A stretch of 64,000 nt of DNA from Thermosynechococcaceae cyanobacterium (GTDB taxonomy: Bacteria > Cyanobacteriota > Cyanobacteriia > Thermosynechococcales > Thermosynechococcaceae), in contig JBGTDT010000030.1 in the NCBI GenBank assembly GCA_041748155.1, positions 14,894-78,893 of the forward strand, given 5' to 3'. Positions 1 through 64,000 of this stretch are shown in pieces. The position numbers and the translations under genes were made by a program. The notes beneath the pieces were generated by a model, which made no database searches, was not told where the DNA came from, and saw only the letters and a list, made by a program, of their open reading frames with translations. Within the stretch, counting starts at the first letter, position 1; each line of letters starts with the position of its first letter.

Positions 1-893
1 ATGACCTACTCACCAACACCGTGCTGGCCTCAATCTGCCCCCTGCTCCTAGCCCCGGCCATGAATACGACCATGTGGAGCCAGTCACCTGTGCAACGAAA
101 CTGGCAGCAAGTTCAGGCTAATCCGCGCTACCACTCGGTCGGTCCGGCAACCGGGATGCTGGCCTGCGACACCGTGGGGACAGGCCGGATGGCAGAACCT
201 GGTGAAATCTTGCCCCACCTCACCTCGCTTCTCTATACTTCCGGTGACAAAGACCTGGCGGGTAAACAAGTCTTGATCAGTGCCGGGGGCACTCAAGAAT
301 ACCTAGACCCAGTCCGGTTTATTGGCAACCCGGCCACGGGTAAAATGGGATTGGCTTTAGCCCAGGCAGCATTGCACCGGGGGGCTAGGGTCAGGCTCGT
401 TCACGCGCCAGTTGAGTGGACTGTTCCTTCGGGAGTTCAAGCCCTACCGGTGGTCAGTGCTGAGCAGATGCGGCGGGCACTCCTGACCTATTTCCCTGAA
501 GCAGATTTAACCATCATGGCAGCAGCCGTGGCGGATGTCAGGCCAGCTTATTGCAGTTCAGAAAAGCTACCTAAGCAATCCTTACCTGCTGACCTACCCC
601 TAGAACTCGTGCCGGATATTATTGCCGAGCTGAGCCAGTCCAAGCAGCCTCACCAGCGCTTGATTGGTTTTGCGGCTCAAACGGGAGACATTCTCGCACC
701 CGCTCAGCAGAAATTGGTTGAGAAACAGTTGGATGCGATCGCCGCCAACCCGATCGATCAACCCAACAGTGGCTTTGGCAGCGATCAAAACCAGGCAATT
801 TTTCTAGATCATCAGGGTCGCCGAGTCCAGGTTGGCCCCTGCGGCAAGCTCCAGATGGCCCACCAACTGTTTGACTTTGCCCAAGGGCTTTAG
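1..893 (+). CDS. coaBC: Phosphopantothenoylcysteine decarboxylase / phosphopantothenate-cysteine ligase (CoaBC), 5'-truncated by the window edge
   Basis: The frame is open from base 3 to the TAG at 891-893. It contains the CoaB-type stretch KQVLISAGGTQEYLDPVRFIGNPATGKMGLALAQAALHRGA and AAAVADVRP. The GTG at 21 in the ORF track is probably internal. Confidence 0.85.
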   Translation, partial: DLLTNTVLASICPLLLAPAMNTTMWSQSPVQRNWQQVQANPRYHSVGPATGMLACDTVGTGRMAEPGEILPHLTSLLYTSGDKDLAGKQVLISAGGTQEYLDPVRFIGNPATGKMGLALAQAALHRGARVRLVHAPVEWTVPSGVQALPVVSAEQMRRALLTYFPEADLTIMAAAVADVRPAYCSSEKLPKQSLPADLPLELVPDIIAELSQSKQPHQRLIGFAAQTGDILAPAQQKLVEKQLDAIAANPIDQPNSGFGSDQNQAIFLDHQGRRVQVGPCGKLQMAHQLFDFAQGL

Positions 894-969
894 GCTGGCT
901 GTCTTTTCTCTCTGATGCCTTGGCTTGAGGTCAAAACCCGATTCAACCCCCAGCCCATGAATCTTAGAG

Positions 970-2916
970 CTAAGCCGGATGGCAGGCTCCCTGCTTAGCT
1001 GCTGACGGAACATCGATCGCTGGGTTAGACTCGAAAAAGCCCACAGGCTTGAGCATGAAGCCAATGTATGATGTCGGCATCACTGGCCAATCTTCGGGCC
1101 GAACAACGTGGTGTTGTCCAAAGGTATACCACAGGACTACATCGGTATTTTCTAAGGGTCGGTTCGCCTGAACCCAAGCGGGCAGTCCCTCGTCTCCAGG
1201 ATGCTGGTTAGGGTAGTTGCCCGCAGCAAACTGTTCTGAGCGTCGGTAGGGGGTTACCCAGAGGTGCTTGGTCATAAACCCGGCTCGCCGGAGTAGGCTG
1301 GAGTCAGGATGGGCAAAGGGGAGGATGTTCTCTCCTGGCACCAGTTTGTAGCCCACAGGCTGATCTAGGCTGTTGTGAACGGCGGGGTTCACAATCTTCC
1401 AGTAACGGCCACTGAAGGGGTTGATTGTGCGCTGGGCTTCCGCCTCTGTTGCCAGCAGTGTCTCTTGAGCGAAGAAGGCGTTGCCGTGGGGGTTCTCCGG
1501 TCCTAGGGGTTCTGCCTCGGTGTTGACTTCGTAGACCGAGTTGTTTGTCCCATCTACCGTCAGGTCCAGGCGAACATTGAAGAAGTGCTGGTGAATCGGG
1601 CCATTTAATTGAGGGGCAATCAGAGAGCCGTATTTGGGGGTTTGCCCAGGGGCGATCGCACTGCTGTTAACGATTCCGGTCAGCTTTACCTCAAACTGGA
1701 TGCTGCCGTCCTGGTAGAAGTACCAGTAGAAGCCGTATTCATAGTTACCGACCGTAGCGATAAACGACACGACCAGTCGGCGCGATCGTCGGACTTCTGT
1801 CTGTTCCGTACGCCAGTCCATGTGCTTCCAGAGAATGCCGTAGTCCTCCTCATGCAGGCAGACCGCATTACGCAAGGTAACCACACTGCCGCGACTGTTG
1901 GTCATCACCGCATCAAAGTAGTAGATCTCCCCCAGGCAATCGCAGCCCAGCCTAAGGGAATTAGCCAGGGAGCCGACGCCGTACTCCCCGACGTCAAAAG
2001 CATTTTTGCGGTAATGGTGAGGTCTAGGGTCGCCGTATGGGACAACCATATCGGCCAAGGAGGCCCGATAGAGGATTGGACGCACCCGGTCCTGGTCTTC
2101 ATAGCCGACGGTGTAGAGCACCAAGCCCTCTCGCGGCGTAAAGCCGATCCGAAACTGCCACTTCTGCCAGCGGATGCTGTGACCCTCTACCTGAAAGCTG
2201 GGACCTTGGGGCTGCACAATCTCCAAAGGTTTGAGGTCGCTGCGATACTCGCGGACAAACTCCGGGGTGTAGTTGCCGGAACGCGGGGGTAGGGGCACTA
2301 CCCCGTAGTCCTCGATCTTGAGCACTTCCATCCTGTTTAGGTCCACCACGGCAACCACCCCTTCAATGGGGTGAGCGTAGCCGTTATCCGTCGGGCTGGA
2401 GCGGACCCAACAGAGGGCGCGGGACAGTCGGCGTCCCTGTTCTTCTTCAATGCCGTAGTTGCCCGCAGACCAGGGGTCAACCATGACCAGATCTAGATCT
2501 GTGATGCCTCGCTTTTGGGCCGCTGCCTGAAACTCAGGACTTGCCTTAACCGCTGCTTCACACTCCACAAACTCATCCAGCATGATCGAGGGCTGGACGT
2601 CTGGAACGATGCACCAGGACTTTACGGTTCCGGTTGTCAGGGAGACAATCGCCTCGTAGGTAGCGCCATCGCTGTTGTCGAGGATGATCAGAAAAGCCTC
2701 TCGCTCAATCTCATCCCCCGCTTTAAAGCCGAGCACGGCCTGCTTCTCCGGTTCATTTAGGACAACCGTGGCGAAGCGAGTCTGCTCCCCCAGGTGACGC
2801 TCTGCCCTGACAATGGCAACCGCCGCCGCAACTTCTTCGGCACTTAAGGGTTCTAGCGGATGCTGTCCTGAAGCGGATGGAGCAGACGTATCAGCTAGTT
2901 GATGAGTTATTGTCAT
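970..2916 (-). CDS. Copper-containing (topaquinone) primary amine oxidase
   Basis: 648 aa. The TPQ precursor consensus N-Y-E-Y is present in ATVGNYEYGFYWYFYQDG. His-rich copper-site regions are GPIHQHFFNVRLD and WYTFGQHHVVRPEDWPVMP. Confidence 0.85.
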   Translation of the reverse strand: MTITHQLADTSAPSASGQHPLEPLSAEEVAAAVAIVRAERHLGEQTRFATVVLNEPEKQAVLGFKAGDEIEREAFLIILDNSDGATYEAIVSLTTGTVKSWCIVPDVQPSIMLDEFVECEAAVKASPEFQAAAQKRGITDLDLVMVDPWSAGNYGIEEEQGRRLSRALCWVRSSPTDNGYAHPIEGVVAVVDLNRMEVLKIEDYGVVPLPPRSGNYTPEFVREYRSDLKPLEIVQPQGPSFQVEGHSIRWQKWQFRIGFTPREGLVLYTVGYEDQDRVRPILYRASLADMVVPYGDPRPHHYRKNAFDVGEYGVGSLANSLRLGCDCLGEIYYFDAVMTNSRGSVVTLRNAVCLHEEDYGILWKHMDWRTEQTEVRRSRRLVVSFIATVGNYEYGFYWYFYQDGSIQFEVKLTGIVNSSAIAPGQTPKYGSLIAPQLNGPIHQHFFNVRLDLTVDGTNNSVYEVNTEAEPLGPENPHGNAFFAQETLLATEAEAQRTINPFSGRYWKIVNPAVHNSLDQPVGYKLVPGENILPFAHPDSSLLRRAGFMTKHLWVTPYRRSEQFAAGNYPNQHPGDEGLPAWVQANRPLENTDVVLWYTFGQHHVVRPEDWPVMPTSYIGFMLKPVGFFESNPAIDVPSAAKQGACHPA

Positions 2917-3054
2917 AACTGCCTCTAACCTTGAACGGCTTGAAACTTAGGAGCAAATCACCTGCTCAAGCTTTGCCCTAGGCTAGATTAGTTGTCATAA
3001 CTAGTTTGTAGTAGTTGTAACAAGCTTGAGAATTTTTTAAGGCAGGCTAGAGTT

Positions 3055-3068
3055 GCGATCGCGATCGC
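3055..3068. repeat. Overlapping double HIP1 site (GCGATCGCGATCGC)
   Basis: Read directly. It is one example of the GCGATCGC octamer that recurs through the GC-rich parts of the window. Confidence 0.9.
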
Positions 3069-3758
3069 TGCAAACGGTATCTAGCTCATGCAGTTGCCCA
3101 GAAAGGTTCTCAGAAATGCCAGGGACCTGATTCAACTTAACTGTATGTCGCTGCATAGACTGGGCCTGTTGCTCCAAACCCACTGCAGGCCAACTCAACC
3201 CTTAGCAAACCTACAAACGCTCGCTGGTGGCTATGACCCCACCTGTCCGGGAACCGTACATCTAGCATGTACCCAATTGTCTCCGTTACCGACGCTTCAG
3301 TTGTACCTGCCCAGTTGCCATCAGTGTATCTGTACCACCTTGCTTGGCTATAGTCATAGGCTAGGGAAGGGGCTAGTGGTCCTCTTAATTCCATCGCCAT
3401 CTGCAGCATATGGAGTCGGCAGGGTCGTCTGGGAGGTTTGAACTGAACTTCCAAACTTCGCATCCAGGCTTCCGGGGTCATCTGTCTCATACCAAAGATT
3501 AATGTAATGCTACCAGTGAGGGATAGAAAATCAACGGAAAGTAGACACCTGATGAAGTGTCCTACTAGGGTAGAGGCACAAAGCCAAGGTGAAAGCGCTT
3601 GTACCGATCTGACAAGCAGCGTCATCAACAAGTAGTGAACCTCAGAGTAGTATGTGAGCTGGGGCATCCTCTAGGTCGAGGCAAGAAGGTAGGTAGAATT
3701 TTATCAGGGCCCTATCGGCATCGTCGCGGCCACTGCTGTTTGGATCAGAAATCTGCCT

Positions 3759-5090
3759 ATGACCTTACCCTCAGCAGCTAATTGGCAGCGACAGGGCTTC
3801 CGTCGGCGCTTTTTGCGCTTAGCGATTGTCAATGTTCTCTCTAATCTCCTGGTTCCCCTGGCCGGGTTAGTCAACTTAGCCTTCCTCGGACACCTGGCCG
3901 AAATCCGCCACCTAGCTGGGGTTGCCCTGGCTACCGTCCTGTTCAACTACCTGTATTGGACGTTCGGGTTTTTACGCATGGGCACGACCGGGACAGTTGC
4001 TCAAGCCGCAGGGCGGGGGGACCAGGCAGCAGTGCTGCTCATAGGCTTACGCAATGGTGCGATCGCCCTGGGAGTAGGGTTCGTGATCCTAGTGTTGCAG
4101 CAGCCCCTGCGAGAGCTAGGATTTACCCTGCTGAGTGCCACACCAGAGGTCAAATCTTCTGGCCAAGCTTACTACAACGCCCTGATTTGGGGTGCTCCCG
4201 CCACGCTGCTCAACTTTGTGCTGATTGGCTGGTTTTTGGGATGTGAGCAGGGCCGACGAGTTTTGGTAATGTCGGCAGTCGGCAGTGGTGCTAGTGTGGC
4301 ACTCGACTACCTGTTCATTGTCCGTTTTGGGTGGGAAAGTGCAGGAGCTGGCTGGGCCACGGCCACGAGCCAGTACCTGACGGCGTTGGTGGGGCTGATG
4401 TTCGTCTGCCAAGAGGTCCGGTTTAAACAGGTGCAGGCAGTAGCAGGGCAGATCCTCGACCCCTCGGCTCTAAAAGCTAGCTTTGGACTGAATAGCGATA
4501 TTCTCGTGCGTACTTTGGCGCTAATCTCTACCTTTGCCGTGTTCACTAACTTGAGTTCGGCTCTAGGAACCGTCGTGCTGGCGACGAACACGGTGCTGCT
4601 ACAGGTCGTGACGCTGGCAGCCTACTTCATTGACGGACTGGCCTTTGCTACGGAGAGCTTTGCCGGGAACTTTCGCGGTCAGGGAAGTAGTCAGTACCTA
4701 GTTTTTCTCCTGCGACTCTCCGGTAGTATCAGTCTCAGCTTAGGGCTTACTTTTGCGCTCGTGTTTGCCTTACTACCGGGTTGGTTCGGGCTATTGACCA
4801 GCCATACTGAAGTCCTTGAGCGCATTGGCAGCTATGTCTGGTGGCTGTTACCCGTGCTTGGCTTCGGTTCTGTCGCTTACATGCTGGATGGGTATTTCCT
4901 AGGCTTAACTGAGGGGCGAATTCTACGTAGGTCCAGCATCACTGCTGCTTTGGTGGGATTTGCTCCCGTTGCTGTAGTCGCCTGGCAGTTCCACAGTAGC
5001 CAACTGCTATGGCTGGCCCTATCCCTGTTTATGGCAGCACGAGCGGCAACTCTGGGGATTCAGGTCTCAAGGACGCTCAAAAATGGATAG
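3759..5090 (+). CDS. MATE-family (DinF-like) efflux transporter
   Basis: 443 aa and strongly hydrophobic, with many membrane segments in two similar halves. The N-terminal pattern RLAIVNVLSNLLVPLAGLVNLAFLGHL is typical of MATE/MOP proteins. Confidence 0.75.
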   Translation: MTLPSAANWQRQGFRRRFLRLAIVNVLSNLLVPLAGLVNLAFLGHLAEIRHLAGVALATVLFNYLYWTFGFLRMGTTGTVAQAAGRGDQAAVLLIGLRNGAIALGVGFVILVLQQPLRELGFTLLSATPEVKSSGQAYYNALIWGAPATLLNFVLIGWFLGCEQGRRVLVMSAVGSGASVALDYLFIVRFGWESAGAGWATATSQYLTALVGLMFVCQEVRFKQVQAVAGQILDPSALKASFGLNSDILVRTLALISTFAVFTNLSSALGTVVLATNTVLLQVVTLAAYFIDGLAFATESFAGNFRGQGSSQYLVFLLRLSGSISLSLGLTFALVFALLPGWFGLLTSHTEVLERIGSYVWWLLPVLGFGSVAYMLDGYFLGLTEGRILRRSSITAALVGFAPVAVVAWQFHSSQLLWLALSLFMAARAATLGIQVSRTLKNG

Positions 5091-5171
5091 GAGTGCCGGT
5101 CCTGTCTACCTGTTGTTCTGTCAATATCAAGTCAAGAGTATTGTTGAGGAATAAGGTAGGTAGAAGAATTT

Positions 5172-5600
5172 ATGCATAAGCGCAAGGAAATTCTCCGAGT
5201 CATACTTGCTATCTCTATTATGGTCGTCGGAGTGCTCCATTTTGCTGTCTCAGAGCCCTTTGTCAAGATTGTGCCGTCCTTCCTACCCTATCCCCTAGAG
5301 CTGGTCTATATCAGTGGCTTTTTCGAAATTCTTGGCGGTATTGGTCTGATAGTTCCCCCAGTCAGTCATGCTGCTGCCTGGGGGCTGATTGCCTTGTTCA
5401 TTGCTGTGTTCCCGGCTAATATCAACATGGCCGTCAACCACATCCACATCGACGGAATACCGGACTCTCCCCTATTTCAATGGGTCAGACTCCCCTTCCA
5501 GGCGGTCTTCATTGCCTGGGCCTGGTGGTACACTAGACTGGATCAGAACCCGGAACAGGCGTCAATCCTGCCACAACTCCGGGAGAAAGGGCAGAGCTAA
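5172..5600 (+). CDS. DoxX-like small integral membrane protein
   Basis: 142 aa with four hydrophobic segments. FFEILGGIGLIVP and AVFPANINMAV resemble DoxX-type proteins. The family call is tentative. Confidence 0.5.
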   Translation: MHKRKEILRVILAISIMVVGVLHFAVSEPFVKIVPSFLPYPLELVYISGFFEILGGIGLIVPPVSHAAAWGLIALFIAVFPANINMAVNHIHIDGIPDSPLFQWVRLPFQAVFIAWAWWYTRLDQNPEQASILPQLREKGQS

Positions 5601-5761
5601 TAGCCTACTTTCAAGGTGCAACCCGGCTAAAGTAAACTGCTGCAATAACAATTAAGCTGAGCAGTGCCAGGGGAACCCAGACATCAGGTAAATTGAACAT
5701 TGGTAGGTGTTCTACGAAGTAGGAAGGTTTTAAGGTCTGAGTTTTGAATTAGAGCGTTTTC

Positions 5762-5796
5762 TTAACTCAACACTCGAAATTTGAAACTCAAGACTC
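5762..5796. repeat. Five tandem heptamers (ttaactc aacactc gaaattt gaaactc aagactc) directly abutting the alaS stop codon
   Basis: A 7-bp period is read directly from the sequence. The words GAGTTTC / AACTC are shared with the array at 47318-47527. Confidence 0.6.
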
Positions 5797-8430
5797 TTAT
5801 TTTAGGCTTTCTTTGAGACGAGCTTTGGCAGCTTCCAGGGCCGCAGGTAACTGGTCTGGATTTCGACCTCCGGCCTGAGCCAAGTTGGGTCGTCCGCCGC
5901 CGCCGCCGCCGCAGAGTTTGGCAATCTCACCGATAAACTTTCCGGCTTGAATCCTTCTCTGGTTAAGCTGAGGACTGACGGCAGCGACTAAACTGACTTT
6001 TCCCGCTTCGGGAATCGAACCTAGTACGACTGCCCCTTCACCTAGCTTTTGCAGCAGCCGCTGTGCCGCAGTTTTCAGAGATTCTGCATCAACCCCCGCA
6101 AGCTGAGCCACCAGAATCTTGGCATCGCCCACAACTTCCGCCTGGGATAACAAACTGTCTGCTTGGGTGAGAGCAAGTTCCTGCTTCAGGGTCTCAAGCT
6201 GCTTCTGAGTCGTCTTCAGTTCTGTTTGCAGGGCAGTAACACGTTCCGGGATCTCCTCAGGCTTTGCTTTGAAGCGATCGCTCAATTCCCGGACAATCCC
6301 ATCCCGCAGGTTCAGGTATTCCAGCACGGCTGGACCCGCTACGGCTTCAATTCGCCGGATGCCTGAGGCCACGCCCGTCTCAGAAATAATCTTCACCAGG
6401 CCGATCTCGGCGGTGTTGGTGACATGGGTGCCGCCGCAAAGCTCCATCGAAACACCGGACACGTCCAGGACTCGTACCTGCTCACCGTATTTTTCTCCAA
6501 ACATGGCGATCGCCCCTTTCGCCTTGGCCTCGGCGATCGGCATTTCGCTCACATGGGCCAGGTGGGCTTCGGCAATCCAGGTGTTGATCTGGGCTTCGAT
6601 CTGCTGCACTTCCGCCGGGGTGACTGGCCGGGGGCAGTTGAAGTCAAAGCGCAGTCGATCAAAGGCGACTAGGGAACCGGCCTGAGAAATTGAGTCATCC
6701 ACAATCTGCCTCAGGGCTGCGTGCAGCAGGTGGGTAGCGGTGTGATGGGCTTGGGCTCGGCGGCGACAGGCCAGGTCGATTTGAGCCGTGACGCGATCGC
6801 CGACGCGCAGAATTCCCCGTTCTACCCGGCCAAAGTGGACAAAGATCCGCGACTCTTTCTGGACATCTTCAACTCGCACCAGTACCGTATCGCCTGACAA
6901 GTAACCCCGGTCACCAATTTGTCCCCCAGACTCGGCGTAAAAGGGCGTCCGATCCAGGGCCACCTGCACCGCTGTGCCGGCCTCGGCAAACTCCACGGAT
7001 TTGCCATCCACCAATAGAGCTGTGACTTGGGCTTGGGTAACGGGCTGAGTGTAGCCTAAGAACTGGGTTTCCTGGATCTGTTCTGCCAGCTCATCTAAGG
7101 TTCCCTGCACGGTCAGGTCAATGGTTTCGTGGGCCTCCTGGGACTGCGATCGCTGGCGTTCCATCTCGACTTCAAAGCCGTCCCGGTCCACTGATAGCCC
7201 CTGTTCTAGGGCAATTTCCTCGGTCAGCTCCACGGGGAAGCCGTAGGTGTCGTACAGGGTAAAGGCATCTTTGCCGCTGATGGTTTTGCTAGTTCGAGTG
7301 GATTCCTGGTTCAAGATCTCTGCTAGGAGTTTCTCGCCCCGTTCCAGCGTTTGTCGGAACCGCTGCTCTTCTCGCTGTAACTCTGCCTTGATACTCTTAG
7401 CTTTGGCTCGGACCTTAGGATAGGCATCCTCAGACAGGGCGATCGCAGTTTCGGCCACCTGGAGCGTGAACTCAGCTTCAATGCCAATCAAACGCCCGTG
7501 GCGGACCACCCGCCGGATCAGCCGCCGCAATACATAACCCCGGCCTACGTTCGCGGCGCTAATGCCATCTGCAATCATGTGGACGACTGCCCGAATATGA
7601 TCGCCGATCACCTTGAGGGAAACCTTGGTAGACTCGTCTGCTGAAGCGTAGTCAATCCCGGCAATTTCCGCTGCGGTTTTAATAATTGGCAAGATCAGGT
7701 CGGTCTCGTAGTTGTTGGGGACGCCCTGCAGGACTTGGGCCACTCGCTCTAAGCCCATGCCTGTATCAATGTTTTTGCTTTGCAGGGGCGTTCGCTGGCC
7801 GTCGCTATCCTGGTTGTACTGCGTGAATACCAGGTTGTAGAGTTCAATGAACCGGGTATCGTCTTCCAGGTCAATGTACTCGTCTCCCTTCTCTGGGTGG
7901 AAGTCGTAATAAATTTCTGAACAAGGCCCGCAGGGACCCGTAGCACCCATCGTCCAAAAATTGTCGGCTTCCCCCATCCGCTGAATCCGGTGCGCCGGGA
8001 TGCCAATTTCGTCACGCCAGATGGCAAAGGCTTCTTCGTCTTCCTGAAACACGCTGACCACTAGCCGTTCTGGAGGTAAGCCATAAACCTGGGTCATCAG
8101 CTCCCAGGCCCAGGAAATTGCTTCGGACTTGAAGTAATCGCCAAAGCTAAAGTTACCCAACATCTCAAAGAAGGTATGATGTCGCGCTGTGCGTCCGACG
8201 TTTTCGATGTCGTTGGTCCGGATGCATTTTTGCGAGGTGGTGACGCGGGGGAACTCTGGCAGTTGCTGGCCTAAGAAAATTGGCTTAAAGGGCAACATCC
8301 CGGCGATCGTCAGCAACACGGTCGGATCTTCCGGCACTAGCGAAGCACTGGGTAAAACCTGATGCCCTCTGGCTGCGTAGAAGTCCAAAAACGTTTGCCG
8401 AATTTGCGCTCCACTTAGAGGAGTAACCAT
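5797..8430 (-). CDS. alaS: Alanine--tRNA ligase
   Basis: 877 aa. Motifs [15 protein letters not shown], editing-domain [13 protein letters not shown] and CGGTHV, and C-terminal [15 protein letters not shown]. Confidence 0.97.
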
Positions 8431-8516
8431 ACCTTATCTGTCCACTGGCATGAATCTTTCTTCTATCATGCCTGTTTAAGCGCCCGACCGTCAGCAAGCT
8501 GACTAGCGCTGTGGTT

Positions 8517-9110
8517 TTATTGGTCTTCCTCAAACGGATCGACCTTGAGGAAGAGTCCCGGCAAGACTGATTCACCAGAGAGTTCAGTCGGGAGTTGGCG
8601 AACTTCTTTAGGCTGATCCTGGCGGTAAATTTCCACTAGTTGCACTTGGGGGTTAAATAGCCAGCCCAGCTTCACCCCGCTATTGATATACTCCTGCATC
8701 TTTGCTTGCAGGGTTTCCAAGTTATCCGTACGTGATCTCAATTCGATGACGAAATCTGGGGCCAGGGGCGGGAACTTCTGTCGTTGCTCTGGTGTGAGGG
8801 CCAGCCAGCGAGATAACTCTACCCAGGCAACATCGGGAGAGCGATCGCCCCCACCAGGTAACTTAAAGATTGTAGATGAACTAAATACCTTACCAAGCAG
8901 TGTTTCACGATTCCAGATGGTTAAGTCTGCTCCCAACTCCATTTCGCGGTTGCCGCTATCTCCGCCAACGGGTGACCTAACAATCAAGGCTCCCTGGGCA
9001 TTGCGTTCTAGAGGAGTATCTGGATTGCTAAGGCAAAGTTGATAGAATTGCTCGTCTGTCAGATTAACTCGACTTAAGTCAAGCATAATTGGCAGGGTCA
9101 ATGAGGGCAT
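8517..9110 (-). CDS. Uma2 (DUF820) family putative endonuclease
   Basis: 197 aa. The pattern SPDVAWV ... APDFVIELRS ... KMQEYINSGVKLGWLFNP is typical of cyanobacterial Uma2 proteins. Confidence 0.75.
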   Translation of the reverse strand: MPSLTLPIMLDLSRVNLTDEQFYQLCLSNPDTPLERNAQGALIVRSPVGGDSGNREMELGADLTIWNRETLLGKVFSSSTIFKLPGGGDRSPDVAWVELSRWLALTPEQRQKFPPLAPDFVIELRSRTDNLETLQAKMQEYINSGVKLGWLFNPQVQLVEIYRQDQPKEVRQLPTELSGESVLPGLFLKVDPFEEDQ

Positions 9111-9313
9111 AGCGTGGCTCTAGCTTAAGACCTTAGTTCTATGATGCGGTGTTTGGGGCAGGATTATCGCGATCGCCCATCTATCAAAACCAGCCGAAAT
9201 TCAGAACTACAAGCACCTATTTGAGCACGCCACAACTAACCCACTCCTGGCTACAGTGTCAGGCCTAGTAGGGCGGTTAGTCTTTAGAAAAGACTCAAGT
9301 ATGTCAGCTCTAT

Positions 9314-11407
9314 TTAAGGCTGAGGCTGGGGAGGCTGAGGTTTTATCAGCTTTTGGGCCTCTGGGCTAGGACTGTATTGATAGCCATATGCTGACTGGTC
9401 AGAATTATCCATGATCCGAGGTGTGACAAGCACAACCAACTCTCTCCGTTCCCTGTCTTTTGTTTCTTGGCGGAATAGCCGCCCCAGTAAAGGAATATCA
9501 CCGAGAATAGGTACTTTACTAACGTCAGCTCGGTCTTCATCTTGAATGATGCCAGTTAGGACCAAGGTTTGACCATCCCGTAAGCGCATCCGTCCAGTCT
9601 CTAAGCGACGTTGTTGTAACAGCGTACCTGTTGTTCCTGACACCTGAAATGTGCCGCTGGGAACACTTACCTCTGGTGAGATCTTTAAAGAGAGAAATCC
9701 GTTGTCATCAATCTGGTCAACAGTCACATTGAGGATGACTCCGGCAGGTCGAATAATCGGCGTTTCTGTGATGGTAGGTAGCGCCCCAGTTGCACCAACA
9801 GCAGTCGTCTCTCTTTTAACTCCTGAAAAAATTTCCTGAGTTAGGTTAACTTGAGCTGCACTACCCTCCTGAACAATCAGCGTGGGGCTTGTGAGAATTT
9901 TTGCAGATCGATCTCGAATAGAGGTGGCTAGGTTGAGCAAGAAGCTATTACCCAGGACTGCACCAATTTGAAATACACCGTTAATAAACCCAGATACTAC
10001 CGTATCAGTCGAATTAAAGTTAATATCGGCATTTGCACTACGTTGCTTTAGCAAATCAACGTCTACTATTTTGACCTCAATTACTGCTTGCCTACGGCGA
10101 ATGTCCATTTGCGTTAGCAAGGAAGTAGCAATTTCAACCGTCCGGGGAGAGCCGATAAGTGTCACCGTATTTGCCCTAGAATCAGCAACTACCTCTAACC
10201 CTTCAAGGAGGGTACCACTTGCTTCTTCACTGGTACTACTAGCAGCTTTTTCACTGGTACTACTAGCAGCTTCTGCTCCACCACCACCGTTGGCTCCGTA
10301 GGACTCCAGCATTTCCTTGGCTCCAAGTCCCCGAATTACCTCTGTCGTTTGTGTACCCCGATTAAGTGCAGTTACTGCAAGTGAGGATGACCCTTCCGAT
10401 CCGGTTGCTGAAAATTGACCTCCTTCCTCACTAATCTGTGCTTCTCCAGAGGTTCCACTGGCAGAACCACCTGTTTGAGCAGTAGTGATGGTTGTGTCAA
10501 TGGTAGTTGTCTTAGAAGTAGCTTTAATTTGGTTTAGCCGATAGGTCCGCACAATCCGATTTCGAGCAATTTCTGGCAAGGCTTGACCCACAAAAATGGT
10601 GTTGCCGACTCGATTTGCCTGAAGGCCACTTAATCGGAGAACATAGTTGAAAACATCCTGAACTGGTTCGTCTTCGACATCTAACGAAACTTTAGGTCCT
10701 CCTGTGACTGCTCCAGTAGATGTTTCCCCGTTTCCTTCAGCAAAAGCGATATTGATACCTGCTGCCCGTCCTAAAAGAGTTAAAACCTCTCGTACGGGGG
10801 CTTCCCTGAGCAATAGCTTGGGAATACGCTCAGTCGTGCCTAGGTCAATAGTGTCAGGAAGTACCTCAATTGGAGCAACGGCAATATCTCCAGTGGGGGG
10901 GGCGACGGCGCGGGGGAGCACAGGCGGTGTAGCGTTGGGTGTTTGCCCGGTACTGGGGGGTTGGGAGGGTGCAGGGGTTGCTGGTTGATTGGCTACAGTG
11001 TCAGGCGCTTTGATGAAGTTGAGGGCCAAGCCGGGACCATCTCGGCGGATGACTTGCCCAATCGGAGCTCTGGTGGCACCGCTGACTACGACCTGAACGG
11101 TGTTGGCATCAAGCTGGCGCACCTCTACTGCGGTAATACCGGGGACGGGGTTTTCCTGGCGGAAGGGCTTGCCACCGGGTAGGCGAAGTTGGGTGTTGGC
11201 AATGTCAGCAACGGAGTTGTTGCCGCGACTAACGGTAAAAATGGGCGGGCGGTTATTCCCCTGGGTCTGGAAAACGAGTTCAATCCCTAGAGACGTGGGT
11301 TTTAATTGAATCGCGGTCACTTCTGTTGGCGCAGCCCAAACAGGATGGGCGATCAGCGTTAGGACTACTGCGCCGATCGGTATTCCGGTTAATCCCTGAT
11401 ATCTCAT
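9314..11407 (-). CDS. pilQ: Type IV pilus secretin PilQ
   Basis: 697 aa with an N-terminal signal peptide. The C-terminal secretin signature is VSKVPILGDIPLLGRLFR...LVVLVTPRI. It is the last gene of a pilM-N-O-Q run. Confidence 0.9.
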   Translation of the reverse strand: MRYQGLTGIPIGAVVLTLIAHPVWAAPTEVTAIQLKPTSLGIELVFQTQGNNRPPIFTVSRGNNSVADIANTQLRLPGGKPFRQENPVPGITAVEVRQLDANTVQVVVSGATRAPIGQVIRRDGPGLALNFIKAPDTVANQPATPAPSQPPSTGQTPNATPPVLPRAVAPPTGDIAVAPIEVLPDTIDLGTTERIPKLLLREAPVREVLTLLGRAAGINIAFAEGNGETSTGAVTGGPKVSLDVEDEPVQDVFNYVLRLSGLQANRVGNTIFVGQALPEIARNRIVRTYRLNQIKATSKTTTIDTTITTAQTGGSASGTSGEAQISEEGGQFSATGSEGSSSLAVTALNRGTQTTEVIRGLGAKEMLESYGANGGGGAEAASSTSEKAASSTSEEASGTLLEGLEVVADSRANTVTLIGSPRTVEIATSLLTQMDIRRRQAVIEVKIVDVDLLKQRSANADINFNSTDTVVSGFINGVFQIGAVLGNSFLLNLATSIRDRSAKILTSPTLIVQEGSAAQVNLTQEIFSGVKRETTAVGATGALPTITETPIIRPAGVILNVTVDQIDDNGFLSLKISPEVSVPSGTFQVSGTTGTLLQQRRLETGRMRLRDGQTLVLTGIIQDEDRADVSKVPILGDIPLLGRLFRQETKDRERRELVVLVTPRIMDNSDQSAYGYQYSPSPEAQKLIKPQPPQPQP

Positions 11408-11477
11408 CCTTCACCCCCCACAGAAATACGTTGATATTTACTTCACTCGCACCAAGCTGGTCAAAACTTAATTGGAC

Positions 11478-12212
11478 TTATTGATTTGGTTGACCTTCCG
11501 CAGGTGGATTCTCAGCAGGTTGGGCTGCCTTGGCCGCTGCCGCAGCTTCTTCTGGTGTTAAGGGCACATAAGCATGGAGCTTAAAGGAAGAGAGAACCCG
11601 GTTCTGCGGTTGAGTCTGGTCGCTTGCCTCTGGTAGCGTTGCTGAGAAGTCTTTGACGACCAGCAAGGTTTGTAGTCGCTCCAAGTTACGCATGATTGCT
11701 AAAGTCTGACTGAACGTACCATTAAAGGCGACAGTGCTCACCTGACGCTTCAGCTTGCCATTTAGCTCTGGGCCTAGAGATCCATCAGTAATGGGTCCTG
11801 AAGCCCCAAAGTCCGGTGTAAAAGTAACGAGTTGGGCCGCACTTTGGCTGACTAAACGATTCAGGTCGAGCAGGAGGGTATCTAAGCTTCTCTGGGTTGA
11901 GAACAACGAGCGCACGTCCGTGTTTATAGCTTTGGCCCGATCAAGGCTAGCTCTGATTTCGTTGATCCGCCTGACAGTTTCCTGCTTCTGTGTTAGTTCT
12001 GTCTCTTTTGTCTCAATACTGGCTCTCAGTTCCTGCTGACGCGCATAGGCGGGGGCGACAAATTTAGTGCCAAGATAAATTGCTGCCCCAAGACCCACGA
12101 TCGCAATTAAAACCCCACTCACCGCCGGAGTGAAGGTGACACCAAACACGGTGGGATAAGCTTGCTCTGCAACTTGAGTCTCGGTTGAACTGAACTCTCC
12201 ACTGAAGGTCAT
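11478..12212 (-). CDS. pilO: Type IV pilus assembly protein PilO
   Basis: 244 aa with one TM segment followed by a coiled-coil-like region. It lies between pilN and pilQ, and its start overlaps the pilN stop by 4 nt. Confidence 0.75.
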   Translation of the reverse strand: MTFSGEFSSTETQVAEQAYPTVFGVTFTPAVSGVLIAIVGLGAAIYLGTKFVAPAYARQQELRASIETKETELTQKQETVRRINEIRASLDRAKAINTDVRSLFSTQRSLDTLLLDLNRLVSQSAAQLVTFTPDFGASGPITDGSLGPELNGKLKRQVSTVAFNGTFSQTLAIMRNLERLQTLLVVKDFSATLPEASDQTQPQNRVLSSFKLHAYVPLTPEEAAAAAKAAQPAENPPAEGQPNQ

Positions 12213-12994
12213 GGCTGAAGTACTCCTTTCTCCTTCAGGGTCTGAATCCGCACAACTAGACCCGTGGCCCCTTTGCGATTTAATTCCCGCAACAGTTCGG
12301 AGGCTGGGACATCACTAAGGCTGCTTTGAATTTGATAAGTTGCTAAGGGCTTTGCCCCCGGTTGATTGTCTTCTTGAAGTTGAGCTTGCGTCAGTTGGGT
12401 CACGTCCTCTTTTAAGAAGGGCGACTTTTGTAAGGCCAACTCGAAGTCGTTGATAGCGCTAAAGGAAAGGGCATTGCCCTGAATCGTCAATCCTCCCGGT
12501 GGTGCTGTGGGGGGAGCCCCGCCTGCCGCTGGAGCTGGTGAAGGGCTGGGAGATGGTGACGGGGCAGGGCTACCGGCGGGGACGGCGGCGGGGGCAACTT
12601 GCTGGATGCTGGTAATTTGCAGTCCGGCGGGAACGCGATCGCGCAGGTCTTGTAAGGTTGCCGACCAGGGTTTGACTTGGTTAAACACACTGGCCAGAGC
12701 ATTGGTTTCTGCCGTCACTTGCTGTTCTTGGGACTTGAAGCTCTCAACCTGGCTTAATGCCGGGGCGAGCTGCGCCAATTGCTCATCTAGTTCTTGCTCA
12801 CGAGCCGTCAGCCGTTGATTCAGCAGCGTCAGAACCAGCAGGCAGGCCAGGGCTAAGCCGAGAAAACCGCCACTTGCCACAACACCCAACAGCAGCGGTC
12901 CCTGGTCAAACGCCGCCAAAACTCCTGGACGACTGGGTGCATCCTGCCTGTAACCGGGCCGGTCCTTAAGCAGATTAACTTCAACTGCGTACAT
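12209..12994 (-). CDS. pilN: Type IV pilus assembly protein PilN (with a Pro/Ser/Ala-rich insert)
   Basis: 261 aa. N-terminal VNLLK motif, single TM segment, position immediately after pilM. Low-complexity SPAPSPSPSPSPAPAAGGAPPTAPPGG. Confidence 0.75.
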   Translation of the reverse strand: MYAVEVNLLKDRPGYRQDAPSRPGVLAAFDQGPLLLGVVASGGFLGLALACLLVLTLLNQRLTAREQELDEQLAQLAPALSQVESFKSQEQQVTAETNALASVFNQVKPWSATLQDLRDRVPAGLQITSIQQVAPAAVPAGSPAPSPSPSPSPAPAAGGAPPTAPPGGLTIQGNALSFSAINDFELALQKSPFLKEDVTQLTQAQLQEDNQPGAKPLATYQIQSSLSDVPASELLRELNRKGATGLVVRIQTLKEKGVLQP

Positions 12995-12999
12995 TTTGG

Positions 13000-14091
13000 T
13001 TAAGCCTCTCGCAATCCTAGACCCATGACAACGCCTAATCCAGGTCGCTGAGCAGCGGGAATTTCTTCCATGACTTGCAGCGACAGGGCCTCAACGGGAT
13101 CAACTTGACTGGCAATTAAACCCAGACGCTGCGTCAGAAACTCATCCAGTTGGCCAATCCCGGCTCCCGGTCCGGCCAGGAGTAGCTGAGAAACTTCCAG
13201 GTTCTCTCCTTGATTGATATAGAAATCGATGGAGCGGCGCAGTTCATCGGCCAGTTCGCTGACAATCCGCAAAATTGCTGCAACACTGGGGTTGGGCGCA
13301 TTGGCATTGTCACCAAGCACGAGGGGAACTTCTATGCCCTGGAGCAAATCACTGCCCATCGAACTAGGAAGGTTCATGGCCCGGCTCACGGTGGTTTGAA
13401 TTTGATAGGTGCCGATTGGCACCCGGCGGGTGAATTGCGGAATCCCAGCCATGACAATACTTATTTCCGTACTGTCAAATTCAATGTCGGCGATCGCAAT
13501 GATTTCCTGGGGGGCAAACTGAAGCAACTGGTCTCGCAGGGTGCGGAGCAGGGCAAAACTACTTACCTCCAGCACGCTCAAGCTCAGTCCTGCTTGGCGA
13601 AAGGTCTCTAAATAGGAGTCGGTCACCTCTCTGGGCGTGGCAACGAGTAAAACTTCCTGTCGTTCAATCCCATCTTCATCAATGAAGGTACTGAGTTTCT
13701 GAAAGTCAATATCCGCTTCTTCTCGCGGAAAGGGTAAGTAAAGCCCAGCCTCCCGGTTCACATGCTCCCATAACTCTCGATCATCCATCTCCGCCGGTAC
13801 TGGCGGAATTAGGCGCACAATCGCTTCCCCCAAGGGTACTGAACTGGTTGCTTGCTTCACTTTTAGCTTCTTTTCCTCTAGACCGGAGCGGATTACCTCT
13901 GCCATCGCTGCCGGATCAACCACCCGCCCCTCTTGAAACACACCGGGAGGGACTGGAACCGAGGCCAACGCCGCTAGCTTGATCGCCTGGTTCTGCTTGC
14001 GAAGTTGAACAATATTGATGCGCTCAGGAGTCAGTTCAATTCCTACCCCTTTAGCAGCTTTTGGGAATAAATTTTTCAGTGAGGCGACCAC
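13000..14091 (-). CDS. pilM: Type IV pilus assembly ATPase-fold protein PilM
   Basis: 363 aa with a GTG start. Actin-like fold pattern (GIELTPERINIVQL ... LLAGPGAGI). First gene of the pilMNOQ run. Confidence 0.85.
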   Translation of the reverse strand: MVASLKNLFPKAAKGVGIELTPERINIVQLRKQNQAIKLAALASVPVPPGVFQEGRVVDPAAMAEVIRSGLEEKKLKVKQATSSVPLGEAIVRLIPPVPAEMDDRELWEHVNREAGLYLPFPREEADIDFQKLSTFIDEDGIERQEVLLVATPREVTDSYLETFRQAGLSLSVLEVSSFALLRTLRDQLLQFAPQEIIAIADIEFDSTEISIVMAGIPQFTRRVPIGTYQIQTTVSRAMNLPSSMGSDLLQGIEVPLVLGDNANAPNPSVAAILRIVSELADELRRSIDFYINQGENLEVSQLLLAGPGAGIGQLDEFLTQRLGLIASQVDPVEALSLQVMEEIPAAQRPGLGVVMGLGLREA

Positions 14092-14303
14092 AGCTTTTTC
14101 CAGTTCGCTAAAGAGATATGATTGGGACCAGGAAAGTCATTAAGCATCAGTGCGATCCCTGATGGCAGAGTACCCAACTTCCCTACCGTTGCATTCACAC
14201 CACTGTGTGTAGTTACAACCAGCAAAATTTATGCAAAAACCAATAATTTTTGCCAAGTGAACCCTTGTGTGGTGACAATATTTGCCGAGTCAAAATTAGA
14301 CCT

Positions 14304-15599
14304 ATGACCAAGATCAAAACCTGGAAGTTTGGAATTTTTGCCCTATTCGGTTTACTCCTCAGTTGGATGGTCAGTTGTAGTCCCGGTCCTACTGACAGTG
14401 GTAACCAGCAGGGCAGCACTCAAGAAGTTGAGTTTTGGACCATGCAGCTTCAGCCCGATCATACGGACTACTTCAACCAACTGATTGCCACCTTTGAGCA
14501 GGAGAATCCCGATATCAAGGTTCGCTGGGTGGACGTGCCCTGGTCAGATATGGAGCGAAAAATTCTTACGGCGGTTTCGGCTCAAACTGCGCCTGACGTG
14601 GTTAACTTGAACCCTAGCTTTGCCTCCCAACTGGCAGAGCGCAACGCCTGGCTGGAGCTAGACAGCAAAGTTCCTGAGCCAGTCCGCCAGCAGTACTTAC
14701 CGAGTATTTGGCAAGCAAACACCCTGAACGGTAAAACCTTTGGCTTTCCCTGGTACTTGACCGCGCGAGTGGCAATTTATAACCAGGATCTGCTCCGGCA
14801 AGCTGGAATTACCCAGCCCCCCGCCACCTATGCAGAACTGGCCCAAGCGGCAAAGCAAATCAAGGATAGAACGGGCAAGTACGCCTTTTTCGCCACCCTG
14901 GTTCCCGAAGATTCAGCAGAAGTGCTGGAATCCTTTGTGCAAATGGGGGTGCCTCTCTTGGACGACCAAGGCAAGGCAGCATTCAACACCCCGGCAGGGA
15001 AAGCAGCCTTCCAGTACTGGGTGGATCTCTACAAGAATGACTTACTCCCCCGCGAAGCCTTAACCCAGGGACATCGTTATGCCGTAGAACTCTATCAACA
15101 AGGACAAACCGCTGTCCTCGCCTCTGGGGCAGAGTTTCTGGAAACGATCGCCAAAAATGCCCCGTCCATTGCCCAGGTTTCGGCTACAGCTCCCCAAATT
15201 ACTGGCAAGACGGGTAAGAAAAACGTGGCCGTGATGGATCTGGTTATTCCTCGCTCTACCGATCAGCCGGAGGCAGCGCTCAAGTTTGCCCAGTTTGTCA
15301 CGAACAATGAAAACCAGCTCAGCTTTGCCAAGGCTGCAAATGTGTTGCCCTCAACCCTGGCCGCCTTGCAAGACGACTACTTTAAAACCGTGAGTGACCA
15401 GGCTTCGCCGATAGAAAAGGCCCGGATCGTCAGTGCCAGCCAGATGGACGCCGCCGAGGTGCTAATCCCAGCCATGAAGGACGTCAAGGTGTTGCAAAGA
15501 GCGATCTACGACAGTCTTCAGGCAGCCATGCTGGGTGAAAAAACCCTGGACCAGGCGATCGCGGATGCGGCCCAAACCTGGAATCAGGGTCGTGCCTGA
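14304..15599 (+). CDS. ABC-transporter extracellular solute-binding lipoprotein (carbohydrate type)
   Basis: The ATG at 14304 gives MTKIKTWKFGIFALFGLLLSWMVSC, a signal peptide with a lipobox Cys. The body resembles family-1 sugar-binding proteins (PWYLTARVAIYN, PDVVNLNP). The upstream TTG at 14250 is less likely. No permease or ATPase gene is adjacent. Confidence 0.8.
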   Translation: MTKIKTWKFGIFALFGLLLSWMVSCSPGPTDSGNQQGSTQEVEFWTMQLQPDHTDYFNQLIATFEQENPDIKVRWVDVPWSDMERKILTAVSAQTAPDVVNLNPSFASQLAERNAWLELDSKVPEPVRQQYLPSIWQANTLNGKTFGFPWYLTARVAIYNQDLLRQAGITQPPATYAELAQAAKQIKDRTGKYAFFATLVPEDSAEVLESFVQMGVPLLDDQGKAAFNTPAGKAAFQYWVDLYKNDLLPREALTQGHRYAVELYQQGQTAVLASGAEFLETIAKNAPSIAQVSATAPQITGKTGKKNVAVMDLVIPRSTDQPEAALKFAQFVTNNENQLSFAKAANVLPSTLAALQDDYFKTVSDQASPIEKARIVSASQMDAAEVLIPAMKDVKVLQRAIYDSLQAAMLGEKTLDQAIADAAQTWNQGRA

Positions 15600-16876
15600 T
15601 GGTATTTAAAAAAGTGACCGACTAGGTAGAGTGACCCACAGAGAACCAGCGGGGCTGGTTTGACAGTCTCAAGGCTGTTTTGAATGGCAATCTCCAGCCC
15701 AGTGACCAAGTCGGTACAGGTCTGGCAGTGTCCTAAGGTTGGACAGATTGCCCGGGCTAAGGTCACCAAGTCTTCTGGGTCGGCAGTGTCGTGGTCCGGG
15801 ACCGGGACGACGTACAACCGATCACCGGGTCGGAGCAAGGCCTTGAAGATATCGGCATGATCCTTGGTTGCCAGCATTCCCATCACCCAAGTAACGGATT
15901 GATCTGGCTTGACCACTCTTTCGTCCATAAACTGGCGCAGGGCTTGGGCAGCAGCAGGGTTGTGCGCTCCATCGATCAAAAGAGGTCGTGCCACCTGATG
16001 CTGGTCGATCCAGGTTGTCGATTGAATTCGACCAGGCCAGGTCGTCTTTGCCATCCCTGCGCTTATTGCGGCTTTTGAGATCTCCCAACCCTGTTGCCGC
16101 AGGACTTGAAGGGCGGCGATCGCTAGGGCTGAGTTGGTCAACTGGACTGCTCCCAGCAGCGGCAGGGGGTACTCAATCCCTTCAACAACAGCCCAGTCCT
16201 GACCCAGATCCACAGCGGGCTGAGGCCAGACCGCAGGACAGGCCAACTCGGCGATTCGTTGCGCCACCACTGCTCTGGCCTCAGTCGGTAAGGGTCCCAC
16301 CACGGCTGGACACTCCGGTTTCAGAATTCCTGCTTTTTCTCGAGCAATCTCAGCCAAGGTTGATCCCAGGCGCTGCCAGTGCTCCCGGCTAATCGAGGTG
16401 ATTATACTGACCAGGGGGCGATCGCAGACATTAGTGGCATCCAGGCGGCCCCCCAATCCCACTTCAATCACGGCCACATCGACCTGGTGCTGGGCAAAAT
16501 ATAACCAGGCTGCGGCAGTAATCACTTCAAACTGGGTTGGAGAAGGGCCAGGCCGGATCGCTTGTTGAACCTGTAGAAGCAATTCCTGGAACTCTGCTAA
16601 GGAAATTGCCTGTTCGTTTAGACAAATGCGATCGCACCAATCGACTAAATGGGGGGAGGTATAGCGGCCTGTGCGATAACCTGCCTGGGTTAGAATAGCT
16701 GAGAGATAGGCGCAGACCGACCCTTTACCATTTGTCCCCGCCACGTGGATGACAGGTATCCGCTCGTGGGGATTTCCCAAGGCAAATAAAAGCTGGCGAA
16801 TTCGCTCTAGACCAAGATGAACCCCAAAGCGTTCATAAGGTTTAAGGAGAGAATCAAGCGTCACAGCACTGTACAT
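15584..16876 (-). CDS. folC: Folylpolyglutamate synthase / dihydrofolate synthase
   Basis: 430 aa. Mur-ligase P-loop HVAGTNGKGSV, plus EVGLGGRLDATN and DGAHNPAAA. Confidence 0.9.
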   Translation of the reverse strand: MYSAVTLDSLLKPYERFGVHLGLERIRQLLFALGNPHERIPVIHVAGTNGKGSVCAYLSAILTQAGYRTGRYTSPHLVDWCDRICLNEQAISLAEFQELLLQVQQAIRPGPSPTQFEVITAAAWLYFAQHQVDVAVIEVGLGGRLDATNVCDRPLVSIITSISREHWQRLGSTLAEIAREKAGILKPECPAVVGPLPTEARAVVAQRIAELACPAVWPQPAVDLGQDWAVVEGIEYPLPLLGAVQLTNSALAIAALQVLRQQGWEISKAAISAGMAKTTWPGRIQSTTWIDQHQVARPLLIDGAHNPAAAQALRQFMDERVVKPDQSVTWVMGMLATKDHADIFKALLRPGDRLYVVPVPDHDTADPEDLVTLARAICPTLGHCQTCTDLVTGLEIAIQNSLETVKPAPLVLCGSLYLVGHFFKYHQARP

Positions 16877-16880
16877 TCAC

Positions 16881-17234
16881 TTACGGTGTGACTTGGAGGA
16901 TTTGGATTGATCTTACGGGTTTTGCAGTTTCAACCATGTCTTCTCGCAGCAGCGGCGCAGCAATCAGCGTACCATTCGTTCTCTTAGAGATCAGCATCCA
17001 CATCCTGCCATGCTCTCCACAGCAAAATTCTTCAATCCAAGTATTGTCGTTAAAGTAGATGCCTTCACTGGCTAGGAAACCTGCGTTTTCACGAAATATC
17101 ATGTGTTGTTTAATCTCTGACACTGCTTTGAAAAGCAAGTAATGCTTAGGGCTACTTACACGCCACAATCGTCGCTCACAGTAAATGCAGTGAAAGTGTT
17201 GGGGTTTTTTACCCTGACTAGGCTTGTTAGGCAT
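16881..17234 (-). CDS. Cys/His-rich conserved hypothetical protein, 4 nt upstream of folC
   Basis: The ORF track starts at the TTG at 17255. The ATG at 17234 (MPNKPSQGKK) is preferred. It contains HCIYCERR and EEFCCGEHG. No family was recognised. Confidence 0.5.
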   Translation of the reverse strand: MPNKPSQGKKPQHFHCIYCERRLWRVSSPKHYLLFKAVSEIKQHMIFRENAGFLASEGIYFNDNTWIEEFCCGEHGRMWMLISKRTNGTLIAAPLLREDMVETAKPVRSIQILQVTP

Positions 17235-18047
17235 TAGAGGTTTCCCTGATCTCAAGAGGGGTGGAATTGAATCGTAAGGGCACCGCTGCCGTTGCCAAAA
17301 GCATTAGAACTGCTTAAGTAACGGCGTCAGCCAACACGGGTTGAACGTAGGTGAGCAGGGACCTCTTACTTCCACCCCCCAGACCTACCTGCTAACGGCT
17401 CGAATCACCGTGATGCACTAGCGGTTTAACAAACTTGCCAAGTACCTAAGCTGCCGATCAAAGCTTGAAATAGACGCCTTAATTCGTCTTTAACTTGACT
17501 GCTTGGACAGCAAAAAATCGACAGTACCGTTAAAAAACTGGAAGGCTTGGAAGTCACATCCAATTTTTGAGTGCGTCTGTATTAGAACTAAGTGTTATTA
17601 ATCACATGCATTAGGAAAGGCACTTGCTAGCAGTCGCTGATTTCCTAAGCAGCAAAGAAAAGACACACCTAATCCCTTGACCAGAACAGCTAAAGTGCAC
17701 TCAACGGTGTCTTCTCAAACAGTCGGCAGTAGATATTTCGCTGGCTAAATTGGCAGACAGATTGTAGAACTTACTGAAAATTTTACCCCCAATCAAGGGA
17801 TATTTCTAAGCCTAGGTGTACTACGATTTTGAAATTCTGTCTCTGGTTAGAGAGGTTTCTGCTTTGAAGCTAAGACATGCTTTGAAACCCATAGGTCTGC
17901 CGAAGTACATTAGTAGCTCTAAAGCTGGCCGGAACTGATGGGGCAAACAAGCTGTCAAAGGCTTGAAGTAGTTACTTCGCCTCAAGTCTGGTTGACTCTC
18001 GCTATTCTGTGCTAGCTTGATTTAGGTTTCCCTGAAAACAATGGCCC

Positions 18048-18118
18048 GCGGGCGTAGTTTAGTGGTAAAACCTTAGCCTTCCAAGCTAATGATGGGGGTT
18101 CGATTCCCCCTGCCCGCT
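18048..18118 (+). tRNA. tRNA-Gly (anticodon UCC)
   Basis: Hand-folded cloverleaf of 71 nt. Acceptor GCGGGCG/UGCCCGC (one G-U pair), D stem GUUU/AAAC, anticodon stem UUAGC/GCUAA with loop CUUCCAA. Variable loop is 4 nt, T stem GGGGG/CCCCC with loop UUCGAUU, discriminator U. No encoded CCA. Confidence 0.9.
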
Positions 18119-18144
18119 TTGTGTGTTTGTGAATTACTGCTGTT

Positions 18145-18645
18145 TTACCATCCCCAGGTTCCGGCTGTCCCTTTAAAGGGTCCAACAATTTTGGAGGTGA
18201 TCCAGCCTCCGTAAAAGTCACCGGCCTGAGCTTGAACTTTCTCTCCATCTAGATAACAAGCATCTACTTGGCTGGGATAGATTGCCAGGTAACCTTGTAA
18301 GGCTTGAAAGTCTTTGCTAGGTGACTCATAACTCCAGGCAACATTCGGTGCTTCACGCTCACCAACGCGGATAGTCCAGTAGGTGGCACTGCCTTTAAAC
18401 TCACAAAAGCTGCTCCGGGGGGTGCGGCTGAAGTACTGCAGGCGAACATCCGCTGGAGGTAGGTAGTAAACGGGCGGATGACTAGTTTCTAGAACCCGGA
18501 TTGCCCGGTTTGTCTCAGTGATCGCTTGGCCATTGAAGACAACCTCAACCTGTTCTGACACCTGTTCCCAACGAGGGGGGCGGGGATAATCCCAGACAGA
18601 TTCCTGGCCGGGTTGCGGCTCGATTCTTTGCGGGCGCATAAACAT
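18145..18645 (-). CDS. DUF427 domain protein
   Basis: NRAIRVLETSHPPVYYLPPADV and FCEFKGSATYW match the DUF427 pattern. The ATG at 18645 (MFMRPQ) avoids overlap with the upstream gene. The ORF track extends to 18684. Confidence 0.7.
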   Translation of the reverse strand: MFMRPQRIEPQPGQESVWDYPRPPRWEQVSEQVEVVFNGQAITETNRAIRVLETSHPPVYYLPPADVRLQYFSRTPRSSFCEFKGSATYWTIRVGEREAPNVAWSYESPSKDFQALQGYLAIYPSQVDACYLDGEKVQAQAGDFYGGWITSKIVGPFKGTAGTWGW

Positions 18646-18667
18646 AGTTGTACTTCCTAAGAGCTTC

Positions 18668-19561
18668 TCAACTGGCAGTCTCAAGAGCAGGGTTGAATGA
18701 TGGTGATTGACTCTGACTTAAGGACTGCACCAGCGGCTGAAAAATTGGCGCTAGCTCAGTCCGGCTAACCACCAAGGTTGGATAGGCGCGATCACCGTAG
18801 TTCTCTCCAACTCGTAGGGGAAAAACGTCTTCTGACCCCAAGGAGATCCACACCCCTCCGGCGGCTTGAACAATTGACCAGGCTGCTGCCAGATCCCAAA
18901 CTTTGGGGGTGGCTTCAACTCCTCCTAAGGTTGCACCGGCTGCGACCATGAGGAAATTGTAGCTTGCAGCACCCAAAAGCCGAATTTTACAGGGAACTTG
19001 TTGAACCACAGAGAGACTGCGAGAACAAACACTGAAGAAGTGATTGGGGTTCAGGGAAGCGGCACTGGTTTGAATGGGTTGTTGATTTAGAAAAGCACCA
19101 TTGGGTTGAGCGGAGGCTGACCAAAATCCATGAAATGACTGAGCCAAGGGCGGCAGGTGAACATAGCCAAACACGGGTGTGCCTTGATACAGCAGCCCCA
19201 GAGAGATTCCCCAGACTGGAATCCCACGCGCAAAGTTAGTCGTACCATCCAGCGGATCAACGACCCAGCACCACTCTGTCGGCGGGAAAATATGTTCTTC
19301 TTCTTCACTCAGAACCCCGTGATCAGGAAAGGCCGTGGCGATCGCTTGGCGGAACTGCTGGTCGGCCCAGCGATCAGACTGGGTAACTAGACTGCCATCT
19401 GCTTTCTCTGCAGCCTTTACTTGACCAAAATCAATCAATAGCTGACGACCGACCTGTGCTGTTGTAGTCTGAGCGAAGGCTAAAATAGCTGTCCAAAAAT
19501 CGCTCATTCCTACGGAGGTGTTCGTTAAACTCGTAATGCCAGTTGACTCAGACTCAGACAT
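18668..19561 (-). CDS. Inositol-monophosphatase superfamily phosphatase (SuhB / CysQ / HisN-like)
   Basis: 297 aa. Metal-site motifs LSEEEE and WVVDPLDGTTNF, and C-terminal WDLAAAWSIVQAAGG. Confidence 0.8.
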   Translation of the reverse strand: MSESESTGITSLTNTSVGMSDFWTAILAFAQTTTAQVGRQLLIDFGQVKAAEKADGSLVTQSDRWADQQFRQAIATAFPDHGVLSEEEEHIFPPTEWCWVVDPLDGTTNFARGIPVWGISLGLLYQGTPVFGYVHLPPLAQSFHGFWSASAQPNGAFLNQQPIQTSAASLNPNHFFSVCSRSLSVVQQVPCKIRLLGAASYNFLMVAAGATLGGVEATPKVWDLAAAWSIVQAAGGVWISLGSEDVFPLRVGENYGDRAYPTLVVSRTELAPIFQPLVQSLSQSQSPSFNPALETAS

Positions 19562-19674
19562 GGGATAACCATAGGGGGAAGGAAACTAACTGAGGAATTC
19601 TAATCAAGCGACCTGACGGAGATAAGGGTCAGCCTAGCAGTTAATTATTGTAAACAGGGTAGCTTGCGATCGCG

Positions 19675-20346
19675 ATGTTGATTTCTGACAGCCACAAATT
19701 TATCTTTGTGCACGTTTACAAAACTGCCGGTACCAGTATCAGGCAGGCGTTATCAGCCTATGCTCAGCCGCTCAAGCGTCCGCTTTGCCTACGGGTCTTA
19801 AGACGGTTGGGTGCCCAGCAACTCGCCCAAAAGAACCCTTTAATGGCAATTCATCACCATTCCTCTGCCAGGCAAATTCAAGCTGCCTTTACACCTGGTG
19901 AATTTGAGCAATTTTACAAGTTTGCATTTGTGCGGAACCCTTGGGATTGGCAGGTCTCGCTTTATCACCACATGCTCAAAGAAGAATCCCACCATCAGTA
20001 TGAACTTGCCAAATCATTTGAAAGCTTTGACCAGTATATTCACTGGCGCGTCAATAATAAGCGATTGCAGAAAGATTTTGTGGCTGATGAAGGGGGCAAT
20101 TTGATCGTAGATTTTGTCGGTCACCTTGAAACCCTTGAGCCTGATTTTACATTGGTCTGCGATCGCCTTGGCCTTAACTGCCAGCTTTCTCACCTTAACC
20201 GCTCCGCCCACAAAGACTACAGGTCATACTATACGCCGGAAACAGCGGCACTTGTTGCAGAAGCATTCAAAGCAGACATCGAGTTCTTTGGATACAACTT
20301 TAACGGTCTAAAAAGCTCTAGTGAAACTGAATACCAAACAAGCTAG
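19675..20346 (+). CDS. Sulfotransferase (family-2 type)
   Basis: 223 aa. PAPS 5'-phosphosulfate loop FVHVYKTAGTSIRQAL and 3'-phosphate motif FVRNPWDWQVSLYHH. Confidence 0.75.
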   Translation: MLISDSHKFIFVHVYKTAGTSIRQALSAYAQPLKRPLCLRVLRRLGAQQLAQKNPLMAIHHHSSARQIQAAFTPGEFEQFYKFAFVRNPWDWQVSLYHHMLKEESHHQYELAKSFESFDQYIHWRVNNKRLQKDFVADEGGNLIVDFVGHLETLEPDFTLVCDRLGLNCQLSHLNRSAHKDYRSYYTPETAALVAEAFKADIEFFGYNFNGLKSSSETEYQTS

Positions 20347-20540
20347 GGCTCTATTACAAAAGTCATGTCGATGATGTTCTTTGGAGGAGGTCTGAAAAGT
20401 GGAATCCTTTGCCAAACTTGCCCCGATTCTCAAACAGCCTCTTAAGGTGTCCAGAAAAAGACAGGGTGATTTTGTCAGTTAGAGTTGACTAGGTTCTACC
20501 TGTGAAAGTCATTTGTGTAATCACTTGTGAGCGGACATAA

Positions 20541-22220
20541 ATGAAAGTTATTCAAATTGGCATGGCAAAGAGCGGTAATTATTGGCTCTATACAATCTTG
20601 AAACAAATCCTCAGCCTGTCGGGTCAGTGGCAAGGATCATTCATTCAGAACCAACCGCTTTACGCAGAAGCCAAGAAGCTAACGCTAAGTGTAAAAGATC
20701 AGATTGACATTGACGTAATGAATATTGAGGATACAGGAGTTTACTATCGGATCAGCTCCCTTCCTCCCCACCGGATTGCGAATTTGGCTAACTATCTGGA
20801 CCAGTCCTCTTTGGTTTGGACGCACTCTCCTTTTTGTACTCGTTCTTTGCAGGTTCTATCTCACTTTTCAAAGAAAGTATACATTTGCCGGGATGGACGC
20901 GATGTGGCTGTATCAGCAGCGAGATTTGCGATGACGCCCTACAAGCAGACTTTTTATCCCAATCGGTTTAATACACCCGAAGAGTACCTAGAGAATTGCC
21001 TGGATGGAAAGGCACGAAGCTGGGCCAAGCACTGTGCAGGATATTTGATCTGTCCTGATATTTACTGGGTGTTCTACGAAAGACTCCTCCATGACTTTGA
21101 TCGTGAAATCGAAGGTCTACTCAATTACCTTGAGATAGACCTCAGTGCTGAGGATAAGGCTCAGGTAAAAAACCTAGCCAGTTTTGAGACCATGAAAAAA
21201 GACAGCCCCGACCATTTGAAAAAGGGAAAATCTGGGAACTGGTCCAGTTTTATGAACGAATACCAGCAGAAAAGATTTATTGAGATTGCTGGCTCAGTCC
21301 TAGAAGTACTGGGTTACCAGGTAAATGTGTCTCCACCCACAGCGACTAAGCTGCCCGTTCGGCCTCAATCTATTAGCCCTGAACTACTGAAAGCGTATCA
21401 AAAGAATGGGGTAGGGGGAAGTAAAAAGCCAGCGCTGCTCCCTAGAGCCCTTCAAAAGTTGAACCGTTTAATTTTCCAGACGCTTAAAGCTAAAAAATCA
21501 GAATATCCGGTCAAGATTGAAATGCAGACTTCTAAAGGAAGTATTTACTTAGAAGCGTGCAGCCCAGTTGAATACTATAGACTAAAGACGGCAAGTTACG
21601 GCTATGAGAAAGATTTCTTAGTTCGCTTTACAGGCGAACTAGAAGCAGATGATATCGTCTTCGACATTGGCGCAAATGTTGGTCTGACGACTGTGTACGC
21701 TGCTGCCTTTACAGAAAATGGTCAAGTCATCGCTTTTGAGTCCGACCCTGATACGCTAGGCTATCTGAAGCACAACCTCGGTCTTAACAAGTTTTCCCAT
21801 GTTGACTTTGTCCCCTGGGTACTTGGTGATACAGAAGGCCAAGCAACCTTGTGCCCTGAAGCTGCTGGTTTTGTCTCAGGCCCAAGAGAAGACAGACCAG
21901 TTATTTCGAATGATAAGACCAGGGTGCAAGCACGAACCCTAGACAGCGCCATCTTGAGTGGAGATTTACCCCTGCCAACTGTGCTAAAAATTGACATTGA
22001 GGGGGCTGTAGTTTTGTGTCTTAGAGGTGGGTCAAAATTATTGAACGCAGAGATAGGAGACAAGCCTCGCTTGATTTTTCTTAAACTATATCCAGACTTA
22101 CTTGCCTCATTTAACTCTAGTTCTGATCAGGTTCATCGGTTTCTATTGAGCAAGGGCTATTCGGTGGTCTGGGAGCAGCAACGCAATGCTCAGATCCACT
22201 ATTGCTATAAAACGAACTAA
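20541..22220 (+). CDS. Two-domain protein: N-terminal sulfotransferase plus C-terminal FkbM-family methyltransferase
   Basis: 559 aa. N-terminal half: GMAKSGNYWL, YICRDGRDVAVSAARF, KKGKSGNWSSFM (sulfotransferase-1/3 type motifs). C-terminal half: VFDIGANVGLTTVYAA, VIAFESDPD, VLKIDIEGA (FkbM/Methyltransf_21 type). Confidence 0.75.
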   Translation: MKVIQIGMAKSGNYWLYTILKQILSLSGQWQGSFIQNQPLYAEAKKLTLSVKDQIDIDVMNIEDTGVYYRISSLPPHRIANLANYLDQSSLVWTHSPFCTRSLQVLSHFSKKVYICRDGRDVAVSAARFAMTPYKQTFYPNRFNTPEEYLENCLDGKARSWAKHCAGYLICPDIYWVFYERLLHDFDREIEGLLNYLEIDLSAEDKAQVKNLASFETMKKDSPDHLKKGKSGNWSSFMNEYQQKRFIEIAGSVLEVLGYQVNVSPPTATKLPVRPQSISPELLKAYQKNGVGGSKKPALLPRALQKLNRLIFQTLKAKKSEYPVKIEMQTSKGSIYLEACSPVEYYRLKTASYGYEKDFLVRFTGELEADDIVFDIGANVGLTTVYAAAFTENGQVIAFESDPDTLGYLKHNLGLNKFSHVDFVPWVLGDTEGQATLCPEAAGFVSGPREDRPVISNDKTRVQARTLDSAILSGDLPLPTVLKIDIEGAVVLCLRGGSKLLNAEIGDKPRLIFLKLYPDLLASFNSSSDQVHRFLLSKGYSVVWEQQRNAQIHYCYKTN

Positions 22221-22231
22221 GTTCTCTAGAG

Positions 22232-23215
22232 ATGGTTAATTCCAGAGTATCTATTGTGATTCGTTGCTACAACGAAGAGCAACACATCGGTCGTCTACTC
22301 AGTGGTATTATTCAGCAGACCGTTCAAGATGTAGAAATTATTATCGTGGACTCCGGTTCCACTGATGCCACCCTGCTGATTGCATCGCGCTATCCAGTCA
22401 AAGTACTTTCGATTCGACCAGAAGACTTTTCCTTTGGGCGATCGCTCAACCTGGGTTGTCAGGCAGCGACCAGCGAGTTTCTGGTCATTGCCAGCGCTCA
22501 CGTTTACCCGGTGTATCAAGATTGGCTGGAGCGATTGTTAGCCCCGTTTTCCGATCCACAGGTTGCTTTGGCCTACGGCAAGCAGCGAGGCAATGAGATC
22601 ACGAAGTACTCCGAGCATCAAGTTTTTGCCAGATGGTTTCCGAGTGAATCCAACCTGAGCCAGGATTATCCTTTCTGTAACAATGCCAACGCTGCTATCC
22701 GGCGATCGCTGTGGGAACGGTTGCCCTACAACGAAGCCCTGACGGGATTAGAAGACCTACACTGGGCCAAGCAAGTCATCCAGTTAGGCTATAAAATTGC
22801 CTACGCCTCAGAGGCTGAGATTGTGCATGTACACAACGAAACCCCCCGGCGAATCTTTAATCGGTATCGGCGCGAAGCGATCGCCCTGAAGCATATTTTT
22901 CCGCAGGAACAATTTAACCTCTGGGATTTTATCCGCCTACTGATTACAAATGTCGCTAGCGACTACTACCATGCCAAGCATGATAGAGTCTTGACGAAAA
23001 ATCTTCTCTCTATCCCCACTTTTCGGAGTATGCAATTCTGGGGAACTTACCAGGGTTTTACCCAACAGGGTCCGATTACCAGCCAGCTCAAGCATACCTT
23101 CTACTATCCCCGTGGCCTAGCACGTCCGATCAACCCTTTGACAGCTTCTCACAACAGACCCACGATTGACTACAACAAATCCACCCAGGAGCAATCTATT
23201 GAGCAGGTACATTGA
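22232..23215 (+). CDS. Family-2 glycosyltransferase
   Basis: 327 aa. VSIVIRCYNEEQHIGRLLSGIIQQT ... IIIVDSGSTDAT, and LEDLHWA. Confidence 0.85.
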   Translation: MVNSRVSIVIRCYNEEQHIGRLLSGIIQQTVQDVEIIIVDSGSTDATLLIASRYPVKVLSIRPEDFSFGRSLNLGCQAATSEFLVIASAHVYPVYQDWLERLLAPFSDPQVALAYGKQRGNEITKYSEHQVFARWFPSESNLSQDYPFCNNANAAIRRSLWERLPYNEALTGLEDLHWAKQVIQLGYKIAYASEAEIVHVHNETPRRIFNRYRREAIALKHIFPQEQFNLWDFIRLLITNVASDYYHAKHDRVLTKNLLSIPTFRSMQFWGTYQGFTQQGPITSQLKHTFYYPRGLARPINPLTASHNRPTIDYNKSTQEQSIEQVH

Positions 23216-23840
23216 TATCTCAGTACCCGTATCTCCTGACTTACCTGCCTGGCCGGGTAGTCCCCCTATAGAACTTCAGCGTCGCCTCGATCTAGGGCAA
23301 GGCGATATCGTTAACGATACAACCCTGCATTTCAGTGTCCACACAGGCACTCACGTTGATGCTCCCCTCCACTTCTTAGCTGAGGGAAACAGCGTTGAAC
23401 ATCTACCGCTAGAAGTTCTGATCGGTCCAGCAGTCGTGGTCGATTTGCCAGATACGAATGCAGTATCTTCAGAAATTCTAGAGCAGTTGCCGCTGCCCCC
23501 AGGTGTGGAGCGCTTATTGATTCGTACTCGTAATTCCCGTCTATGGCAAGCAGACGTGCAAAAATTTCAGCCAGACTTTGTTGCCTTAACTGCCGATGCA
23601 GCCGAGTGGATTGTTGATCACGAGATTCGACTGATCGGTGTAGACTATCTCTCCGTACAGCGGTTTCACGACGGGCCAGAAACTCACTTAAATTTACTCA
23701 AAGCCGAAGTCGTAATTCTCGAAGGACTGAATCTAGCCTATGTCCAGGCAGGAGAGTACGAGCTAATATGCCTGCCAGTGATGCTAAAGGGGGTTGAGGG
23801 AGCACCAGCAAGAGCCATTTTACGGAGCTTTCTAAGTTGA
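23166..23840 (+). CDS. Cyclase-family metal hydrolase (kynurenine/aryl-formamidase-like)
   Basis: HTGTHVDAPLHF motif and DYLSV. The start is uncertain: TTG at 23166 or TTG at 23199, and both overlap the 3' end of the GT2 gene. Confidence 0.7.
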   Translation: MTTTNPPRSNLLSRYIDISVPVSPDLPAWPGSPPIELQRRLDLGQGDIVNDTTLHFSVHTGTHVDAPLHFLAEGNSVEHLPLEVLIGPAVVVDLPDTNAVSSEILEQLPLPPGVERLLIRTRNSRLWQADVQKFQPDFVALTADAAEWIVDHEIRLIGVDYLSVQRFHDGPETHLNLLKAEVVILEGLNLAYVQAGEYELICLPVMLKGVEGAPARAILRSFLS

Positions 23841-23861
23841 AATTAAAGGAGAGTGGTAGAG

Positions 23862-24635
23862 ATGCTAGTCATTTCAAATGGGGCGTTCAAGAGTGGATCT
23901 ACCTGGCTATATAATATTTTGCGTTGTATGACAGGCTTTCCTCCCCCTCCTGAGGAGTTCTTAAACCCTAACTGGGTAAATCCTTCAATTGATCCAGAAA
24001 AACTTACAAAATTTCTTAAAGAGGTTGATTTTTCTCACAAAAACTATTTGTGTAAAAATCACTTCGGTGGAAAATACCAGAGGGATCTTTTGCTAGCTTC
24101 TCCAAACGTTTTTATTTTAGATATAAAAAGAGATATTCGCGATGTAGTTGTTTCAGCATATTATCATCATCGCCGCAAGGGATACGATGAAAGCTTCAAA
24201 AATTATTATTGGAAAAAAGGCAAAAAAGTTGCTAACTTCGTTAGTAGTTATCAAAGAAATTGGGATGTTCAATCAACTAAAATTCTTATTGCATCCTATG
24301 AAAAACTACATTCTGATTTTAACAGTGAAACAAAGAAGATAGGAGACTTTTTGGGAATTCAAGTATCCGACCAGCTAAGTGAACAAATTAAAACTGAGAC
24401 AACCCTTGATAGTTTAAGAAATAGGTACGGAGAAAGTGACCAGAGTGATGATTCAAAATTTTTTAGAAAAGGAGTTATAGGAGATTGGCAAAATCATTTT
24501 GATGCCAAAATGGATCAAGATCTTGAGAAAGTGCAGAAGTTCAGTTTAAGTCACTCTGACAAAATTCAAGTAGAAATAACAAAACTTTATACTAAGACTA
24601 AGCGGAAAATAGAGCATTTGTTTTTGCCGAGTTGA
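23862..24635 (+). CDS. Sulfotransferase (family-1 type)
   Basis: GAFKSGSTWLYN, ILDIKRDIRDVVVSAYYH, FFRKGVIGDWQNHF. The ATG at 23862 is preceded by AAGGAG; an alternative GTG lies at 23853. The gene is AT-rich. Confidence 0.8.
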   Translation: MLVISNGAFKSGSTWLYNILRCMTGFPPPPEEFLNPNWVNPSIDPEKLTKFLKEVDFSHKNYLCKNHFGGKYQRDLLLASPNVFILDIKRDIRDVVVSAYYHHRRKGYDESFKNYYWKKGKKVANFVSSYQRNWDVQSTKILIASYEKLHSDFNSETKKIGDFLGIQVSDQLSEQIKTETTLDSLRNRYGESDQSDDSKFFRKGVIGDWQNHFDAKMDQDLEKVQKFSLSHSDKIQVEITKLYTKTKRKIEHLFLPS

Positions 24636-24823
24636 AGCAATGAAGATGTTGAGAAAAAGCCTTGTTTGATAGCTATAGCTGGCTTGTTGAGGGCCAAGTA
24701 TGGTTGGTGTAGACTGAACAGAATGAATTATTACACTTACCTTCATAAAGCTAACTTCTAAAGCTAATAGGAGTGAAAGAAACCCTTTGAGAAAGTAGTT
24801 TTAGAGAGGAGTGATAACAGGTG

Positions 24824-25666
24824 ATGAGGCAGTTCTATTCTTATCTGAAAGAACAACATAGTACTCACCAGTTTCGGGTAGACTTAAAGCATAGTTTGCA
24901 GAGAAAAGAAGCTATTTTGGTCCACACGATGGGTAAGGTAGGTTCATCTTCGATTAGAAAATCCCTCAAGGATTTGGAGTTGAGTATGCCCATTTACGGT
25001 ACCCACTTTCTAAATTCTGAACGCTTAGAAGCACATTTAAAAGTATTGAGACAAAAAGGTCAGAAGCCCGACGGTCATTTGGTAGTGAGTCAATGCCTCC
25101 AAGAAGTAATTAACAAAGGCATTAGTGATATAAATTGGAAAGTCATTACCCTTGTTAGAGAGCCAATTTCCAGGAATGTTTCAGGATTGTTTCAAAATAT
25201 TGATAAAATCTTTCCTAACTTTCTGCAGCGATATCACTCTGGTTCGCTCTCAATTCAGGAAGTTGTCAATGTTTTCCTCGCTGATTATCCCCATGAGCTA
25301 CCTTTAAACTGGCTAGACTGGGAAATAAAAGCTGTGTTTGGTATTGATGTTTTTTCAGTTAACTTTCCAAAGTCTGATGGCTATACAATATTTCATAGAA
25401 ATAATATAGACCTGCTGTTGCTAAGACTAGAAAGCCTTGCCGACTGTTCATTTAAAGCCTTTAGTGAGTTTTTAGGGACAAGAGAATTCACGCTTAAGAA
25501 GGCGAATGACTCAAGTGAGAAGGAATATTCTCAGGCTTATCGAGAATTTCGAAAATCTTTGCATCTTCCTCAAACTTATATAGAAGATATGTATCAGTCT
25601 AAGTATGTACAACATTTTTACACTCAGAACGAAATTGAGCTATTTCAGGCAAAATGGTCAAAGTAG
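24824..25666 (+). CDS. Divergent sulfotransferase-like protein
   Basis: VHTMGKVGSSSIRKSL (P-loop-like PAPS motif) and TLVREPISRNVSGLFQN (an R-x-P-x-x-R-x-x-S type motif). The gene is AT-rich. The family call is tentative. Confidence 0.5.
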   Translation: MRQFYSYLKEQHSTHQFRVDLKHSLQRKEAILVHTMGKVGSSSIRKSLKDLELSMPIYGTHFLNSERLEAHLKVLRQKGQKPDGHLVVSQCLQEVINKGISDINWKVITLVREPISRNVSGLFQNIDKIFPNFLQRYHSGSLSIQEVVNVFLADYPHELPLNWLDWEIKAVFGIDVFSVNFPKSDGYTIFHRNNIDLLLLRLESLADCSFKAFSEFLGTREFTLKKANDSSEKEYSQAYREFRKSLHLPQTYIEDMYQSKYVQHFYTQNEIELFQAKWSK

Positions 25667-25716
25667 CATTGAGTAGCTAGATAAACATTTAGAGTTTTGA
25701 CTTGTTTGGAGATTAG

Positions 25717-26421
25717 ATGAGTAATGTCGCTGCCCTTGTTCCCATGCGCCACACTAGTGAACGGGTTCTTGGTAAGAACTACCGACCCTTTGCTGGACGG
25801 CCACTTTATCATCACATTATCGAAACCTTACTCAACTGCCCTGAAATTAAGCTTGTCTGTATTGACACAGATAGCTCTATGATTATCGAGGATGCTCGCC
25901 AGCATTTCCCCGATGTTAAAATCTTGCTCCGACCTGAGCACCTGCGAGCTGGGACAACTCCCATGAACGACGTGCTGGTAAACTCGGTCTCTCAGGTTGA
26001 TAGTGATGTTTTTCTGCAGACCCACAGTACCAATCCCCTGCTACGGGCTAAAACAATTTCCCAAGCAATCAGTCTGCTGCTCAATAGCCCTGACTACGAC
26101 AGTCTCTTTGGGGTGACCAGACTACAGACGCGGCTGTACGATGCCGCTGGTAAAGCAATGAATCACGACCCCAAGGTTTTGTTGCGAACGCAGGATCTGC
26201 CGCCAGTCTATGAAGAAAATTCAAACCTCTACGTCTTCAGGCGAGATACTTTGTTAGAGCGAAAGAATCGCGTTGGTAGGAGGCCACTTTTGTTTGAAAT
26301 TGACCCCCACGAGGCCTGGGATATAGATGAAGAGGTGGATTTTCGGATTGCTGAGCTACTTTACTTGGATCGACAAACCAGTCCTTCAGCGGAGAGAAAA
26401 ACATGGGCTGGCGAGTTCTGA
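25717..26421 (+). CDS. Acylneuraminate/Kdo-type cytidylyltransferase (CMP-sugar synthetase family)
   Basis: 234 aa. AALVPMRHTSERVLGKNYRPFAGRPLYHHII ... CIDTDS ... LQTHSTNPLL matches the NeuA/KdsB fold pattern. Confidence 0.75.
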   Translation: MSNVAALVPMRHTSERVLGKNYRPFAGRPLYHHIIETLLNCPEIKLVCIDTDSSMIIEDARQHFPDVKILLRPEHLRAGTTPMNDVLVNSVSQVDSDVFLQTHSTNPLLRAKTISQAISLLLNSPDYDSLFGVTRLQTRLYDAAGKAMNHDPKVLLRTQDLPPVYEENSNLYVFRRDTLLERKNRVGRRPLLFEIDPHEAWDIDEEVDFRIAELLYLDRQTSPSAERKTWAGEF

Positions 26422-27353
26422 TCACCTGTCCACCAATGCTACTGACTTTAGCAGAGTGCCAGGCAAGATTCACCACAGAAAACCTGGAAATAGTAGCGCC
26501 TAAAGTCGTACAACAGCTCAGCGAGGCAGAACTTTGTGAAATTATTTCTAATTTTGACGGGGTGATTGCCGGGGATGATCCCTTTACTGCTAAGGTTTTG
26601 GAGAAAGGTCGGCAAGGACGCCTACGAGTCCTGGCGAAATGGGGAATTGGCGTCGATGCGATTGACCTGGTTGCTGCACAAAGACTGGGTATACATACAT
26701 CTAATACCCCAAATGTATTTGGAGACGAAGTTGCTGATGTTGCCTTGGGTTACACAATTCTCCTGGCTCGCCGACTTCATCAAATTGATGCAGCTATTCG
26801 TCAGGGTCAATGGCTGAAAGTTCAGGGTACATCGCTGCGCGGTAAGGTGGCAGGGGTTGTTGGTGTCGGCAGTATTGGCAAAGCGATCGCCCGCCGTTTT
26901 AATACTTTGGGCATGCAGGTGCTTGGCTATGACGTTTACCCGATTGATCCTGCCTTCTGCCAGGAAACGGGTTTGCACCAGGTAGCGTTAGACGACTTGC
27001 TGTGTCAGGTTGATTGCGTTGTCCTCTCCTGTAGTTTGAATTCCAACAACTATCATCTATTGAACGAACAAGCCTTTTCAAGCATGAAAAACGGCGTCTG
27101 GATCGTTAATGTGGCGCGTGGACCCCTGATCGATGAAAAAGCCCTAGTCTCAAGTTTAGAGACTGGAAAAGTAGGGGGAGCCGCCCTGGACGTATTTGAA
27201 TCCGAGCCCCTCGCCCTGGGACACCCTCTACTCAACTATCCGCAAGTTATTGTCGGCAGTCATAATAGTTCTAATACCCGCGAAGCGGTCTTGCGAGTCA
27301 ATCAGCTTGCGATTGACAACTTAGTGCGTGGTTTGAGACAAAATACTGGCTAG
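26403..27353 (+). CDS. D-isomer-specific 2-hydroxyacid dehydrogenase family protein
   Basis: 316 aa. NAD motif GVVGVGSIGKAIARR, NVARGPLIDEKAL, and AALDVFESEP ... GSHNSSNT. Confidence 0.85.
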   Translation: MGWRVLITCPPMLLTLAECQARFTTENLEIVAPKVVQQLSEAELCEIISNFDGVIAGDDPFTAKVLEKGRQGRLRVLAKWGIGVDAIDLVAAQRLGIHTSNTPNVFGDEVADVALGYTILLARRLHQIDAAIRQGQWLKVQGTSLRGKVAGVVGVGSIGKAIARRFNTLGMQVLGYDVYPIDPAFCQETGLHQVALDDLLCQVDCVVLSCSLNSNNYHLLNEQAFSSMKNGVWIVNVARGPLIDEKALVSSLETGKVGGAALDVFESEPLALGHPLLNYPQVIVGSHNSSNTREAVLRVNQLAIDNLVRGLRQNTG

Positions 27354-27369
27354 ATGCTAGCTAGAGTGA

Positions 27370-28116
27370 ATGATGAAGCAAGTTGTCCTGATCACGGGCA
27401 TAGCAGGGGGTATTGGCTCTGCCACCGCAGCCCTGTTTTCCTCAAAAGGTTGGTACGTGGTTGGCGTTGACCAGAAATCTGCTAAGGGGACTGGCAGTGA
27501 TTACTATATTCAAGCTGATGCATCTGACCCTAAACAAATTTCTAATGTTGTAGAACAAGTTGGACAAAACCTGGGCAGGTTGGATGCACTAGTCAACAAC
27601 GCAGCGATTCAAATCTGTAAGCCCATCCTTGAGATGAGTGTGGCGGAGTGGGATAGGATTATGGCGGTTAATCTACGTTCCACCTTTGTCTGCTCTCAGG
27701 CCGCTCACCCCCTGCTGAAGGCAACTCAAGGGAGTATTGTCAATGTTAGCTCTGTCCATGCGATCGCAACCTCTGCTAATATTGCAGCTTATGCAGCCAG
27801 CAAGGGAGCGATCGTGGCCTTTACTCGCGCCTTGGCAATTGAATTTGCACCTGAGCAGATTCGGGTCAATGCTATACTGCCTGGTGCTGTAGATACGCCA
27901 ATGCTGCATGCAGGCTTGCAGCGAGGACACATTTCAGGAATACTGAATGAGCAGATGGATAAGCTGGGTAAGAAAACGGTCCTTGGTAGAGTTGGTAAAC
28001 CTGATGAAATTGCCGAAGCAATTCTGTTCTTGGCTAGTGCTCAACAGTCTTCCTTCATGACTGGCCAAGCATTGGTTGTGGATGGAGGAGCCACAACAAG
28101 ATTGAGTACTGAGTAA
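27370..28116 (+). CDS. Short-chain dehydrogenase/reductase (SDR)
   Basis: 248 aa. TGIAGGIGSA, NNAAI, catalytic SSVHA...YAASK, and PGAVDTPM. Confidence 0.9.
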   Translation: MMKQVVLITGIAGGIGSATAALFSSKGWYVVGVDQKSAKGTGSDYYIQADASDPKQISNVVEQVGQNLGRLDALVNNAAIQICKPILEMSVAEWDRIMAVNLRSTFVCSQAAHPLLKATQGSIVNVSSVHAIATSANIAAYAASKGAIVAFTRALAIEFAPEQIRVNAILPGAVDTPMLHAGLQRGHISGILNEQMDKLGKKTVLGRVGKPDEIAEAILFLASAQQSSFMTGQALVVDGGATTRLSTE

Positions 28117-28182
28117 CTATTCAACTGGGCTAGCAGTAGTTTTTTAAGCTAGAGTTAGAACTGCTTCAGGTACTTATTTTGA

Positions 28183-29016
28183 TTGGAAGAAATAGTGAGC
28201 GATTTAGTGAGGAAACCCCTTCACCAAGTTAAAGCAGTAGTAACAAAAGCGTACTTAAATTATTACTCCACTTCACTACGCTGGATGTGGTACTTAGAGC
28301 ACTCTAAACATTTATTGAAGTTCAAGGATGCTCATCAAGGTGAAAGTTGCTTCATTATTGGTAATGGTCCTTCTCTGAACAAGATGGATCTTTCTGAACT
28401 TAAAGATTGCTATACGTTTGGTCTAAATAAAATTTATTTACTCTTTGATAAAGTTGATTTGAATCTTAGCTACCATGTAGCAATGAATCCGCTGGTTATC
28501 GAGCAAAGCGCAAAAGAATTTGAATCTTTATACTGTCCATCTTTTTTATCCTATCGACATGCGCGCAGAATTGTTCATAACCTCGACCACGTGTATTTTA
28601 TCCTGTCAGGAAAATCGTTTACTTTTCAAACTGATTTATCCCAACCAGTTTGTGAGGGCCATACAGTAACCTATGTAGCCCTGCAAATTGCCTTTTACAT
28701 GGGGTTTAGCCAAGTTTTTTTAATTGGCGTCGATCATAACTTTGTTGCTGTTGGAAATCCCAACGAAAAACAGTTTCTTCAAGGAGAAGATCCTAACCAT
28801 TTTGCACCTGGCTATTTTGGCAACAAAGAATGGCACCTACCAGACTTAGAGGCATCTGAGCGAGCCTATAATCTTGCAAAACTGTACTTCAGTCAAGCCG
28901 GTCGTCAGGTTTACGATGCCACGGTCGGGGGTAAACTAGAGGTTTTTCCAAAAACTTCCTACGAGCAGGCTCTAACTATTTGTAGTAGGCAAGTAGTTAG
29001 GACTGGTCAAGTCTAG
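28183..29016 (+). CDS. DUF115 (MptE/Maf-like) / GT42 sialyltransferase-like transferase
   Basis: CFIIGNGPSLNKMDLSELKDCYTFGLNKIY parallels the Cst-II-type IIAGNGPSL...FRCNQFY N-terminus as recalled. GHTVTYVALQIAFYMGFSQVFLIGVDHNF parallels the second conserved block. The TTG start is uncertain. Confidence 0.6.
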   Translation: MEEIVSDLVRKPLHQVKAVVTKAYLNYYSTSLRWMWYLEHSKHLLKFKDAHQGESCFIIGNGPSLNKMDLSELKDCYTFGLNKIYLLFDKVDLNLSYHVAMNPLVIEQSAKEFESLYCPSFLSYRHARRIVHNLDHVYFILSGKSFTFQTDLSQPVCEGHTVTYVALQIAFYMGFSQVFLIGVDHNFVAVGNPNEKQFLQGEDPNHFAPGYFGNKEWHLPDLEASERAYNLAKLYFSQAGRQVYDATVGGKLEVFPKTSYEQALTICSRQVVRTGQV

Positions 29017-29060
29017 CTCAGTGATAGAACCTGGCAACAAAGCTAGAAAGAGCGTAAAAG

Positions 29061-30281
29061 TTGAAAACTATTGCCCTGATTGACACTTTCTGGAGTGGCC
29101 ATCATCCAACCTACCTCAAGTTTTTTGCTAAAACGCTACTGGAGCTTGACTGTAGAGTTATGGCTTTTTGCCCTCAGCCCCAAGAACTGAGCGAGTGGAT
29201 TGTTTCTAGCTGTCCTGCCTTAGCTGAACGGTTTCATGTCTTTGAAATTCAAGAACCTGAGCCATACTCTCTTCCACTGGGCAGGTTTCGCTTAACACTG
29301 AGAGCGATCGCCCGTTGGCAGTGTGCTGCGGCTGCAATTCTGAGAGCTTCACAAAAGATTAAAAAGTCACCTGATCTGGTTTTTTTTGCCTGGCTTGATA
29401 GTTATTTAAGTCTTTACTTGACCCATCACGTCGTAGATCGGATTTTCCCCTATAACTGGTCCGGCCTCTATTTTCGACCCGGCCACCTCCGTCTAGGGCA
29501 GAAACTTTCAGCGATTCGTCGAGGTCCTCTCAATCCTGATGCAGTGCTTAAGTCCTGCCGTTGTTTAGCAGTCGCTGTGCTAGACGAAGGGATTACTGAA
29601 AAACTCTGTGCTAAAAGTAAGGGAAAACTTGTGATTGTTTTTCCTGATATTGCCGATGCATCACCGCCTGACTCTAATTTCTCTGTTGTCAAGCAAATTC
29701 AAGATAAAGCTTGTGGAAGAAAGGTTATTGGTTTACTTGGCTCACTTGCGAAGCGAAAGGGATTTCTGACCTTGTTGGAAGTAGCCCAAAAAACAGAGCA
29801 AGAGAATTGGTTTTTTGTTTTTGCTGGCCAGCTAGTTGAGCGTACTTTTCTACCTGAGGATTTGGAGAAAATTCAAGCTGTTGTCAAGTCAGCTCCCGAC
29901 AACTGCCACTTTCACTTTGATCACATTCCTGGTGAATCTCAGTTCAACGCCTTGGTGAATGTGTGTGATATCTTGTTTGCTGTATACATAAACTTTCTTC
30001 ATAGCAGTAACATATTGACTAAGGCATCAGTTTTTGAAAAGCCTGTACTGGTCAGCAACAAATTTTGCATGGGAGAGAGAGTTCACAAGTTTAACTTAGG
30101 TTGTAGAATCGACGAGAACAATGTGCCAGATTGTATTGAGGCATTGCACTATCTATTTCATTCTCTTAAGCTAAATAGCCATCAAGTCCAGCCAAACTTT
30201 CAGGGTTACAGAGCTTTTCACTCTACTGAACAACTTTGTGGAGCATTTCGATCTATTTTAGCGGCTGTTCACCTAACCTAA
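29061..30281 (+). CDS. Putative GT-B-fold glycosyltransferase (unassigned family)
   Basis: 406 aa with a TTG start. N-terminal MKTIALID Rossmann-like start. C-terminal half has VIGLLGSLAKRKGFLTLLE ... FNALVNVCDILF ... KPVLVS, resembling GT1/GT4 C-domains. Weak call. Confidence 0.4.
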   Translation: MKTIALIDTFWSGHHPTYLKFFAKTLLELDCRVMAFCPQPQELSEWIVSSCPALAERFHVFEIQEPEPYSLPLGRFRLTLRAIARWQCAAAAILRASQKIKKSPDLVFFAWLDSYLSLYLTHHVVDRIFPYNWSGLYFRPGHLRLGQKLSAIRRGPLNPDAVLKSCRCLAVAVLDEGITEKLCAKSKGKLVIVFPDIADASPPDSNFSVVKQIQDKACGRKVIGLLGSLAKRKGFLTLLEVAQKTEQENWFFVFAGQLVERTFLPEDLEKIQAVVKSAPDNCHFHFDHIPGESQFNALVNVCDILFAVYINFLHSSNILTKASVFEKPVLVSNKFCMGERVHKFNLGCRIDENNVPDCIEALHYLFHSLKLNSHQVQPNFQGYRAFHSTEQLCGAFRSILAAVHLT

Positions 30282-30379
30282 CCCTATGGAGAAGAATGGT
30301 TAGGGTAATATGTAAAACTTTAAGTACTTGCAAACAGTTCTAAGCGCGATCGCACTGTGCAGAACATTATTGAATCCTC

Positions 30380-31324
30380 ATGAAAACTCCTATTGCTTTT
30401 CTAATCTTCAATCGGCCTGATACGACTAGAAAGGTATTTGAAGTTATTCGCCAAGTAAAACCACCCCAACTTTTAGTCGTTGCTGACGGCCCACGTCTAG
30501 AGCGACCCAATGAAGCAGAAAACTGTGCCGTTGTGCGGTCGATTATTGAGCGGGTTGATTGGGACTGCAAAGTATTGACCAATTATTCTGAGGTCAATTT
30601 GGGTTGTAAGAAACGCATCTCAAGCGGTTTGGACTGGGTTTTTAATACCGTAGAAGAAGCAATTATTCTTGAAGATGACTGTTTACCACACGCTACTTTC
30701 TTTCGCTTCTGCAAGGAATTACTGGAGAAGTATCGAAACGATACTAGAATTATGCATATTGGCGGTAACAATTACAATATTTCAGGTAGAAATCTAGATG
30801 ACAGCTACTACTTTTCAAGGGCGAATGCCGTTTGGGGTTGGGCAAGCTGGCGTAGAGCATGGCAGTACTTCGATGTAGACATGAGTCAGTGGCCTACACT
30901 AGTAAAAGAAAACAGGCTTGTGGATATGCTGGGCTCTCAGAAAGAAGCTGAAATCCGATATAGATATTGGAGCAAAGTCTATGCAGGAGATGTTAACGCA
31001 TGGTCCTATCAGTGGCACCTCGCCTGTCTGTGCCAAGGGGCATACTCTGTAGTACCCAATAGAAATCTTGTTTCTAATATAGGTTTCAATCAAGACAGTA
31101 CTCATACTGTTGATTCAACTAGCCCTTTTGCAAATCTAGAGACCCATGAGATGAAGTTTCCCCTTACCCATCCCAAGTTTATTGCTAAAGATAGTTATGC
31201 CTACAACCTATATTTTAGACAGCTATATAGTCCTAGACTTACAGATAAAATTAGTATAAAACTTAAAAAGGTAGCATCCAGGCTCAAGTCAGCATTTAAG
31301 CTTGAGCTACCTCGAATCAACTAA
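30380..31324 (+). CDS. Putative GT-A-fold nucleotide-sugar transferase (HlpA/GNT-I-like)
   Basis: 314 aa. PIAFLIFNRPDTTRKVFEVIRQVKPPQLLVVADGPR and ILEDDCLP (DxD-like) motifs. Confidence 0.45.
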   Translation: MKTPIAFLIFNRPDTTRKVFEVIRQVKPPQLLVVADGPRLERPNEAENCAVVRSIIERVDWDCKVLTNYSEVNLGCKKRISSGLDWVFNTVEEAIILEDDCLPHATFFRFCKELLEKYRNDTRIMHIGGNNYNISGRNLDDSYYFSRANAVWGWASWRRAWQYFDVDMSQWPTLVKENRLVDMLGSQKEAEIRYRYWSKVYAGDVNAWSYQWHLACLCQGAYSVVPNRNLVSNIGFNQDSTHTVDSTSPFANLETHEMKFPLTHPKFIAKDSYAYNLYFRQLYSPRLTDKISIKLKKVASRLKSAFKLELPRIN

Positions 31325-31629
31325 CAGTGTTAGTGTGAAACTGGTACTGCGTAGGAAATAGATTATTGAGATGACAGTTCAAATACCTAAGTAGATTCAA
31401 GCTTTGAATTAAGCATTGAAGTGATTTTATTGTCAACTAGGTTTTACTAAATCAAGGAACAATCACTGAATCGTTCTTTAGCTCTCTGTGACTATCTCGA
31501 ATTTTTAGAAATGAGTATTACTGACTAGTAATTAGTGAGAGAATCTTGAGTAAAACTCTGTCGACTCGACATGTGATTCAGGTATTTTGAACGCTTGCAA
31601 GTAGCTTATTTAAACTGATAGATTTCAAT

Positions 31630-32967
31630 ATGCCACATCTAGATCTTAGAGCTGAAAGTGTGGGGTTTGAGCATACAGAGTTAATACCACTTTGTGAAAT
31701 CACCCAGCGAGTCATAGACGGAGAAATCATCGTTGTACCCAGGTGCATGCAAGCTATTGGCTACTTCGAGCAATTAAAGCAGGCCAGTCTGGAAGGAATT
31801 CGCCGGGTGGTTGGTCAGGAGAAAGCCGCACAAGTTGAACGCGAGGGGTTTGAAGCGATTCATTCAGTTATTGATGCGGATGAACTGATCCCGATTACTG
31901 ACTGTACCTACGAGATTTTTGGCTCAATTGCGCCGATCTTGGTCAAAAAGGTAGTACAAGAAGTGCTTCTGAGAGATAGACCCTTTTACTACGAAGCCTA
32001 CCCTAACGTGCGGTTCCATGTTCCCTACGACGTAGGGGTACAGAAGAAGCAAAAATTTAGTGAATTTTTGCAAAGACGTGGGAATGGAAAGATTACGGCC
32101 CATGGACCACACCACGACAGTTGGTATCAGTGTCCCAGCAACGGCATCAATATCTGGATTGCTATTGGTCCTGTCAAGACTGGTAATGGGTTAAGTCTAT
32201 ATCCTCAGGTGTATGGAAAGCGTCTTCCTTGTACAAAAGATGGTGTAATCATGCGCGATCAGTACTTTGGGCCAGCCCTAAATTTTGAGTTGAAACCTGG
32301 GGATGCCCTGGTCTTTCATGGCGAGCATCTGCACAGCTCAGAGCTGAATAGCACGGGTACAACTCGACACGTCGTAAGTTTCCGAATCACCCTGGAAAAA
32401 CCTAAATTTCTGAATCAATCCTGTCACAACTATCTATACTCTGGGTCTAGTGGTGGGCTAATGGAAGGACTGGTTCAGCTTCCTGCGGCTAAGATGTTCC
32501 GCAGCCTTGTAAGACTACTTCAGAGCAGATTAAACACTAAGTTTCTGACACTTGGAAGGCAATCAAGCCCATCGCAGCAAGGCTCAGAGACCAACAGCGA
32601 TGTTCCAATGTTTCAAAATACATTAGTTGACTTCCCTAAAACGATCCAGGCTAAGAGTGCTGAAGATAAGACTAAGCTTATCTTTGACTCCTCTGAGTTA
32701 ACGATAGGTGAGATCCGCCCCCTGTCACCAGAAGTCTGTGTTGCACGTCCAGAGAAGCACCGCGTAGTAGCCTTCAGCAGGTATTGTCCCCATGAAGGAG
32801 CTGATCTAGCAGCAGGCTACTTGCGAGATGGGTGTATCGCCTGTCCTTGGCATAATCTACCCTTTGACCTAGAGAATGGCGCTAGCCCCTGTCAATCGTT
32901 GCGTCAGCTACCTGTCTTTGACTGCCTTCAACGCGGTGATGAGGTAGAGGTAAACTTGGGAGCATGA
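31630..32967 (+). CDS. Fusion of a PhyH-like Fe(II)/2-oxoglutarate dioxygenase domain with a C-terminal Rieske [2Fe-2S] domain
   Basis: 445 aa. Candidate facial triad in AHGPHHDSW and FHGEHLHSS. The C-terminal CPHEGADLAAGYLRDGCIACPWH is a C-x-H-x16-C-x2-H Rieske motif. Confidence 0.65.
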   Translation: MPHLDLRAESVGFEHTELIPLCEITQRVIDGEIIVVPRCMQAIGYFEQLKQASLEGIRRVVGQEKAAQVEREGFEAIHSVIDADELIPITDCTYEIFGSIAPILVKKVVQEVLLRDRPFYYEAYPNVRFHVPYDVGVQKKQKFSEFLQRRGNGKITAHGPHHDSWYQCPSNGINIWIAIGPVKTGNGLSLYPQVYGKRLPCTKDGVIMRDQYFGPALNFELKPGDALVFHGEHLHSSELNSTGTTRHVVSFRITLEKPKFLNQSCHNYLYSGSSGGLMEGLVQLPAAKMFRSLVRLLQSRLNTKFLTLGRQSSPSQQGSETNSDVPMFQNTLVDFPKTIQAKSAEDKTKLIFDSSELTIGEIRPLSPEVCVARPEKHRVVAFSRYCPHEGADLAAGYLRDGCIACPWHNLPFDLENGASPCQSLRQLPVFDCLQRGDEVEVNLGA

Positions 32968-33190
32968 GATTTGCATCTCCTTGCAGTGCAAGGGTTTCAT
33001 AGCACCTGTAGAGCGAGGGCATCTTAATCTAGGTTATGGGTAGCATTTTGAGCAAACAGCCTTCTATCCTGCGCTATGACACTGAGGACAGGTAACAGTT
33101 TCTCCTGGTATAGGGGTATAAGTACTAGTTTGCTTACTCTATCCGTACCAACTGAGGATTAACAACTTAAAAAACTTCAAATATAGCTTT

Positions 33191-35392
33191 ATGTGGCTTT
33201 TCTCAAGACTACGGGGTCTCTACCCAACGATACAAAAGAAGCTTTGGGTTGAGCAACCCTGTGTTGTGAGGTTTCTGATTGATGACTCAATCAGTTTACA
33301 TCAGGTAGCACAGACGCTCTCAAGTCCTTGGTTTTCTGATGCTAGGCTCGTAGAGATTGATGCAAAAGAACCCGCTACTTATCAGGTAGCTGAACTCGTA
33401 GGCCTTCTGTTTAAGAAGCTACCAAAGCTATCTTATGTTTCGTTGATCACAAACCCTTTAAACAGTGCTCGAGTTGTCGAAAGTATTCCTAAAATTGGTC
33501 AAGTAATCAACTCTCATACCGCTTGCTTAGATATCGTTGTGTCTCTGAGCGGAAGTGAGAGTAGCTTCAGTAAGGCACAAGACAGAGAAGCAAACTTTGA
33601 AAACTTAGTCAAACTGATTGGGTTTATTCAAACTTCTAACTTAGTTTTTAGTAGTAGATTTAGATGCAGGGTTACCAAAGAAAATGTTTACGTTTTACAT
33701 GACTGGCTAGAGTTTGCGATCGCAAACAATATCTATATCAATTACACCTTTGAAACACTCTATCCACAATCCCGCTCAAGTAACCATAACTTTGCTGATC
33801 TTAAGTTTGAGGAAAAGTATCATCTCTCTATTTTTCTAGAAAATTTAATTAAGTTTTATGAACCTCATACTTCACAGAGATCATTTTATCGATCTTCTGT
33901 GGATCAATTAATCTACAGGAAGCCTCTTGGAATTCATACCGGGCAGCATCGAGAAGTCACGCTCTCTACTAAAGCGGGTCAAGATTGCGTGGTTGAAAAT
34001 AGCACCCCTGGCTCCGTAATTACTCCAGCTCCTGTGTCATTGAAGGCTAACGTATCCGGGAGGCTCAAAAATTTGGAATCTTCCATTTCCGCCTTAAAAA
34101 CCTCGAAAGCCCTGAAACCTCTCAAGCGGTTCAAACAGCAGTTAGGTTTCCAGAGGCAAATGATCAGGGCAGGGGTTGATCAAGCCACTCTTTTGAATCC
34201 GCAACCTGCTTTTCGTTTTCCTCAGGCTTCTACTAGCAAACGTAAAGTTCTAATTTGTGGCTGGTACGGAACTGAAACCTTAGGAGATAAGGCCATCCTT
34301 GGCGGCGTGGTTAACTCAATTCAAACTTCTTTAGGAGATGTTGAACTCTACCTAGCATCCCTAGAAGCGCTGTACGTCTCCCAGATGACAATTCTCCAAA
34401 TGCCTGAATTACGGGGATGCCATCTACACGCTGTTGCAGAGGCGAGAAGTCTAGCAGGTTCAATGGACTTGGTCGTCTTTGGTGGAGGACCTGTGATGGC
34501 AATTGAGCCGCTGGCTGAGATGATCGCTATTTTCCAGCAAGCGGTCGAGGCAGGCGTCCCGACATTAATCGCGGGGTGTGGGGTCGGTCCCTTAGGTGCA
34601 GGCTACTACAACAAAGCAATTAAGACTTTGCTGCTGCATGCCTCTCATCGGATTTATCGGGATTTGAAGTCTCTGGAGCTGGCCCAATCCCTCGGAGTTG
34701 ATACTACAAATGACCAAGTAGCAGAAGATCCAGCCTTTACCTGGTTAAGTGGTCTGTCCACTAACCCTGCTTTAACAGCCCAGATACCCGTTGAGAACAA
34801 TCCTCAGCTCTTACTTGGACTGAGGGATTGGCCTCAGCATCAGTATGCTCCAGAATTGACCAGTACTGAGGCTGAGCGTTTGAAGCTACGCTTTGCCAGA
34901 GAAGTCATCGCCGCCCTAGAGCTGCTGCTTGTTCAGCACCCCACGCTTAGAATTATTCCTTTCCCCATGTGTACGAATCATATTGGGGGTGACGATCGCT
35001 GGTTTTACCGTGACTTATTCAGAGGTCATTCCAAACTACAAACAGCCCTTGATTTCACCTGCTTAGGCGCGGAGCTGAATCCGATTGAAGCTGTGAAGAT
35101 TTTTAAGGCTGCTTCAGTAGCTTTGACGATGAGGTTTCACTCCCTTGTTTTTGCTTTGGCAGTTGGGCTTCCCAGCGTGTCCGTGGACTATACTTTAGGG
35201 CGTGGAAAAGTGAAATCTCTAGCTGAAAAGCACTGTGTTCCCCAAATGAGTCTGGATGTGATTACGCGTGAGTTTATCTTTTCGTCGTTATCGCCACTTT
35301 TAGCGACTGGTCAAAGACGATCTGCGTTAAATGGGTCAGGTGATTTGAGGTTCAAACCTCTAGTTGGCGCTTTTCTCTCCTCTTTGAGCTGA
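33191..35392 (+). CDS. Polysaccharide pyruvyl transferase (CsaB-like) with a ~330-aa unassigned N-terminal domain
   Basis: 733 aa. The C-terminal half has KVLICGWYGTETLGDKAILGGV, LVVFGGGPV and TMRFHSLVFALAVGLPSVSVDY. No family was recognised for the N-terminal half. Confidence 0.7.
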   Translation: MWLFSRLRGLYPTIQKKLWVEQPCVVRFLIDDSISLHQVAQTLSSPWFSDARLVEIDAKEPATYQVAELVGLLFKKLPKLSYVSLITNPLNSARVVESIPKIGQVINSHTACLDIVVSLSGSESSFSKAQDREANFENLVKLIGFIQTSNLVFSSRFRCRVTKENVYVLHDWLEFAIANNIYINYTFETLYPQSRSSNHNFADLKFEEKYHLSIFLENLIKFYEPHTSQRSFYRSSVDQLIYRKPLGIHTGQHREVTLSTKAGQDCVVENSTPGSVITPAPVSLKANVSGRLKNLESSISALKTSKALKPLKRFKQQLGFQRQMIRAGVDQATLLNPQPAFRFPQASTSKRKVLICGWYGTETLGDKAILGGVVNSIQTSLGDVELYLASLEALYVSQMTILQMPELRGCHLHAVAEARSLAGSMDLVVFGGGPVMAIEPLAEMIAIFQQAVEAGVPTLIAGCGVGPLGAGYYNKAIKTLLLHASHRIYRDLKSLELAQSLGVDTTNDQVAEDPAFTWLSGLSTNPALTAQIPVENNPQLLLGLRDWPQHQYAPELTSTEAERLKLRFAREVIAALELLLVQHPTLRIIPFPMCTNHIGGDDRWFYRDLFRGHSKLQTALDFTCLGAELNPIEAVKIFKAASVALTMRFHSLVFALAVGLPSVSVDYTLGRGKVKSLAEKHCVPQMSLDVITREFIFSSLSPLLATGQRRSALNGSGDLRFKPLVGAFLSSLS

Positions 35393-36657
35393 TGATTAAA
35401 CCTCTCCTGCTCAGCACCGCTGATATTGAGGGAGGAGCTGCTCGTGCTGCTTATCGCCTGCATCAAGGGTTACAATGTCTAGAAGTTCCTTCCCAGATGC
35501 TGGTTCAAACTAAATATAGTGATGATGGAGCGGTATTTGCTCCCCAGCAAAAACTCCTGAAAGGGTTCGCCAAGCTAAGACCAGCGTTAGATAGCCTGCC
35601 GCTACAGTTTTACCCCAACCGCGATCGCACCCCTTACTCACTCCAGTGGTTCCCCACCGGGATCAGCTCTCAAGCGGCTGAGTGTCCAGATCTGATCAAC
35701 CTTCACTGGGTTTGTGCCGGATACCTGCAAGTTGAAGCGATCGCAAAGTTGAAAAAACCACTAGTCTGGACCCTGCACGATATGTGGCCGTTTACAGGGG
35801 GGTGTCACTACAGCCAAGCCTGCGATGGTTACCTGAAGTCCTGCGGTGCCTGTCCTCAACTTGGCAGCGATCAAAACTGGGATCTGTCACGCTGGGTATG
35901 GCAGCGCAAAGCTAAAGCCTGGAAAAATTTGAATTTGACGATCATCACACCTAGTGTCTGGCTGGCCAAATGTGCCACCGCCAGTTCACTATTCCAAGAT
36001 TTGCGCGTTGAGGTGATTCCCAATGGTCTCGATACTAAGCGATATAAGCCAGTCTCTCGGCAAGTTGCCCGCGATCTACTCAACTTAGACCCAGAGAAGC
36101 AGCTTGTTCTATTTGGGGCCATGGAGGCAACTAGCGATCCAAGGAAAGGCTTTCATCTACTCCAACCAGCCTTGCAAAAACTTAGCAACTCCAGGTGGCA
36201 AGACCGCATAGAGCTGGTTGTGTTTGGTTCATCCCGGCCTCGTAACTTGTCTGAACTTGGGTTTCAATCTCACTACTTAGGCAAGCTGAGTGATGATCCG
36301 GCACTGGCGCTAGTCTATGCGGCAGCAGATGTTTTTGTCGCCCCAGCTATGCAAGAGAATTTACCGAATACAGTCATGGAAGCCCTAGCTTGTGGTACTC
36401 CCTGTGTCGCCTTCAACATCGGCGGTATACCAGATATGATTGAACATCAGCACAATGGTTATCTTGTTCAACCCTACAATGTGGAAGACTTAGCAAAAGG
36501 AATAGCTTGGGTATTAGAGAACAGAGGGGAGCTAAGATTAGGCGATCGCGCCCGTGAAAGAGCAGAACAGGAGTTCAGGCAAGAACTGCAAGCTCAGCGG
36601 TACCTATCCCTTTTTGGTGAGTTAGTCGGGACCAACAACGCCAAGCTGAAGCGATGA
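35392..36657 (+). CDS. Family-4 (GT-B) glycosyltransferase
   Basis: 421 aa. GGAARAAYRLHQGL start. ADVFVAPAMQENLPNTVMEALACGTPCVAFNIGGIPDMI. Its ATG overlaps the upstream stop by 1 nt. Confidence 0.85.
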   Translation: MIKPLLLSTADIEGGAARAAYRLHQGLQCLEVPSQMLVQTKYSDDGAVFAPQQKLLKGFAKLRPALDSLPLQFYPNRDRTPYSLQWFPTGISSQAAECPDLINLHWVCAGYLQVEAIAKLKKPLVWTLHDMWPFTGGCHYSQACDGYLKSCGACPQLGSDQNWDLSRWVWQRKAKAWKNLNLTIITPSVWLAKCATASSLFQDLRVEVIPNGLDTKRYKPVSRQVARDLLNLDPEKQLVLFGAMEATSDPRKGFHLLQPALQKLSNSRWQDRIELVVFGSSRPRNLSELGFQSHYLGKLSDDPALALVYAAADVFVAPAMQENLPNTVMEALACGTPCVAFNIGGIPDMIEHQHNGYLVQPYNVEDLAKGIAWVLENRGELRLGDRARERAEQEFRQELQAQRYLSLFGELVGTNNAKLKR

Positions 36658-37505
36658 ATAACTTAGAGACTAACCACTCTAATTTAGACCGAGCAAAACT
36701 ATCTCCAAAGTTAAGTATCATTACGGTCACTTATAACTCTGCTGAAACGCTGGAGCAAACCATTCAAAGTGTTATTTATCAGCAATATCCAAATCTCGAA
36801 TACATTATTGTTGATGGCGGTTCAACCGATAAAACAATTACTATTATTCAAAACTACCAATTTTGTATTACTAAATGGATATCTGAAAAAGACAACGGCC
36901 TTTATGAGGCTATGAACAAAGGCATAAAGATGGCAAGTGGAGAAATTATTGGTATCATAAACTCGGATGATTTTTACTTAGAGGGAGCATTTAATAAAAT
37001 AATTTCAGCAACAGTTAAACATCCAGATTCTGACGTTTTTTACGGAAACATTGTTTATGATCTGCCAGACTATCCCCTACTTATTTCTCGCTCTAAACAT
37101 CCGCTGAAAAAATCTGACTTTTGCTCAATGCCGATTATGCATCCAACTGTTTTTGTGCGCCAAGATTGTTACCAAAAGTATGGAGCTTTTGATCTGAACT
37201 ATCAGCTCTCTGCCGATCATGAACTAATGCTGCGGCTACTGAAGGCTAAAGTTAGATTTTATTACTTAAATGAAAATATTGCACAAATGCGAGCAGGTGG
37301 AGTAAGCACACAAGACCTTCATGGCATGAGAGAAATTCGAGCAATTTTGTCTAAGCATAATGCTTCCTTTTATACCTTTTTTCGGTTTGCTCTATCTTTT
37401 AGTAGAGTTACGACTGTTCGACTGATTAGCAAGTGGCAAGTAATAAGAGTATTACTGCGTATATATCGTACGCTTAAATCCATGCTTCAAAAAAACTTTG
37501 CTTAA
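36654..37505 (+). CDS. Family-2 glycosyltransferase
   Basis: 283 aa. LSIITVTYNSAETLEQTIQSV ... YIIVDGGSTDKT ... INSDDFY. ATGA overlap with the upstream gene. Confidence 0.85.
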   Translation: MNNLETNHSNLDRAKLSPKLSIITVTYNSAETLEQTIQSVIYQQYPNLEYIIVDGGSTDKTITIIQNYQFCITKWISEKDNGLYEAMNKGIKMASGEIIGIINSDDFYLEGAFNKIISATVKHPDSDVFYGNIVYDLPDYPLLISRSKHPLKKSDFCSMPIMHPTVFVRQDCYQKYGAFDLNYQLSADHELMLRLLKAKVRFYYLNENIAQMRAGGVSTQDLHGMREIRAILSKHNASFYTFFRFALSFSRVTTVRLISKWQVIRVLLRIYRTLKSMLQKNFA

Positions 37506-37516
37506 TCAGACAGGGC

Positions 37517-38617
37517 ATGAATAAAATTATTGTTAACGGGTCATTCTTAAAGCGTCGTGTGACGGGCGTAGCCCGCTACGCTCGCGAGATTACCACCCGA
37601 ATTTTGGAGAAAGAAAACATCTTTATAGCTTGTGATCAAGCAGCTCACCCAGAGCTTGAGCCTGGTAAAGTCTTTCATGTACCCCAGAGTTGGGCGACAA
37701 AGATTTTGGGGACAAAAGCCTGGAACCAATTTGATCTCCCCCGCTATATTGGCTCCAGCGTGTTATGGAGTCCTGAAAACATTGGACCCCTTGGGATTGT
37801 CAACCATGTTGTTACCGTTCATGACCTGTCTCCATTGGACCATCCAGAGTGGTTTCGTCCTAGTGTGGTAGCAGTATACAGATTTTATCTTCCTCGTCTA
37901 ATTAGACAGGCCAGGGTAGTTCTGACTGTTTCTGAATACTTTCGCAACCGCATTCTCAAGCAATTTCAGATACCAGAAGCCCAAGTCAGCGTAATTCCCT
38001 GTGCCGTTGATGCTCGATTCCATCCCTGTACCAGCAGTGAAGCTGTTGCTTTGCGCCAGCGATATAACCTGCCTGAGCAGTATATTTTGTCCCTCGGTTC
38101 TCTGGAACCTCGTAAAAACATCCGTAATCTTCTTGCCGCGTGGAAGCGCTTGCCACCTGAAGTTCATGATAACGTATCCCTTGTAGTTACCGGCGATCGC
38201 GGAGACGTTTTCGCGGAGCAAGACCACCGTTCTCAGATCAGTCAGATACCAGGGGTAATCTTTACAGGTTACCTAGCTGATCAAGATCTGCCAGCCTTGT
38301 ACTCAGCAGCCTCGGGGCTGGTTTACCCCTCCTTGTACGAGGGTTTTGGCCTACCTCCGCTTGAAGCAATGGCTTGTGGAACACCAGTTATTACCTGTAG
38401 GAACACTGCACTACCTGAGGTAGTCGGAGAAAGTGCTTTATTTGTGGACCCCTGTGACCCAGACTCAATCGCAGCGGCTATTCAATTAGTCATCAAGGAT
38501 AGAGGTTTGCGATCGCATCTATCTCAAGTTGGGCTAGACCGAGCAAAGCAATTTAGCTGGGACAAATCAGCAGACAGGGTGTATGGCAAGCTTAGTGAAA
38601 TAAGTCAAAAAAATTAA
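37517..38617 (+). CDS. Family-4 glycosyltransferase
   Basis: 366 aa. [19 protein letters not shown] and [23 protein letters not shown]. Confidence 0.85.
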
Positions 38618-38653
38618 GTACACGCTGAAAGTATACAAGAGTAAACTTTAAAG

Positions 38654-40021
38654 ATGATTACTATTGCTACAAGTTTACTAGTAACTTCATTTGCAATTCT
38701 ACTAATCGTTTTCTTTCGCAAGAAGATAAATTTAATATCAAACTACACAGTATATGTTTTTTTTACTGTTCTTTACTCTGTATTCCCAACCCTAACTTTT
38801 CTCAAAATAGAACCGCAGATATGGTTTCGTCACTACACGCTCAATGAATCTGAATTACTAGTATCAACACAAATTCTAATCATGAGTTTGTGCAACATCA
38901 TCTTCGCATATGTTTTCTACTCAAGCTATAGAAAGTCAAATATCTCCGCTGTCAGGCCTCAGGCTGCCAAAAAGGATATTTATCAAAACCTAATCTTTAT
39001 CAGTTATACAATAGCGTGCCTAGCGCTAATACTTATTGGACTTAAGTATAGCTATACTTCTAATAGAGGAATAATAGTACACTCGATTATATCAAACGCG
39101 AAGACGATATTAGCATCAGTCTATGTGTTCTTTATCGTCAGATATGGACTGAGCTACCGTATACTTCTGATGTTTTTTGGCTATGTTTTTCTGCTGCTTG
39201 TTGAACAGTCGAGAATATACTTTGTCATGGTATTAGTTACAAGTTTGCTTTACTTACAGAATACAAAAGAAGTTAAGAAAGAAACACTAATAAGCACTAA
39301 CGGCTTGTTGCAAGTTATCAGTAGTGTCAAGACGGGAAAGCTAAGTAATAGGCAAATGATAGCTCTATTGTTAGTATCCTTTGTACTTTTATCCTATGTT
39401 GCATTAGCAAGGTCTGGTGTTAAAATTGAAGACTTCATAATCTTTCTTAATCCATTTTATATAGAAGGCGACTATGGATCATACATGATCTTACAAACCT
39501 ACGATCTAGTTTACAAAGGGGTCATTGACTTCTATACACTGTTTCTAGATTACCTGGTTGATCCAATTATTTATCTTTTGCCGAGATTCATTTTTATGCT
39601 CTCTGGAATAAACAAAGATGGTGTAGGAATATTTGAAACTTTTGTGGCTTCTTATGATCGCTACTTAGCCGAAAAATATGCCCCAGTCGGAGGTTTTCAT
39701 TACATCGCTCAAGCCTCTAGTGCTTTACCATTTCTGGGTCCACTACTTGTAACTTATATTTTTGCTAGAGTAACTGTCAGGGTAGAAAACTCTATGCGTA
39801 AAGCTACAGTCAGTAATTTTAGTGAGTTAACATACTATTTATACTCTTCTGGTTTTGCATTTGTCTTCATAAAAACCTTGTTTCATCAAACTGTAAAATA
39901 CTACGCAACACTTGCTATTCCTGCCTACTTTCTATTCTTTTTACTGAAAAGATATGATAAGGAAAAAGCAAAACGAAGTCACCAAAAAAACTTGCATTTT
40001 CAACGCTCGCTTTCTAACTAG
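38654..40021 (+). CDS. Polytopic membrane protein, Wzy-like polysaccharide polymerase candidate
   Basis: 455 aa with about 10 or more hydrophobic segments. AT-rich, sits between two GT4 genes. Assigned by context and topology only. Confidence 0.5.
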   Translation: MITIATSLLVTSFAILLIVFFRKKINLISNYTVYVFFTVLYSVFPTLTFLKIEPQIWFRHYTLNESELLVSTQILIMSLCNIIFAYVFYSSYRKSNISAVRPQAAKKDIYQNLIFISYTIACLALILIGLKYSYTSNRGIIVHSIISNAKTILASVYVFFIVRYGLSYRILLMFFGYVFLLLVEQSRIYFVMVLVTSLLYLQNTKEVKKETLISTNGLLQVISSVKTGKLSNRQMIALLLVSFVLLSYVALARSGVKIEDFIIFLNPFYIEGDYGSYMILQTYDLVYKGVIDFYTLFLDYLVDPIIYLLPRFIFMLSGINKDGVGIFETFVASYDRYLAEKYAPVGGFHYIAQASSALPFLGPLLVTYIFARVTVRVENSMRKATVSNFSELTYYLYSSGFAFVFIKTLFHQTVKYYATLAIPAYFLFFLLKRYDKEKAKRSHQKNLHFQRSLSN

Positions 40022-41090
40022 GCCTGTCACTGGAGTTGAGCGATATGCAACTGAACTTCTAAAGGCTTTGGATTTTTTAATCGACATTGGAGAGATAAGC
40101 TCCAAACAATTCTCCTTTGAGTTACTAGCTCCAAAAAATGTTAAGCATAGTCTTAACCTTAAGCATATACCTCTTAAATGTGTGGGGCTATTTAGTGGTC
40201 ATCTGTGGGAGCAGCTAGAATTACCTTTTTATGCTAAAGGTGCTCTGCTAATTAACTTGTGTAATACAGCACCGTTACTAACTCGTCTTCAAATTGTAAC
40301 CATTCATGATGCAGTAGTTTATGCTTTTCCCGACGCTTACTCTTTCATTTTCCGGTCTTGGTACCAACTACTTTGGCCGAGCTTAGGGGTAGTTGCTAAA
40401 CAGATACTGACAACTTCACTATTCTCAAAAAAAGAATTGATGCAGCATTGCAAGATAAGCCAAGAAAAGTTGCAGATAGTCTATGCAGGAAAAGAACATA
40501 TCCTTGCTATACAGTCAGATGAAAAGGTTTTTCTAAAACATGGCTTAGTAGGTCGGAAGTATGCGTTGGCAGTCAGTAGCTTAAACCCTAATAAAAACTT
40601 TTCTTCTATCGTTCGAGCTATCGAAATATTGGGTGATGTTGACTTTGATATTGTGATTGTGGGGGGTGCTAATCCAAAAATTTTTAGCCAGACGCAAATA
40701 TCCCTGCCCAATAGTGTTAAGTACTTAGGTTATGTAAGTGATGCTGAGCTGAAAGCTCTATATGAGTATGCAAGCTGTTTTATCTACCCTTCTTTTTACG
40801 AGGGATTTGGTTTACCCCCACTTGAGGCAATGGCCTGTGGTTGCCCAGTAATAGTTTCTGGTGCTGCCTCCCTACCTGAAGCATGTGCTGATGCAGCTCT
40901 GTATTGTGACCCCTATGACCTCGAAGACATCGCCAACAAGCTGGTTATGCTGATGAATAACACCAAACTTCGTGAAGAGCTACGGCAAAAAGGTTTGGAA
41001 CGTGCTAAACAGTTTACTTGGCAGAAGTGTGCTAGAGAGGCTTTTGCCGTAATCGAAAAAGTCCTAGCTTCGCAGGCTTTTTACTTTTAA
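39954..41090 (+). CDS. Family-4 glycosyltransferase (paralog of 37517-38617)
   Basis: 378 aa. FNARFLTRPVTGVERYATEL and [23 protein letters not shown]. The only in-frame start overlaps the upstream gene by 68 nt. Confidence 0.8.
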   Translation: MIRKKQNEVTKKTCIFNARFLTRPVTGVERYATELLKALDFLIDIGEISSKQFSFELLAPKNVKHSLNLKHIPLKCVGLFSGHLWEQLELPFYAKGALLINLCNTAPLLTRLQIVTIHDAVVYAFPDAYSFIFRSWYQLLWPSLGVVAKQILTTSLFSKKELMQHCKISQEKLQIVYAGKEHILAIQSDEKVFLKHGLVGRKYALAVSSLNPNKNFSSIVRAIEILGDVDFDIVIVGGANPKIFSQTQISLPNSVKYLGYVSDAELKALYEYASCFIYPSFYEGFGLPPLEAMACGCPVIVSGAASLPEACADAALYCDPYDLEDIANKLVMLMNNTKLREELRQKGLERAKQFTWQKCAREAFAVIEKVLASQAFYF

Positions 41091-41635
41091 GGCTTACTTA
41101 TCAGAACTACCAAGTCTTCTAGCTTTCAAGTGGTTTTAACTAGATAGACCTAATCTTTTACTCAATTTTACTGCTTTGCCCTTAGTTAAAGACTTAAGAA
41201 GTGATAATCAACTAAATTTCCTCAAGCTATAGGAGTTTGTTGTTACAAAAGGACCTAATTATGTTTATTTGATTTCTAATTGCAAGAACCTGCAAGCAGT
41301 TAGGCTTGTACAAAAGCTACTTCTACAGAAGCCTTGAGCTTAAAAATTAAATTCAAGTTGATAAATTTTGCTCTTGATGGCTAAGTAGGTAAAGTTGAAG
41401 ATTTTTGCCTTTCTCATGAAAGAAGCTTTAAAGGTAGGTGTGATGGTGTATTCATTTAGCACACTCATAGATCTGCTAGATAATTCTTAGCGTCGAGTCT
41501 GCAACTGCTACAACATAGCTTTACGGAATCTTCTTTGGGTTGCGCTAAGGTTACAAGATAGCTGTAACTTAATATAGAGGCCAGCATGCTTGTTTTGATT
41601 CAGCTTTGCTCTGGAGTGTCTTGCTGCAAACTCAG

Positions 41636-42769
41636 ATGAAAATCGCCATTGTTCATGATTGGCTACTGGTCTATGGCGGCGCCGAGCGAGTGCTGGAGCA
41701 TATTCTTTTGCTTTTCCCCGATGCAGACTTATTTAGCTTGGTAGATTTCTTGCCTCAAGATCAGCGTGATTTCATTCAGAACAAGCCTGTTAAAACCTCT
41801 TTTATCCAAAACCTACCCCTTGCTAAAGAGAAATATCGGCAGTATCTATTGCTGATGCCGCTTGCCGTAGAGCAGTTTGATTTATCTGGCTACGACTTGG
41901 TGATTTCTAACTCCTATGCAGTCGCTAAGGGTGTCTTAACAGGACCAGACCAGTTACATCTATGTATATGCTGCTCCCCAATTCGTTACGCCTGGGACTT
42001 GCAGCACCAATATTTGAGAGAGACAGGATTAGATCAAGGCGTGAAAGGCTGGATAGCGAAGTGGTTCCTTCACAGAATGCGCTTGTGGGATGCTCGAACA
42101 GCCAACGGTGTAGATGAGTTTATTGCAATTTCAAAATTTATTGCTCGCCGAATTTGGAAAGTTTACCATCGCAAGTCTACAGTGATTTACCCTCCAGTAG
42201 ATGTTAAGAACTTTGCCTTGTGTGAGATCAAAGAAGACTTTTACCTGACCGCATCACGTATGGTGCCTTACAAACACATCGATCTGATTGTGAAGGCTTT
42301 TTCTCAGATGCCCGATAAAAAATTAATTGTGATTGGTGATGGACCAGACTTTGAGAAGATTCATACCCACTCGGGAGACAACATTGTCCTGTTGGGCTAT
42401 CAAACCTTTGATGTGTTAAAGAACTATATGCAGCGAGCAAAGGCTTTTGTGTTTGCAGCAGAAGAAGACTTTGGAATCACTCCTGTAGAAGCACAGTCTT
42501 GTGGCACGCCAGTGATCGCTTTCGGTAAAGGTGGAGCCCTGGAGACGATTCGTGGTCTAACTCGTGAACAACCAACGGGTATCTTTTTTGAGCATCAAGA
42601 CGTCAACAGCCTCAAGGACGCAGTGATGCTGTTTGAAAAATCCTGCGATTTTATTTTTCCAACTGCCTGCCGAGCAAACGCTATACGGTTCAGCGAGGAG
42701 CGGTTTCGGGATGAAATGGGAAGTTACATTGATAAAGCATGGCATAAATTTCAAAGACGGCTAGACTGA
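41636..42769 (+). CDS. Family-4 glycosyltransferase
   Basis: The ATG at 41636 gives MKIAIVHDWLLVYGGAERVLE. EDFGITPVEAQSCGTPVIAFGKGGALE. The TTG at 41606 in the ORF track is less likely. Confidence 0.85.
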   Translation: MKIAIVHDWLLVYGGAERVLEHILLLFPDADLFSLVDFLPQDQRDFIQNKPVKTSFIQNLPLAKEKYRQYLLLMPLAVEQFDLSGYDLVISNSYAVAKGVLTGPDQLHLCICCSPIRYAWDLQHQYLRETGLDQGVKGWIAKWFLHRMRLWDARTANGVDEFIAISKFIARRIWKVYHRKSTVIYPPVDVKNFALCEIKEDFYLTASRMVPYKHIDLIVKAFSQMPDKKLIVIGDGPDFEKIHTHSGDNIVLLGYQTFDVLKNYMQRAKAFVFAAEEDFGITPVEAQSCGTPVIAFGKGGALETIRGLTREQPTGIFFEHQDVNSLKDAVMLFEKSCDFIFPTACRANAIRFSEERFRDEMGSYIDKAWHKFQRRLD

Positions 42770-42884
42770 TTAGGACATAATTCAGTAATGCTTTCGAGCA
42801 TAGAAAGTTCTTAATCGGTGCTGTGACTATACTGATGATTGAGATTTAAAGGTGCAAAAGGTAAGGTAAGGTAAGAGAAGGGTT

Positions 42885-43898
42885 ATGAAAAAAGCCCTGA
42901 TTTGCGGTATATCTGGTCAGGATGGAGCTTACCTAGCTCGCTTCGCTTTGAGTAAGGGCTACGAGGTTTGGGGTACGTCCCGTGATGCCCAAATGGCATC
43001 GTTCCAAAACCTAGTCCGTTTAGGCATTCGTGAGCAAGTCAAAGTTGAGTCAGTTGCTTTGAATGACTTCCGCAGTGTCTTACAGGTGTTGATGAAGATT
43101 CATCCTGATGAAGTTTATAACCTAGCAGGACAAAGTTCAGTCGGTCTTTCTTTTCAACAGCCTGTTGAAACGCTGGAGAGCATCAGCATCGGAACCTTGA
43201 ATCTCTTAGAAGCCATCCGCTTTACAGGCCAACCGATCAAATTCTACAATGCAAATTCTAGCGAGTGCTTTGGCGATGCAGGCGGTATGGCTGCTGATGA
43301 GGTGACTCCCTTTCGTCCCAGAAGTCCCTATGCGGTAGCCAAGGCAGCGGCCTTTTGGGAGTTAGCCAACTACCGCGAAGCCTATGGCCTGTTTGCTTGT
43401 TCTGGGATTCTCTTCAATCATGAATCTCCCTTAAGGCCGGAGCGGTTTGTCACCAAGAAAATTGTTGCTGCGGCCTGTCGGATTGCTGCTGGTAGCCAAG
43501 AAAAACTTCATTTGGGCAACATTTCGATTCAACGAGATTGGGGCTGGGCACCTGAATACGTTGAGGCTATGTGGTTGATCTTGCAGCAAGAACGACCCGA
43601 TGATTTCGTAATTGCGACTGGTAAGTCCTACAAGCTAGAAGAATTTGTCGAAATGGCCTTTGCCTGTGTGGATCTAAATTGGCATGACCATGTTGTCAGC
43701 GATCCGAGATTACTTCGACCTACTGATCTTGCAGTCGGAAAGGGGAATCCAGCAAAAGCCTCAGAAAAGCTAGGATGGCATGTGAAATACCAGATGCCAG
43801 ATGTGGTGCGAATGATGGTTCAGGCAGAACAGTCAGGAAGTTTAGACTTACCAAGTGTTTCCCGTCTTGCCTGGGAAACAACCAGAACCTCCTGTTAG
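42885..43898 (+). CDS. gmd: GDP-mannose 4,6-dehydratase
   Basis: 337 aa. KKALICGISGQDGAYLARFALSKGYEVWG, SPYAVAK, and ILFNHESPLRPERFVTKKI. Confidence 0.9.
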   Translation: MKKALICGISGQDGAYLARFALSKGYEVWGTSRDAQMASFQNLVRLGIREQVKVESVALNDFRSVLQVLMKIHPDEVYNLAGQSSVGLSFQQPVETLESISIGTLNLLEAIRFTGQPIKFYNANSSECFGDAGGMAADEVTPFRPRSPYAVAKAAAFWELANYREAYGLFACSGILFNHESPLRPERFVTKKIVAAACRIAAGSQEKLHLGNISIQRDWGWAPEYVEAMWLILQQERPDDFVIATGKSYKLEEFVEMAFACVDLNWHDHVVSDPRLLRPTDLAVGKGNPAKASEKLGWHVKYQMPDVVRMMVQAEQSGSLDLPSVSRLAWETTRTSC

Positions 43899-43997
43899 CC
43901 TGGAATAAATAGTTCTATCTACAATTTAAGGCTTTGTCGCTAAAAATTTCCCTCTTACCTCCCCATAATAAGAGTAGTGCTTCAAACGCTCTAGACA

Positions 43998-45515
43998 ATG
44001 GCAAGGGATCTGCGGGAATTTCTAAAACAACTTGAGCAAAAGGGTCAGTTGAAGAGGATCTCAGCCCTCGTTGATCCGGACTTGGAAATTGCTGAGATCG
44101 CAAATCGAATGCTGCAGCGGGGTGGCCCAGCTCTGCTATTTGAAAATGTTAAAGGCGCGGCATACCCTGTCGCTGTAAACCTGCTAGGGACAGTAGAGCG
44201 GGTCTGTTGGGCCATGAACCTGCAACACCCAGAGGAGCTAGAGACACTGGGTAAAAAGCTAAGTCTGTTGCAGCAACCCAAGCCTCCAAAGACAATTACT
44301 CAAGCCGTTGAATTTGGTAAGGTGCTATTTGATCTGCTTCGAGCCAAACCAAGCCGTCAGGGTCTTTTGCAGCGGGTTCCCTGCCAGCAAGCCGCTGCAA
44401 AAGACCCTGACTTAGACCTAAATCAGGTTCCGATGATTCGTCCCTATTCAGGAGATGGCGGCAAGATTATCACTATGGGTCTAGTCATTACAAAGGATTG
44501 TGAGACTGGAACGCCGAATGTTGGAGTCTATCGCCTCCAACTCCAGTCGCGGAATACGATGACTGTTCACTGGCTGTCTGTGCGAGGCGGAGCCCGGCAT
44601 CTCCGAAAAGCGGCAGAACGGGGTAAGAAATTAGAAGTAGCGATCGCCCTGGGTGTTGACCCCTTAATCTTGATGGCCGCGGCCACCCCCATTCCCATTG
44701 ATTTGTCAGAATGGCTATTTGCCGGACTCTATGGCGGCTCTGGGGTAACCCTAGCCAAGTGTAAAACGGTGGATTTAGAGGTGCCTGCCGACTCGGAGTT
44801 TGTCCTAGAAGGGACAATCACCCCTGGAGAAATTTTACCAGACGGCCCCTTTGGCGATCACATGGGCTATTACGGTGGTGTGGAAGACTCGCCGCTGATT
44901 CGCTTCCACTACCTAAGCCATCGCCACGACCCAATTTACCTGACGACCTTTAGTGGTCGCCCGCCGAAGGAAGAAGCAATGATGGCGATCGCCCTCAACC
45001 GGATTTATACCCCGATTCTGCGCCAACAGGTTTCAGAGATTGTCGATTTCTTTTTGCCAATGGAAGCTCTTAGCTATAAAGCAGCGATTATCTCCATTGA
45101 CAAAGTCTATCCGGGTCAAGCTCGTCGGGCTGCCCTGGCCTTTTGGAGTGCCCTACCCCAGTTCACCTACACCAAGTTTGTGATTGTGGTAGATAAAACA
45201 ATCAATGTTCGTGACCCGCGTCAAGTCGTTTGGGCAATTAGCTCTAAGGTCGATCCGGTCCGCGATGTCTTTATCTTGCCGGAAACCCCCTTTGATACCC
45301 TGGACTTTGCCAGCGAAAAAATTGGTCTGGGGGGCCGGATGGGGATTGATGCCACGACCAAAATGCCCCCTGAAACTGACCACCCTTGGGGAGAGGCGTT
45401 AGAATCCGATCCGGATGTAGCAGCAATGGTAGAGCGGCGCTGGGCTGAGTATGGCTTGGCCGATCTACATTTGGGGGAAGTGGACCCAAATTTGTTTGGG
45501 TACGACATGCGGTAG
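43998..45515 (+). CDS. ubiD: UbiD-family (prenylated-FMN-dependent) decarboxylase
   Basis: 505 aa. MARDLREFLKQLEQKGQLKRI start, GPALLFENVKG, PNVGVYRLQ, and GPFGDHMGYY. Confidence 0.9.
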   Translation: MARDLREFLKQLEQKGQLKRISALVDPDLEIAEIANRMLQRGGPALLFENVKGAAYPVAVNLLGTVERVCWAMNLQHPEELETLGKKLSLLQQPKPPKTITQAVEFGKVLFDLLRAKPSRQGLLQRVPCQQAAAKDPDLDLNQVPMIRPYSGDGGKIITMGLVITKDCETGTPNVGVYRLQLQSRNTMTVHWLSVRGGARHLRKAAERGKKLEVAIALGVDPLILMAAATPIPIDLSEWLFAGLYGGSGVTLAKCKTVDLEVPADSEFVLEGTITPGEILPDGPFGDHMGYYGGVEDSPLIRFHYLSHRHDPIYLTTFSGRPPKEEAMMAIALNRIYTPILRQQVSEIVDFFLPMEALSYKAAIISIDKVYPGQARRAALAFWSALPQFTYTKFVIVVDKTINVRDPRQVVWAISSKVDPVRDVFILPETPFDTLDFASEKIGLGGRMGIDATTKMPPETDHPWGEALESDPDVAAMVERRWAEYGLADLHLGEVDPNLFGYDMR

Positions 45516-45522
45516 AAGTTTG

Positions 45523-46161
45523 TTAAGGCCGAAACTGGGCTAATAACCAAGTACCCACTTGAGCGTGATCGCCCTGCCGACTACGGCGTAAGGCTTCTTC
45601 TAGCACAGAGAGTACTAACCCTGGAAATACCTGGGACTCAGTAACGCGACGACTGCCTCGATTCGCGATGGCAAACGCCAGAATTTGGATACTCTTCACA
45701 TCTATGATCCAATACTCTTTTACCTCCAGGTCTTCGTAGAGCAACCGTTTTGCACCTTGATCATCTACTAGGGAAGTACTCGCCACTTCGATCACCAAGT
45801 CGGGGGCAGGATACTTGCTTAAGTCAATTATGGTTGTGCCCCAAGGTACAACTTGGGCTTGTTCCCTGACGTAATAAGAAATATCAGGCTGACATTCTCG
45901 AACTCCTGCCTTTCGGTAGGTGCAGTTATCTTTCGCCCGGTAGGGAATTCCTTTGAGGGTAGCGAAGAGATTGACAGCAAAGGTAATCATTGAGTGGTCA
46001 TCAGCATGATCAGACCCCACTGGTGACATCTCAACCCTCATTTTCCCGTTGTAGTAGTAACCCTTTGCTTTTTCGTAGTTAGGGTCTTCAATTACCTGAA
46101 CGTAGCCATTCCAAGTCGCCGCTACCCAGGTATCAGCCTCTAGCTTTGTTTTCACCTTCAT
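45523..46161 (-). CDS. Uma2 (DUF820) family putative endonuclease
   Basis: 212 aa. QPDISYY ... APDLVIEVASTS ... YEDLEVKEYWIIDV. Second copy of this family in the window. Confidence 0.75.
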   Translation of the reverse strand: MKVKTKLEADTWVAATWNGYVQVIEDPNYEKAKGYYYNGKMRVEMSPVGSDHADDHSMITFAVNLFATLKGIPYRAKDNCTYRKAGVRECQPDISYYVREQAQVVPWGTTIIDLSKYPAPDLVIEVASTSLVDDQGAKRLLYEDLEVKEYWIIDVKSIQILAFAIANRGSRRVTESQVFPGLVLSVLEEALRRSRQGDHAQVGTWLLAQFRP

Positions 46162-46220
46162 CGTCTAATTCTCCTGCTGACACCGGAAGTTTTGGCGGGC
46201 CAGTCTAACCTAGGGCAAGC

Positions 46221-46628
46221 TTAGGTCTGATTGCCCTCTCCTGTCCGCTCAGGGTTTTGTACACCAGTCAGTCGATTCCAGAGTTGGTAGCCGACCTCAG
46301 TTTTGGGCACGTACCAGTTATCTGGGCCAGCCTCCATCACCCCCATCGCCACAAACTCTTTGGGCTTTGCGTCTTTAAGATTGATGTACTTTGCACCCTG
46401 TTCCAGACGACTGCCTGCGGGAAGCACCGGAATTTGCTTCAGCTCATCGTTGGTTAACTCTGGAAGTTGGCGCTGGATCTCTTTGATCTCAGAAGCGTTA
46501 GGAGCGTCTTTCTCAGGATGTTCTCCCTCAAGCCCAACGTTTCGACCAGCCATAGGGTGGGGATTCAGATCCTTTTGCCAGTCTTCGGATTGCTCCTCAG
46601 GACGTCCGGGTGTTTGTTGCTCAGCCAT
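46221..46628 (-). CDS. Hypothetical protein
   Basis: 135-aa ORF with an acidic N-terminus. No motif recognised. Coding status is judged from length and composition only. Confidence 0.45.
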   Translation of the reverse strand: MAEQQTPGRPEEQSEDWQKDLNPHPMAGRNVGLEGEHPEKDAPNASEIKEIQRQLPELTNDELKQIPVLPAGSRLEQGAKYINLKDAKPKEFVAMGVMEAGPDNWYVPKTEVGYQLWNRLTGVQNPERTGEGNQT

Positions 46629-46826
46629 CTCAAAAGTCTCCTCGAATCTTATATCCTTTTGTAGGAGGAAGCACTGGCGAAAAGGAATCAGTAGCAGCCT
46701 TTTCTGTTCAGCTATGCTTGTCTACTACTGCTAATCTACTCAATATTGGAGCCCAGTGAGGATCTGCCTAGAGGTAGGCTTCCACCCTAGAGATAAATTG
46801 GGACTACAAGTACAGCAATTTTCCCT

Positions 46827-47261
46827 TTGAACAACAGCGACTATCAGTCACAGGTACAACACCTGATCAAGATCCTCAAAAAAGACCTGCCAACGCTTTT
46901 TGAGCAAGATATCTCCTACGATATCTACACTCAGGATATTTACTTTCAAGATCCGGTCAATACATTTAAAGGCAAAACCAACTACCGGATTATCTTCTGG
47001 ACGCTCCGATTTCATGGTCAGCTATTCTTTACAAAGCTCTGGTTCGATCTGCACGATGTTCATCAAGCTGACAAAGACACTGTCTTAGCTCAGTGGACTG
47101 TTCGCGGTACTCTGCGTGTGCCTTGGAAAGCCCGTGTGTTCTTTAATGGCTGCTCGACATACAAACTCAATGAAGCGGTCCTGATCTATAAACACCTCGA
47201 CACCTGGGACCGTAAGCCGGGGGAAATTCTCAGGCAATTCTTTCGCAAGGGTGCTCCCTGA
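46827..47261 (+). CDS. DUF2358-like (SnoaL-fold) protein
   Basis: 144 aa with a TTG start. DIYTQDIYFQDPVNTFKGKTNYRIIFWTLRFHG resembles DUF2358 proteins. Confidence 0.55.
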   Translation: MNNSDYQSQVQHLIKILKKDLPTLFEQDISYDIYTQDIYFQDPVNTFKGKTNYRIIFWTLRFHGQLFFTKLWFDLHDVHQADKDTVLAQWTVRGTLRVPWKARVFFNGCSTYKLNEAVLIYKHLDTWDRKPGEILRQFFRKGAP

Positions 47262-47317
47262 TCAGTAAGTCGATCGCGGAGAAACCACGCGAATGCCCTT
47301 AGAGTATTAGATCTCCA

Positions 47318-47527
47318 GTTCAGAACTTCACTATTCGAGTTCAGAACTCCACCAGTCAAGCTCAGAACACCAGTGTTCAAGCTCAGAACTCAAAACTTCC
47401 AGTTCAACACTCCAGCAGTCAAGCTTAGAACTCAAAATTTGCAGCTCAAGACTGCAACACTCAAGCTTAGAACTCGAAACTCCAACCTTAGAACTAGACC
47501 GTTCAAGTTTTGAACTGCAACGGTCGA
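47318..47527. repeat. Ten tandem 21-bp units (each three degenerate heptamers), plus an eleventh decayed unit running into the helicase stop codon
   Basis: Units read directly at an exact 21-nt spacing: gttcagaacttcactattcga, gttcagaactccaccagtcaa, gctcagaacaccagtgttcaa, gctcagaactcaaaacttcca, gttcaacactccagcagtcaa, gcttagaactcaaaatttgca, gctcaagactgcaacactcaa, gcttagaactcgaaactccaa, ccttagaactagaccgttcaa, gttttgaactgcaacggtcga. Confidence 0.9.
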
Positions 47528-47544
47528 GCTTTAATAGAAATGCT

Positions 47545-49911
47545 CTAATCGAATCGGGCAGCCCGGCTGGAAAGGCTCATTACAGAACTGGGAAACTTTG
47601 CCTGCAAGGGTTGGAGGATGGGGCAGGGCTTGTTAACTTCCAAGTTATTCCACTTAGTCCAGTCGAACGTGCGCCAATTGAAGGGTGCTTTCCGAGCGGC
47701 AGACATCCACAGTAACCGCTTAGCCCGCGTCATTGCCACGTAGAGCAGGCGAAACTCCTCAGCCGTTTTCAGGTTTCCAGCCTGTTGCCAGGCCGCCTCG
47801 ACACTCGGTAAGGGATAGTTGTGAAGGCTGGCCCGGATCTGAGCCCGAGCTACCTCAGCCAGGGTGAAGTTACCTAAAAACTGGGTCTGAGTCGGTACCC
47901 AGAGACTGCCGGGAATCGTCTGCTCGTGCAGAAACGGCACAAATACGTAGTCCCAATCTAGCCCCTTAGCCTTGTGCATTGTGATCACGGTCAGTTGCTG
48001 AGGACGGGTATAGCGGACCTCTGCATCTCCAGTTTCGACCGGTTCAAACCTTTCGGAACTGATAATTTCACTCAGCACAGACAGGGCTGCGCCCATAGAA
48101 CCATCTCCAGCCGTCTGCTGGGTTACCCGCTCTGCTAGCTTCTCGGCAGTAGCCAGTTCTGCTTGGTTGTATTTGAGGGCCAGGGCCAGAAAAGAGATCA
48201 ACTGGTAGCGGGGAAGTTCTAGGCGAGCGTGGAGGAGGCTGCAACAGAGGCGGCGGGCTTGCAGCACGGGTCTGGTTTGGGTTGGTTCTAAGGGGCTGGG
48301 ATAGAGAAACTGCTCCGGCAGGCTAGCCAAAGCATTCAGATCTTGGGGCGGAATGAGTTGGCGCTCGACTAAAACGGTGAGGGCAGCCTTGAGGTAGTCT
48401 GGAGAGTGAGACCGGTGAATGAATTGCAGCAGCGCCAGCATTTCTGCTGGAACATGGGAGCGGCGATCGCGTTCTCCGACATCGTAAACTTCTATGCCGT
48501 GCTGCCCCAGAGCTGCCTCAATTCCATAGCGGCTGGGATCAGATAAAACCTCTGAGACGAAGCGTCCCTGCTTATTCTCTCGCACCAGCACAGCGGCACG
48601 GTGCTGCGGCTGTTGGGTGAATAAGTCAATTACCCGTTCAGCAATCAACCGGACGGTTTGATAAACATCCTCGGGGGTATACAGCTCCAGTCCTCGACCC
48701 GCAGGCGCAGGGTTCGCTTCTGGTTGCGGGTCATTGAATTCGACAGGATGAATCGCCTGAGTCTGGAAGGGCTGCTCCGCGCCAGCCAGGTGGGAGTGGT
48801 TGACCCACTCCAGGACAAAATTAGCTGCCCCTAAGATAATCGGGGCGCTGCGTCCGGCCTGGTTCATGGTCGCTAAGCGACGCTCCGCCTGGCAGTTCTG
48901 GCAAAACTGGCGAAAGAAAATTGGGTCGGCAGGGGTGAAGGTTGAATTAATCGCCTGGTTAGGGTCTCCAACCCGGACTAGATTCACCTCCTGGACGGGT
49001 GCTGTTGGGTTCTCCGCCAAAATCTGTAGGAGCCGAGTTTGCAAAGGAGTCGAGTCCTGGGCTTCGTCTTCGAACACGGCAAAGACCTGGTTCTGCCAGT
49101 GGCAGCGGGCAGCGTCGTCTGCCAACACCCGTAGCGCCGCTAAAATCATTTCATCGTAGTCAATTAAACCCCGCGATCGCAGCAGGGTCTGGTAGTGCTC
49201 GTACAGCCCAGCGGCGATCGCCAAAATTCCATAGTCATCGGGAATCTGCTGGCTCAGCTCCCGCAGGTGGTGGGGCAGCAGGCCAGAGCTTTTCGCTTCG
49301 TGAATTACGGTGCAGGCCAGGTCAGGCAGCACCTCTGTTCGTAATACCGTCTGGCGGCGCAGGCACTCGGTTTCTTCTCCGTCGAACTGGCAACCCTCCA
49401 GCAGTCTGTGGTAGCGCCGGGGGTTTTCTGCCAGCCACTGGTCCACACAGGTGCGGATCAGACGGTGACTTTGCCGGGGAGAGACCAGGGTGGCCCGGTC
49501 CAGTTGGAGACCCGACAGGTCCAGGTGGCGCGTGGCAATGTTGAGGGCCAGCCCATGCAGGGTGTGAACCGCAAATCCTCCCTGGGGTAGGCGTAGCTCT
49601 CGTAGGCGATCGCGAATCGTGACTTTTAGATTGGCCGCAGCGGAGCGGGTGAAGGTGACTACCACCAGCTGGTGCTGGCGGTGCAGTTGGTAGCGCAGGA
49701 TTGTCGTTACAGCGGCGATCGCCATGCCGTAGGATTTCCCTGCTCCCGGTACTGCCGAAACCGCCAGAGAGCCTCCCCGCCAGTCGGCCAGTTCTCGCTG
49801 GCCTGGACGCAGGGAGTTTCGTAGAGTAGCCAGGGCAGCTTGATGCTGCCCTGGCCCCTCTGGTAGATCGGGGGTAAGCGGGTCGAGACGATTACCTGGC
49901 GTGGTCTGCAT
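47545..49911 (-). CDS. UvrD/REP-family superfamily-1 DNA helicase
   Basis: 788 aa. Walker A AVPGAGKSYG, motif II VFEDEAQDSTP, ITMHKAKGLDWDYVFVP, and LLYVAMTRAKRLL. Confidence 0.85.
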   Translation of the reverse strand: MQTTPGNRLDPLTPDLPEGPGQHQAALATLRNSLRPGQRELADWRGGSLAVSAVPGAGKSYGMAIAAVTTILRYQLHRQHQLVVVTFTRSAAANLKVTIRDRLRELRLPQGGFAVHTLHGLALNIATRHLDLSGLQLDRATLVSPRQSHRLIRTCVDQWLAENPRRYHRLLEGCQFDGEETECLRRQTVLRTEVLPDLACTVIHEAKSSGLLPHHLRELSQQIPDDYGILAIAAGLYEHYQTLLRSRGLIDYDEMILAALRVLADDAARCHWQNQVFAVFEDEAQDSTPLQTRLLQILAENPTAPVQEVNLVRVGDPNQAINSTFTPADPIFFRQFCQNCQAERRLATMNQAGRSAPIILGAANFVLEWVNHSHLAGAEQPFQTQAIHPVEFNDPQPEANPAPAGRGLELYTPEDVYQTVRLIAERVIDLFTQQPQHRAAVLVRENKQGRFVSEVLSDPSRYGIEAALGQHGIEVYDVGERDRRSHVPAEMLALLQFIHRSHSPDYLKAALTVLVERQLIPPQDLNALASLPEQFLYPSPLEPTQTRPVLQARRLCCSLLHARLELPRYQLISFLALALKYNQAELATAEKLAERVTQQTAGDGSMGAALSVLSEIISSERFEPVETGDAEVRYTRPQQLTVITMHKAKGLDWDYVFVPFLHEQTIPGSLWVPTQTQFLGNFTLAEVARAQIRASLHNYPLPSVEAAWQQAGNLKTAEEFRLLYVAMTRAKRLLWMSAARKAPFNWRTFDWTKWNNLEVNKPCPILQPLQAKFPSSVMSLSSRAARFD

Positions 49912-49941
49912 GGATCATTTCGGACACGTTGCCGTCCATGA

Positions 49942-51303
49942 TCATAAGTGCAGACTGCTCAAAGACCTAATCTGTGCCTGCAGTTTGTCCTGCACCTTAG
50001 AGGGCTGGCGCAGCGGAGCAATGCTGGCCTGCTCAGGCGTAACAGTCCAGTCGTACCGTCGCAGTAGCGTCGAGAGGACAATCTTCATCTCCATCTGGGC
50101 AAATTCAAAACCTAAGCAGCCGTGGGGACCCCCTCCAAAGCCCACCAGGGCACCGGGGTGCTTTTTATCCTCTTCACGAGGCGGGGCAAACCGATCTGGA
50201 TCGAAGCGGTCAGGTTCCGCATAGAGTTCGGGTAGACGGTGCGTCAGCATCGGCGAGATATCGACGTACCAGCCCGCCGGGATGCAGTAGCCTGCGTACT
50301 CAATGTCCTTGACAACACCGCGCGGGATGCCATAGACCGGGGGATACAGGCGTTCCGCTTCCTTCAACACCCGCGTGAGTTGGGGAAGTTGCTTAAGATG
50401 GGCGACGGTGAGCGGTCCATTGCCGACAACTTCAGCTTGTTCTGCTCGGAGGCGATCGCGCCATTCTGGATGGGCTCCCAACTCAAACAGCACCCAACTC
50501 AACAGGGTAGCGGTTGTCTCGTGTCCGGCAAACAGCAGGAGGAGGGCCTGGTCAATCACCTGGGACTCACTTAAATGGTTGCCGTCCTCATCCACTGCTG
50601 CCAGTAGCAACCCCAGCACATCTTGGCAGGCCTGCTCATCCTGGCGCTGGCGTTCTGCAATTGTTTTGCGCAGGAAAGCTTCCAGTTGACGCCGGGCCTG
50701 CTGAGAGCGGCCATACAGGGTCAGGGGGCTATCCAGCCGCAGGAGTGCCAACCGTCCGGCAATCAGTTGGGTAAACCACTGACTCGTCTGCTTAACTTCG
50801 CTGGGCGTTTGCGATCCCAAAAAGAGCTGGCTAGCAACTATCAGAGTGAGCTGGCGAAAATTGGCAGTCAGGGGAATAGTCCTCCGTTCCGCCCAGTCCT
50901 TGAGAAAGTCCTGGACAACTCGCTGAAGGGTATCAAAGTAGCTGGCGATCGCTCGCCTGTGAAATGCCGGATACATGAGGCGACGCGTGCGGGCGTGTTC
51001 CTCCCCGTCCTGCAGGAGTATTCCCCGTTTAAATAGAGGTTCCAGGAAGGCCCAGCCCAGTTGCGACGAAACGTGCTCGGCCTGCTCTCGCAGAACCAGT
51101 TGGTTGGCGTCAGGGCCAATCAAAAACGCAAACTTCTGACCGAGGATGCGCGTCTTGAACACCGGACCATAGCGCTGGAAACGTCGCCAGTAGTAAAGCT
51201 CCTCTGCTCCGAATAGCTCCAGCGTTTCGCCTAGAAATGGCAGGCCATAGCTACCAGGCATCTCCTCTGCTGATTTTAGCCCTACTTTAGGTTGAACAAT
51301 CAT
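49942..51303 (-). CDS. Cytochrome P450
   Basis: Heme-thiolate loop FGGGPHGCLGFEFA, I-helix LLFAGHETTA, and EAERLYPP (ExxR). The ATG at 51303 is preferred over the track start at 51321. Confidence 0.9.
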   Translation of the reverse strand: MIVQPKVGLKSAEEMPGSYGLPFLGETLELFGAEELYYWRRFQRYGPVFKTRILGQKFAFLIGPDANQLVLREQAEHVSSQLGWAFLEPLFKRGILLQDGEEHARTRRLMYPAFHRRAIASYFDTLQRVVQDFLKDWAERRTIPLTANFRQLTLIVASQLFLGSQTPSEVKQTSQWFTQLIAGRLALLRLDSPLTLYGRSQQARRQLEAFLRKTIAERQRQDEQACQDVLGLLLAAVDEDGNHLSESQVIDQALLLLFAGHETTATLLSWVLFELGAHPEWRDRLRAEQAEVVGNGPLTVAHLKQLPQLTRVLKEAERLYPPVYGIPRGVVKDIEYAGYCIPAGWYVDISPMLTHRLPELYAEPDRFDPDRFAPPREEDKKHPGALVGFGGGPHGCLGFEFAQMEMKIVLSTLLRRYDWTVTPEQASIAPLRQPSKVQDKLQAQIRSLSSLHL

Positions 51304-51549
51304 GGCTACCTCTCCACCCACTCAATCGCTGTGCTTTTAGCCTAACTGCATAATGCTCGCCAAATTTACGCAATCCAGTTGTTGGCACTATTGGTAATTT
51401 TGAAAATTTATCAAGGAAATATAAAGGCTATCGGCCCCAACAGCATAATTCTGGCACCAAATTCATCCTTTTTAGTGGATTAAGACAGGGGCAGCTACAC
51501 TATCAACCAGGGGACGCGTTCTGCGTTCCAATTTTTAGAGGAGATCAAC

Positions 51550-52278
51550 ATGAAGAAAAGGAAGGGCTATTCTACCTCGCGACGAACCTTACTGAAGTGG
51601 GGGCTAGGGGGTCTAGGGCTAGGGATAGCTGCCCTGACATCACTGCCACAGCGGCTGGCCGCCCAGACTGGGAGTGTGAAAACCCTCAGCTTCAATGCCG
51701 ATGATGCAGGCATTATCAACTTTGCCCTGCTGCTAGAGGAACTGGAAGCGGCATTTTATGCTGCTGCTTTAAAGTCTGGCAAGATTACAGATGCTAAAGA
51801 GCTGGACTATATTAGAGCCCTAGGAGCCCATGAAGCCACCCATGTAGAAGTGCTTCGCCAAGCTCTCGGCAGCAATGCCACCTTTCAGACCGCCGAGCTC
51901 AGCTTTAATATGCCAGGGCTGAACGCGCTGTTGAGCGATCGCAACAAGATCTTAAATACCGCCGTTGCCTTAGAAGATGCTGGAGTACATGCCTACAACG
52001 GTGCCGGACCCAGCCTCAAGAATCCTGCCCTGCTGCTTACCGCCGGTTCAATTGTATCGGTAGAAGCCCGTCACGCTGCGGGGGTGCGGGGACTCTTAGA
52101 ACGACCAGCCACGGAGCCAGACAGTGATCGCGCCGTCAGCGACACCGAGTTAGTGGCCAGCCTGAATCCATTTAAAGGCCGGGCCTACGACGAGTTGTAC
52201 AGCCCGAAACAAGTGGTGGCGATCGTCGCTTCCTTAAATATTCTGAATAACCCCATCACCGGCTCCCTCGTTGCCTAA
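51550..52278 (+). CDS. Tat-signal ferritin-like domain protein
   Basis: 242 aa. The twin-arginine leader is STSRRTLLKWGLGGLGLGIAAL. Ferritin-like pairs LEELEAAFY and HEATHVEVL, ALEDAGVHAYNG, and VEARHAAGVR. GAGGAG lies upstream of the ATG. Confidence 0.75.
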   Translation: MKKRKGYSTSRRTLLKWGLGGLGLGIAALTSLPQRLAAQTGSVKTLSFNADDAGIINFALLLEELEAAFYAAALKSGKITDAKELDYIRALGAHEATHVEVLRQALGSNATFQTAELSFNMPGLNALLSDRNKILNTAVALEDAGVHAYNGAGPSLKNPALLLTAGSIVSVEARHAAGVRGLLERPATEPDSDRAVSDTELVASLNPFKGRAYDELYSPKQVVAIVASLNILNNPITGSLVA

Positions 52279-52291
52279 AGGAGGAATGATT

Positions 52292-53179
52292 ATGAAAATT
52301 TGTTTAGACCAAGTAACCCAGCAGATAGGTGACACTATGCAGCCGCATCCTACCTTCTTGAGCACAGCACTGAGGCAGCTTGGTCGCGCAATGCACCGGA
52401 TCCCAGCGATGACTCAAGCCCTGGGGCTAATCCTGTCCTTGATACTCGGCACTTTATTTATTGCCCCCCCTGCACCAGCCTATGCTCAAGGTGCAGTATT
52501 GACCCCCCAGGAAGTGGTGGAATACGCCCTCACCCTAGAAAAGCTAGAAGCTGATTTTTATCGCCGGGCGGTTACTGCGGCTCAAACGGGCGGATTAGCC
52601 ACTGCCCCTCAAGTTGCTAAAGATGCAATCATCTCCTATGGCGAAGATGAGGCCCAGCACGTAGCAGACTTATCTGCGCTACTGACCAGCCTGGGTGGTA
52701 ACCCTAGTGCAGTCGTGATTCCTGCCAGCCCTAACTATAGTGCAATTCTTAAGCGCGACCCCTTTGCCAATCCCACGGATTTTCTCCTGGCTGGCCAGTA
52801 TGTTGAAGACTTAGGCGTTGCCGCCTATAAGGGGCAAGTCGGCAACTTGCTAGCAGCCGGGGCAGCCGCCCAGCCCATCTTAGCCGGGGCGCTTGAGATT
52901 CACAGCGTTGAGGCCCGTCATGCTGCGGGGGTTCGCTTCCTGCGCCAAGCCCTGCTTAATGCCGATGTGCGGCCCTGGATTCGCAATTCCCAGGAAGTGA
53001 TTTACCAGGAGACTCGGACCGATATTCCGATTCCGTTTGCTTCTGAAGCGTTTGATGGCTTTGCGACTCGTGATGAGGTGCTAGCGCTAGTCGGGCCTAT
53101 TTTAAGTCCAACCCCAACGACAAGTGGTAGCACTCAGCCTGAACCCAGTCCCCAACCTCCAGTGCGAGCACTCTGGTAA
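52292..53179 (+). CDS. Ferritin-like domain protein, paralog of the upstream gene
   Basis: LEKLEADFY, EDEAQHVADL, VEDLGVAAYKG, and VEARHAAGVRFL. AAGGAGGA sits just upstream of the ATG at 52292. The track start is the TTG at 52271. Confidence 0.75.
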   Translation: MKICLDQVTQQIGDTMQPHPTFLSTALRQLGRAMHRIPAMTQALGLILSLILGTLFIAPPAPAYAQGAVLTPQEVVEYALTLEKLEADFYRRAVTAAQTGGLATAPQVAKDAIISYGEDEAQHVADLSALLTSLGGNPSAVVIPASPNYSAILKRDPFANPTDFLLAGQYVEDLGVAAYKGQVGNLLAAGAAAQPILAGALEIHSVEARHAAGVRFLRQALLNADVRPWIRNSQEVIYQETRTDIPIPFASEAFDGFATRDEVLALVGPILSPTPTTSGSTQPEPSPQPPVRALW

Positions 53180-53350
53180 GTCAAGGCCACTCCGAAGGTC
53201 AAGATGTTTAGAGCATAAATTGCCAGTTCTAGTCTGAATTCCTACAGCACTCCAAAGTGCGATCGCGTACTGGCTGATTGCAAGCGAACTGGTGCTCAAA
53301 GAAGCTGTTGCTGGGAGTCAGCTCCGCCAAACTAAATTTTCTGCAATCAG

Positions 53351-53386
53351 AGCGCGATTATCGCAAAAGCGGCGATCGCGCTTTTT
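53351..53386 (+). terminator. Candidate intrinsic terminator
   Basis: An 8-bp GC-rich stem, AGCGCGAT (53351-53358) with ATCGCGCT (53375-53382), is followed by TTTT. The loop is long (16 nt) and includes a HIP1 site. It lies about 170 nt downstream of the ferritin-like operon. Confidence 0.3.
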
Positions 53387-53614
53387 GCTGTGGCTAAACC
53401 TACAGATGATCGAGGCTAAGTCGCTGCATCCCCCATGAGTGACTCAATCCAACCAACATTCTTCCGCTTGCTGCTTGGCTCCCCTAACCATTGAATGTAC
53501 TTGTAGGCAAGTTAAAAGCGCAGCAACTTATAGACTAGAGGGTAGCTGTTTTGGCTGCTTTCAAATTTAGTATGGCCGACTTGAGCTAGTCCCCTCTACG
53601 ATCTGATATTTAAG

Positions 53615-54193
53615 ATGTACCCTAGCGCCAAGTTCCCGTCCTCTCAGCAGGAGGCGTTGACCGCTCATTCACTGGCTCAGCCTGATCCGGTCCAGTTGGA
53701 CAATATCAAAACGCAGCTAGATCTCGTTCTGCTGGCCCTAGAGACACTTACCGGCAGTGGCTCCGAAGCCCTGTTGCGAGCAGCAACGCAGCTAAACCTG
53801 AAGGAGCAGGTTGGGGACCGGGTCACCCTCTGGCGATTGCGACAGTCCAACCCCCTGCGGCAAGGCAGTGGGCGCAAAAAGCTTGATGTCGAAGAAGCGC
53901 GATCGCTGGTTCTGATCATCTGTCATGTGGCAAAACAGCACCAGGACCTGATTCGCCGCGCCGTGGCTCTGCTAGAACAGTTGACAAAAGAGAAGCGCCA
54001 GCCCCATCAAGTGGCCCTGCTGGGGGATTATTTGGACAAATTTACCAATACCTATCAGGAACGGATGGCAGGAGAAGCTTCTACCACTGCTTTAACAAAT
54101 CTGGCCTTGAAGCTACTGATGGATCTCCTGTTCTATAGCAGTTCTAGTGGCTCCCGCCGCCTTTGGCTTGCCCTCTTAGACCGGGCTAAGTAG
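53615..54193 (+). CDS. Conserved cyanobacterial hypothetical protein (possibly DUF3038)
   Basis: 192-aa helical-looking ORF. It sits beside a DUF4335-like gene, a pairing I recall from other cyanobacteria. The family call is from memory only. Confidence 0.45.
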   Translation: MYPSAKFPSSQQEALTAHSLAQPDPVQLDNIKTQLDLVLLALETLTGSGSEALLRAATQLNLKEQVGDRVTLWRLRQSNPLRQGSGRKKLDVEEARSLVLIICHVAKQHQDLIRRAVALLEQLTKEKRQPHQVALLGDYLDKFTNTYQERMAGEASTTALTNLALKLLMDLLFYSSSSGSRRLWLALLDRAK

Positions 54194-54271
54194 CGTGATG
54201 AGTTATGAATTAAGGTGTGAGTTTAAATCCTGAGCTTCGGTTGATCAGACCCATTCCAGAGTCATTTTGTT

Positions 54272-55612
54272 ATGCCACTTTTGTCTACCCCGGTTTCCCG
54301 TCGTTATACCCCGCCGACGTGTACCCTGGAAATCACGGCACAGACTGCTGCCCTGTCTCCCTGGACCCGCCAGCCGCTGCAGCAGGAACTGCAATTCCAG
54401 CTCAGCTTTGAAGCTGCCCAACAGCTCCACCAGGATCAATCTATTCAAATTAGGGGCGATCGCGCCCAACTTGAAGCGTTGGGGGAAGCTGTCGAGTCTT
54501 ACGTCCAGGAGTTTCTAGCTCAAGCGCCAACTGACCTGATAGCCCTTACGCCCAGGGCTGCCCTGTCTCAACCTGAGTTTGTAGATGAGCAGCACGCAGC
54601 AGCTCTTTCTATCGTTGAGGGTTGGGATCAGAAGATCCACCTGCGCCCCCAGGGCTTACTCTCCCACGACCTATTTCTGGGGCCGTTAGCAAATCAGACA
54701 TCTGGCCCTGTGATCAACTTGAGCATCTCTAGTTTATTCGATCTGGCCTCTGCCTTAGAGGCGTCTATCGCCGAAGCCTTAACCCTAGTGCCTCCTGAGC
54801 AACAACGCCGGGACTGGCTGCAAACTCCCCTCTGGACTCGGGTAGCTGCGATCGCAGCCTTGTTTGTCGGCGTCACCACGGCTGTGCTCCAGTTGAGCAA
54901 CTCCAGCTCTGGCCCAGAAAATACCTCCCCTGTGATTAGCCGAACCAATGAGTCAGATCCAAGTACACCGCTGCCACCGCCACCCAATGCATCCTTACCC
55001 CCGTTCCAGAACTTGCCCTCCGTAACGGTGCCCCCAACTCCATCCATAGACTCAGAGTTTGCCAAAGGAATCCCTAATTCAGGTCAGGTAGCACTAAATC
55101 CTCAACAATCCACTCTACCCACGCCTGTTCGCACTCCCCAGACCCCCAAACAGCCACCGACAAGCGGGTCCATCGCTATCGAGCCTAATGCCTCTGGGGA
55201 TAGCCCAGTGCTCCCAGATGTTCCCGATATAGCCACCTCTAACACCGAGCCTGCTGCTAAATCCTCAATCTCTAGTTCAGAGGCTGCGGGTTCGAGCCCA
55301 GCCCAGTCGAGTCAAACGGCGTTTGATGTTGTTCCCCAAGTTGCAGAAGTCCGCAGCTACTTTCAACAGCGCTGGAAACCTCCCCAGAACCTAAACCAGA
55401 CTTTGGAATATACCCTGATCCTCAATTCCAACGGGTCAATTCAACAAACGATTCCCCTGAATCAGGCAGCAAAGACCTATGTAGATCGAACGCCTTTGCC
55501 GTTGAGAAATGAACCGTTTGTTTCTCCAGTGCAGGGAAGAGGGAGTGCCAAGATCCGGCTTGTTTTGGGACCAAACGGTAGTGTGCAGACATTCTTGCAG
55601 TCATCCAACTGA
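54272..55612 (+). CDS. DUF4335-like protein with a long Pro/Ser/Thr-rich linker
   Basis: 446 aa. N-terminal RRYTPPTCTLEI motif, one TM segment (VAAIAALFVGVTTAVL), and a ~150-aa P/S/T-rich region. Confidence 0.5.
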   Translation: MPLLSTPVSRRYTPPTCTLEITAQTAALSPWTRQPLQQELQFQLSFEAAQQLHQDQSIQIRGDRAQLEALGEAVESYVQEFLAQAPTDLIALTPRAALSQPEFVDEQHAAALSIVEGWDQKIHLRPQGLLSHDLFLGPLANQTSGPVINLSISSLFDLASALEASIAEALTLVPPEQQRRDWLQTPLWTRVAAIAALFVGVTTAVLQLSNSSSGPENTSPVISRTNESDPSTPLPPPPNASLPPFQNLPSVTVPPTPSIDSEFAKGIPNSGQVALNPQQSTLPTPVRTPQTPKQPPTSGSIAIEPNASGDSPVLPDVPDIATSNTEPAAKSSISSSEAAGSSPAQSSQTAFDVVPQVAEVRSYFQQRWKPPQNLNQTLEYTLILNSNGSIQQTIPLNQAAKTYVDRTPLPLRNEPFVSPVQGRGSAKIRLVLGPNGSVQTFLQSSN

Positions 55613-55755
55613 GTCCCAGCCAGGATGGTTGTGATGTATCTTCAAGCTGGGTAGACCCGCCTCTAGCATAGAGTTGCCAGCGGTGATCGCGGCCTTCCCC
55701 CTGTCCCGTTCGTGTTAAAACTGATTACGATAGCTGTCACTTCTCTAGGTTACCT

Positions 55756-56199
55756 ATGGATCGTCGCAGTTTTCTGAGTTGGGTAGGCGTCGGCTGGTTA
55801 GCCAGTTCTTTGCCACTTGTGATTGCAGCTTGTGCACCAAAGATAGAGACAGAGACAGAAACAGAGACAACTTCTTCAGGTCCTCAGGGTTTTCAAGAAG
55901 TTGGAACCCTGTCTGAACTCCAGAAAGGTCAGATACTCGTAACTGCCGGATTGGGCAGCGGACCGTTGTTAATTGTTCCGAGTCCAGGCAATCCAAACGC
56001 TCCCATTGCCGTAAATCCGACCTGTACCCACGCTGGCTGTACGGTAAAGTGGCAAGCCGAACAAGCGACCTTTGTTTGTCCTTGTCACGGCTCTGAGTTT
56101 GACCTGAGCGGCAAGGTAACAAAAGGGCCTGCGGCTAAGCCTTTACCAACTTATGCAGCCAAGATTGAGGCCAATGGAGTCCTGGTTCAGCCAGAATAG
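55756..56199 (+). CDS. Small Tat-exported Rieske [2Fe-2S] protein (PetC3-like)
   Basis: 147 aa. MDRRSFLSWVGVGWLASSLPLVIAAC (Tat motif plus lipobox Cys). CTHAGC ... CPCHGSEF Rieske boxes. Confidence 0.8.
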   Translation: MDRRSFLSWVGVGWLASSLPLVIAACAPKIETETETETTSSGPQGFQEVGTLSELQKGQILVTAGLGSGPLLIVPSPGNPNAPIAVNPTCTHAGCTVKWQAEQATFVCPCHGSEFDLSGKVTKGPAAKPLPTYAAKIEANGVLVQPE

Positions 56200-56241
56200 G
56201 GGAGCCTTGTATAATTGCTGTTGCGGGGCTTTTAGCTGTTT

Positions 56242-56715
56242 ATGACTTCTAGTTCGGTAGAGTTCCATCCCTTCTTTCAATTTGAAGCAGACTTTGTCGA
56301 TTCTCTTCGCTGCATTCCCATGCAGGTTCGCTTCAAGCTAGATACTTGTGGCATCAAGCTGAAGTTACTTCACTGGCATCAGTTTAGGCAGGCAGAGCGG
56401 CAGAGGTTGGTGGAGATGCCCTGTAGTACCGAAATCCAGATCCAGGATTATCGGGAATTTCTGCGCCAGCTTGTCTTAGAACACACGGGTACGCCAGCTA
56501 AAGATTTACCCACCGAAACCCAGCCAGCCTGGATGGATAGCACCACAATCCCGGCCAGTGTTGAGGAAAAAGCCCAAGAAATGGGGGTTGCGCTCACACT
56601 TCAACAGTGGACAGATCTTACCCCCCTGCAACGGTTTGCTCTGATCAAACTCAGCCGCTCTGCTCACGAAAACAAGAACTTTCTGCCGGCGCTAAAAGAA
56701 TTTCACCTCACCTGA
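56242..56715 (+). CDS. Nitrate-reductase-associated protein family (NarM-like), tentative
   Basis: 157 aa. FQFEADFVDSLRCIPMQVRFKLDTCGIKLKL resembles the cyanobacterial nitrate-reductase-associated family as I recall it. Confidence 0.45.
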   Translation: MTSSSVEFHPFFQFEADFVDSLRCIPMQVRFKLDTCGIKLKLLHWHQFRQAERQRLVEMPCSTEIQIQDYREFLRQLVLEHTGTPAKDLPTETQPAWMDSTTIPASVEEKAQEMGVALTLQQWTDLTPLQRFALIKLSRSAHENKNFLPALKEFHLT

Positions 56716-56785
56716 GAAGATTACTCAGGTGGATTGGTTGCTCTATCAGCTTGGGGACTTTCCTTTAGTCAGGGTGGGAACGCCA

Positions 56786-57217
56786 ATGCACCAACTGCTC
56801 CTGTGGTTTAGCCAGAGCTTTCAGGCCCTCAGCATTTCTATACGAGCCCCGATCGCAATTAGTTTGGGTGCGATCGCAGGCGCCCTAAGTCGCTACTACC
56901 TGACTCTAGGATTCACCCAGTGGCTGGGTTCTGCCTTTCCCTACGGAGCCTTTGCCATCAATCTTTCTGGCAGCTTCGTCATGGGCTTTTTTACCACCCT
57001 GGTTTTAGCCCAAGTGATTACGTCTCCCGACCTGCGTTTGTTGATCTCAGTTGGTTTCTTAGGTGCTTACACAACCTTCTCCAGCTACAGTCTGGATACC
57101 GTTAACCTGCTTGACACCAGCAGGGGAGGCACGGCGCTATTGTACTGGGCTGGCAGTGCTGTCCTCGGCGTGATTTGTTTAGGAGCAGGTCGTCTCCTAG
57201 CTCAGAACCTGCTGTGA
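56786..57217 (+). CDS. crcB: Fluoride ion channel CrcB/FluC
   Basis: GAIAGALSRYYL, YGAFAINLSGSFVMGFF, and GFLGAYTTFSSY. The ATG at 56786 is preceded by GGGTGGGA. The track starts at the GTG at 56729. Confidence 0.85.
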   Translation: MHQLLLWFSQSFQALSISIRAPIAISLGAIAGALSRYYLTLGFTQWLGSAFPYGAFAINLSGSFVMGFFTTLVLAQVITSPDLRLLISVGFLGAYTTFSSYSLDTVNLLDTSRGGTALLYWAGSAVLGVICLGAGRLLAQNLL

Positions 57218-57828
57218 CTCTCGATACTTACCGTTCTAGTAGGACAAAACGGCGGATTATTGGCCTAACTGGCGGCATTGCCACGGGCAAAACTACGGTT
57301 TCTCAGTATCTAGCCTCGACTTACCAGCTTCCCATTTTAGATGCAGACCGCTATGCTCGCGATGCCGTCGCACCTGGCACCGGTGGGTTAACTCAAATTG
57401 TTAAGCGTTATGGCCCTGGGATTCTGCTCCCGGATGGAAAGTTAAATCGACCTCACCTTGGCAGGATTGTGTTTAGTAGCACCTCTGAACGGCTGTGGTT
57501 GGAGGCCCAAGTTCATCCCTACGTGCGGCAACGCCTCCAGGTAGAACTTACTGCTCTGAACCAGCTTTCGGTCGTCGTCCTTGTGGTTCCTTTGCTGTTT
57601 GAGGCGGAGATGACGGATTTGGTGAGCGAGATTTGGGTGGTCTACTGTTCCCCAGCACAACAGATAGAACGACTAATCCACCGCGATCGCCTCTCGCTAG
57701 AACAGGCCCAAGCCAGAATTGCTAGTCAGATGCCAATCGCAGCAAAAGTTGCTCGCTCAGCGATCGCCCTAGACAACTCATTCACCTCTGAGGTGCTGCT
57801 GAAACAAGTTGATTTGGCCCTAAGTTAG
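57214..57828 (+). CDS. coaE: Dephospho-CoA kinase
   Basis: P-loop IIGLTGGIATGKTT. The GTG at 57214 overlaps the crcB stop (GTGA). The track start at 57175 would overlap crcB by 43 nt. Confidence 0.85.
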   Translation: MTLDTYRSSRTKRRIIGLTGGIATGKTTVSQYLASTYQLPILDADRYARDAVAPGTGGLTQIVKRYGPGILLPDGKLNRPHLGRIVFSSTSERLWLEAQVHPYVRQRLQVELTALNQLSVVVLVVPLLFEAEMTDLVSEIWVVYCSPAQQIERLIHRDRLSLEQAQARIASQMPIAAKVARSAIALDNSFTSEVLLKQVDLALS

Positions 57829-57961
57829 GTTGACTATTTGGCTTTACTTGGGTTTGAACCAGTCTCTGAGCCAGTTAGCTGTCTGTCAAATTGGCCTAAC
57901 GAACTGGCCTAACATTGGGTTGGAAGTATGATTTTGTAGAAGTTCAACAGAGGTTGCTGCC

Positions 57962-58462
57962 ATGTTACTTAAAGGCTCCTGTCACTGTCAGGCGGTACGC
58001 TTTAGGGTCCGTAGCTACCACCCCTACCCATTCCTGCGTTGCTACTGCTCAATCTGTCGCAAGACCGCAGGGGGTGGTGGCTATGCCATCAATATTGCTG
58101 GCGACAATACAACCCTGGAAATTGAGGGTGAGGAGAACATCACCGTCTACCACGCCCAGATTCAAAACCCGGAGGACTCCCAGCCCTGGCAAAGTCAGGG
58201 GGAGCGCCGTTTTTGTCGTCATTGCGGGTCGTGCTTGTGGGTTTATGATCCCAGCTATCCAGCCCTAATGCACCCTTTCGCTTCGGCCATTGACACCGAC
58301 CTCCCTAAGCCCCCAGAGCGAACCCACATCATGCTGGATTTTGCCGCAAGCTGGGTTGAGGTTCCTGCTGGCCCAAACGACCATCAGCTCCAGCGCTATC
58401 CTCAGGAATCCCTGGCAGGTTGGCACGAAAGACTGGGCCTGAGCGATCAAGCCCGCGACTAG
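57962..58462 (+). CDS. GFA (glutathione-dependent formaldehyde-activating / CENP-V-like) family zinc protein
   Basis: 166 aa. GSCHCQAVRF, CYCSICRK, and FCRHCGSCLW cysteine clusters. Confidence 0.7.
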   Translation: MLLKGSCHCQAVRFRVRSYHPYPFLRCYCSICRKTAGGGGYAINIAGDNTTLEIEGEENITVYHAQIQNPEDSQPWQSQGERRFCRHCGSCLWVYDPSYPALMHPFASAIDTDLPKPPERTHIMLDFAASWVEVPAGPNDHQLQRYPQESLAGWHERLGLSDQARD

Positions 58463-58918
58463 AAGCACAACTGATTGCCGCTGCAACCAACGCTCCCTGG
58501 CGGCGGTATTGCCATAGAGCTTCCTGAGGCCAACCACAAGCAGCGGCTCCCTTGAATTTTGAGGCAAATTTAGATCCGCTGGGTCTGAAGCACCGGGTTG
58601 ACGCAGAAAGTCGGTGATGAACACCACCGGACGGGAACTATCCCAGTAGGTCTGGAGCCGATCTTGACTAATTAAATAGTCTGGGGTTGAACCGGGAGAC
58701 TGGGGCGGAATCCGGTTGGGTCCGCCATCAGCTAAAACCAACAGGATTCGGTAAGCTGTCCCCTGTTAGCCTTTGGCCCATCCGGGCGGAAGTGATCCAT
58801 CCTGACTCAGGTTGGGAATTGCTGAGGAGGGGTGGTTGCCTTTAGGGTCTAGGTAATAGCTGATCGCTGCCACAGCACCAAGTTCCCGTGACCCCTCAAA
58901 GGTCCACAGGGTTATCAT
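58265..58918 (-). pseudogene. Reading frame interrupted by one in-frame TAA (58766-58768); possible gene remnant
   Basis: An ATG at 58918 opens 50 codons ending ...GWAKG then TAA. The same frame continues QGTAYRILLVLADGGPN... to 58265, where its last ~200 nt overlap the convergent GFA gene. Confidence 0.3.
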
Positions 58919-58939
58919 CCCTAACTGGGGGTTGGCGGT

Positions 58940-59428
58940 TCAAGTGAAGTAGCCCTGCCAAGTTTCGACTAAGCGTTGCGCTGCGGCTGTCCCTTCCTGG
59001 GGAAAGGCAGGCAGGAATTCTTTGTCTGTACTCGGCTCGTAGGGTCCTTCTTTGAGTTCTAAGATGGCAGTATTTGGGCTGAGTGCAACTAGGGTGTGGT
59101 AAGTTCCCTCCCCCAGTTCGATCGCGCGAGTTGGCCCCTGAGCACTGACTCGCTCCTGCTCAGTAACCTGACCCTCGTCGTTGAGAATAATCATGCCCAA
59201 CTCACCTTGCAATACCAGGAAAAATTCAAAGCCGTTAAGGCCCGATCTGCGGCGATGTCGATGGGGACGGACATAGGTGCCAGGCTGGAGAACGTTGATA
59301 AAGCGTTGAACCCGCTCCGCTGGATCATGAAAGTTATAGTTCTGACGCAGCCGCAAACTATCGTGAGCTTGCTGGGCGACAGTATTCAGCAATTCCTGGT
59401 CAAGGCGCTTGATCGATGGAGATACCAT
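58940..59428 (-). CDS. WbuC-family cupin-fold metalloprotein
   Basis: QNYNFHDPAERVQRFINVLQPGTYVRPHRH and FEFFLVLQGELGMIIL. The ATG at 59428 (MVSPSIKRL) is preferred over the track start at 59479. Confidence 0.65.
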   Translation of the reverse strand: MVSPSIKRLDQELLNTVAQQAHDSLRLRQNYNFHDPAERVQRFINVLQPGTYVRPHRHRRRSGLNGFEFFLVLQGELGMIILNDEGQVTEQERVSAQGPTRAIELGEGTYHTLVALSPNTAILELKEGPYEPSTDKEFLPAFPQEGTAAAQRLVETWQGYFT

Positions 59429-59524
59429 AAAAAGTGATCTGTACCTAACGGTTGACAATGCCTGCAAGCCAAAAATCAAGTATATTCCAGCTTGCCGTGG
59501 TTCAGCTTAACAATCCGGGCAGAA

Positions 59525-62500
59525 TTAGGCAGGGTCTGTTTTGGCTTCAATCACTGCTTCCGCTTGGTGAACCAGCGATCGCAACTCCTCCAGCGTCGTC
59601 CCATCAACCTGTTGCCACAACCCGCGCTGGTGGGCCTCTAGAAACCGTTCTGCCATGTCTCGCAAGACCCACGGGTTTTGTTGCTGAATAAAGTTCTGCA
59701 CGGTTGGATCAAACAGGTAGGCTGCCGCCACCCCCTGGTACATGTGGTCTTCCACACAGTGGGCAGTAGCACTGTAAGCAAATAGATAATCGACGGTCGC
59801 TGCCATTTCAAACGCTCCCTTGTACCCGTGGCGCATCACCCCGGCAATCCACTTAGGGTTGATAACGCGGGAACGATAGACGCGGGCGATTTCCTCCTCT
59901 AGTAACCGCACCTTAGGGTTTTCAGGCATGGAATGGTCGCCGAAGTAAGTCTGAGGGTTCTCTCCCCTGAGGGTACGGACGGCGGCAGTCAGCCCGCCCT
60001 GGAACTGGTAGTAGTCATCGGAGTCCAGCAGGTCATGCTCGCGGTTGTCCTGATTCTGCAGGACCACTTGCAGATTTGCTAAGCGCTGCTCAAAGGCTTC
60101 CGGGGCAGCACGACCTTCACCCTGGCGGGTATAGGCATAACTGCTCCAGTTGATATAAGCCTGGGCCAGATCTGCGTCAGTTGTCCAGTTTTGCGCGTCG
60201 ATCAAGCCCTGAAGTCCGGCCCCGTAGGCTCCCGGTTTAGAGCCAAAAATTCGGTAGCGCGATCGCACTGCCGCCTGGTTTGGGCTCAGTCCGGCTGCTT
60301 GCCAAAATTCGGTTTCCTGGCGCACCTGCATAGCCAGCGGGTTTTGCGCCTGGGGTTCCTCCAGGGCCGCAACTGCCGTTACTGCCTGGTCAAACAGGTC
60401 AATCAGATTGGCAAAGGCATCCCGAAAAAAGCCAGAGATTCGCAGGGTCACGTCTACGCGCGGACGTCCCAAGACAGAGAGCGGCAAAACTTCAAAGTCT
60501 ACGACTCGCCGGGAGAGCCCATCCCAGACTGGCTGTACCCCCAGCAGCGCTAAAGCCTCGGCTAAGTCATCTCCGCCAGTTCGCATCGTCGCAGTGCCCC
60601 AGAGAGACAGCCCCAGGGTTCTAGGGTACTCGCCGTTTTCCTGAGTGTAGCGTTCGATCACGGCTGCGGCAGCTTTGCGACCCACGTCCCAGGCAGTCTC
60701 GGTCGGAATGGCGCGAATATCGACGGAGTAGAAGTTGCGGCCCGTGGGCAGCACCTCCGGGCGACCTCGCGTCGGGGCTCCGGCAGGACCACTGGGGACA
60801 TAGCGTCCCGCCAGTCCTTGCAGGAGATGGACAATTTCTTGCTCCGTCTGCTGGAGGGTGGGCAAAAGGCGATCGCGAATCCATTCCAGTTCCGGCTGGG
60901 TCGCGGCTCCCACTTCTATGGGAACACTAGCCATCACCTGCTCCACCAGGGCTGCAGCCTGCTCTGATAGGGCGGTAATTTGATCACCGACAATCCGGTA
61001 GGGAGGCTGGGCAGGTTGGGCCGGGTCGGTCGTGAGGGGATCAAAAGCCAGTTGCTGGTCCTGGGCCAGAGCGCGGGTTAATCCGATCCGGTTTGAGCTG
61101 GGATGACGGGCGATCGCCACAATCAAATCTCGCAACTGCCGTCCTTGCGGACACTGCCCCAGAATATGCAGACCGTCCCGGATTTGGGCTTCTTTCAGTT
61201 CACACAGGTAGCCATCGGCTTGGGTGAGAAACTCCCCTAGCTGCTCTGGGCCAGTCAATACATCCAGATCCACACCCAAGTCGCGGTGCAGGTTCTCCTG
61301 AAGCACCAGGGCGGTGATCCGAGCTTGAATCAGCCCTAGGCGAACTGGATCTAAGCTTTGAGCTTCATAGTACTCGTCAATCAGCGTTTCTAACTGCTGA
61401 AGTGGCCCGTAGGTTTCGGCGCGGGTCATCGGTGGGGTAAGGTGATCGAGAATGACAGCTTGGGCCCGGCGCTTGGCTTGGGCTCCTTCCCCCGGATCGT
61501 TGACAATAAAGGGATATAGGTGAGGCAGCGGGCCTAAAGCGACCTCTGGATAGCAGCTTTGGCAGAGGGCCACGCTTTTACCCGGTAGCCACTCCAGGTT
61601 GCCGTGTTTGCCGACGTGGACAATCGCCTGGGCTTTAAAGTGTTGCCTCACCCAGGCGTAAAAGGCGAGATAGGCATGGGGAGGCTCTAAGTCTGGAGCA
61701 TGGTAGTTTAAGGCCGGGTCTAGGTCGTAGCCACGAGCGGGTTGAATCCCAACAAAAATATGCCCCAACTGTAGCCCTGCGATCGCAAAGCCGATTCGGG
61801 ATGCCCCAGAAGAGGGAGTCCCCACTTGCCGATCGAGGGCGGTTGCGTAGTCTTCAGCAGCTCCCCAACGCTGGTGAACTCCCTGCTGCACGGCTACGGG
61901 CAGCGTGGCAAAATAACGCTGATAGTCTTCTAGGCATAAGTGTTGCTCTACCCGGCGTAATTCTCGTCCCTCTGGGTCATTCGTGACTGCTGCCGTCAAG
62001 CGCTGGATTAATTCCGCTCCGGTTTGCGGTTTGGTCTCTACCCAATAACCTGCCTGCTGCAATGCCCACAGGATTTCAACACAACTGGCTGGAGTGTCCA
62101 AGCCCACTCCATTGGCTAGCCGTCCATCGCGGTTGGGGTAGTTCGCCAGGATCAAGGCAATGTGTCGCTCTGCCGGGGAGGTCCGCCGGAGTTGAACCCA
62201 GGCTTGGGCTAGATCCGCCACAAATGAGATCCGATCGCCCACGGGTTCATACCCGACGACATCGGTCTCTAGGTCAGGATTTCGGGCTTGCACAGCCTTG
62301 AAGGAAACAGCCCGGCTAATGATCCGCCCATCTACCTCAGGTAGGGCCACGTTCATGGCCATATCTCTGGGTGAAAGCCCAGTTGAAAGTTGCTGCCACT
62401 GCTCAACTGGACTTCCGCTCAAAATCACTTGCAGGACCGGCACATCCAGACGCTGCCACAGGTCCAGAGCAGGAACGGCGGAGTCCAGCTTAGCCAGGGA

Positions 62501-63301
62501 AAAACTGGTGGTGTTGAGGAGCACCGCTATTGCACCCTCAGCGGTAGAGCCAAAATAAGATAGGAGCTGCGCTTGCACATCAGGGTCACGTAGAGAAGTG
62601 ACAAAAACTGGCAGAGGCTCTAGGTTTCGCTCAACTAAAGCTTGACAGAGGGCATCTATCGGCGCTGTATTTCCGGCCAGATAATGGGCTCGGTAGAACA
62701 AAATTCCCACCTTGCCCCTTGGCTGAGAACGCGTCTGCTGAGGTTGGACTGAGGACCAGGAATAGAAACCGATCTGGGGAACCACCTGAGGAGGCGGCGG
62801 ATTATAGGCTTGGCTCCAGCAGACATCCGCAATGAACTTCAGCGCGTTCACCGTGTTCTCAACCCCGCCTTCCGTAAAGTAGCGCCACAGCCGATTAACT
62901 GCCGACAGGGAAATCGTCGAGTGACTGAGCAGATTTGGGTCAGGGCGATCGTCCCCCGGCATCACAATTAGGGCGGCCCCGGTGCGCTGCGCCAGCTCCT
63001 CTACCACTTCTAGTCCATAGGACCAGTAGGCCCGTCCTCCCAGCAGCCGCAGGATGATCACTTGGGCCTGCTCTAGGACTTCCTCCGCATAGGTATCAAT
63101 CGTCAACGGTTGCTGGAGCTGGAGCAGATTCACAGCCCTAATGGCCGCAAACTCAGTCGGCAGTCTTTGGACTGCCTTGCCTAGGGTTTGAATGTCAGTG
63201 TCAGCAGCGCTGAGTAGGACAATGGGTGCAGGGGTCTGCTGAATCAAGACTACGCCTTCCTCCGGTGTCCAACCGCCAGGCGTAGCAGCCAAACGATGCA
63301 T
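59525..63301 (-). CDS. cobN: Cobaltochelatase large subunit CobN
   Basis: 1258 aa. CobN/Mg-chelatase family block HVGKHGNLEWLPGK. The length and N-terminus (IVLLSAADTDIQTL) fit CobN rather than ChlH. Confidence 0.85.
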   Translation of the reverse strand: MHRLAATPGGWTPEEGVVLIQQTPAPIVLLSAADTDIQTLGKAVQRLPTEFAAIRAVNLLQLQQPLTIDTYAEEVLEQAQVIILRLLGGRAYWSYGLEVVEELAQRTGAALIVMPGDDRPDPNLLSHSTISLSAVNRLWRYFTEGGVENTVNALKFIADVCWSQAYNPPPPQVVPQIGFYSWSSVQPQQTRSQPRGKVGILFYRAHYLAGNTAPIDALCQALVERNLEPLPVFVTSLRDPDVQAQLLSYFGSTAEGAIAVLLNTTSFSLAKLDSAVPALDLWQRLDVPVLQVILSGSPVEQWQQLSTGLSPRDMAMNVALPEVDGRIISRAVSFKAVQARNPDLETDVVGYEPVGDRISFVADLAQAWVQLRRTSPAERHIALILANYPNRDGRLANGVGLDTPASCVEILWALQQAGYWVETKPQTGAELIQRLTAAVTNDPEGRELRRVEQHLCLEDYQRYFATLPVAVQQGVHQRWGAAEDYATALDRQVGTPSSGASRIGFAIAGLQLGHIFVGIQPARGYDLDPALNYHAPDLEPPHAYLAFYAWVRQHFKAQAIVHVGKHGNLEWLPGKSVALCQSCYPEVALGPLPHLYPFIVNDPGEGAQAKRRAQAVILDHLTPPMTRAETYGPLQQLETLIDEYYEAQSLDPVRLGLIQARITALVLQENLHRDLGVDLDVLTGPEQLGEFLTQADGYLCELKEAQIRDGLHILGQCPQGRQLRDLIVAIARHPSSNRIGLTRALAQDQQLAFDPLTTDPAQPAQPPYRIVGDQITALSEQAAALVEQVMASVPIEVGAATQPELEWIRDRLLPTLQQTEQEIVHLLQGLAGRYVPSGPAGAPTRGRPEVLPTGRNFYSVDIRAIPTETAWDVGRKAAAAVIERYTQENGEYPRTLGLSLWGTATMRTGGDDLAEALALLGVQPVWDGLSRRVVDFEVLPLSVLGRPRVDVTLRISGFFRDAFANLIDLFDQAVTAVAALEEPQAQNPLAMQVRQETEFWQAAGLSPNQAAVRSRYRIFGSKPGAYGAGLQGLIDAQNWTTDADLAQAYINWSSYAYTRQGEGRAAPEAFEQRLANLQVVLQNQDNREHDLLDSDDYYQFQGGLTAAVRTLRGENPQTYFGDHSMPENPKVRLLEEEIARVYRSRVINPKWIAGVMRHGYKGAFEMAATVDYLFAYSATAHCVEDHMYQGVAAAYLFDPTVQNFIQQQNPWVLRDMAERFLEAHQRGLWQQVDGTTLEELRSLVHQAEAVIEAKTDPA

Positions 63302-63400
63302 GGTTATTTCCCTGTCCTATAGGATGCTAGAGTCTCTGATGCCTGTCTGAAAAATTGGATCGCCTGTACCGTCAGCCCTCGAAGTTTTTATGATGTTTTT

Positions 63401-64000
63401 ATGATAGATACCTTCCCAGATTTAAACGCTGTCAATCCTTTTTTTCGGCTGAACTACGAACCGGCCCTAGAATTCCTGGGGGATGATTATTTTGACCGGG
63501 TTGCAGCAGCGGAATTTCCCCAGCACATCCTGCGGTTCCGCAACAACCAACTGCTGCCAAAGCTAGGGCTTGATCCCAAAGTAGTTACAGACGCAGACTT
63601 TATCGGGGCCTTTGGTCAGTTTCAGGCTCAACAACCGTGTTTGGCTTTGCGCTACCACGGCTACCAGTTTGGCGAGTATAACCCGCGCCTGGGAGATGGC
63701 AGAGGTTTCCTCTACGGCCAGGTTCGCGGTACGGATGGAGAATTGTATGACTTTGGCACCAAAGGTTCTGGCACTACACCCTACTCCAGAGGTGGAGATG
63801 GCAGGCTGACCCTGAAGGGTGGCATGCGGGAAGTGCTGGCAGCGGAAGCCTTACACCACTTAGGAGTTCTCACCTCTCGCTGTCTCAGCTTAATTGAAAC
63901 CGGAGAAGCGCTGTGGCGCGGTGACGAACCTTCCCCGACCCGCTCCTCGGTAATGGTTCGCTTCAGCCGCTCTCACATCCGGTTCGGCACGTTTGAGCGG
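63401..64000 (+). CDS. selO: Protein adenylyltransferase SelO (YdiU/UPF0061), 3'-truncated by the window edge
   Basis: My own translation from the ATG at 63401 is open to the window end. It contains [52 protein letters not shown], and [10 protein letters not shown]. It is absent from the ORF track because it has no stop in the window. Confidence 0.85.

Follow-up and report, generated by a model that had tools for sequence, protein, structure and literature searches.

The 24-kb interval at 19675-43898 is a genuine surface-polysaccharide locus, and its gene order and sequence similarities mark it as a composite of two blocks, A and B, each of which recurs in other bacteria. Its most interesting part is the cassette within block A, a widespread and uncharacterised gene set whose probable product is a CMP-activated acidic sugar, formed without the synthase that normally serves such pathways.

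Extent and composition of the island

The ORF listing of the window, by which we mean the whole 64-kb stretch of DNA analysed, places 21 consecutive ORFs between 19675 and 43898, all on the plus strand, as an earlier note on this DNA had stated; the minus strand of this interval carries short shadow ORFs only. The island is flanked by an inositol-phosphatase-family gene on one side and on the other by UbiD (43998-45515, plus strand), the next gene after it. All window ORFs of at least 120 aa were scanned for protein families. The resulting domain content supports the earlier assignment as a glycan-biosynthesis island, and the FkbM, pyruvyl-transferase and cytidylyltransferase calls, which the earlier note had asked to have checked, pass their HMM thresholds. 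Seven of the nine genes that had been called transferase-like are likewise supported, the exceptions at threshold being those at 29061 and 30380.

GC content ranges from 0.35 to 0.50 in the island, compared with 0.50-0.60 in the flanks. The island contains 14 copies of HIP1 against the ~0.2 expected from base composition, suggesting that it is at home in cyanobacterial genomes; the host is itself a HIP1-rich cyanobacterium. The island had also been described as a compositional mosaic, and GC does vary by gene, but part of this variation was inherited with block B, whose gene-by-gene GC pattern is the same in the related locus L166.

The flanking phosphatase gene (18668..19561, minus strand, divergent from the island; PF00459, 155 bits) belongs to the inositol-monophosphatase family and is HisN/CysQ-like, scoring under the NCBIfam cut-offs for both HisN (133 bits) and CysQ (75 bits). 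A homologue with 31% identity adjoins the 2-hydroxyacid dehydrogenase (2HADH)-cytidylyltransferase pair in locus L157, and a functional tie between this gene and the island is possible.

Block A contains a recurrent cassette

Block A (22232-29016) encodes, in order, a GT2 glycosyltransferase, a cyclase-type hydrolase, an NKWYS protein, a cytidylyltransferase, a 2HADH, a short-chain dehydrogenase (SDR) and an MptE-like transferase. It is collinear over seven genes, at 50-70% identity, with the metagenomic locus L170, where FkbM, two sulfotransferases and GMD surround the block. The combination of genes in the island is not unique: its left half is collinear in L170, including these surrounding functions, and its right half in L166. 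Across bacteria, 88 loci carry the core of block A, and NeuB or KdsA accompanies it in hardly any of them; gene order is fixed among the 26 cytidylyltransferase loci with long flanks.

The cytidylyltransferase (25717..26421; PF02348, 125 bits) belongs to a distinct subfamily of the NeuA/KdsB superfamily (CTP_transf_3). It falls under every NCBIfam equivalog cut-off (PseF, 87 vs 206 bits; KdsB, at most 42 vs at least 155), and its best PDB match is a NeuA (E = 5e-15). Homologues with 70-78% identity are present in many cyanobacteria, and one with 68% identity in Ca. Electrothrix. A highly conserved partner is the GT2 enzyme that we call GT2a (22232..23215; PF00535, 82 bits; 64% identity to its L170 counterpart): in 20 of the 26 long-flank loci, the gene immediately 5′ of the cytidylyltransferase encodes a homologue of it (49-73% identity). 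The 2HADH gene (26403..27353; PF02826, 2-Hacid_dh, 184 bits) is the constant partner, immediately 3′ of the cytidylyltransferase in 23/26 loci. This D-isomer-specific, PGDH-like enzyme best matches phosphoglycerate dehydrogenase 1wwk in the PDB (5e-49), with a probable 2-ketogluconate reductase also listed (6e-36). An SDR of the classical, glucose/aldohexose 1-dehydrogenase-like type (27370..28116; adh_short_C2, 211 bits) is present in 22 of these loci; the best PDB matches of the island protein are BacC, glucose 1-dehydrogenase 3vtz and the aldohexose dehydrogenase-related 2dtd.

The metal-dependent hydrolase of the PF04199 "cyclase" family (23166..23840; 97 bits), a gene missing from the earlier note's list, is kynurenine-formamidase-like, with kynurenine formamidase as its best PDB match (E = 7e-37), and has relatives in 14 of the 26 long-flank loci. 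Across the 88 loci, this gene and an SMP-30 gluconolactonase gene are mutually exclusive: 31 loci have the cyclase only, 4 have SMP-30 only and none has both, so that SMP-30 replaces the cyclase in four loci. We propose that the island hydrolase is a lactonase. The MptE-like/DUF115 protein (28183..29016; PF01973, 46 bits vs a cut-off of 34.6) is Maf-type and GT42-like, with weak NCBIfam matches to WaaZ and PseD and 59% identity to its L170 counterpart; such a gene lies near the cassette in only 10/26 loci.

Synthases of the usual kind are scarce around the cassette. Only three of the 27 cassette loci with long flanks carry NeuB, and the cassette loci from metagenomes, Rippkaea, Thermocoleostomius and Electrothrix showed no KdsA; the 64-kb window contains neither. 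On a Thalassovita plasmid, kdsA adjoins the SDR-lactonase pair. In a sister variant, the cytidylyltransferase is paired with an HpcH-type pyruvate aldolase, a type that makes 2-keto acids; the 2HADH is kept in 5/8 of these loci and the SDR is missing.

A proposed oxidative route to a CMP-activated acid

These enzyme families would be consistent with a route from aldose through lactone, aldonate and 2-keto-aldonate to a CMP-acid, each step being assigned from homology. The SDR would oxidise a free aldose to its lactone, and the cyclase-family hydrolase would open the lactone ring. Oxidation at C2 by the 2HADH would then give a 2-keto-aldonic (2-ulosonic) acid, from which the NeuA-like enzyme would form the CMP-acid, and the MptE-like enzyme, with its sialyltransferase fold, could move this acid to the glycan.

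We counted in favour of oxidation the glucose/aldohexose 1-dehydrogenases near the SDR, the 2-ketogluconate reductase among the 2HADH relatives, the exchange of cyclase for SMP-30, the pyruvate-aldolase sister variant and the near-absence of NeuB and KdsA. Counted against it were the presence of the MptE-like gene near the cassette in a minority of loci and the kdsA of the Thalassovita plasmid. For the final transfer, we considered that CMP-ulosonic acids serve as donors for PF01973 proteins: those of the Maf type accept CMP-Neu5Ac and CMP-Kdo (bioRxiv 10.1101/2020.06.03.131540). We therefore propose the MptE-like protein as a CMP-acid transferase.

The closest solved relatives of the 2HADH, being phosphoglycerate dehydrogenases, would instead suggest a phosphorylated C3 compound as its substrate. 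Retention of the 2HADH in the aldolase variant, which lacks the SDR, also fits poorly with a simple scheme that has this enzyme introduce the keto group.

Block B and its membrane protein

Block B (33191-41090) encodes a pyruvyl-transferase fusion followed by GT4, GT2 and GT4 enzymes, a 10-TM protein and a further GT4. All six genes are collinear with L166, at 55-76% identity. The 733-aa fusion (33191..35392) joins a degenerate radical-SAM-like N-domain to a CsaB/WcaK-like polysaccharide pyruvyl transferase C-domain (PF04230, PS_pyruv_trans, 67 bits, residues 394-667; CsaB TIGR03609, 80 bits, under the cut-off of 213). Relative to the L166 Radical_SAM + PS_pyruv_trans protein (55% identity), it has lost two segments by in-frame deletion, one with the CxxxCxxC motif and another that also contains Cys. 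Because its radical-SAM-like domain thus lacks the cluster-binding cysteines, block B may be partly non-functional.

The next three genes encode a GT4 (35392..36657; PF00534, 98 bits; 76% identity to the collinear L166 gene), a GT2 (36654..37505; PF00535, 95 bits; 65%) and a second GT4 (37517..38617; PF00534, 122 bits; 66%). The last GT4 of the block (39954..41090; PF00534, 106 bits) follows the membrane protein, as do its counterparts in L166 (66% identity) and L167 (58%). A 515-bp gap, in which we found no ORF, precedes a further GT4 (41606..42769; PF00534, 80 bits) with 38% identity to the next GT4 in L167.

The sole polytopic membrane protein of the island (38654..40021; ~10 TM segments) belongs to a rare family that has no Pfam domain and only 17 relatives among 5.8e9 clusters. 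It matches none of the Wzy, EpsG or O-antigen-ligase Pfam models even at E <= 10. Its AF2 model (pLDDT 75) has WaaL (7tpg) as the sole standout PDB fold match, which is not significant (probability 0.80, E = 0.25, TM 0.30-0.33). Glycosyltransferase genes flank its relatives, whose loci also encode Bac_transf, a flippase (MOP or Polysacc_synt) and, in L173, Wzz; we found no other polymerase candidate in those loci. This company of priming transferase, flippase and, once, Wzz supports a polymerase role, and the genomic context makes the protein a probable Wzy-type polymerase.

In L166, CTP_transf_3, NeuB and MptE-like genes precede the block B counterpart, and a NeuB-type supply thus stands in the place of block A. 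This arrangement points to a module swap in which block A fills the functional slot of nonulosonic-acid supply. The 10-TM family is likewise paired with a NeuB/CTP_transf_3 module in L167.

Sulfotransferases, tailoring fusions and junction genes

Three of the four sulfotransferase domains claimed earlier pass Pfam thresholds; the fourth is the NKWYS protein, whose family (PF10364) is not a sulfotransferase Pfam family. Both PAPS-binding motifs are kept in all four proteins. The first (19675..20346; 223 aa; Sulfotransfer_2 family, PF03567, 46.5 bits vs a cut-off of 22) has the 5′-PSB YKTAGTS and the 3′-PB RNPWDWQVS. The second, of 559 aa (20541..22220), fuses Sulfotransfer_1 (residues 3-251; PF00685, 67 bits) to an FkbM-family SAM methyltransferase (residues 375-541; PF05050, Methyltransf_21, 45 bits; TIGR01444 fkbM_fam, 79 bits vs 37.7), with a variant 5′-PSB AKSGNYW, the 3′-PB RDGRDVAVS and the SAM motif DIGANVG. 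The third (23853..24635; 260 aa; Sulfotransfer_1, PF00685, 88 bits; FKSGSTW and RDIRDVVVS) is an extra gene inserted within block A; it has the lowest GC of the island (0.344), and neither L170 nor any other cassette locus has a counterpart at this position.

The NKWYS protein (24821..25666, or from 24824 in the database gene call; PF10364, 93 bits) is also encoded within the cassette in L082 and L170. Near-invariant residues of its family (K38, G40 and S41; R112, P114, R117 and S120) coincide with the 5′-PSB and 3′-PB motifs, and the family profile best matches heparan-sulfate 3-O-sulfotransferases in the PDB (E = 0.004), aligning on VREPxxRxxS. The top Foldseek match of its AF2 model (pLDDT 95), SULT1C1 with PAP, is not significant (E = 0.05). 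Together, the motifs and profile matches make it a probable PAPS-dependent sulfotransferase.

Three junction genes lie between the blocks. One encodes a divergent GT-B-like protein (29061..30281; Glycos_transf_1, PF00534, 24.9 bits, below the cut-off of 26.4) with no homologue in any related locus. The second (30380..31324) is of unknown family, with a GT-A-like N-terminus and an EDD motif recognised by eye only; it has no Pfam match even at E <= 10 and no NCBIfam or PDB sequence match. The third (31630..32967; 445 aa) fuses a PhyH-type non-haem-iron oxygenase (PF05721, 31 bits) to a C-terminal Rieske [2Fe-2S] domain (PF00355, 42 bits), with PDB matches to Rieske ferredoxin; its full-length architecture recurs in 129 representative clusters at E <= 1e-30.

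The island closes with a GDP-mannose 4,6-dehydratase-like extended SDR (42885..43898; PF16363, GDP_Man_Dehyd, 361 bits; TIGR01472 gmd, 348 bits, under the cut-off of 415). Homologues with 42-50% identity adjoin the cassette in L144, L148, L170 and L178. The 64-kb window contains no partner reductase or epimerase for it.

Export and assembly

Among window ORFs of at least 120 aa, we found no Wzx, Wza/Wzc, KpsMT, PCP/OPX or ABC exporter, no Bac_transf/WecA priming transferase, no ATP sulfurylase/APS kinase and no regulator, in agreement with the earlier note; the sole MOP-family protein of the window, encoded 15 kb away, is an ordinary MATE. These absences had been taken to mean that the pathway draws on distant loci or uses unrecognised components; they do not point to the latter, as dispersed or unlinked export genes are usual in cyanobacteria (PMC4594306; PMC8205485). 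Because the window has no gene for Wzx, a priming transferase or PCP/OPX, a Wzy-dependent route cannot be closed from its sequence.

We favour, with moderate confidence, the reading that this composite locus directs Wzy-dependent synthesis of a sulfated, acidic repeat-unit surface heteropolysaccharide (O-antigen, capsule or released EPS) and relies on unlinked export genes. Block B would form the assembly core, with three GT4 enzymes, one GT2, the pyruvyl transferase and the Wzy-type polymerase, and block A would supply and attach an acidic sugar activated as its CMP ester. The three sulfotransferases and the NKWYS protein, the FkbM methyltransferase domain, the pyruvyl transferase and the PhyH-Rieske oxygenase could decorate the repeat unit, and GMD could feed a 6-deoxyhexose branch. 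Other parts of the genome would contribute a flippase, a priming phosphoglycosyl transferase, the PCP/OPX exporter, enzymes for PAPS synthesis and the GDP-sugar reductase. The nature of the final glycan, including the sulfated, pyruvylated and O-methylated product, is a prediction from domains.

Comparison with known systems

The island and the synechan (xss) cluster are not orthologous and differ in gene order, and we found no characterised locus with the island's combination of genes. The CMP-activated sugar branch claimed earlier is unlike the standard sialic, pseudaminic or Kdo-type branches: its cytidylyltransferase falls short of the equivalog cut-offs, and NeuB and KdsA are absent. For the proposed 2-ulosonic product of the cassette, the E. 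coli K3 capsule, which contains 2-hexulosonic acid, offers a precedent.

Gene content of the island and its surroundings

Between positions 19675 and 43898, 21 plus-strand ORFs follow one another in unbroken succession in our ORF listing, as the earlier note had described, and the next gene on the same strand encodes UbiD. The upstream neighbours are a divergent gene of the inositol-monophosphatase family, a DUF427 gene and a tRNA-Gly gene confirmed by Rfam. GC content is 0.35-0.50 within the island, compared with 0.50-0.60 in the flanks, which encode CoaBC, a copper amine oxidase, a MATE transporter, AlaRS, Uma2 nucleases, PilMNOQ, a solute-binding protein, a FolC-like ligase, UbiD, a UvrD helicase, a P450, ferritin-like proteins, CrcB, CoaE and ChlH/CobN.

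Scanning each protein of the island against Pfam and NCBIfam (ORFs are named by start coordinate; all are on the plus strand) identified, from left to right, a Sulfotransfer_2 protein (19675), a fusion of Sulfotransfer_1 and FkbM domains (20541-22220), a GT2 glycosyltransferase (22232), a PF04199 "cyclase"-family hydrolase (23166) that was missing from the earlier list, a Sulfotransfer_1 protein (23853) and a member of the NKWYS family (PF10364; 24821). These are followed by CTP_transf_3 (cytidylyltransferase), 2-Hacid_dh (2-hydroxyacid dehydrogenase), SDR and MptE-like genes (25717-29016). Further downstream are a gene whose Glycos_transf_1 match lies slightly under the cut-off (29061), a gene with no family match whatsoever in either scan (30380), a PhyH-Rieske fusion (31630-32967), a 733-aa protein with a PS_pyruv_trans domain (33191), a second GT2 (36654), four GT4 genes (35392, 37517, 39954 and 41606) and a GDP-mannose-dehydratase-like gene (42885-43898, here GMD). 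The sole polytopic membrane protein of the island, with about 10 transmembrane (TM) segments, is encoded at 38654 and matches no family.

The same scans confirmed the FkbM, pyruvyl-transferase, cytidylyltransferase, gmd-like and oxygenase-fusion calls made from the sequence alone. Three of the four proposed sulfotransferase domains are supported by Pfam (19675, 20541 and 23853), and the fourth (24821) belongs to the NKWYS family. Most of the nine proposed transferase-like genes stand, with six GT2/GT4 genes and the MptE-like gene above the Pfam cut-off; the sub-threshold gene 29061 and the matchless gene 30380 do not reach it.

Three gaps devoid of any ORF of about 40 aa or more (31325-31629, 32968-33190 and 41091-41605) may mark borders of transcription units. 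Scans for consensus promoters and terminators returned no more sites than in shuffled sequence and are therefore uninformative on operons. Two Uma2-family putative endonuclease genes flank the region on the minus strand (8517-9110 and 45523-46161), the second directly after UbiD at the right edge of the island. The UbiD coding sequence also holds a 23-nt inverted repeat (44356-44411: GTCAGGGTCTTTTGCAGCGGGTT ... AAGCCGCTGCAAAAGACCCTGAC) with 96% complementary arms and a 10-nt spacer.

A cytidylyltransferase-dehydrogenase cassette recurs in unrelated bacteria

Relatives of the cytidylyltransferase with 70-78% identity occur in Rippkaea PCC 8801, Crocosphaera, Thermocoleostomius, Elainellaceae and Snowella, and one with 68% identity in Candidatus Electrothrix. 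In all three genomic contexts that we inspected, the gene is followed directly by those for the 2-hydroxyacid dehydrogenase and the SDR. A metagenome scan for the cytidylyltransferase yielded 80 further loci, 26 of them with enough flanking sequence for counting. The 2-hydroxyacid dehydrogenase is present in 23 of these 26, the SDR in 22, a homologue of GT2 22232 in 20, a cyclase-family hydrolase in 14 and an MptE-like gene in 10; the GT2 homologues in cassette loci are 49-73% identical to 22232. The customary order is GT2, hydrolase, cytidylyltransferase, 2-hydroxyacid dehydrogenase, SDR and MptE.

The closest correspondence is found in L170, a locus on a 1.06-Mb contig, where a seven-gene block including NKWYS is collinear with 22232-29016 (block A). 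Identities are 64% for the GT2, 57% for the hydrolase, 50% for NKWYS, 66% for the cytidylyltransferase, 70% for the 2-hydroxyacid dehydrogenase and 59% for both the SDR and the MptE-like protein. The sole difference is the added Sulfotransfer_1 gene 23853, which in the island lies between the hydrolase and NKWYS genes. The L170 block is surrounded by genes for an FkbM methyltransferase, Sulfotransfer_1 and Sulfotransfer_2 proteins and a GMD. The left half of the island thus follows a design that recurs elsewhere.

Altogether, dozens of unrelated bacteria and metagenomes were found to carry the cassette, its distribution extending over cyanobacteria, Desulfobulbales (cable bacteria), Alphaproteobacteria and many metagenomes. 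The open-access papers that we searched for the combination of cytidylyltransferase and 2-hydroxyacid dehydrogenase held nothing relevant. In the Rippkaea locus, a further Uma2 gene lies 3 kb from the cassette (L082:6398-7009).

Genes 42-50% identical to the GMD-like gene of the island (42885-43898) are found within a few kb of the cassette in L144, L148, L170 and L178. This co-location in several unrelated loci hints that a 6-deoxyhexose branch is functionally linked to the cassette. The island gene scores 361 bits with Pfam GDP_Man_Dehyd and 348 bits with TIGR01472 (cut-off 415), and no fcl/rmd partner is present in the window.

A possible oxidative route to a CMP-activated 2-keto acid

The cytidylyltransferase contains the PF02348 superfamily domain and falls below every NCBIfam equivalog cut-off, scoring 87 bits against 206 for PseF and 21-42 bits against 155-281 for the KdsB models; its best solved relative is a NeuA, at only E = 5e-15. 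Enzymes of the NeuA/KdsB superfamily activate 2-keto sugar acids, and every CMP-ulosonic-acid pathway known to us is defined by its synthase, which the cassette lacks. No NeuB- or KdsA-like sequence occurs in the window, and KdsA is absent from the metagenomic, Rippkaea, Thermocoleostomius and Electrothrix cassette loci. NeuB is present in three of 27 long-flank cassette loci, two of which carry a second, separate cytidylyltransferase paralogue.

The other cassette enzymes suggest how an acid might be made from a simple precursor. The SDR is of the classical small-molecule type, and its best solved relatives include glucose 1-dehydrogenase and a relative of aldohexose dehydrogenase. The 2-hydroxyacid dehydrogenase is most similar to phosphoglycerate dehydrogenases, its solved relatives also including glyoxylate/hydroxypyruvate reductases and a probable 2-ketogluconate reductase. 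By PDB comparison, the cyclase-type protein 23166 is a metal hydrolase of the kynurenine-formamidase type. The MptE-like protein 28183, a single-domain protein of 277 aa, scores 46.2 bits with PF01973 (cut-off 34.6); domains of this family adopt a fold like that of GT42 sialyltransferases and use CMP-Neu5Ac and CMP-Kdo (bioRxiv 10.1101/2020.06.03.131540).

Plasmid pAge77 of Thalassovita gelatinovora (L176) carries all cassette components, with a gene of the SMP-30/gluconolactonase family after the SDR replacing the cyclase-type hydrolase, and cassette loci L148, L151 and L155 likewise contain SMP-30 homologues. Of 88 loci compared, 31 carry only the cyclase-type hydrolase, four only SMP-30 and none both. 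Non-orthologous replacement of a lactonase step would be expected to give such a pattern, and the patchy occurrence of the hydrolase fits a step able to run spontaneously. The pAge77 locus (10725-16194) also has two more MptE-like genes after the cassette, one encoding a giant protein of about 1580 aa whose sole annotation is MptE-like.

In a second arrangement, found in eight loci (L154, L157, L158, L161, L164, L165, L090 and L177, the last on an Acuticoccus plasmid), a pyruvate aldolase of the HpcH/HpaI type lies directly 3′ of a cytidylyltransferase 48-64% identical to that of the island. An SDR is present in only one of the eight. Genes often found nearby encode a 2-hydroxyacid dehydrogenase of low identity, a member of the cyclase family and a HAD phosphatase. 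This aldolase variant links the cytidylyltransferase clade to non-canonical 2-keto acids.

From these comparisons, we tentatively propose that the cassette encodes a previously undescribed, NeuB/KdsA-independent oxidative route to a CMP-2-keto-aldonate. The SDR would oxidize a free aldose to its lactone, which the hydrolase (cyclase-type here, SMP-30 lactonase in other lineages) would open to the aldonate. The 2-hydroxyacid dehydrogenase would then oxidize C2 to give a hex-2-ulosonic (2-keto-aldonic) acid, the cytidylyltransferase, a member of a distinct NeuA-like clade, would form the CMP ester of this acid, and the MptE-like enzyme would transfer the acid from CMP. In some cyanobacteria, the cassette-embedded NKWYS-type sulfotransferase may then sulfate the acid. 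We regard the full sequence of steps as possible but somewhat doubtful, with several observations counting against it: the 2-hydroxyacid dehydrogenase is nearest to phosphoglycerate dehydrogenases and is kept in the aldolase variant, kdsA lies beside the Thalassovita genes, and the MptE-like gene is incompletely linked to the cassette.

Some of these observations speak for an alternative in which the cassette instead receives Kdo, Kdn or a nonulosonic acid from unlinked enzymes of the KdsA/NeuB type, with the two dehydrogenases epimerizing or oxidizing it (tailoring of the Ela/Kdn type) before or after CMP activation, or in which the pathway starts with the conversion of 3-phosphoglycerate to phosphohydroxypyruvate. 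On pAge77, the SDR, SMP-30 lactonase and MptE genes come immediately after kdsA. NeuB does occur in a minority of cassette loci, HAD phosphatases accompany the dehydrogenase retained in the aldolase variant, and an inositol-phosphatase-family gene adjoins the island as another does the cassette of L157. We nevertheless consider these alternatives unlikely. Twenty-four of the 27 long-flank loci are without NeuB, and the window and the metagenomic and genomic cassette loci named above are without KdsA; movement of a synthase-free cassette between phyla is more easily explained by a start from a universal metabolite. Moreover, the SDR is not of the extended, nucleotide-sugar type, and a lactonase family can stand in for the hydrolase.

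The phosphatase gene in question (18668-19561, minus strand) abuts the island divergently and is HisN/CysQ-like, with both scores below cut-off. A 31%-identical homologue lies beside the pair of 2-hydroxyacid dehydrogenase and cytidylyltransferase genes in L157 (2209-2916). The phosphatase might belong functionally with the cassette or act on PAP; we did not retain its assignment as a CysQ PAP phosphatase aiding sulfation, given that the HisN score exceeds the CysQ score and neither reaches its cut-off.

NKWYS proteins as likely PAPS sulfotransferases

The three proteins with Sulfotransfer matches (19675, 20541 and 23853) score above the cut-off for PF00685 or PF03567 and keep the 5′-PSB and 3′-PB motifs. 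The sulfotransferase-FkbM fusion (20541-22220) has a variant 5′-PSB motif, AKSGNYW, and FkbM is encoded by a separate gene in L170 and Rippkaea. Its bifunctional layout resembles that of chain-terminating enzymes such as WbdD.

NKWYS 24821 shows no Sulfotransfer Pfam match even at E ≤ 10. In an alignment of 51 NKWYS sequences, however, K38, G40 and S41, and likewise R112, P114, R117 and S120, are near-invariant, and these residues fall on the 5′-phosphosulfate and 3′-phosphate binding motifs of PAPS sulfotransferases (GKVGSSS and REPISRNVS in 24821). The best PDB matches of the family profile are heparan-sulfate 3-O-sulfotransferases (E = 0.004), aligned on the second motif, and one NKWYS member has a precomputed match to Sulfotransfer_2 (PF03567). 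The top Foldseek match of an AF2 model of NKWYS (pLDDT 95) is human SULT1C1 with PAP, short of significance at E = 0.05; searches with this model and with that of the 10-TM protein returned nothing at E ≤ 0.001 and have weak directional value only. Single-sequence PDB searches with 30380, 28183 and 24821 gave no match.

Judged by its conserved motifs, NKWYS is likely a PAPS sulfotransferase, which makes PF10364, a family annotated as "putative capsular polysaccharide synthesis protein", a candidate sulfotransferase family. Because the cassette encloses the gene not only in the window but also in Rippkaea and L170, the cassette product or its acceptor is a plausible substrate. We found nothing relevant on NKWYS/PF10364 among open-access papers.

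A conserved assembly block with a candidate polymerase

The right half of the island also has a counterpart elsewhere. Six genes of locus L166 are collinear with 33191-41090 (block B), with identities of 55% for the pyruvyl-transferase fusion, 76%, 66% and 66% for the three GT4 proteins in order, 65% for the GT2 and 65% for the 10-TM membrane protein, for which this is the closest relative. In L166, the block lies directly downstream of a CTP_transf_3 gene, a NeuB fusion and an MptE-like gene, and in L167 the membrane-protein family appears again after a module of NeuB, HAD, SDR, Aldedh and CTP_transf_3 genes. The assembly block is therefore coupled to interchangeable modules supplying CMP-activated acids, and this coupling is the best, albeit indirect, sign that block A provides an acid of the ulosonic type. 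Taken together with L170, these loci show that the earlier note overstated the uniqueness of the gene combination, the left half recurring in L170 and block B in L166.

Among 5.8 billion clusters, only 17 relatives of the 10-TM protein (38654) were found, all of them lacking Pfam domains, and the protein itself has no Wzy_C or EpsG Pfam match. Its distant relatives occupy the polymerase slot of Wzy-type loci: in L173, the order is Bac_transf, sugar-nucleotide genes, MOP flippase, GT2, 10-TM protein, GT4, GT4 and Wzz, and in L174 a relative is found with Polysacc_synt and Bac_transf. An AF2 model (pLDDT 75) matched the O-antigen ligase WaaL with a probability of 0.80, compared with 0.12 or less for other structures, although at E = 0.25 this match is not significant. 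ORF 38654 is thus a putative Wzy-type polymerase, with support from context rather than homology.

With a PF04230 score of 66.7 bits against 25.3, and scores of 79.8 against 213 for CsaB and 26-28 against 399-727 for WcaK, 33191 is by profile comparison a member of the pyruvyl-transferase family rather than a named CsaB or WcaK orthologue. Its N-terminal half (33191-34240) is homologous to the Radical_SAM domain of the L166 protein (L166:3641-6019), though without a Radical_SAM Pfam match of its own. An 18-residue in-frame deletion removes the CxxxCxxC motif (VCNSKCQMC in L166), and a 33-residue in-frame deletion removes a second Cys-containing segment. This half has probably lost its catalytic activity as a radical-SAM domain and been retained as a scaffold.

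Where the two blocks meet, just upstream of 33191, are three genes without counterpart in L166 or L170, among them that for the PhyH-Rieske fusion (31630). The fusion family, though uncharacterized, is itself recurrent: a search of 1.84e9 representatives gave 1024 matches at E ≤ 1e-3, of which 129 reach E ≤ 1e-30, and many span the full length of 400-450 aa. As pure speculation, it might serve as an O2-dependent substitute for the lost radical-SAM function in an oxygenic phototroph.

We scanned all window ORFs of 120 aa or more. None matched Bac_transf, Glycos_transf_4 (WecA), Wzz/GNVR or Poly_export, and no ABC exporter, PAPS-synthesis gene or regulator is present in the 64-kb window. No Polysacc_synt/MOP flippase (Wzx) is encoded in the island; the only MOP protein in the window is the MATE transporter at 3759-5090, which we rejected as the missing flippase for want of similarity to the MOP flippase of L173. 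The claim that the window holds no Wzx, exporter, priming transferase, PAPS gene or regulator is therefore correct. The weight placed on the missing export genes was nonetheless too great, as cyanobacterial clusters are commonly partial: cyanobacterial sulfotransferase genes lie mostly in EPS-type clusters that are "more or less partial" (Maeda et al., PMC8205485).

The absence of Wzx could also mean that assembly depends on an ABC transporter (or a synthase). The sulfotransferase-methyltransferase fusion and the CMP-acid transferase would then cap the non-reducing end or terminate the chain, in the manner of the WbdD methyl/phosphate caps or the WbbB beta-Kdo cap, and the 10-TM protein would be, for example, a ligase or an acyl/modification enzyme. 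The likeness of the fusion to bifunctional terminators such as WbdD might be taken to favour this arrangement, as might the two ABC-type transporter genes and the Wzi gene 8-10 kb downstream of the membrane-protein homologue in L167. Cyanobacterial sulfotransferase clusters are moreover of both Wzx/Wzy and ABC types (Maeda et al., PMC8205485). Yet the window lacks an ABC transporter as well, the 10-TM relatives in L173 and L174 are accompanied by Bac_transf and a flippase (and in L173 by Wzz), and eight or nine different transferases are more in keeping with a complex repeat unit than with the homopolymer-type substrate of an ABC system. ABC-dependent assembly consequently seems quite improbable to us. 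More improbable still is that the Maf-type MptE-like transferase and its CMP-acid supply glycosylate a protein such as type IV pilin or S-layer: characterized Maf (PF01973) proteins do O-glycosylate flagellins with CMP-ulosonic acids and pilMNOQ genes are clustered 5.5-10 kb upstream of the island, but the 277-aa protein has no flanking Maf domains and a negligible PseD match, the cassette sits among glycosyltransferases, a polymerase candidate and polysaccharide modifiers here and in L085, L166 and L170, and the pil genes are on the opposite strand with unrelated genes in between.

Composition and origin

The cyanobacterial HIP1 octamer GCGATCGC occurs 57 times in the window. Fourteen copies lie inside the island, where base composition predicts about 0.2 occurrences in total. 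Their density is 0.58 per kb, compared with about 1 per kb in the flanks, and they are concentrated in the higher-GC genes (three in GT2 22232, three in GT4 35392 and two in GT4 37517). The low-GC genes Sulfotransfer_1 23853, NKWYS, MptE-like, GT2 36654, the 10-TM gene and GT4 39954 are free of HIP1, as are the Sulfotransfer_1-FkbM fusion, the PhyH-Rieske fusion, GT4 41606 and GMD. Given this excess over expectation, much of the island has been long resident in HIP1-bearing cyanobacterial genomes.

The island had also been described as a compositional mosaic. Its low and variable GC content stands, but the GC swings of block B recur gene by gene in L166, so that block B brought its share of the mosaic along as a single inherited unit and does not reflect many independent acquisitions. 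We retain independent acquisition for Sulfotransfer_1 23853, which has the lowest GC content in the island (0.344), and, less firmly, for NKWYS.

Many filamentous and terrestrial cyanobacteria have UbiD homologues with 86-88% identity, and none of 80 fetched loci shares the neighbourhood of the window. Ten window proteins tested are all singleton clusters at 90% identity. No boundary repeats or integration scars were found at the island edges, nor any att-like direct repeat of the 3′ end of tRNA-Gly. We therefore rejected a marine-Synechococcus-type island integrated at a tRNA: the UbiD relatives lie elsewhere, the neighbourhood is unshared and boundary repeats are absent. A 95-nt "tRNA-Pyl (cta)" called by ARAGORN at 47411-47505 (minus strand) is probably a false positive, as it stays under the threshold of the Rfam tRNA model. 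Beside it is a 21-nt tandem duplication (47314-47355: TCCAGTTCAGAACTTCACTAT / TCGAGTTCAGAACTCCACCAG).

Exchangeable blocks in a probable sulfated-glycan locus

Together, these findings bear out the broad interpretation of the region as a glycan island. We think it probable that it is a cyanobacterial sulfated-glycan locus built from exchangeable blocks, best explained as a Wzy-dependent locus for a sulfated acidic heteropolysaccharide with unlinked export genes. Cyanobacterial sulfated polysaccharides are important both ecologically and industrially. The island suggests that such loci combine a conserved assembly/polymerase block with alternative modules supplying acid sugars, which would give combinatorial engineering a rational basis. 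The unexplored part is the widespread cytidylyltransferase-dehydrogenase cassette, for whose chemistry there is now a specific hypothesis. If the hypothesis is true, CMP-2-keto-aldonic acids would be a new class of nucleotide-activated sugar acid in bacterial glycobiology, and the cassette would supply candidate genes for hexulosonic-acid-containing glycans, whose origin in, for example, E. coli K3 it could explain.

Comparison with known systems

To our knowledge, the xss/synechan locus is the only characterized cyanobacterial locus for a sulfated EPS. Located on pSYSM of Synechocystis sp. PCC 6803 (sll5042-5060), it likewise has both PAPS-type sulfotransferases and a set of several glycosyltransferases, together with a Wzy-type polymerase, the part for which 38654 is the candidate in the island. 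Comparison by tblastn of the island proteins with the xss region gave only generic GT2/GT4 similarity, at 21-34% identity along parts of the proteins. Neither the sulfotransferases nor Wzy, Wzx, PCP or the regulators showed homology, and the xssA-xssS order is not shared, which rules out the island as an xss orthologue. The xss locus carries a Wzx, a PCP, a priming transferase and the regulators XssQ/R/S, none of which the island has, whereas the cytidylyltransferase cassette, pyruvyl transferase, FkbM domain and oxygenase of the island are absent from xss. For export, the xss locus also relies on one or more unlinked genes, among them xssT, which encodes the OPX protein (PMC8205485). The glycosyltransferase set and tailoring enzymes of the island are as in a Wzy-dependent repeat-unit locus, but a flippase, a priming transferase and PCP/OPX are missing within the window, and membership in the Wzx/Wzy class therefore hangs on unlinked genes.

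Wzy loci for CMP-nonulosonic acids (NeuB/PseI/LegI with NeuA/PseF/LegF and a transferase) resemble the island, in which a proposed CMP-acid module likewise lies beside glycosyltransferases and a candidate polymerase. L166, uncharacterized, is the nearest such locus; both have an MptE-like transferase, but the supply module of the island is without NeuB or KdsA. The cassette resembles CMP-nonulosonic and CMP-Kdo modules in logic and not in membership, since an equivalog-level cytidylyltransferase and a synthase are missing. The Maf/DUF115 (PF01973) flagellin transferases have the same domain as 28183 and a GT42-like fold, with CMP-Neu5Ac, CMP-Kdo, CMP-Pse and CMP-Leg as donors. They are larger, multi-domain proteins acting on flagellin, whereas 28183 is a single-domain protein in a polysaccharide context, and its PseD and WaaZ scores are negligible.

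The PS_pyruv_trans domain is common to the island and the CsaB/WcaK systems, and its occurrence together with a gmd-like gene and GT4 genes is reminiscent of loci of the colanic-acid type, which also use gmd. Unlike CsaB and WcaK, 33191 is fused to a radical-SAM-derived domain of about 350 aa that is without the Fe-S cysteines, and unlike colanic-acid loci the island has no fcl, wzx, wza, wzb or wzc. Finally, the capsule of E. coli K3, which belongs to group 3, depends on an ABC transporter and has a genetically unassigned locus, offers a precedent for a 2-hexulosonic acid (4-deoxy-2-hexulosonic acid) as an acid-labile, charge-conferring side branch of a bacterial polysaccharide.

What the first reader, a model, noticed from the sequence alone, without database searches (positions are those of the whole stretch)
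25717..29016. CMP-sugar module (cytidylyltransferase, 2-hydroxyacid dehydrogenase, SDR, DUF115/GT42-like transferase) without any NeuB/NeuC-type synthase
A NeuA/KdsB-fold cytidylyltransferase is translationally overlapped (19 nt) with a D-2-hydroxyacid dehydrogenase. An SDR follows, then a protein whose GNGPSL block and second block (VTYVALQIAFYMGFSQVFLIGVDH) resemble Campylobacter Cst-type sialyltransferases and DUF115/Maf proteins. In flagellin-glycosylation islands, NeuA-like (PtmB), SDR (PtmA) and Maf/DUF115 genes co-occur and handle CMP-nonulosonic acids. Here the module sits in an EPS-type island of a cyanobacterium. No aldolase-type synthase, epimerase or aminotransferase for a nonulosonate is visible. 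The activated sugar could therefore be an unusual 2-keto or hydroxy-acid sugar, or the precursor genes lie elsewhere.
Basis: partly seen in the sequence, partly recalled or inferred. Interest (0 to 1): 0.7.

Follow-up and report, generated by a model that had tools for sequence, protein, structure and literature searches.

The report
Synthase-less CMP-keto-sugar-acid cassette in EPS island
A cyanobacterial slime-polysaccharide island carries a widely shared, uncharacterised gene cassette that appears to make, CMP-activate and attach an acidic keto-sugar without any of the usual sialic-acid or Kdo-type synthases, which points to a possible new route to this class of sugars.

Summary
Four co-directional genes sit at 25717-29016: a NeuA/PseF-like cytidylyltransferase (CT), a D-2-hydroxyacid dehydrogenase (2-HADH) overlapping it by 19 nt, a classical SDR, and a DUF115/MptE-like protein whose model best matches CMP-sialic-acid sialyltransferases. 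No NeuB, KdsA, HpcH, NanA or Eda-type synthase occurs in the 64-kb window.

The real unit is larger. Across at least 10 phyla the conserved operon is GT2-[KynB-like hydrolase]-CT-2-HADH-SDR. In 30 full-flank loci, the GT2 is present in 28, the hydrolase in 13, a DUF115-type protein in 14 and a synthase in none. The window's GT2 and hydrolase lie at 22232-23840.

The CT carries an invariant Arg at the position that confers Kdn (non-aminated) specificity in the closest solved structure. Sister cassettes pair the same CT clade with an HpcH pyruvate aldolase, a sialate-anomerase-like protein or NeuB, so ulosonic-acid chemistry is well supported.

The best reading is a CMP-activated, non-aminated 2-keto sugar acid. 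It is either produced by two NAD-linked oxidations (aldose to aldonate to 2-keto-aldonate) or re-epimerised ElaABC-style from an acid made elsewhere. The sugar's identity is unknown. I rate it a new variant of a known kind and a good experimental lead.

The parts
22232..23215 (+). GT2-family glycosyltransferase ('GT2a'). It is the most tightly linked partner of the CT. The canonical DxD position reads a conserved A-S-A-H.
   Evidence: PF00535, 81.9 bits. A homologue is present in 28/30 full-flank cassettes, directly upstream of the CT in 24. S88-A89-H90 is invariant in 27 homologues and aligns to N-S-D-D of canonical GT2s. The AF2 model has pLDDT 78, and its nearest PDB structures are PcManGT, TarP/TarS, WrtF and RmlT.
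23166..23840 (+). KynB-like (Pfam 'Cyclase') metal-dependent hydrolase. It is a facultative cassette member. The true start is probably downstream of the 50-nt overlap with the GT2.
   Evidence: PF04199, 96.8 bits. Kynurenine formamidase structures match at E 7e-37. The HxGTHxDxPxH motif is conserved. It is present in 13/30 group-A loci and in several sister loci. Natural GT2-hydrolase fusions exist: P0307, P0312, P0338.
23853..24635 (+). Sulfotransferase. It is island-specific, inserted between the hydrolase and the CT, and is not part of the conserved cassette.
   Evidence: PF00685, 87.6 bits. No homologue was found in the related loci.
24821..25666 (+). NKWYS-family putative capsule-synthesis protein. 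It accompanies the cassette only in some cyanobacteria.
   Evidence: PF10364, 92.8 bits. Homologues occur in L002, L009 and L013 only.
25717..26421 (+). Cytidylyltransferase of the NeuA/PseF/Kdn-synthetase type. It belongs to a new, tightly conserved clade.
   Evidence: PF02348, 124.6 bits. PseF scores 87 bits (cutoff 205.7) and KdsB models 21-42 bits, all below cutoff. The best PDB match is 9t4z, a CMP-Kdn synthetase (PMC12934254). R11, K20, D202-I-D204 and Arg185 (equivalent to the Kdn gate-keeper Arg196) are conserved in 83 relatives.
26403..27353 (+). NAD-type D-2-hydroxyacid dehydrogenase, translationally coupled to the CT by a 19-nt overlap.
   Evidence: PF02826 and PF00389. All NCBIfam equivalogs fall below cutoff (PGDH 209 of 454). 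The R239/E268/H287 triad is conserved and PGDH's 'RS' motif is replaced by 'GDD'. Asp177 at the end of beta2 is present in 46/46 sequences. It lies directly after the CT in the 45 group-A loci.
27370..28116 (+). Classical NAD-type short-chain dehydrogenase (SDR).
   Evidence: adh_short_C2, 210.9 bits. It scores 195 bits against the glucose 1-dehydrogenase subfamily, cutoff 215. Nearest PDB structures are BacC and Thermoplasma aldohexose/glucose 1-dehydrogenases. The S-Y-K residues are invariant and Asp34 is present in 42/43.
28183..29016 (+). DUF115/MptE-like protein. It is the candidate CMP-ulosonate glycosyltransferase, with a sialyltransferase-like fold. The likely start is GTG at 28195.
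   Evidence: PF01973, 46.2 bits, above the gathering cutoff of 34.6. There are weak local hits to WaaZ (Kdo III transferase, 1.7e-5) and PseD. The AF2 model has pLDDT 86.5. Foldseek's top hits are CstII (E 5e-5, prob 1.0, TM 0.35-0.38) and GT29 sialyltransferases. It is present in 14/30 cassettes. It forms a CT-HpcH-DUF115 triad in L049.

Best explanation
The window carries a mobile, widely distributed polysaccharide-decoration cassette: GT2(SAH)-[KynB-like hydrolase]-CT-2-HADH-SDR, here followed by a DUF115 transferase. It supplies and installs a CMP-activated, non-aminated 2-keto sugar acid (ulosonic-type residue) on a sulfated, pyruvylated exopolysaccharide.

Shown:
- The CT has an intact NeuA-type catalytic apparatus and a Kdn-type Arg in the sugar pocket.
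- Both dehydrogenases have intact catalytic residues and NAD-type cofactor sites.
- The DUF115 protein has a sialyltransferase-like fold.
- No known ulosonate synthase is linked, here or in 30/30 comparable loci.
- Sister cassettes couple the same CT clade to an HpcH pyruvate aldolase, a sialate-anomerase-like protein or NeuB.

Inferred mechanism, with each step unproven:
1. The SDR oxidises a free aldose at C1 to the lactone, which opens to the aldonate. The metal hydrolase may help where it is present.
2. The 2-HADH, whose family acts on the carbon next to a carboxylate (as GhrB/TkrA and KguD do on 2-ketogluconates), oxidises C2 to give a 2-keto-aldonic (hex- or higher 2-ulosonic) acid.
3. 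The CT, translationally coupled to the 2-HADH, traps it as the CMP-glycoside.
4. The DUF115 enzyme transfers it to the growing EPS repeat. In loci that lack DUF115, the metal-site-altered GT2 might do this instead.

The identity of the sugar is not known.
For: Domain identities.

CT:
- The closest solved structure is a CMP-Kdn synthetase (PMC12934254).
- Arg185 aligns to its specificity-determining Arg196, while the mouse Neu5Ac enzyme has Leu there.
- Arg185 and the catalytic residues are invariant or conservatively substituted in 83 relatives.

Synteny: CT-2-HADH-SDR in 45 loci from at least 10 phyla. In 30 full-flank loci, GT2 28, hydrolase 13, DUF115 14, KdsA/NeuB/HpcH 0. NanA, Eda and Edd give 0 hits anywhere.

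Sister contexts that tie the clade to ulosonic acids:
- CT-HpcH aldolase in 14 loci.
- A minimal CT-HpcH-DUF115 triad in L049.
- A YhcH/NanQ-like anomerase next to the CT.
- A genuine NeuB next to the CT in a haloarchaeon.

DUF115 fold: CstII and GT29 sialyltransferases are the top hits.

2-HADH: intact triad, not PGDH-like (GDD in place of RS).

SDR: nearest structures include aldohexose and glucose 1-dehydrogenases, and it scores near the NCBIfam GDH subfamily cutoff.

Cofactors: both dehydrogenases carry the NAD-type Asp after beta2 (46/46 and 42/43). This fits two oxidations better than an oxidise-then-reduce pair.

The cassette also occurs in a Patescibacteria MAG (L066). Members of that group usually have reduced genomes (my own knowledge), so this weakly argues for self-sufficiency.
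Against: - No enzyme was assayed and the sugar is unidentified.
- I know of no precedent for a CMP-activated non-3-deoxy 2-ulosonic acid. Searches of the held paper library found no polysaccharide containing a hex-2-ulosonic acid and no description of the cassette.
- Flavobacterial sister loci keep the same 2-HADH subtype (GDD motif) alongside an HpcH aldolase that already yields a 2-keto acid. So the 2-HADH need not be what creates the keto group. It could make hydroxypyruvate there, or modify the acid.
- The SDR's similarity to aldose dehydrogenases is generic for classical SDRs.
- The ElaABC/EpaAB precedents show that 'CT + two oxidoreductases' can simply re-epimerise an acid made elsewhere.
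- Whole genomes could not be searched for unlinked synthases.
- DUF115 is missing from about half of the cassettes. Its TM-scores to sialyltransferases are low (0.31-0.38), and it has no sequence-level PDB hit.
Confidence: 0.4

Rival explanations
1. ElaABC/EpaAB-like 'activate and epimerise' cassette. An ulosonic acid such as Kdn or Kdo is made by an unlinked synthase. The CT activates it, one dehydrogenase oxidises a side-chain or ring carbinol of the CMP-sugar, and the other reduces it from the opposite face. The resulting CMP-epimer is transferred by DUF115 or the GT2.
For: There is direct precedent. ElaB is a CTP_transf_3 CT, ElaA a Gfo/Idh/MocA oxidase and ElaC an SDR reductase, together making CMP-8-epi-Leg (PMC13656337). 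EpaA (CT fused to an aldo-keto reductase) and EpaB (SDR) lie on prophages far from the Pse genes (PMC12053666). Sister locus L054 has CT-HpcH-Gfo/Idh/MocA. The flavobacterial sister loci keep the same 2-HADH subtype even though an aldolase is present.
Against: - D-2-hydroxyacid dehydrogenases act on the carbon adjacent to a carboxylate. In a CMP-ulosonate that carbon is the blocked anomeric carbon (family knowledge).
- Both dehydrogenases look NAD-type.
- No synthase lies within 10 kb in 30/30 loci. These include monoderm phyla that are not expected to make Kdo (my own knowledge) and a Patescibacteria MAG.
- The Ela genes sit inside the Leg gene cluster (PMC13656337).
Confidence: 0.3
2. The CT activates a conventional non-aminated acid (Kdn or Kdo) made elsewhere, and DUF115 transfers it. 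The 2-HADH and SDR are not in the sugar-acid pathway. Instead they make a non-carbohydrate substituent such as glycerate, lactate or hydroxybutyrate, or the acceptor for the GT2/hydrolase pair.
For: - The Kdn-type Arg in the CT.
- GT2-hydrolase fusions show a second functional sub-unit within the cassette.
- The 2-HADH scores well against glyoxylate/hydroxypyruvate reductase models.
Against: - The CT and 2-HADH overlap by 19 nt, and the three genes directly abut in the 45 group-A loci across at least 10 phyla. That argues for one pathway.
- No acyl- or ether-transferase for such a substituent is conserved in the cassette.
- No synthase is linked.
Confidence: 0.12
3. The product is not a glycosyl donor. 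The CT makes a CMP- or CDP-linked hydroxy-acid or phospho-acid (a glycerate-type headgroup), and the MptE-like protein acts as a kinase or phosphotransferase, as the archaeal MptE does, installing a phosphodiester-linked acid.
For: PF01973 is named for an archaeal pyrophosphokinase, and that structure (8sd5) is among the fold hits (E 2e-3, TM 0.38-0.47). The 2-HADH resembles PGDH and glycerate dehydrogenases overall. UniRef auto-names the GT2 'glucosyl-3-phosphoglycerate synthase'.
Against: - The CT is NeuA/PseF/Kdn-like over its whole sugar-binding half and keeps sugar-pocket residues.
- The clade pairs with NeuB, HpcH aldolases and a sialate-anomerase-like protein.
- Sialyltransferases outrank the kinase in the fold search.
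- PGDH's phosphate-binding 'RS' motif is absent.
- The GT2 model resembles polymer-decorating GT2s, with no GpgS among the 50 matches listed.
Confidence: 0.06

Closest known systems
CMP-Kdn / CMP-sialic acid synthetases (NeuA/CMAS; closest solved structure Prymnesium parvum PpNeuA, PDB 9t4z)
   Same: Same fold and Pfam family. The P-loop Arg and Lys and the D-I-D metal site are conserved. An Arg sits at the position that makes PpNeuA Kdn-specific (PMC12934254).
   Different: Sequence similarity to 9t4z is low (59 bits, E 4.7e-15). All NCBIfam equivalog cutoffs are missed. There are clade-specific invariant residues, for example His103 where NeuA has Gln, and Asn106. No Kdn-9-P or NeuB-type synthase is linked.
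ElaABC and EpaAB cassettes of Acinetobacter/Vibrio (CMP-nonulosonate C8 epimerisation)
   Same: Same three-part logic: a dedicated CTP_transf_3 cytidylyltransferase plus two NAD(P) oxidoreductases, one of them a classical SDR. Both behave as a mobile module inside polysaccharide loci (PMC13656337, PMC12053666).
   Different: The second oxidoreductase here is a D-2-hydroxyacid dehydrogenase, not Gfo/Idh/MocA or an aldo-keto reductase. The substrate pocket is of the non-aminated type. No Leg or Pse genes are nearby. The cassette additionally carries a GT2 and a KynB-like hydrolase.
GT42 (CstI/CstII), GT29 sialyltransferases, GT73 WaaZ and Maf/DUF115 nonulosonate transferases
   Same: The DUF115 protein passes PF01973. 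It has an N-terminal GNGPS nucleotide-binding-type motif and a sialyltransferase-like fold, and it sits next to a CMP-acid synthetase.
   Different: It has no sequence-level match to any solved sialyltransferase, and TM-scores are only 0.31-0.38. There is no flagellin context, unlike Maf. It is a small single-domain protein (about 270 aa) in an EPS locus. The donor and acceptor are unknown.
Keto-aldonate oxidoreductases: GhrB/TkrA and KguD (2-HADH family); glucose or aldohexose 1-dehydrogenases and gluconate 5-dehydrogenase (SDR family)
   Same: The two dehydrogenase families in the cassette are the ones that interconvert aldoses, aldonates and 2-keto-aldonates in catabolism (family knowledge). 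The catalytic residues are intact.
   Different: Those enzymes are catabolic and mostly run in the reductive direction. Here the genes are embedded in, and translationally coupled to, a nucleotide-sugar activation step. All curated equivalog cutoffs are missed.
Sister cassettes found here: CT-HpcH/HpaI aldolase (+/- NanQ-like anomerase, HAD, extended SDR, 2-HADH, hydrolase)
   Same: Same CT clade (46-55% identity). The same hydrolase family recurs, often the same 2-HADH subtype, and DUF115 is often present.
   Different: They contain a class II pyruvate aldolase that can build a 2-keto-(3-deoxy) acid directly. The window's group has no aldolase of any type tested.

Membership tests
CTP_transf_3 CMP-ulosonate synthetase (NeuA/KdsB/PseF superfamily) | Pfam PF02348 above the gathering score, matched over the full domain | tested here: met
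   124.6 bits against 22.6; profile positions 1-199 of 217.
CTP_transf_3 CMP-ulosonate synthetase (NeuA/KdsB/PseF superfamily) | N-terminal Arg/Lys triphosphate-binding residues and the C-terminal D-x-D Mg site | tested here: met
   R11 (R or K in nearly all relatives), K20 (83/83), D202 and D204 (82 of 83 sequences each, counting one alignment gap). They align to PpNeuA Arg19 and Lys28.
Specific equivalogs: PseF, KdsB, NeuA | Score above the NCBIfam curated cutoff | tested here: not met
   PseF scores 87.4 against 205.7. KdsB models score 21-42 against 155-281. No NeuA model is listed.
Kdn-type (non-aminated) CMP-sialate synthetase | Hydrophilic Arg at the C5-substituent gate-keeper position (PpNeuA Arg196) | tested here: met
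   Arg185 aligns to it without gaps, and mouse CMAS has Leu there. It is invariant in the 83 relatives apart from one alignment gap. This is a sequence alignment only, with no structure of this protein.
Nonulosonic acid (NAB) or Kdo biosynthesis cluster | A linked NeuB/PseI/LegI or KdsA condensing synthase | tested here: not met
   No hit in the six-frame ORFs of the window, and none in 30/30 full-flank group-A loci. NanA, Eda and Edd are also absent.
DUF115 / MptE-like (PF01973) | Pfam model above the gathering score | tested here: met
   46.2 bits against 34.6. Homologues carry precomputed PF01973.
GT42 sialyltransferase (CstII type) | Sequence-level family membership | tested here: not met
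   phmmer against PDB sequences finds no sialyltransferase even at E<=1.
GT42 sialyltransferase (CstII type) | Sialyltransferase-like GT-A variant fold | tested here: inconclusive
   CstII 1ro8 is the top Foldseek hit (E 5e-5, prob 1.0), but TM is only 0.35-0.38. GT29 enzymes and MptE HPPK follow.
GT42 sialyltransferase (CstII type) | Catalytic His base and phosphate-binding Tyr residues in equivalent positions | not tested
   An invariant D180-H181 exists in the family alignment. No residue-level structural superposition was possible with the tools.
Maf flagellin nonulosonate glycosyltransferase | Flagellin or flagellar gene context and a multidomain (about 600 aa) architecture | tested here: not met
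   The protein is 273-277 aa with a single domain. Its neighbours are EPS genes. PseD scores only 15.7 bits against a cutoff of 670.
ElaABC/EpaAB CMP-nonulosonate epimerase cassette | A dedicated CT plus an SDR | tested here: met
   The family definitions come from PMC13656337 and PMC12053666.
ElaABC/EpaAB CMP-nonulosonate epimerase cassette | Second oxidoreductase of the Gfo/Idh/MocA or aldo-keto reductase type, and co-occurrence with Leg or Pse synthesis genes | tested here: not met
   The second enzyme is a 2-HADH. No NulO genes occur in the window or in the group-A loci.
D-3-phosphoglycerate dehydrogenase (SerA/PGDH) | Equivalog cutoff and the Arg-Ser anion-binding motif | tested here: not met
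   TIGR01327 scores 209 against 454. The motif position reads G-D-D in nearly all group-A sequences. The location of the motif in PGDH is from my own knowledge.
GT2 inverting glycosyltransferase (canonical, metal-dependent) | GT-A fold and PF00535 | tested here: met
   81.9 bits. Foldseek finds PcManGT, TarP and WrtF at E 1e-14 to 1e-13.
GT2 inverting glycosyltransferase (canonical, metal-dependent) | DxD metal/diphosphate-binding motif | tested here: not met
   The position aligns to an invariant S-A-H, against S-D-D in two canonical GT2s.

The most novel reading that the evidence does not exclude
The cassette encodes a third, aldolase-independent route to ulosonic acids. Two NAD-dependent oxidations (an aldose 1-dehydrogenase-like SDR, then a C2-specific 2-HADH) convert an ordinary sugar into a non-3-deoxy 2-keto-aldonic acid. 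A dedicated NeuA-like enzyme traps it as a previously unknown CMP-sugar, and a small DUF115 sialyltransferase-like enzyme, or a DxD-less GT2, installs it on polysaccharides of bacteria from more than ten phyla.
Probability: 0.3. Interest if true: 0.85.

Novelty: new variant of a known kind. Interest (0 to 1): 0.62.

Why it matters
As far as I know, CMP-activated ulosonic acids (sialic, Kdn, Kdo, Pse, Leg) are all built by condensing a three-carbon unit (PEP) with a sugar. A conserved cassette that has the activating enzyme and a sialyltransferase-like enzyme but no synthase implies one of two things. Either there is an unrecognised biosynthetic route and a new nucleotide sugar, or there is a broadly mobile 'epimerise and activate' module outside the pathogens in which that logic was discovered.

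The cassette is found in Cyanobacteria, Chloroflexota, Actinomycetota, Desulfobacterota, Nitrospirota, Planctomycetota, Bacteroidota, Omnitrophota and Patescibacteria. Alpha-keto acid sugars are labile to acid hydrolysis (my own knowledge), so standard EPS composition analyses may have missed them, and the residue may be a widespread, overlooked acidic cap on environmental polysaccharides.

It also supplies candidate enzymes for chemo-enzymatic glycan synthesis: a Kdn-type CT clade, a compact DUF115 transferase and a DxD-less GT2. Culturable carriers such as Rippkaea orientalis PCC 8801 and Arthrobacter isolates make the question directly testable.

Tried and rejected
1. PGDH/serine-pathway reading of the 2-HADH. 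Rejected: it scores below cutoff and lacks the RS motif.

2. PtmA/PtmB/Maf flagellin-island analogy. Rejected on context and architecture. PtmA's known role in Leg precursor supply is from my own knowledge.

3. UniRef's 'glucosyl-3-phosphoglycerate synthase' name for the GT2. Not supported: the fold neighbours listed are polymer-decorating GT2s.

4. Loci with a close CT but no dehydrogenases, considered as alternative pathways. L028 has the CT flanked by a transposase and an integrase, and L013 is truncated or degenerate.

5. The no-Pfam 'c12' protein as a DUF115 replacement. The hhalign support is only moderate: 70% probability, E 4e-5, confined to the GxGPS region. I treat it as possible only.

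6. Literature searches for the cassette, for HpcH + CT pathways, for DUF115 in polysaccharides, for hex-2-ulosonic acid polysaccharides and for Dha biosynthesis found nothing on this system. The SugarBase preprint reports new CMP-acids, but not from organisms with this cassette.

7. My first idea, that the 2-HADH must be what creates the keto group, was weakened. Flavobacterial sister loci have the same 2-HADH subtype together with an aldolase. I kept the idea because GhrB/TkrA-type enzymes are known to use both hydroxypyruvate and 2-ketogluconate (my own knowledge).

8. ORF-based clustering mis-called genes in high-GC loci. I replaced it with tblastn-based counts.

Full report
OBSERVATION.

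The four ORFs exist exactly as described, all on the + strand:
- 25717-26421, 234 aa.
- 26403-27353, 316 aa. It overlaps the first gene by 19 nt, which I read directly from the sequence.
- 27370-28116, 248 aa.
- 28183-29016, 277 aa from a TTG start. The identical database protein P0121 is 273 aa, so the start is probably GTG at 28195.

Pfam assigns them as follows:
- CTP_transf_3, 124.6 bits.
- 2-Hacid_dh_C and 2-Hacid_dh, 184 and 69 bits.
- adh_short_C2, 211 bits.
- MptE-like/DUF115 (PF01973), 46.2 bits against a gathering score of 34.6.

The genes lie in a low-GC stretch of about 24 kb, roughly 19.6-43.9 kb. That stretch also encodes three sulfotransferases, an NKWYS protein, a pyruvyl transferase, a PhyH-Rieske fusion, many GT2 and GT4 enzymes and a GDP-mannose dehydratase. 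It is therefore a sulfated, pyruvylated EPS-type island. Best hits and a CT tree place the window among cyanobacteria.

No condensing synthase is present. Pfam on 30 of the window's larger ORFs, spanning 9314-45515 and so covering the island, shows none. phmmer with KdsA, NeuB, HpcH, NanA, Eda and Edd probes finds nothing in any six-frame ORF of the whole window.

WHAT THE UNIT REALLY IS.

The CT belongs to a tightly conserved clade, with 68-78% identity across cyanobacteria and to a cable bacterium. I fetched 80 species-representative loci around relatives of the CT and scored them with tblastn.

In 45 loci the CT is followed directly by the 2-HADH and the SDR ('group A'). These come from Cyanobacteria, Chloroflexota, Actinomycetota, Desulfobacterota, Nitrospirota, Planctomycetota, Myxococcota, Pseudomonadota, Omnitrophota and Patescibacteria.

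In the 30 group-A loci with full flanks:
- A homologue of the window's GT2 (22232-23215; 43-75% identity) is present in 28, directly upstream of the CT in 24.
- A KynB-like 'cyclase' hydrolase (the homologue of window 23166-23840) lies between the GT2 and the CT in 13.
- A DUF115 protein is present in 14.
- A no-Pfam 'c12' protein with a GTGPS motif is present in 6. It is only possibly related to DUF115 (hhalign 70% probability).
- KdsA, NeuB and HpcH are present in 0.

So the conserved operon is GT2-[hydrolase]-CT-2-HADH-SDR. The DUF115 gene is a frequent but facultative member. In the window, a sulfotransferase and the NKWYS gene have been inserted between the hydrolase and the CT.

Natural GT2-hydrolase fusion proteins exist (P0307, P0312, P0338), which ties those two functions together.

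The GT2 has an ordinary GT-A fold. Its nearest structures are PcManGT, TarP/TarS, WrtF and RmlT. However, its DxD position is an invariant S-A-H.

EVIDENCE THAT THE CHEMISTRY IS ULOSONIC-ACID CHEMISTRY.

(i) The CT matches NeuA/PseF-type enzymes over its whole length, but matches KdsB only over the nucleotide-binding half. Its closest solved relative, 9t4z, is the CMP-Kdn synthetase of Prymnesium parvum. In that enzyme Arg196 is the gate-keeper for a C5-hydroxyl (Kdn) rather than an N-acetyl substrate (PMC12934254). The window's Arg185 aligns to that residue without gaps, while the mouse Neu5Ac enzyme has Leu there. Arg185, the catalytic Arg/Lys and the D-I-D metal site are invariant or conservatively substituted in 83 relatives.

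(ii) A sister set of 14 loci ('group B', CT 46-55% identical) places an HpcH/HpaI class II pyruvate aldolase directly after the CT. It is often accompanied by a YhcH/NanQ-type protein resembling N-acetylneuraminate anomerase, a HAD hydrolase, an extended SDR, a 2-HADH and the same hydrolase family. One locus, L049, which sits inside the group-A CT clade, has just CT-HpcH-DUF115. That is a minimal 'make, activate, transfer' triad.

(iii) In a haloarchaeon, a CT of the same clade sits next to a genuine NeuB.

(iv) The AF2 model of the DUF115 protein (pLDDT 86.5) finds CstII (GT42) first, then GT29 sialyltransferases. The archaeal MptE kinase ranks behind them. TM-scores are low (0.31-0.38) and there is no sequence-level PDB hit. 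Weak local matches to WaaZ (Kdo III transferase) and PseD point the same way.

THE TWO DEHYDROGENASES.

Both are catalytically intact. The 2-HADH has R239/E268/H287 and the SDR has Ser/Tyr/Lys.

The 2-HADH is not a PGDH. It scores 209 bits against a cutoff of 454, and a conserved G-D-D occupies the position of PGDH's Arg-Ser motif.

The SDR scores just under the NCBIfam glucose 1-dehydrogenase subfamily cutoff (195 of 215). Its nearest structures include Thermoplasma aldohexose and glucose 1-dehydrogenases. That similarity is generic for classical SDRs.

Both carry the Asp at the end of beta2 that marks NAD rather than NADP preference (46/46 and 42/43).

MECHANISTIC READING.

Established family knowledge is that D-2-hydroxyacid dehydrogenases act on the carbon next to a carboxylate. 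Examples are GhrB/TkrA and KguD, which interconvert gluconates and 2-ketogluconates. In an ulosonic acid, that carbon is the anomeric keto carbon.

The simplest pathway that uses only what the cassette encodes is:
1. Aldose to aldonolactone and then aldonate, by the SDR. The metal hydrolase may assist where present.
2. Aldonate to 2-keto-aldonate, by the 2-HADH.
3. 2-Keto-aldonate to the CMP-glycoside, by the CT, which is translationally coupled to the 2-HADH.
4. Transfer by DUF115, or conceivably by the DxD-less GT2 in loci that lack DUF115.

This explains the absence of any synthase in 30/30 loci. It also explains the presence of the cassette in monoderm phyla, which are not expected to make Kdo, and in a Patescibacteria MAG. 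It fits the non-aminated CT pocket and the two NAD-type enzymes.

It remains inference. Nothing was assayed. I know of no CMP-activated non-3-deoxy ulosonic acid, and the held paper library contains neither a polysaccharide with such a residue nor any description of this cassette.

MAIN RIVAL.

The ElaABC cassette consists of the CT ElaB, the Gfo/Idh/MocA oxidase ElaA acting on the CMP-sugar, and the SDR reductase ElaC (PMC13656337). The prophage-borne EpaAB pair consists of a CT fused to an aldo-keto reductase, plus an SDR (PMC12053666). Both show that 'CT + two oxidoreductases' can be an epimerise-and-activate module for an acid made elsewhere.

In favour of this rival, flavobacterial group-B loci keep the same 2-HADH subtype even though an aldolase already provides the keto acid. 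Locus L054 also has a Gfo/Idh/MocA enzyme in that slot.

Against it are the regiochemistry of the 2-HADH family, the two NAD-type cofactor sites and the complete lack of linked synthases.

The group-B observation can be reconciled with the self-contained route if the 2-HADH there supplies hydroxypyruvate to the aldolase. GhrB-type enzymes are known to use both hydroxypyruvate and 2-ketogluconate (my own knowledge). That reconciliation is speculative.

The two readings therefore remain close: about 0.4 for the self-contained route and about 0.3 for the Ela-like rival.

COMPARISON AND NOVELTY.

The system works like a CMP-ulosonate pathway (activate, then transfer). It does not qualify as a member of the NeuA, PseF or KdsB equivalogs, a NAB or Kdo cluster, GT42, Maf or ElaABC. 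The membership table gives the details.

It is best described as a new variant of a known kind. The CT clade, the coupling to a 2-HADH, the SAH-GT2/hydrolase pair and the small DUF115 transferase have no description that I could find.

If the dehydrogenase route is real, it would be a new way to make ulosonic acids, and its product would be a new nucleotide sugar.

The flagellin-island analogy and the four-gene boundary do not.

Noticed in passing
window 22232-23215 (and homologues, alignment A3): The GT2 glycosyltransferase has its canonical DxD replaced by an invariant S-A-H while keeping an ordinary GT-A fold. This may indicate altered metal or donor usage.
   Followed up: partly
proteins P0307, P0312, P0338 (homologues of window 22232-23840): Natural fusion proteins of about 538 aa join the GT2 to the KynB-like 'cyclase' hydrolase. 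This is a Rosetta-stone link between the two cassette genes.
   Followed up: partly
L049 9992-12339; L054, L070-L071, L076-L082, L085 around 10000-14500: Sister cassettes have the CT followed by an HpcH/HpaI pyruvate aldolase, with or without a NanQ-like anomerase, HAD, extended SDR, 2-HADH and hydrolase. This is a candidate non-NeuB ulosonic-acid synthase pathway that appears to be uncharacterised.
   Followed up: partly
window 20541-22220: A single 559-aa ORF fuses a Sulfotransfer_1 domain to an FkbM-type methyltransferase domain.
   Followed up: no
window 31630-32967: A 445-aa protein combines a PhyH-like dioxygenase region with a C-terminal Rieske 2Fe-2S domain inside the EPS island. It might hydroxylate a sugar or substituent.
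   Followed up: no
window 33191-35392: A 733-aa polysaccharide pyruvyl transferase has an N-terminal extension of about 390 aa with no Pfam match.
   Followed up: no
window 18668-19561 (- strand) and 19675-24635: An inositol-monophosphatase-family protein, possibly a CysQ-like PAP phosphatase, sits next to three sulfotransferases. That would fit PAPS-dependent sulfation of the EPS.
   Followed up: no
window 30380-31324 and 38654-40021: Two island ORFs (314 and 455 aa) have no Pfam or NCBIfam match. The first gave only one weak tblastn match (25% identity, L015) among the related loci, and the second none.
   Followed up: no
window 9314-14091 (- strand): A type IV pilus pilM-pilN-(ORF)-pilQ secretin operon flanks the island on the higher-GC side.
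   Followed up: no
L004 1330-2375 (Ca. Electrothrix gigas): The only NeuB near a cassette with the CT, 2-HADH and SDR is split by a frameshift into two ORFs. It may be a pseudogene or an assembly error.
   Followed up: partly
L028 2338-6258: A NeuB-cupin (lyxose-isomerase-like) fusion sits next to a Capsule_synth (KpsS/KpsC-like) protein. The neighbouring CT is flanked by a transposase and an integrase.
   Followed up: partly
L002 13592-14845 and seven other loci (alignment A2): A family of proteins of about 415 aa with no Pfam match, carrying GTGPS, CNS and GxDGR motifs, recurs next to the cassette where DUF115 is absent. It may be a divergent transferase.
   Followed up: partly

Follow-up and report, generated by a model that had tools for sequence, protein, structure and literature searches.

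A conserved family of PhyH-type oxygenases paired with a Rieske domain and linked to pyruvyl-transferase-family enzymes in polysaccharide loci

Fe(II)/2-oxoglutarate (2OG) oxygenases are self-sufficient, because 2OG supplies the electrons. SnoN and SnoK from the nogalamycin pathway act on an aminosugar, while CarC is the paradigm for epimerisation. SnoN epimerises its sugar at C4'', and in CarC a tyrosine serves as hydrogen donor (PMC12006828). The reactions of CarC, SnoN, AndA and FtmOx1 all end in the reduction of a radical, with electrons that come from outside, and for AndA it has been stated that 'the biological reductant remains unknown' (PMC12006828). Ascorbate has been described as the rescuer of Fe(III) in 2OG oxygenases (PMC11831678). 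SnoN, SnoK, AndA, FtmOx1, PtlH and CarC belong to natural-product pathways and neither carry a dedicated Fe-S partner nor are known to use one; their reductant is unknown in vivo, or is ascorbate in vitro.

A Rieske centre is combined with a mononuclear iron, bound by two histidines and one carboxylate, in the Rieske non-heme iron oxygenases (naphthalene and carbazole dioxygenase, SxtT/GxtA, CntA). Their catalytic domain has the SRPBCC/Bet v 1-type fold and their Rieske domain is N-terminal. The animal enzyme CMAH, which also modifies a sugar, joins a Rieske centre to a mononuclear iron site of non-SRPBCC fold. The proteins described here, termed PhyH-Rieske in the following, share with SnoN, SnoK, AndA, FtmOx1 and PtlH the fold, the HxD...H triad and the 2OG-binding Arg/Ser/Trp residues, but they are encoded in polysaccharide loci. 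In contrast to the Rieske oxygenases they have a double-stranded beta-helix (DSBH) as catalytic domain, a C-terminal Rieske domain and a retained 2OG pocket. They differ from CMAH in catalytic fold and in domain order, and they show no conserved association with CMP-sugar genes.

The window, a stretch of 64,000 nucleotides from a cyanobacterium of the Thermosynechococcaceae, carries one such gene at 31630-32967, which codes for 445 aa; this gene and the others given below lie on the forward strand unless stated otherwise. An earlier note had read this ORF as a PhyH-type oxygenase fused to a Rieske domain and had considered the fusion mechanistically odd. Both domains score above their Pfam thresholds and are supported by AlphaFold2 and Foldseek. 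The combination is indeed unusual; it is recurrent, yet the database sources hold generic names only and no functional name. A literature search on the PhyH plus Rieske architecture, or on an association of PhyH and Rieske with pyruvyl transferases, found nothing relevant. The AlphaFold2 model of the protein is of high confidence (pLDDT 90.4, pTM 0.87), and a Foldseek search with it retrieved no solved chain that combines a PhyH-type with a Rieske part. The two domains are separated by a linker (aa 286-340; 32485-32649) that consists of a helix (residues 286-305) followed by a disordered segment (residues 306-323, pLDDT below 50) and that varies in length in the family alignment. The protein is predicted to be soluble, with a hydropathy maximum of 1.51 and with neither a signal peptide nor a transmembrane segment detected.

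The oxygenase domain covers aa 1-285 (31630-32484), as delimited by Foldseek and profile alignment. Pfam PhyH (PF05721) matches aa 150-248 (E=4.8e-7; 30.7 bits, gathering threshold 22). With the N-terminal half, Foldseek retrieves PtlH, AndA, SptF, human PhyH and FtmOx1 (E about 2e-6, probability 1.0), at TM values of up to 0.58 on the target and at a sequence identity of only 12-18%. A profile of the domain aligns with human PhyH (E=9.5e-7) and also matches SnoK and SnoN. Model, structural matches and alignment thus agree on a DSBH with a metal triad, the fold that had been supposed for this half of the protein. The triad comprises the motif H161-H162-D163 (32110-32118), which is aligned to HQD of PhyH, and the distal ligand H235, which is encoded together with S237 and R246 in 32332-32367. 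H161, D163 and H235 align with H175, D177 and H264 of human PhyH. A 2OG site was recognised by an Arg about 11 residues past the distal His, a Ser at His+2 and a Trp after HxD; W176, S237 and R246 align with PhyH W193, S266 and R275 and are the predicted 2OG-binding positions, with S237 and R246 expected to hold the C5-carboxylate.

Conservation of these residues was counted over 268 family sequences, which reach down to about 25% identity. The triad, noticed before as an HHD motif and a distal His, is present by translation and near-invariant in the family (H161 in 261 of 263 sequences, D163 in 260 of 263, H235 in all 262). Similar values are obtained for the 2OG residues, with R246 kept in 258 of 262, W176 in 264 of 264, and S237 in 232 of 262 (Thr in 23 more). 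As the 2OG positions of PhyH are near-invariant down to about 25% identity, binding of 2OG is the simplest account, and we infer that the oxygenase domain probably uses 2OG. Among the conserved aromatic residues, Y268 (197 of 250), Y195 (Y, W or F) and Y94 (122 of 254) are candidates for a hydrogen-atom donor opposite the ferryl, comparable to Tyr165 of CarC.

The Rieske-type [2Fe-2S] ferredoxin domain follows at aa 341-445 (32650-32964), assigned by Pfam and Foldseek. Pfam Rieske (PF00355) matches aa 365-418 (E=9e-11; 42 bits, threshold 20.3). The closest structures to the C-terminal part are the Rieske ferredoxins TodB, CarAc and the NDO ferredoxin (TM 0.7-0.79). The cluster ligands C386-P-H388...C405-P-W-H408 are encoded at 32785-32853, which translates to CPHEGADLAAGYLRDGCIACPWH, so that the CPH-x16-CPWH motif is intact, as had been reported, and canonical in spacing. 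In the family, C386 is found in 224 of 224 sequences, H388 in 223 of 224, C405 in 224 of 224 and H408 in 217 of 223; the ligands are thus kept in more than 97% of the sequences that span the Rieske domain. The disulfide cysteines of the CxHxGC / CxCH pattern are absent, which suggests a ferredoxin of the low-potential type. A distant subfamily has CPH...CPxC, with one His ligand replaced by Cys, and a strictly Rieske-type cluster is therefore not required. Some family members (P0215, P0136) apparently lack the Rieske domain.

The pairing of PhyH and Rieske occurs in about 150-300 sequence clusters, in most of which the two are fused. At E<=1e-30, 151 clusters were found among 1.84 billion representatives, and the proteins are mostly 400-450 aa long. 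They come from at least eight bacterial groups, namely Cyanobacteria, Alpha- and Gammaproteobacteria, Myxococcota, Gemmatimonadota, Acidobacteriota, Planctomycetota and Actinomycetes, with the closest homologues of the window protein in filamentous cyanobacteria (54-59% identity); orthologues are also present in Sphingomonas daechungensis (L003/L016). In locus L061 the two domains are encoded separately, by a PhyH gene of 323 aa that overlaps by 14 nt with a Rieske gene of 88 aa carrying the same CPHEGADL...CPWHNL signature, and this split arrangement is seen in independent assemblies. The pairing is thus conserved in fused and split form alike. Polysaccharide genes surround the PhyH-Rieske gene in every inspected locus with called genes. 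The earlier note had left room for the architecture to turn out both common and functionally assigned; it is recurrent, and nowhere did we find a function assigned to it. PhyH-Rieske is confirmed as a real, conserved and uncharacterised enzyme family.

In the window, Pfam scans place the gene inside a cluster for the biosynthesis of a sulfated/pyruvylated polysaccharide (18668-43898), in agreement with the glycan locus proposed before. Its left edge is formed by a CysQ-like Inositol_P gene, which lies on the minus strand, and its other end by a GDP-mannose-dehydratase-like gene. The cluster contains sulfotransferases, GT2 and GT4 enzymes, a pyruvyl transferase and a cytidylyltransferase module. 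PhyH-Rieske is preceded by a spacer of 305 bp (31325-31629; GC 0.334) and followed by one of 223 bp (32968-33190; GC 0.417); in size they rank second and third among the gaps of the co-directional cluster of 22 genes. Both had been described as AT-rich and non-coding. The spacers are real, but only the upstream one is clearly AT-rich.

A syntenic sibling locus, L063, has neither the PhyH-Rieske gene nor its two spacers. The left edge of this indel is marked by a gene of 314 aa without Pfam match (30380-31324), the counterpart of which in L063 (76% aa identity) abuts the pyruvyl-transferase gene. Direct or inverted repeats flanking the indel, which would be a sign of mobile insertion, were not found. 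As the sibling locus makes its glycan without PhyH-Rieske, the enzyme seems to provide an optional decoration. The gene had also been proposed to be its own transcription unit. It does form, together with its spacers, a discrete indel relative to L063, but consensus scans of both spacers for promoters and terminators gave nothing above shuffled background.

Directly downstream lies a gene for a protein of 733 aa (33191-35392). Its N-terminal half resembles radical-SAM enzymes but is degenerate, and its C-terminal half is an intact PS_pyruv_trans. The latter domain (aa 394-667; 34370-35191) matches PF04230 with E=4e-18 and 66.7 bits against a cut-off of 25.3 and keeps the family-invariant residues. 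The AlphaFold2 model of this protein has a pLDDT of 80.8, and its top structural matches are of the GT-B fold (TM 0.6-0.69). Pfam membership and the GT-B fold suggest a specificity for PEP/pyruvyl. The transferase half had no match in a sequence search of the PDB, and a profile search matched only the radical-SAM half; these searches brought up no pyruvyl transferase of solved structure.

Linkage to this transferase family is a general feature of PhyH-Rieske. PS_pyruv_trans is the most frequent neighbour family: of 50 non-redundant loci, 34 encode a member within 10 kb, and in 16 of these 34 the two are directly adjacent or fused. All orientations occur, the loci come from different phyla, and the linked proteins represent at least four PF04230 subfamilies. 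In the 16 loci that remain of the 50, no PS_pyruv_trans was found in the fetched flank, and about seven of these are on truncated contigs. There are at least four independent natural fusions: L012 (PS_pyruv_trans, PhyH and Rieske), P0172 (the same domains plus GT41), P0176, and P0136 (PS_pyruv_trans and PhyH, with Rieske not detected). A conserved ferredoxin reductase gene is not among the recurrent neighbours. By these gene neighbourhoods and fusions, the conserved functional partner is predicted to be a PS_pyruv_trans-family transferase, represented in the window by the gene directly downstream.

The homologues of the window partner are fusions of Radical_SAM and PS_pyruv_trans of about 790 aa, an uncharacterised family with more than 400 members; a literature search on radical SAM combined with pyruvyl transferase found nothing relevant. 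Like the PhyH-Rieske fusions, they join a domain of the pyruvyl-transferase family to a hydrogen-abstracting enzyme that needs low-potential electrons, but their chemistry is independent of O2 and they usually occur without PhyH-Rieske (L063-L065). In the window the N-terminal half has suffered an 18-residue deletion over CxxxCxxC, a change of GGEPTL to AKEPAT and the loss of the auxiliary Cys motif, and Pfam Radical SAM (PF04055) does not match it. This degeneration suggested that PhyH-Rieske might be an aerobic substitute for an anaerobic, now dead radical-SAM enzyme. The idea was not upheld. L063, the nearest relative with a degenerate radical-SAM half, lacks PhyH-Rieske, as do the loci L064 and L065 in which this half is intact. 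Furthermore, three PhyH-Rieske loci (L005, L020 and L044) have a separate, intact Radical_SAM plus SPASM gene beside the transferase.

With slightly better than even confidence, we favour PhyH-Rieske being a two-centre 2OG tailoring oxygenase that modifies a sugar within a pyruvylated repeat unit and has its Rieske domain as electron relay. The enzyme would be cytoplasmic and soluble and would act in surface-polysaccharide biosynthesis. Its oxygenase domain would bind Fe(II) through H161, D163 and H235, and 2OG through W176, S237 and R246. An Fe(IV)=O species would then abstract a hydrogen from the sugar of a repeat-unit intermediate that is linked to a nucleotide or a lipid, and the PS_pyruv_trans-family transferase would serve the same step of the pathway. 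The Rieske-type domain may be an obligate and dedicated one-electron relay to the iron site, assuming intramolecular transfer, and its most likely task would be to supply reducing equivalents, for which an ordinary 2OG hydroxylase has no use. These could quench a substrate radical in a reaction that is redox-neutral for the substrate, such as an epimerisation of the CarC/SnoN type or a radical termination of the AndA/FtmOx1 type. Alternatively, they could re-reduce Fe(III) after uncoupled turnover and so keep the iron ferrous; bacteria lack ascorbate. What we infer in this proposal is in which direction and to what end electrons flow, which substrate is used and what the reaction yields. We take the association with pyruvyl transferases as a sign that the decoration of surface sugars includes an oxidative step that has not been described.

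The roles of 2OG and of the Fe-S domain could also be distributed differently. The Rieske domain might replace 2OG altogether, so that two electrons delivered via the [2Fe-2S] cluster would activate O2 at the mononuclear iron of the DSBH; the Arg/Ser/Trp pocket would then hold a carboxylate of the substrate (pyruvate ketal or uronic acid), and the enzyme would resemble a Rieske oxygenase, CMAH or ACC oxidase. There are precedents within the DSBH fold: in IPNS and ACC oxidase the RxS motif binds a carboxylate of the substrate instead, and the electrons have another source. This reading would explain the obligate Fe-S partner, which is kept in fused and in split form, and the linked transferase installs a carboxylate-bearing group, a natural ligand for R246 and S237. 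We nevertheless regard it as rather unlikely, since the equivalents of W193, S266 and R275 are essentially invariant at about 25% identity, no reductase is conserved in the loci and a few members apparently lack the Rieske domain. The layout of the 445-aa protein is not that of the alpha subunits of Rieske oxygenases, as its PhyH/DSBH domain precedes the Rieske domain, and Pfam Ring_hydroxyl_A does not match it. The few members without Rieske domain, together with the replacement of His by Cys in the distant subfamily, would be surprising for a tuned catalytic relay. They fit better to a regulatory or structural Fe-S domain, be it a sensor of redox state, O2 or iron that gates an ordinary 2OG hydroxylase, or a docking module, and the canonical 2OG hydroxylase cycle indeed needs no external electrons. 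Such a role appears improbable to us, given the near-complete conservation of all cluster ligands, the retention of the pairing as a separate, translationally coupled 88-aa gene and the nearest structural relatives, which are electron-shuttling Rieske ferredoxins.

Two further alternatives concern the substrate. The association with pyruvyl transferases could be incidental; the enzyme would then act on another component of the cluster, such as a C-methylated deoxysugar nucleotide, a lipid carrier or a metabolite that is not a glycan. Outside the cyanobacteria, NDP-sugar dehydratase/epimerase (20 loci), Wzx (18), GT2 (16), DUF6798 (15), sugar C-methyltransferase (13) and PMT_2 (13) are also neighbours, and fusions to GT4 (P0215) and GT41 (P0172) exist. 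PS_pyruv_trans is, however, the commonest neighbour; in 16 loci its gene adjoins or overlaps that of PhyH-Rieske, and at least four proteins contain it as a fused domain. It is found with both of the deeply divergent PhyH-Rieske subfamilies, and among the recurrent neighbours it alone also adjoins the gene in the cyanobacterial window. We thus consider an incidental association very unlikely. Still less credible is a hydroxylase of a CMP-activated sugar or of its acyl group, similar to CMP-Neu5Ac hydroxylase, which the earlier note had raised as a speculation. Such an enzyme would serve the CTP_transf_3 / 2-hydroxyacid dehydrogenase / SDR / MptE-like module of the same cluster (25717-29016), 2.6 kb upstream, and both CMAH and PhyH-Rieske do join a Rieske domain to a mononuclear iron domain. 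The link to the module did not hold up: none of the other 49 non-redundant loci of the family contains CTP_transf_3, and it is missing from the six listed homologue loci with called genes; its only other match is in L056, which has a weak PhyH-only match outside the family set. In the window, the gene is an indel that adjoins the pyruvyl transferase and not the CMP module, and it is lacking from the syntenic locus L063. The analogy itself is supported neither by the catalytic domain, a PhyH-type DSBH with the 2OG residues of human PhyH, nor by the domain order, which is opposite to that of CMAH, and no match to CMAH was found for the 445-aa protein by sequence or by fold.

Our preferred reading, a 2OG tailoring oxygenase with an electron-relaying Rieske domain, and the reading in which the Rieske domain replaces 2OG have in common that an oxygenase is tied to its own Rieske ferredoxin, which implies either a 2OG cycle with a protein-wire reductant or a DSBH with Rieske-type activation of O2. 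We tentatively suggest that these proteins may represent the first case of a dedicated Fe-S donor in oxygenases of the 2OG fold. They could be self-contained radical sugar epimerases/isomerases, with a built-in ferredoxin as source of the reductant required in reactions of the CarC, SnoN and AndA type, or Rieske-driven, 2OG-independent DSBH mono-oxygenases, and they may, together with pyruvyl-transferase-family enzymes, make a chemically undescribed, pyruvate-linked glycan modification. The family bears on the question of which in vivo reductant acts on the terminal radical or on Fe(III) in reactions of the CarC, SnoN, AndA and FtmOx1 type. As a small family of soluble and well predicted proteins, it is directly testable. 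The repeated coupling of pyruvyl-transferase-family enzymes to C-H-activating partners, to PhyH-Rieske on the one hand and to radical SAM in more than 400 proteins on the other, suggests that the 'pyruvylation' genes of many loci for capsule, EPS or O-antigen lead to products beyond a simple pyruvate ketal.

The gene at 31630-32967 on the forward strand of the window (445 codons) codes for a protein with two Pfam domains, a PhyH domain at residues 150-248 (E=4.8e-7, 30.7 bits against a cut-off of 22) and a Rieske [2Fe-2S] domain at residues 365-418 (E=9e-11, 42 bits against a cut-off of 20.3); from NCBIfam, Rieske-ferredoxin models alone are matched, all of them sub-threshold. In the AlphaFold2 model, computed from a 40-sequence alignment (pLDDT 90.4, pTM 0.87), residues 306-323 form a disordered linker. 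When compared to the PDB with Foldseek, the N-terminal part resembles PhyH-family Fe/2OG dioxygenases (E about 2e-6), matching PtlH, AndA, SptF, human PhyH and FtmOx1, with AndA, FtmOx1 and PtlH among the best matches. The C-terminal part resembles the Rieske ferredoxins TodB, CarAc and NDO ferredoxin (TM 0.7-0.79), and no solved chain with both parts was found in this comparison. A PDB sequence search gave weak matches to Rieske ferredoxins, and MysH and SnoN matched the N-terminal half. Neither a signal peptide nor a membrane segment was found in the protein. The residues for a 2OG-type iron site and those for a Rieske-type cluster are combined in one soluble protein. The fusion had been proposed in the earlier note, and the agreement of Pfam, AlphaFold2 and Foldseek bears it out; the N-terminal half does model as a double-stranded beta-helix with a metal triad. 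Translation confirmed the HHD motif (32110-32118), HSSELNSTGTTR from H235 to R246 (32332-32367) and CPHEGADLAAGYLRDGCIACPWH (32785-32853), all on the forward strand, and the HHD, distal-His and Rieske motifs quoted in that note are present.

A profile of the N-terminal domain, which has SnoK and SnoN among its matches, aligns to human phytanoyl-CoA hydroxylase with E=9.5e-7. H161-x-D163 is aligned with the HQD triad motif of the human enzyme, and H235, S237, R246 and W176 correspond to H264, S266, R275 and W193; in the published PhyH structure, this set comprises the iron ligands and the holders of the 2OG C5 carboxylate. Conservation was counted over 268 family sequences, including a subfamily which is about 25% identical to the window protein. 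The residues of the iron and 2OG site are nearly always retained (H161 in 261/263, D163 in 260/263, H235 in 262/262, R246 in 258/262, W176 in 264/264), as are those of the cluster (C386 in 224/224, H388 in 223/224, C405 in 224/224, H408 in 217/223), and all nine occur together in 210 sequences. As judged from sequence, this conservation of ligands and 2OG pocket argues for a working 2OG-type iron site and a working cluster.

At least 269 relatives were found by a word-indexed search. The best 120 of these share 38-59% identity with the window protein at 80-100% query coverage (at least 88% for all but three) and have no more than generic names, for example "Rieske 2Fe-2S domain-containing protein" or "nitrite reductase/ring-hydroxylating ferredoxin subunit". 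When the N-terminal domain alone was used as a profile in an exhaustive search of 1.84 billion cluster representatives, 739 matches were obtained at E<=1e-3, 299 at E<=1e-10 and 151 at E<=1e-30. The majority have a length of 400-450 aa and are thus Rieske-fused. A scan of one genome per species yielded about 46 full-length loci from Cyanobacteria, Alpha- and Gammaproteobacteria, Myxococcota, Gemmatimonadota, Acidobacteriota, Planctomycetota and Actinomycetes. In the literature searched for the fusion, no description was found. The architecture is therefore recurrent and without a functional assignment in names or in that literature; the earlier note would have abandoned its proposal had it been both common and functionally assigned.

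The two domains also stay together when they are split. In locus L061 (6001-7225; protein P0166), a 323-aa Rieske-less PhyH gene is followed, with a 14-nt overlap, by an 88-aa stand-alone Rieske gene with the signature of the fused domain (YCPHEGADL...CPWHNL.FD..TG..PC.SL). Six contigs are recorded with this split, which was read in two independent assemblies. The L061 gene pair lies in a Wzx/Wzy locus with dTDP-sugar genes and a TylF-type methyltransferase, and a PS_pyruv_trans gene follows 5 kb downstream. A pairing kept both fused and split is a classic sign of a two-component enzyme, obligate with few exceptions: P0215 (GT4 plus a PhyH-like domain) and P0136 apparently have no Rieske domain. 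In a distant subfamily (25-27% identity; L049-L052 and L054, with the gene at 9836-11212 of L050 as an example), the cluster motif is CPH...CP[AG]C. Here a Cys stands in for the second His, so that the predicted [2Fe-2S] centre has three Cys ligands and one His and is not a true Rieske centre. Upstream of these genes is a canonical PS_pyruv_trans gene of about 365 aa, which overlaps the PhyH-Rieske gene in L049-L052 and is about 1.3 kb away in L054.

Neighbours were searched with a broad iterative PS_pyruv_trans (PF04230) profile in up to 10 kb of fetched flank of 50 non-redundant loci. The domain occurs in 34 of the 50 (68%, a raw value without a background rate for PF04230 in polysaccharide loci), and in 16 loci it is adjacent (<300 bp), overlapping or fused. 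It may be placed upstream or downstream, in convergent or divergent orientation, across at least seven phyla, and the neighbours belong to at least four PF04230 subfamilies: a cyanobacterial one of about 350 aa, the type of about 365 aa beside the distant subfamily, 500-790-aa proteins with unannotated N-terminal extensions, and the radical-SAM-fused type of the window. The next commonest neighbours, epimerase/dehydratase (20 loci), Wzx (18) and GT2 (16), are all less frequent. The link is clinched by natural fusions: PS_pyruv_trans, PhyH and Rieske domains share a single 920-codon ORF in L012, occur together in P0176 and are joined by a GT41 domain in P0172, and P0136 combines PS_pyruv_trans and PhyH with no Rieske domain detected. 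PhyH-Rieske proteins are thus genetically coupled to pyruvyl-transferase-family enzymes, in loci that are glycan loci.

A fusion of PS_pyruv_trans with a GT2 glycosyltransferase lies directly downstream of the PhyH-Rieske gene in Methylocaldum (L033, 8380-10329). Non-cyanobacterial loci (L003, L006, L021, L024, L025, L027, L034, L036, L037, L043 and others) have a conserved gene set in common: NTP_transferase, two epimerase/dehydratases, a Methyltransf_13/14 sugar C-methyltransferase, GT2, DUF6798, a PMT_2 GT-C enzyme, Wzx, an FAD amino-oxidase-like protein, LPG_synthase_TM, a polysaccharide deacetylase and two SAM methyltransferases. The set looks like a widespread glycoconjugate pathway that has not been described.

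In the window, the partner is the downstream gene at 33191-35392 (733 aa, PF04230 at residues 394-667). Its more than 400 homologues are Radical_SAM plus PS_pyruv_trans fusions of about 790 aa, with the motifs CxxxCxxC, GGEPTL, SLDG..VHDxVRGR and an auxiliary CxxCxHDY. According to the alignment, the N-terminal half of the window gene (33191-34369) is a degenerate radical-SAM domain: in this copy and its nearest relative, P0264, these motifs are deleted or mutated, CxxxCxxC having been lost by an 18-residue deletion and the GGE and C-terminal auxiliary Cys motifs being lost as well. The transferase half of the window copy retains every invariant residue, and its structure model is of GT-B type. 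In L063, the locus of P0264, which is syntenic with the window and lacks the PhyH-Rieske gene, a 306-aa gene 76% identical to window 30380-31324 is separated from the transferase gene by about 40 bp, whereas in the window the distance is 1,866 bp, made up of the PhyH-Rieske gene and spacers of 305 bp and 223 bp. This makes the PhyH-Rieske gene a discrete and optional module that immediately precedes the pyruvyl transferase. Consensus scans gave no promoter or terminator signal in the two spacers, and no flanking repeats were found around the module.

The radical-SAM fusions form a large family (e.g. L064 8001-10370, L065 8001-10370, P0265-P0382) in polysaccharide loci of cyanobacteria, Chloroflexota, Gallionella and others; the literature searched for them yielded nothing. 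The nearest matches of their radical-SAM half are SkfB, BlsE (cytosylglucuronate decarboxylase, a sugar decarboxylase) and MoaA. As radical SAM, transferase and PhyH-Rieske occur all together in L005, L020 and L044, a simple aerobic-for-anaerobic replacement is not supported. There are two independent couplings of pyruvyl-transferase-family domains to enzymes that abstract hydrogen and require electrons, one with radical SAM and the other with PhyH-Rieske.

The polysaccharide cluster around the PhyH-Rieske gene spans about 25 kb, has a CysQ-like phosphatase gene at one limit and a UbiD gene at the other, and contains three sulfotransferases, GT2 and GT4 glycosyltransferases and a GDP-mannose-dehydratase-like gene. 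The sulfotransferase region (18668-24635; Sulfotransfer_2 at 19675, a Sulfotransfer_1 and FkbM-methyltransferase fusion at 20541, Sulfotransfer_1 at 23853) lies beside the divergently oriented CysQ-like Inositol_P phosphatase, an arrangement that implies sulfation of the exopolysaccharide. A "putative cyclase" (PF04199) gene at 23166-23840 and the GT2 gene before it share an overlap of 50 nt. An NKWYS-family gene (24821-25666) precedes the "CMP-sugar module" at 25717-29016 (CTP_transf_3, D-2-hydroxyacid dehydrogenase, SDR and MptE-like PF01973), which looks unlike the standard sialic, Kdo, legionaminic or pseudaminic acid pathways. In place of the Wzy_C polymerase of L063, the window has a 455-aa ORF without Pfam match (38654-40021), overlapping the next GT4 gene (39954-41090) by 68 nt; no intergenic spacer in the cluster is larger than the gap that follows (41091-41605, 515 bp, GC 0.353). 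Just beyond the cluster, genes for a UbiD-family decarboxylase, a Uma2-family endonuclease, a UvrD-like helicase and a cytochrome P450 (43998-51321) appear unrelated to the PhyH-Rieske finding.

Pyruvyl-transferase-family enzymes are cytoplasmic and act on lipid-linked repeat units. We infer that the PhyH-Rieske enzyme would perform a ferryl-initiated C-H abstraction on a repeat-unit sugar, just before or after pyruvylation, and that its cluster would feed electrons to the iron site. Bacteria are not known to make ascorbate. Canonical 2OG hydroxylation requires no external electrons, but several reactions of the PhyH family do. In CarC-type epimerisation a tyrosine gives back the hydrogen atom, SnoN epimerises C4'' of a sugar, and in the AndA rearrangement the radical is reduced at the end, where "the biological reductant remains unknown" (PMC12006828). 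Ascorbate rescues uncoupled 2OG oxygenases from Fe(III) (PMC11831678). Overall, we lean slightly towards the cluster being a built-in reductant, for a substrate-redox-neutral radical reaction or for iron rescue, a reading favoured by the structural matches to AndA, FtmOx1 and PtlH and the profile matches to SnoK and SnoN.

The main rival is that the cluster replaces 2OG, for which Rieske oxygenases, CMAH and ACC oxidase provide precedent; R246 and S237 would then hold a substrate carboxylate, e.g. that of a pyruvate ketal. However, all residues of the 2OG pocket are near-invariant, and we consider this rather unlikely. It is still likelier than three other readings. That the Rieske-type domain is a sensor or docking module seems doubtful. 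An incidental association with the transferase is improbable, the argument for a partner being based on adjacency and fusions and not on the raw frequency. The earlier note had pointed to the CMP-sugar module and to an analogy with CMP-Neu5Ac hydroxylase. No cytidylyltransferase occurs in the six homologue loci with called genes listed, all of them polysaccharide loci, and among the 50 non-redundant loci CTP_transf_3 was found in the window alone. Lacking such conservation, action on a CMP-sugar is very improbable, and the protein is not CMAH-like.

The PhyH-Rieske protein of the window belongs to the PhyH superfamily and has a bona fide Rieske domain. From Rieske oxygenase alpha subunits it differs in both fold and domain order, and so it is not one of them. 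Its working would most resemble that of the PhyH enzymes that need a reductant, except that here the reductant would be built in. "Pyruvyl transferase" genes in the radical-SAM or PhyH-Rieske pattern suggest a modification more elaborate than a plain ketal. PhyH-Rieske proteins form a clean and testable enzyme family of broad phylogenetic range, whose combination of cofactors is unprecedented and whose genetic partner is well defined.
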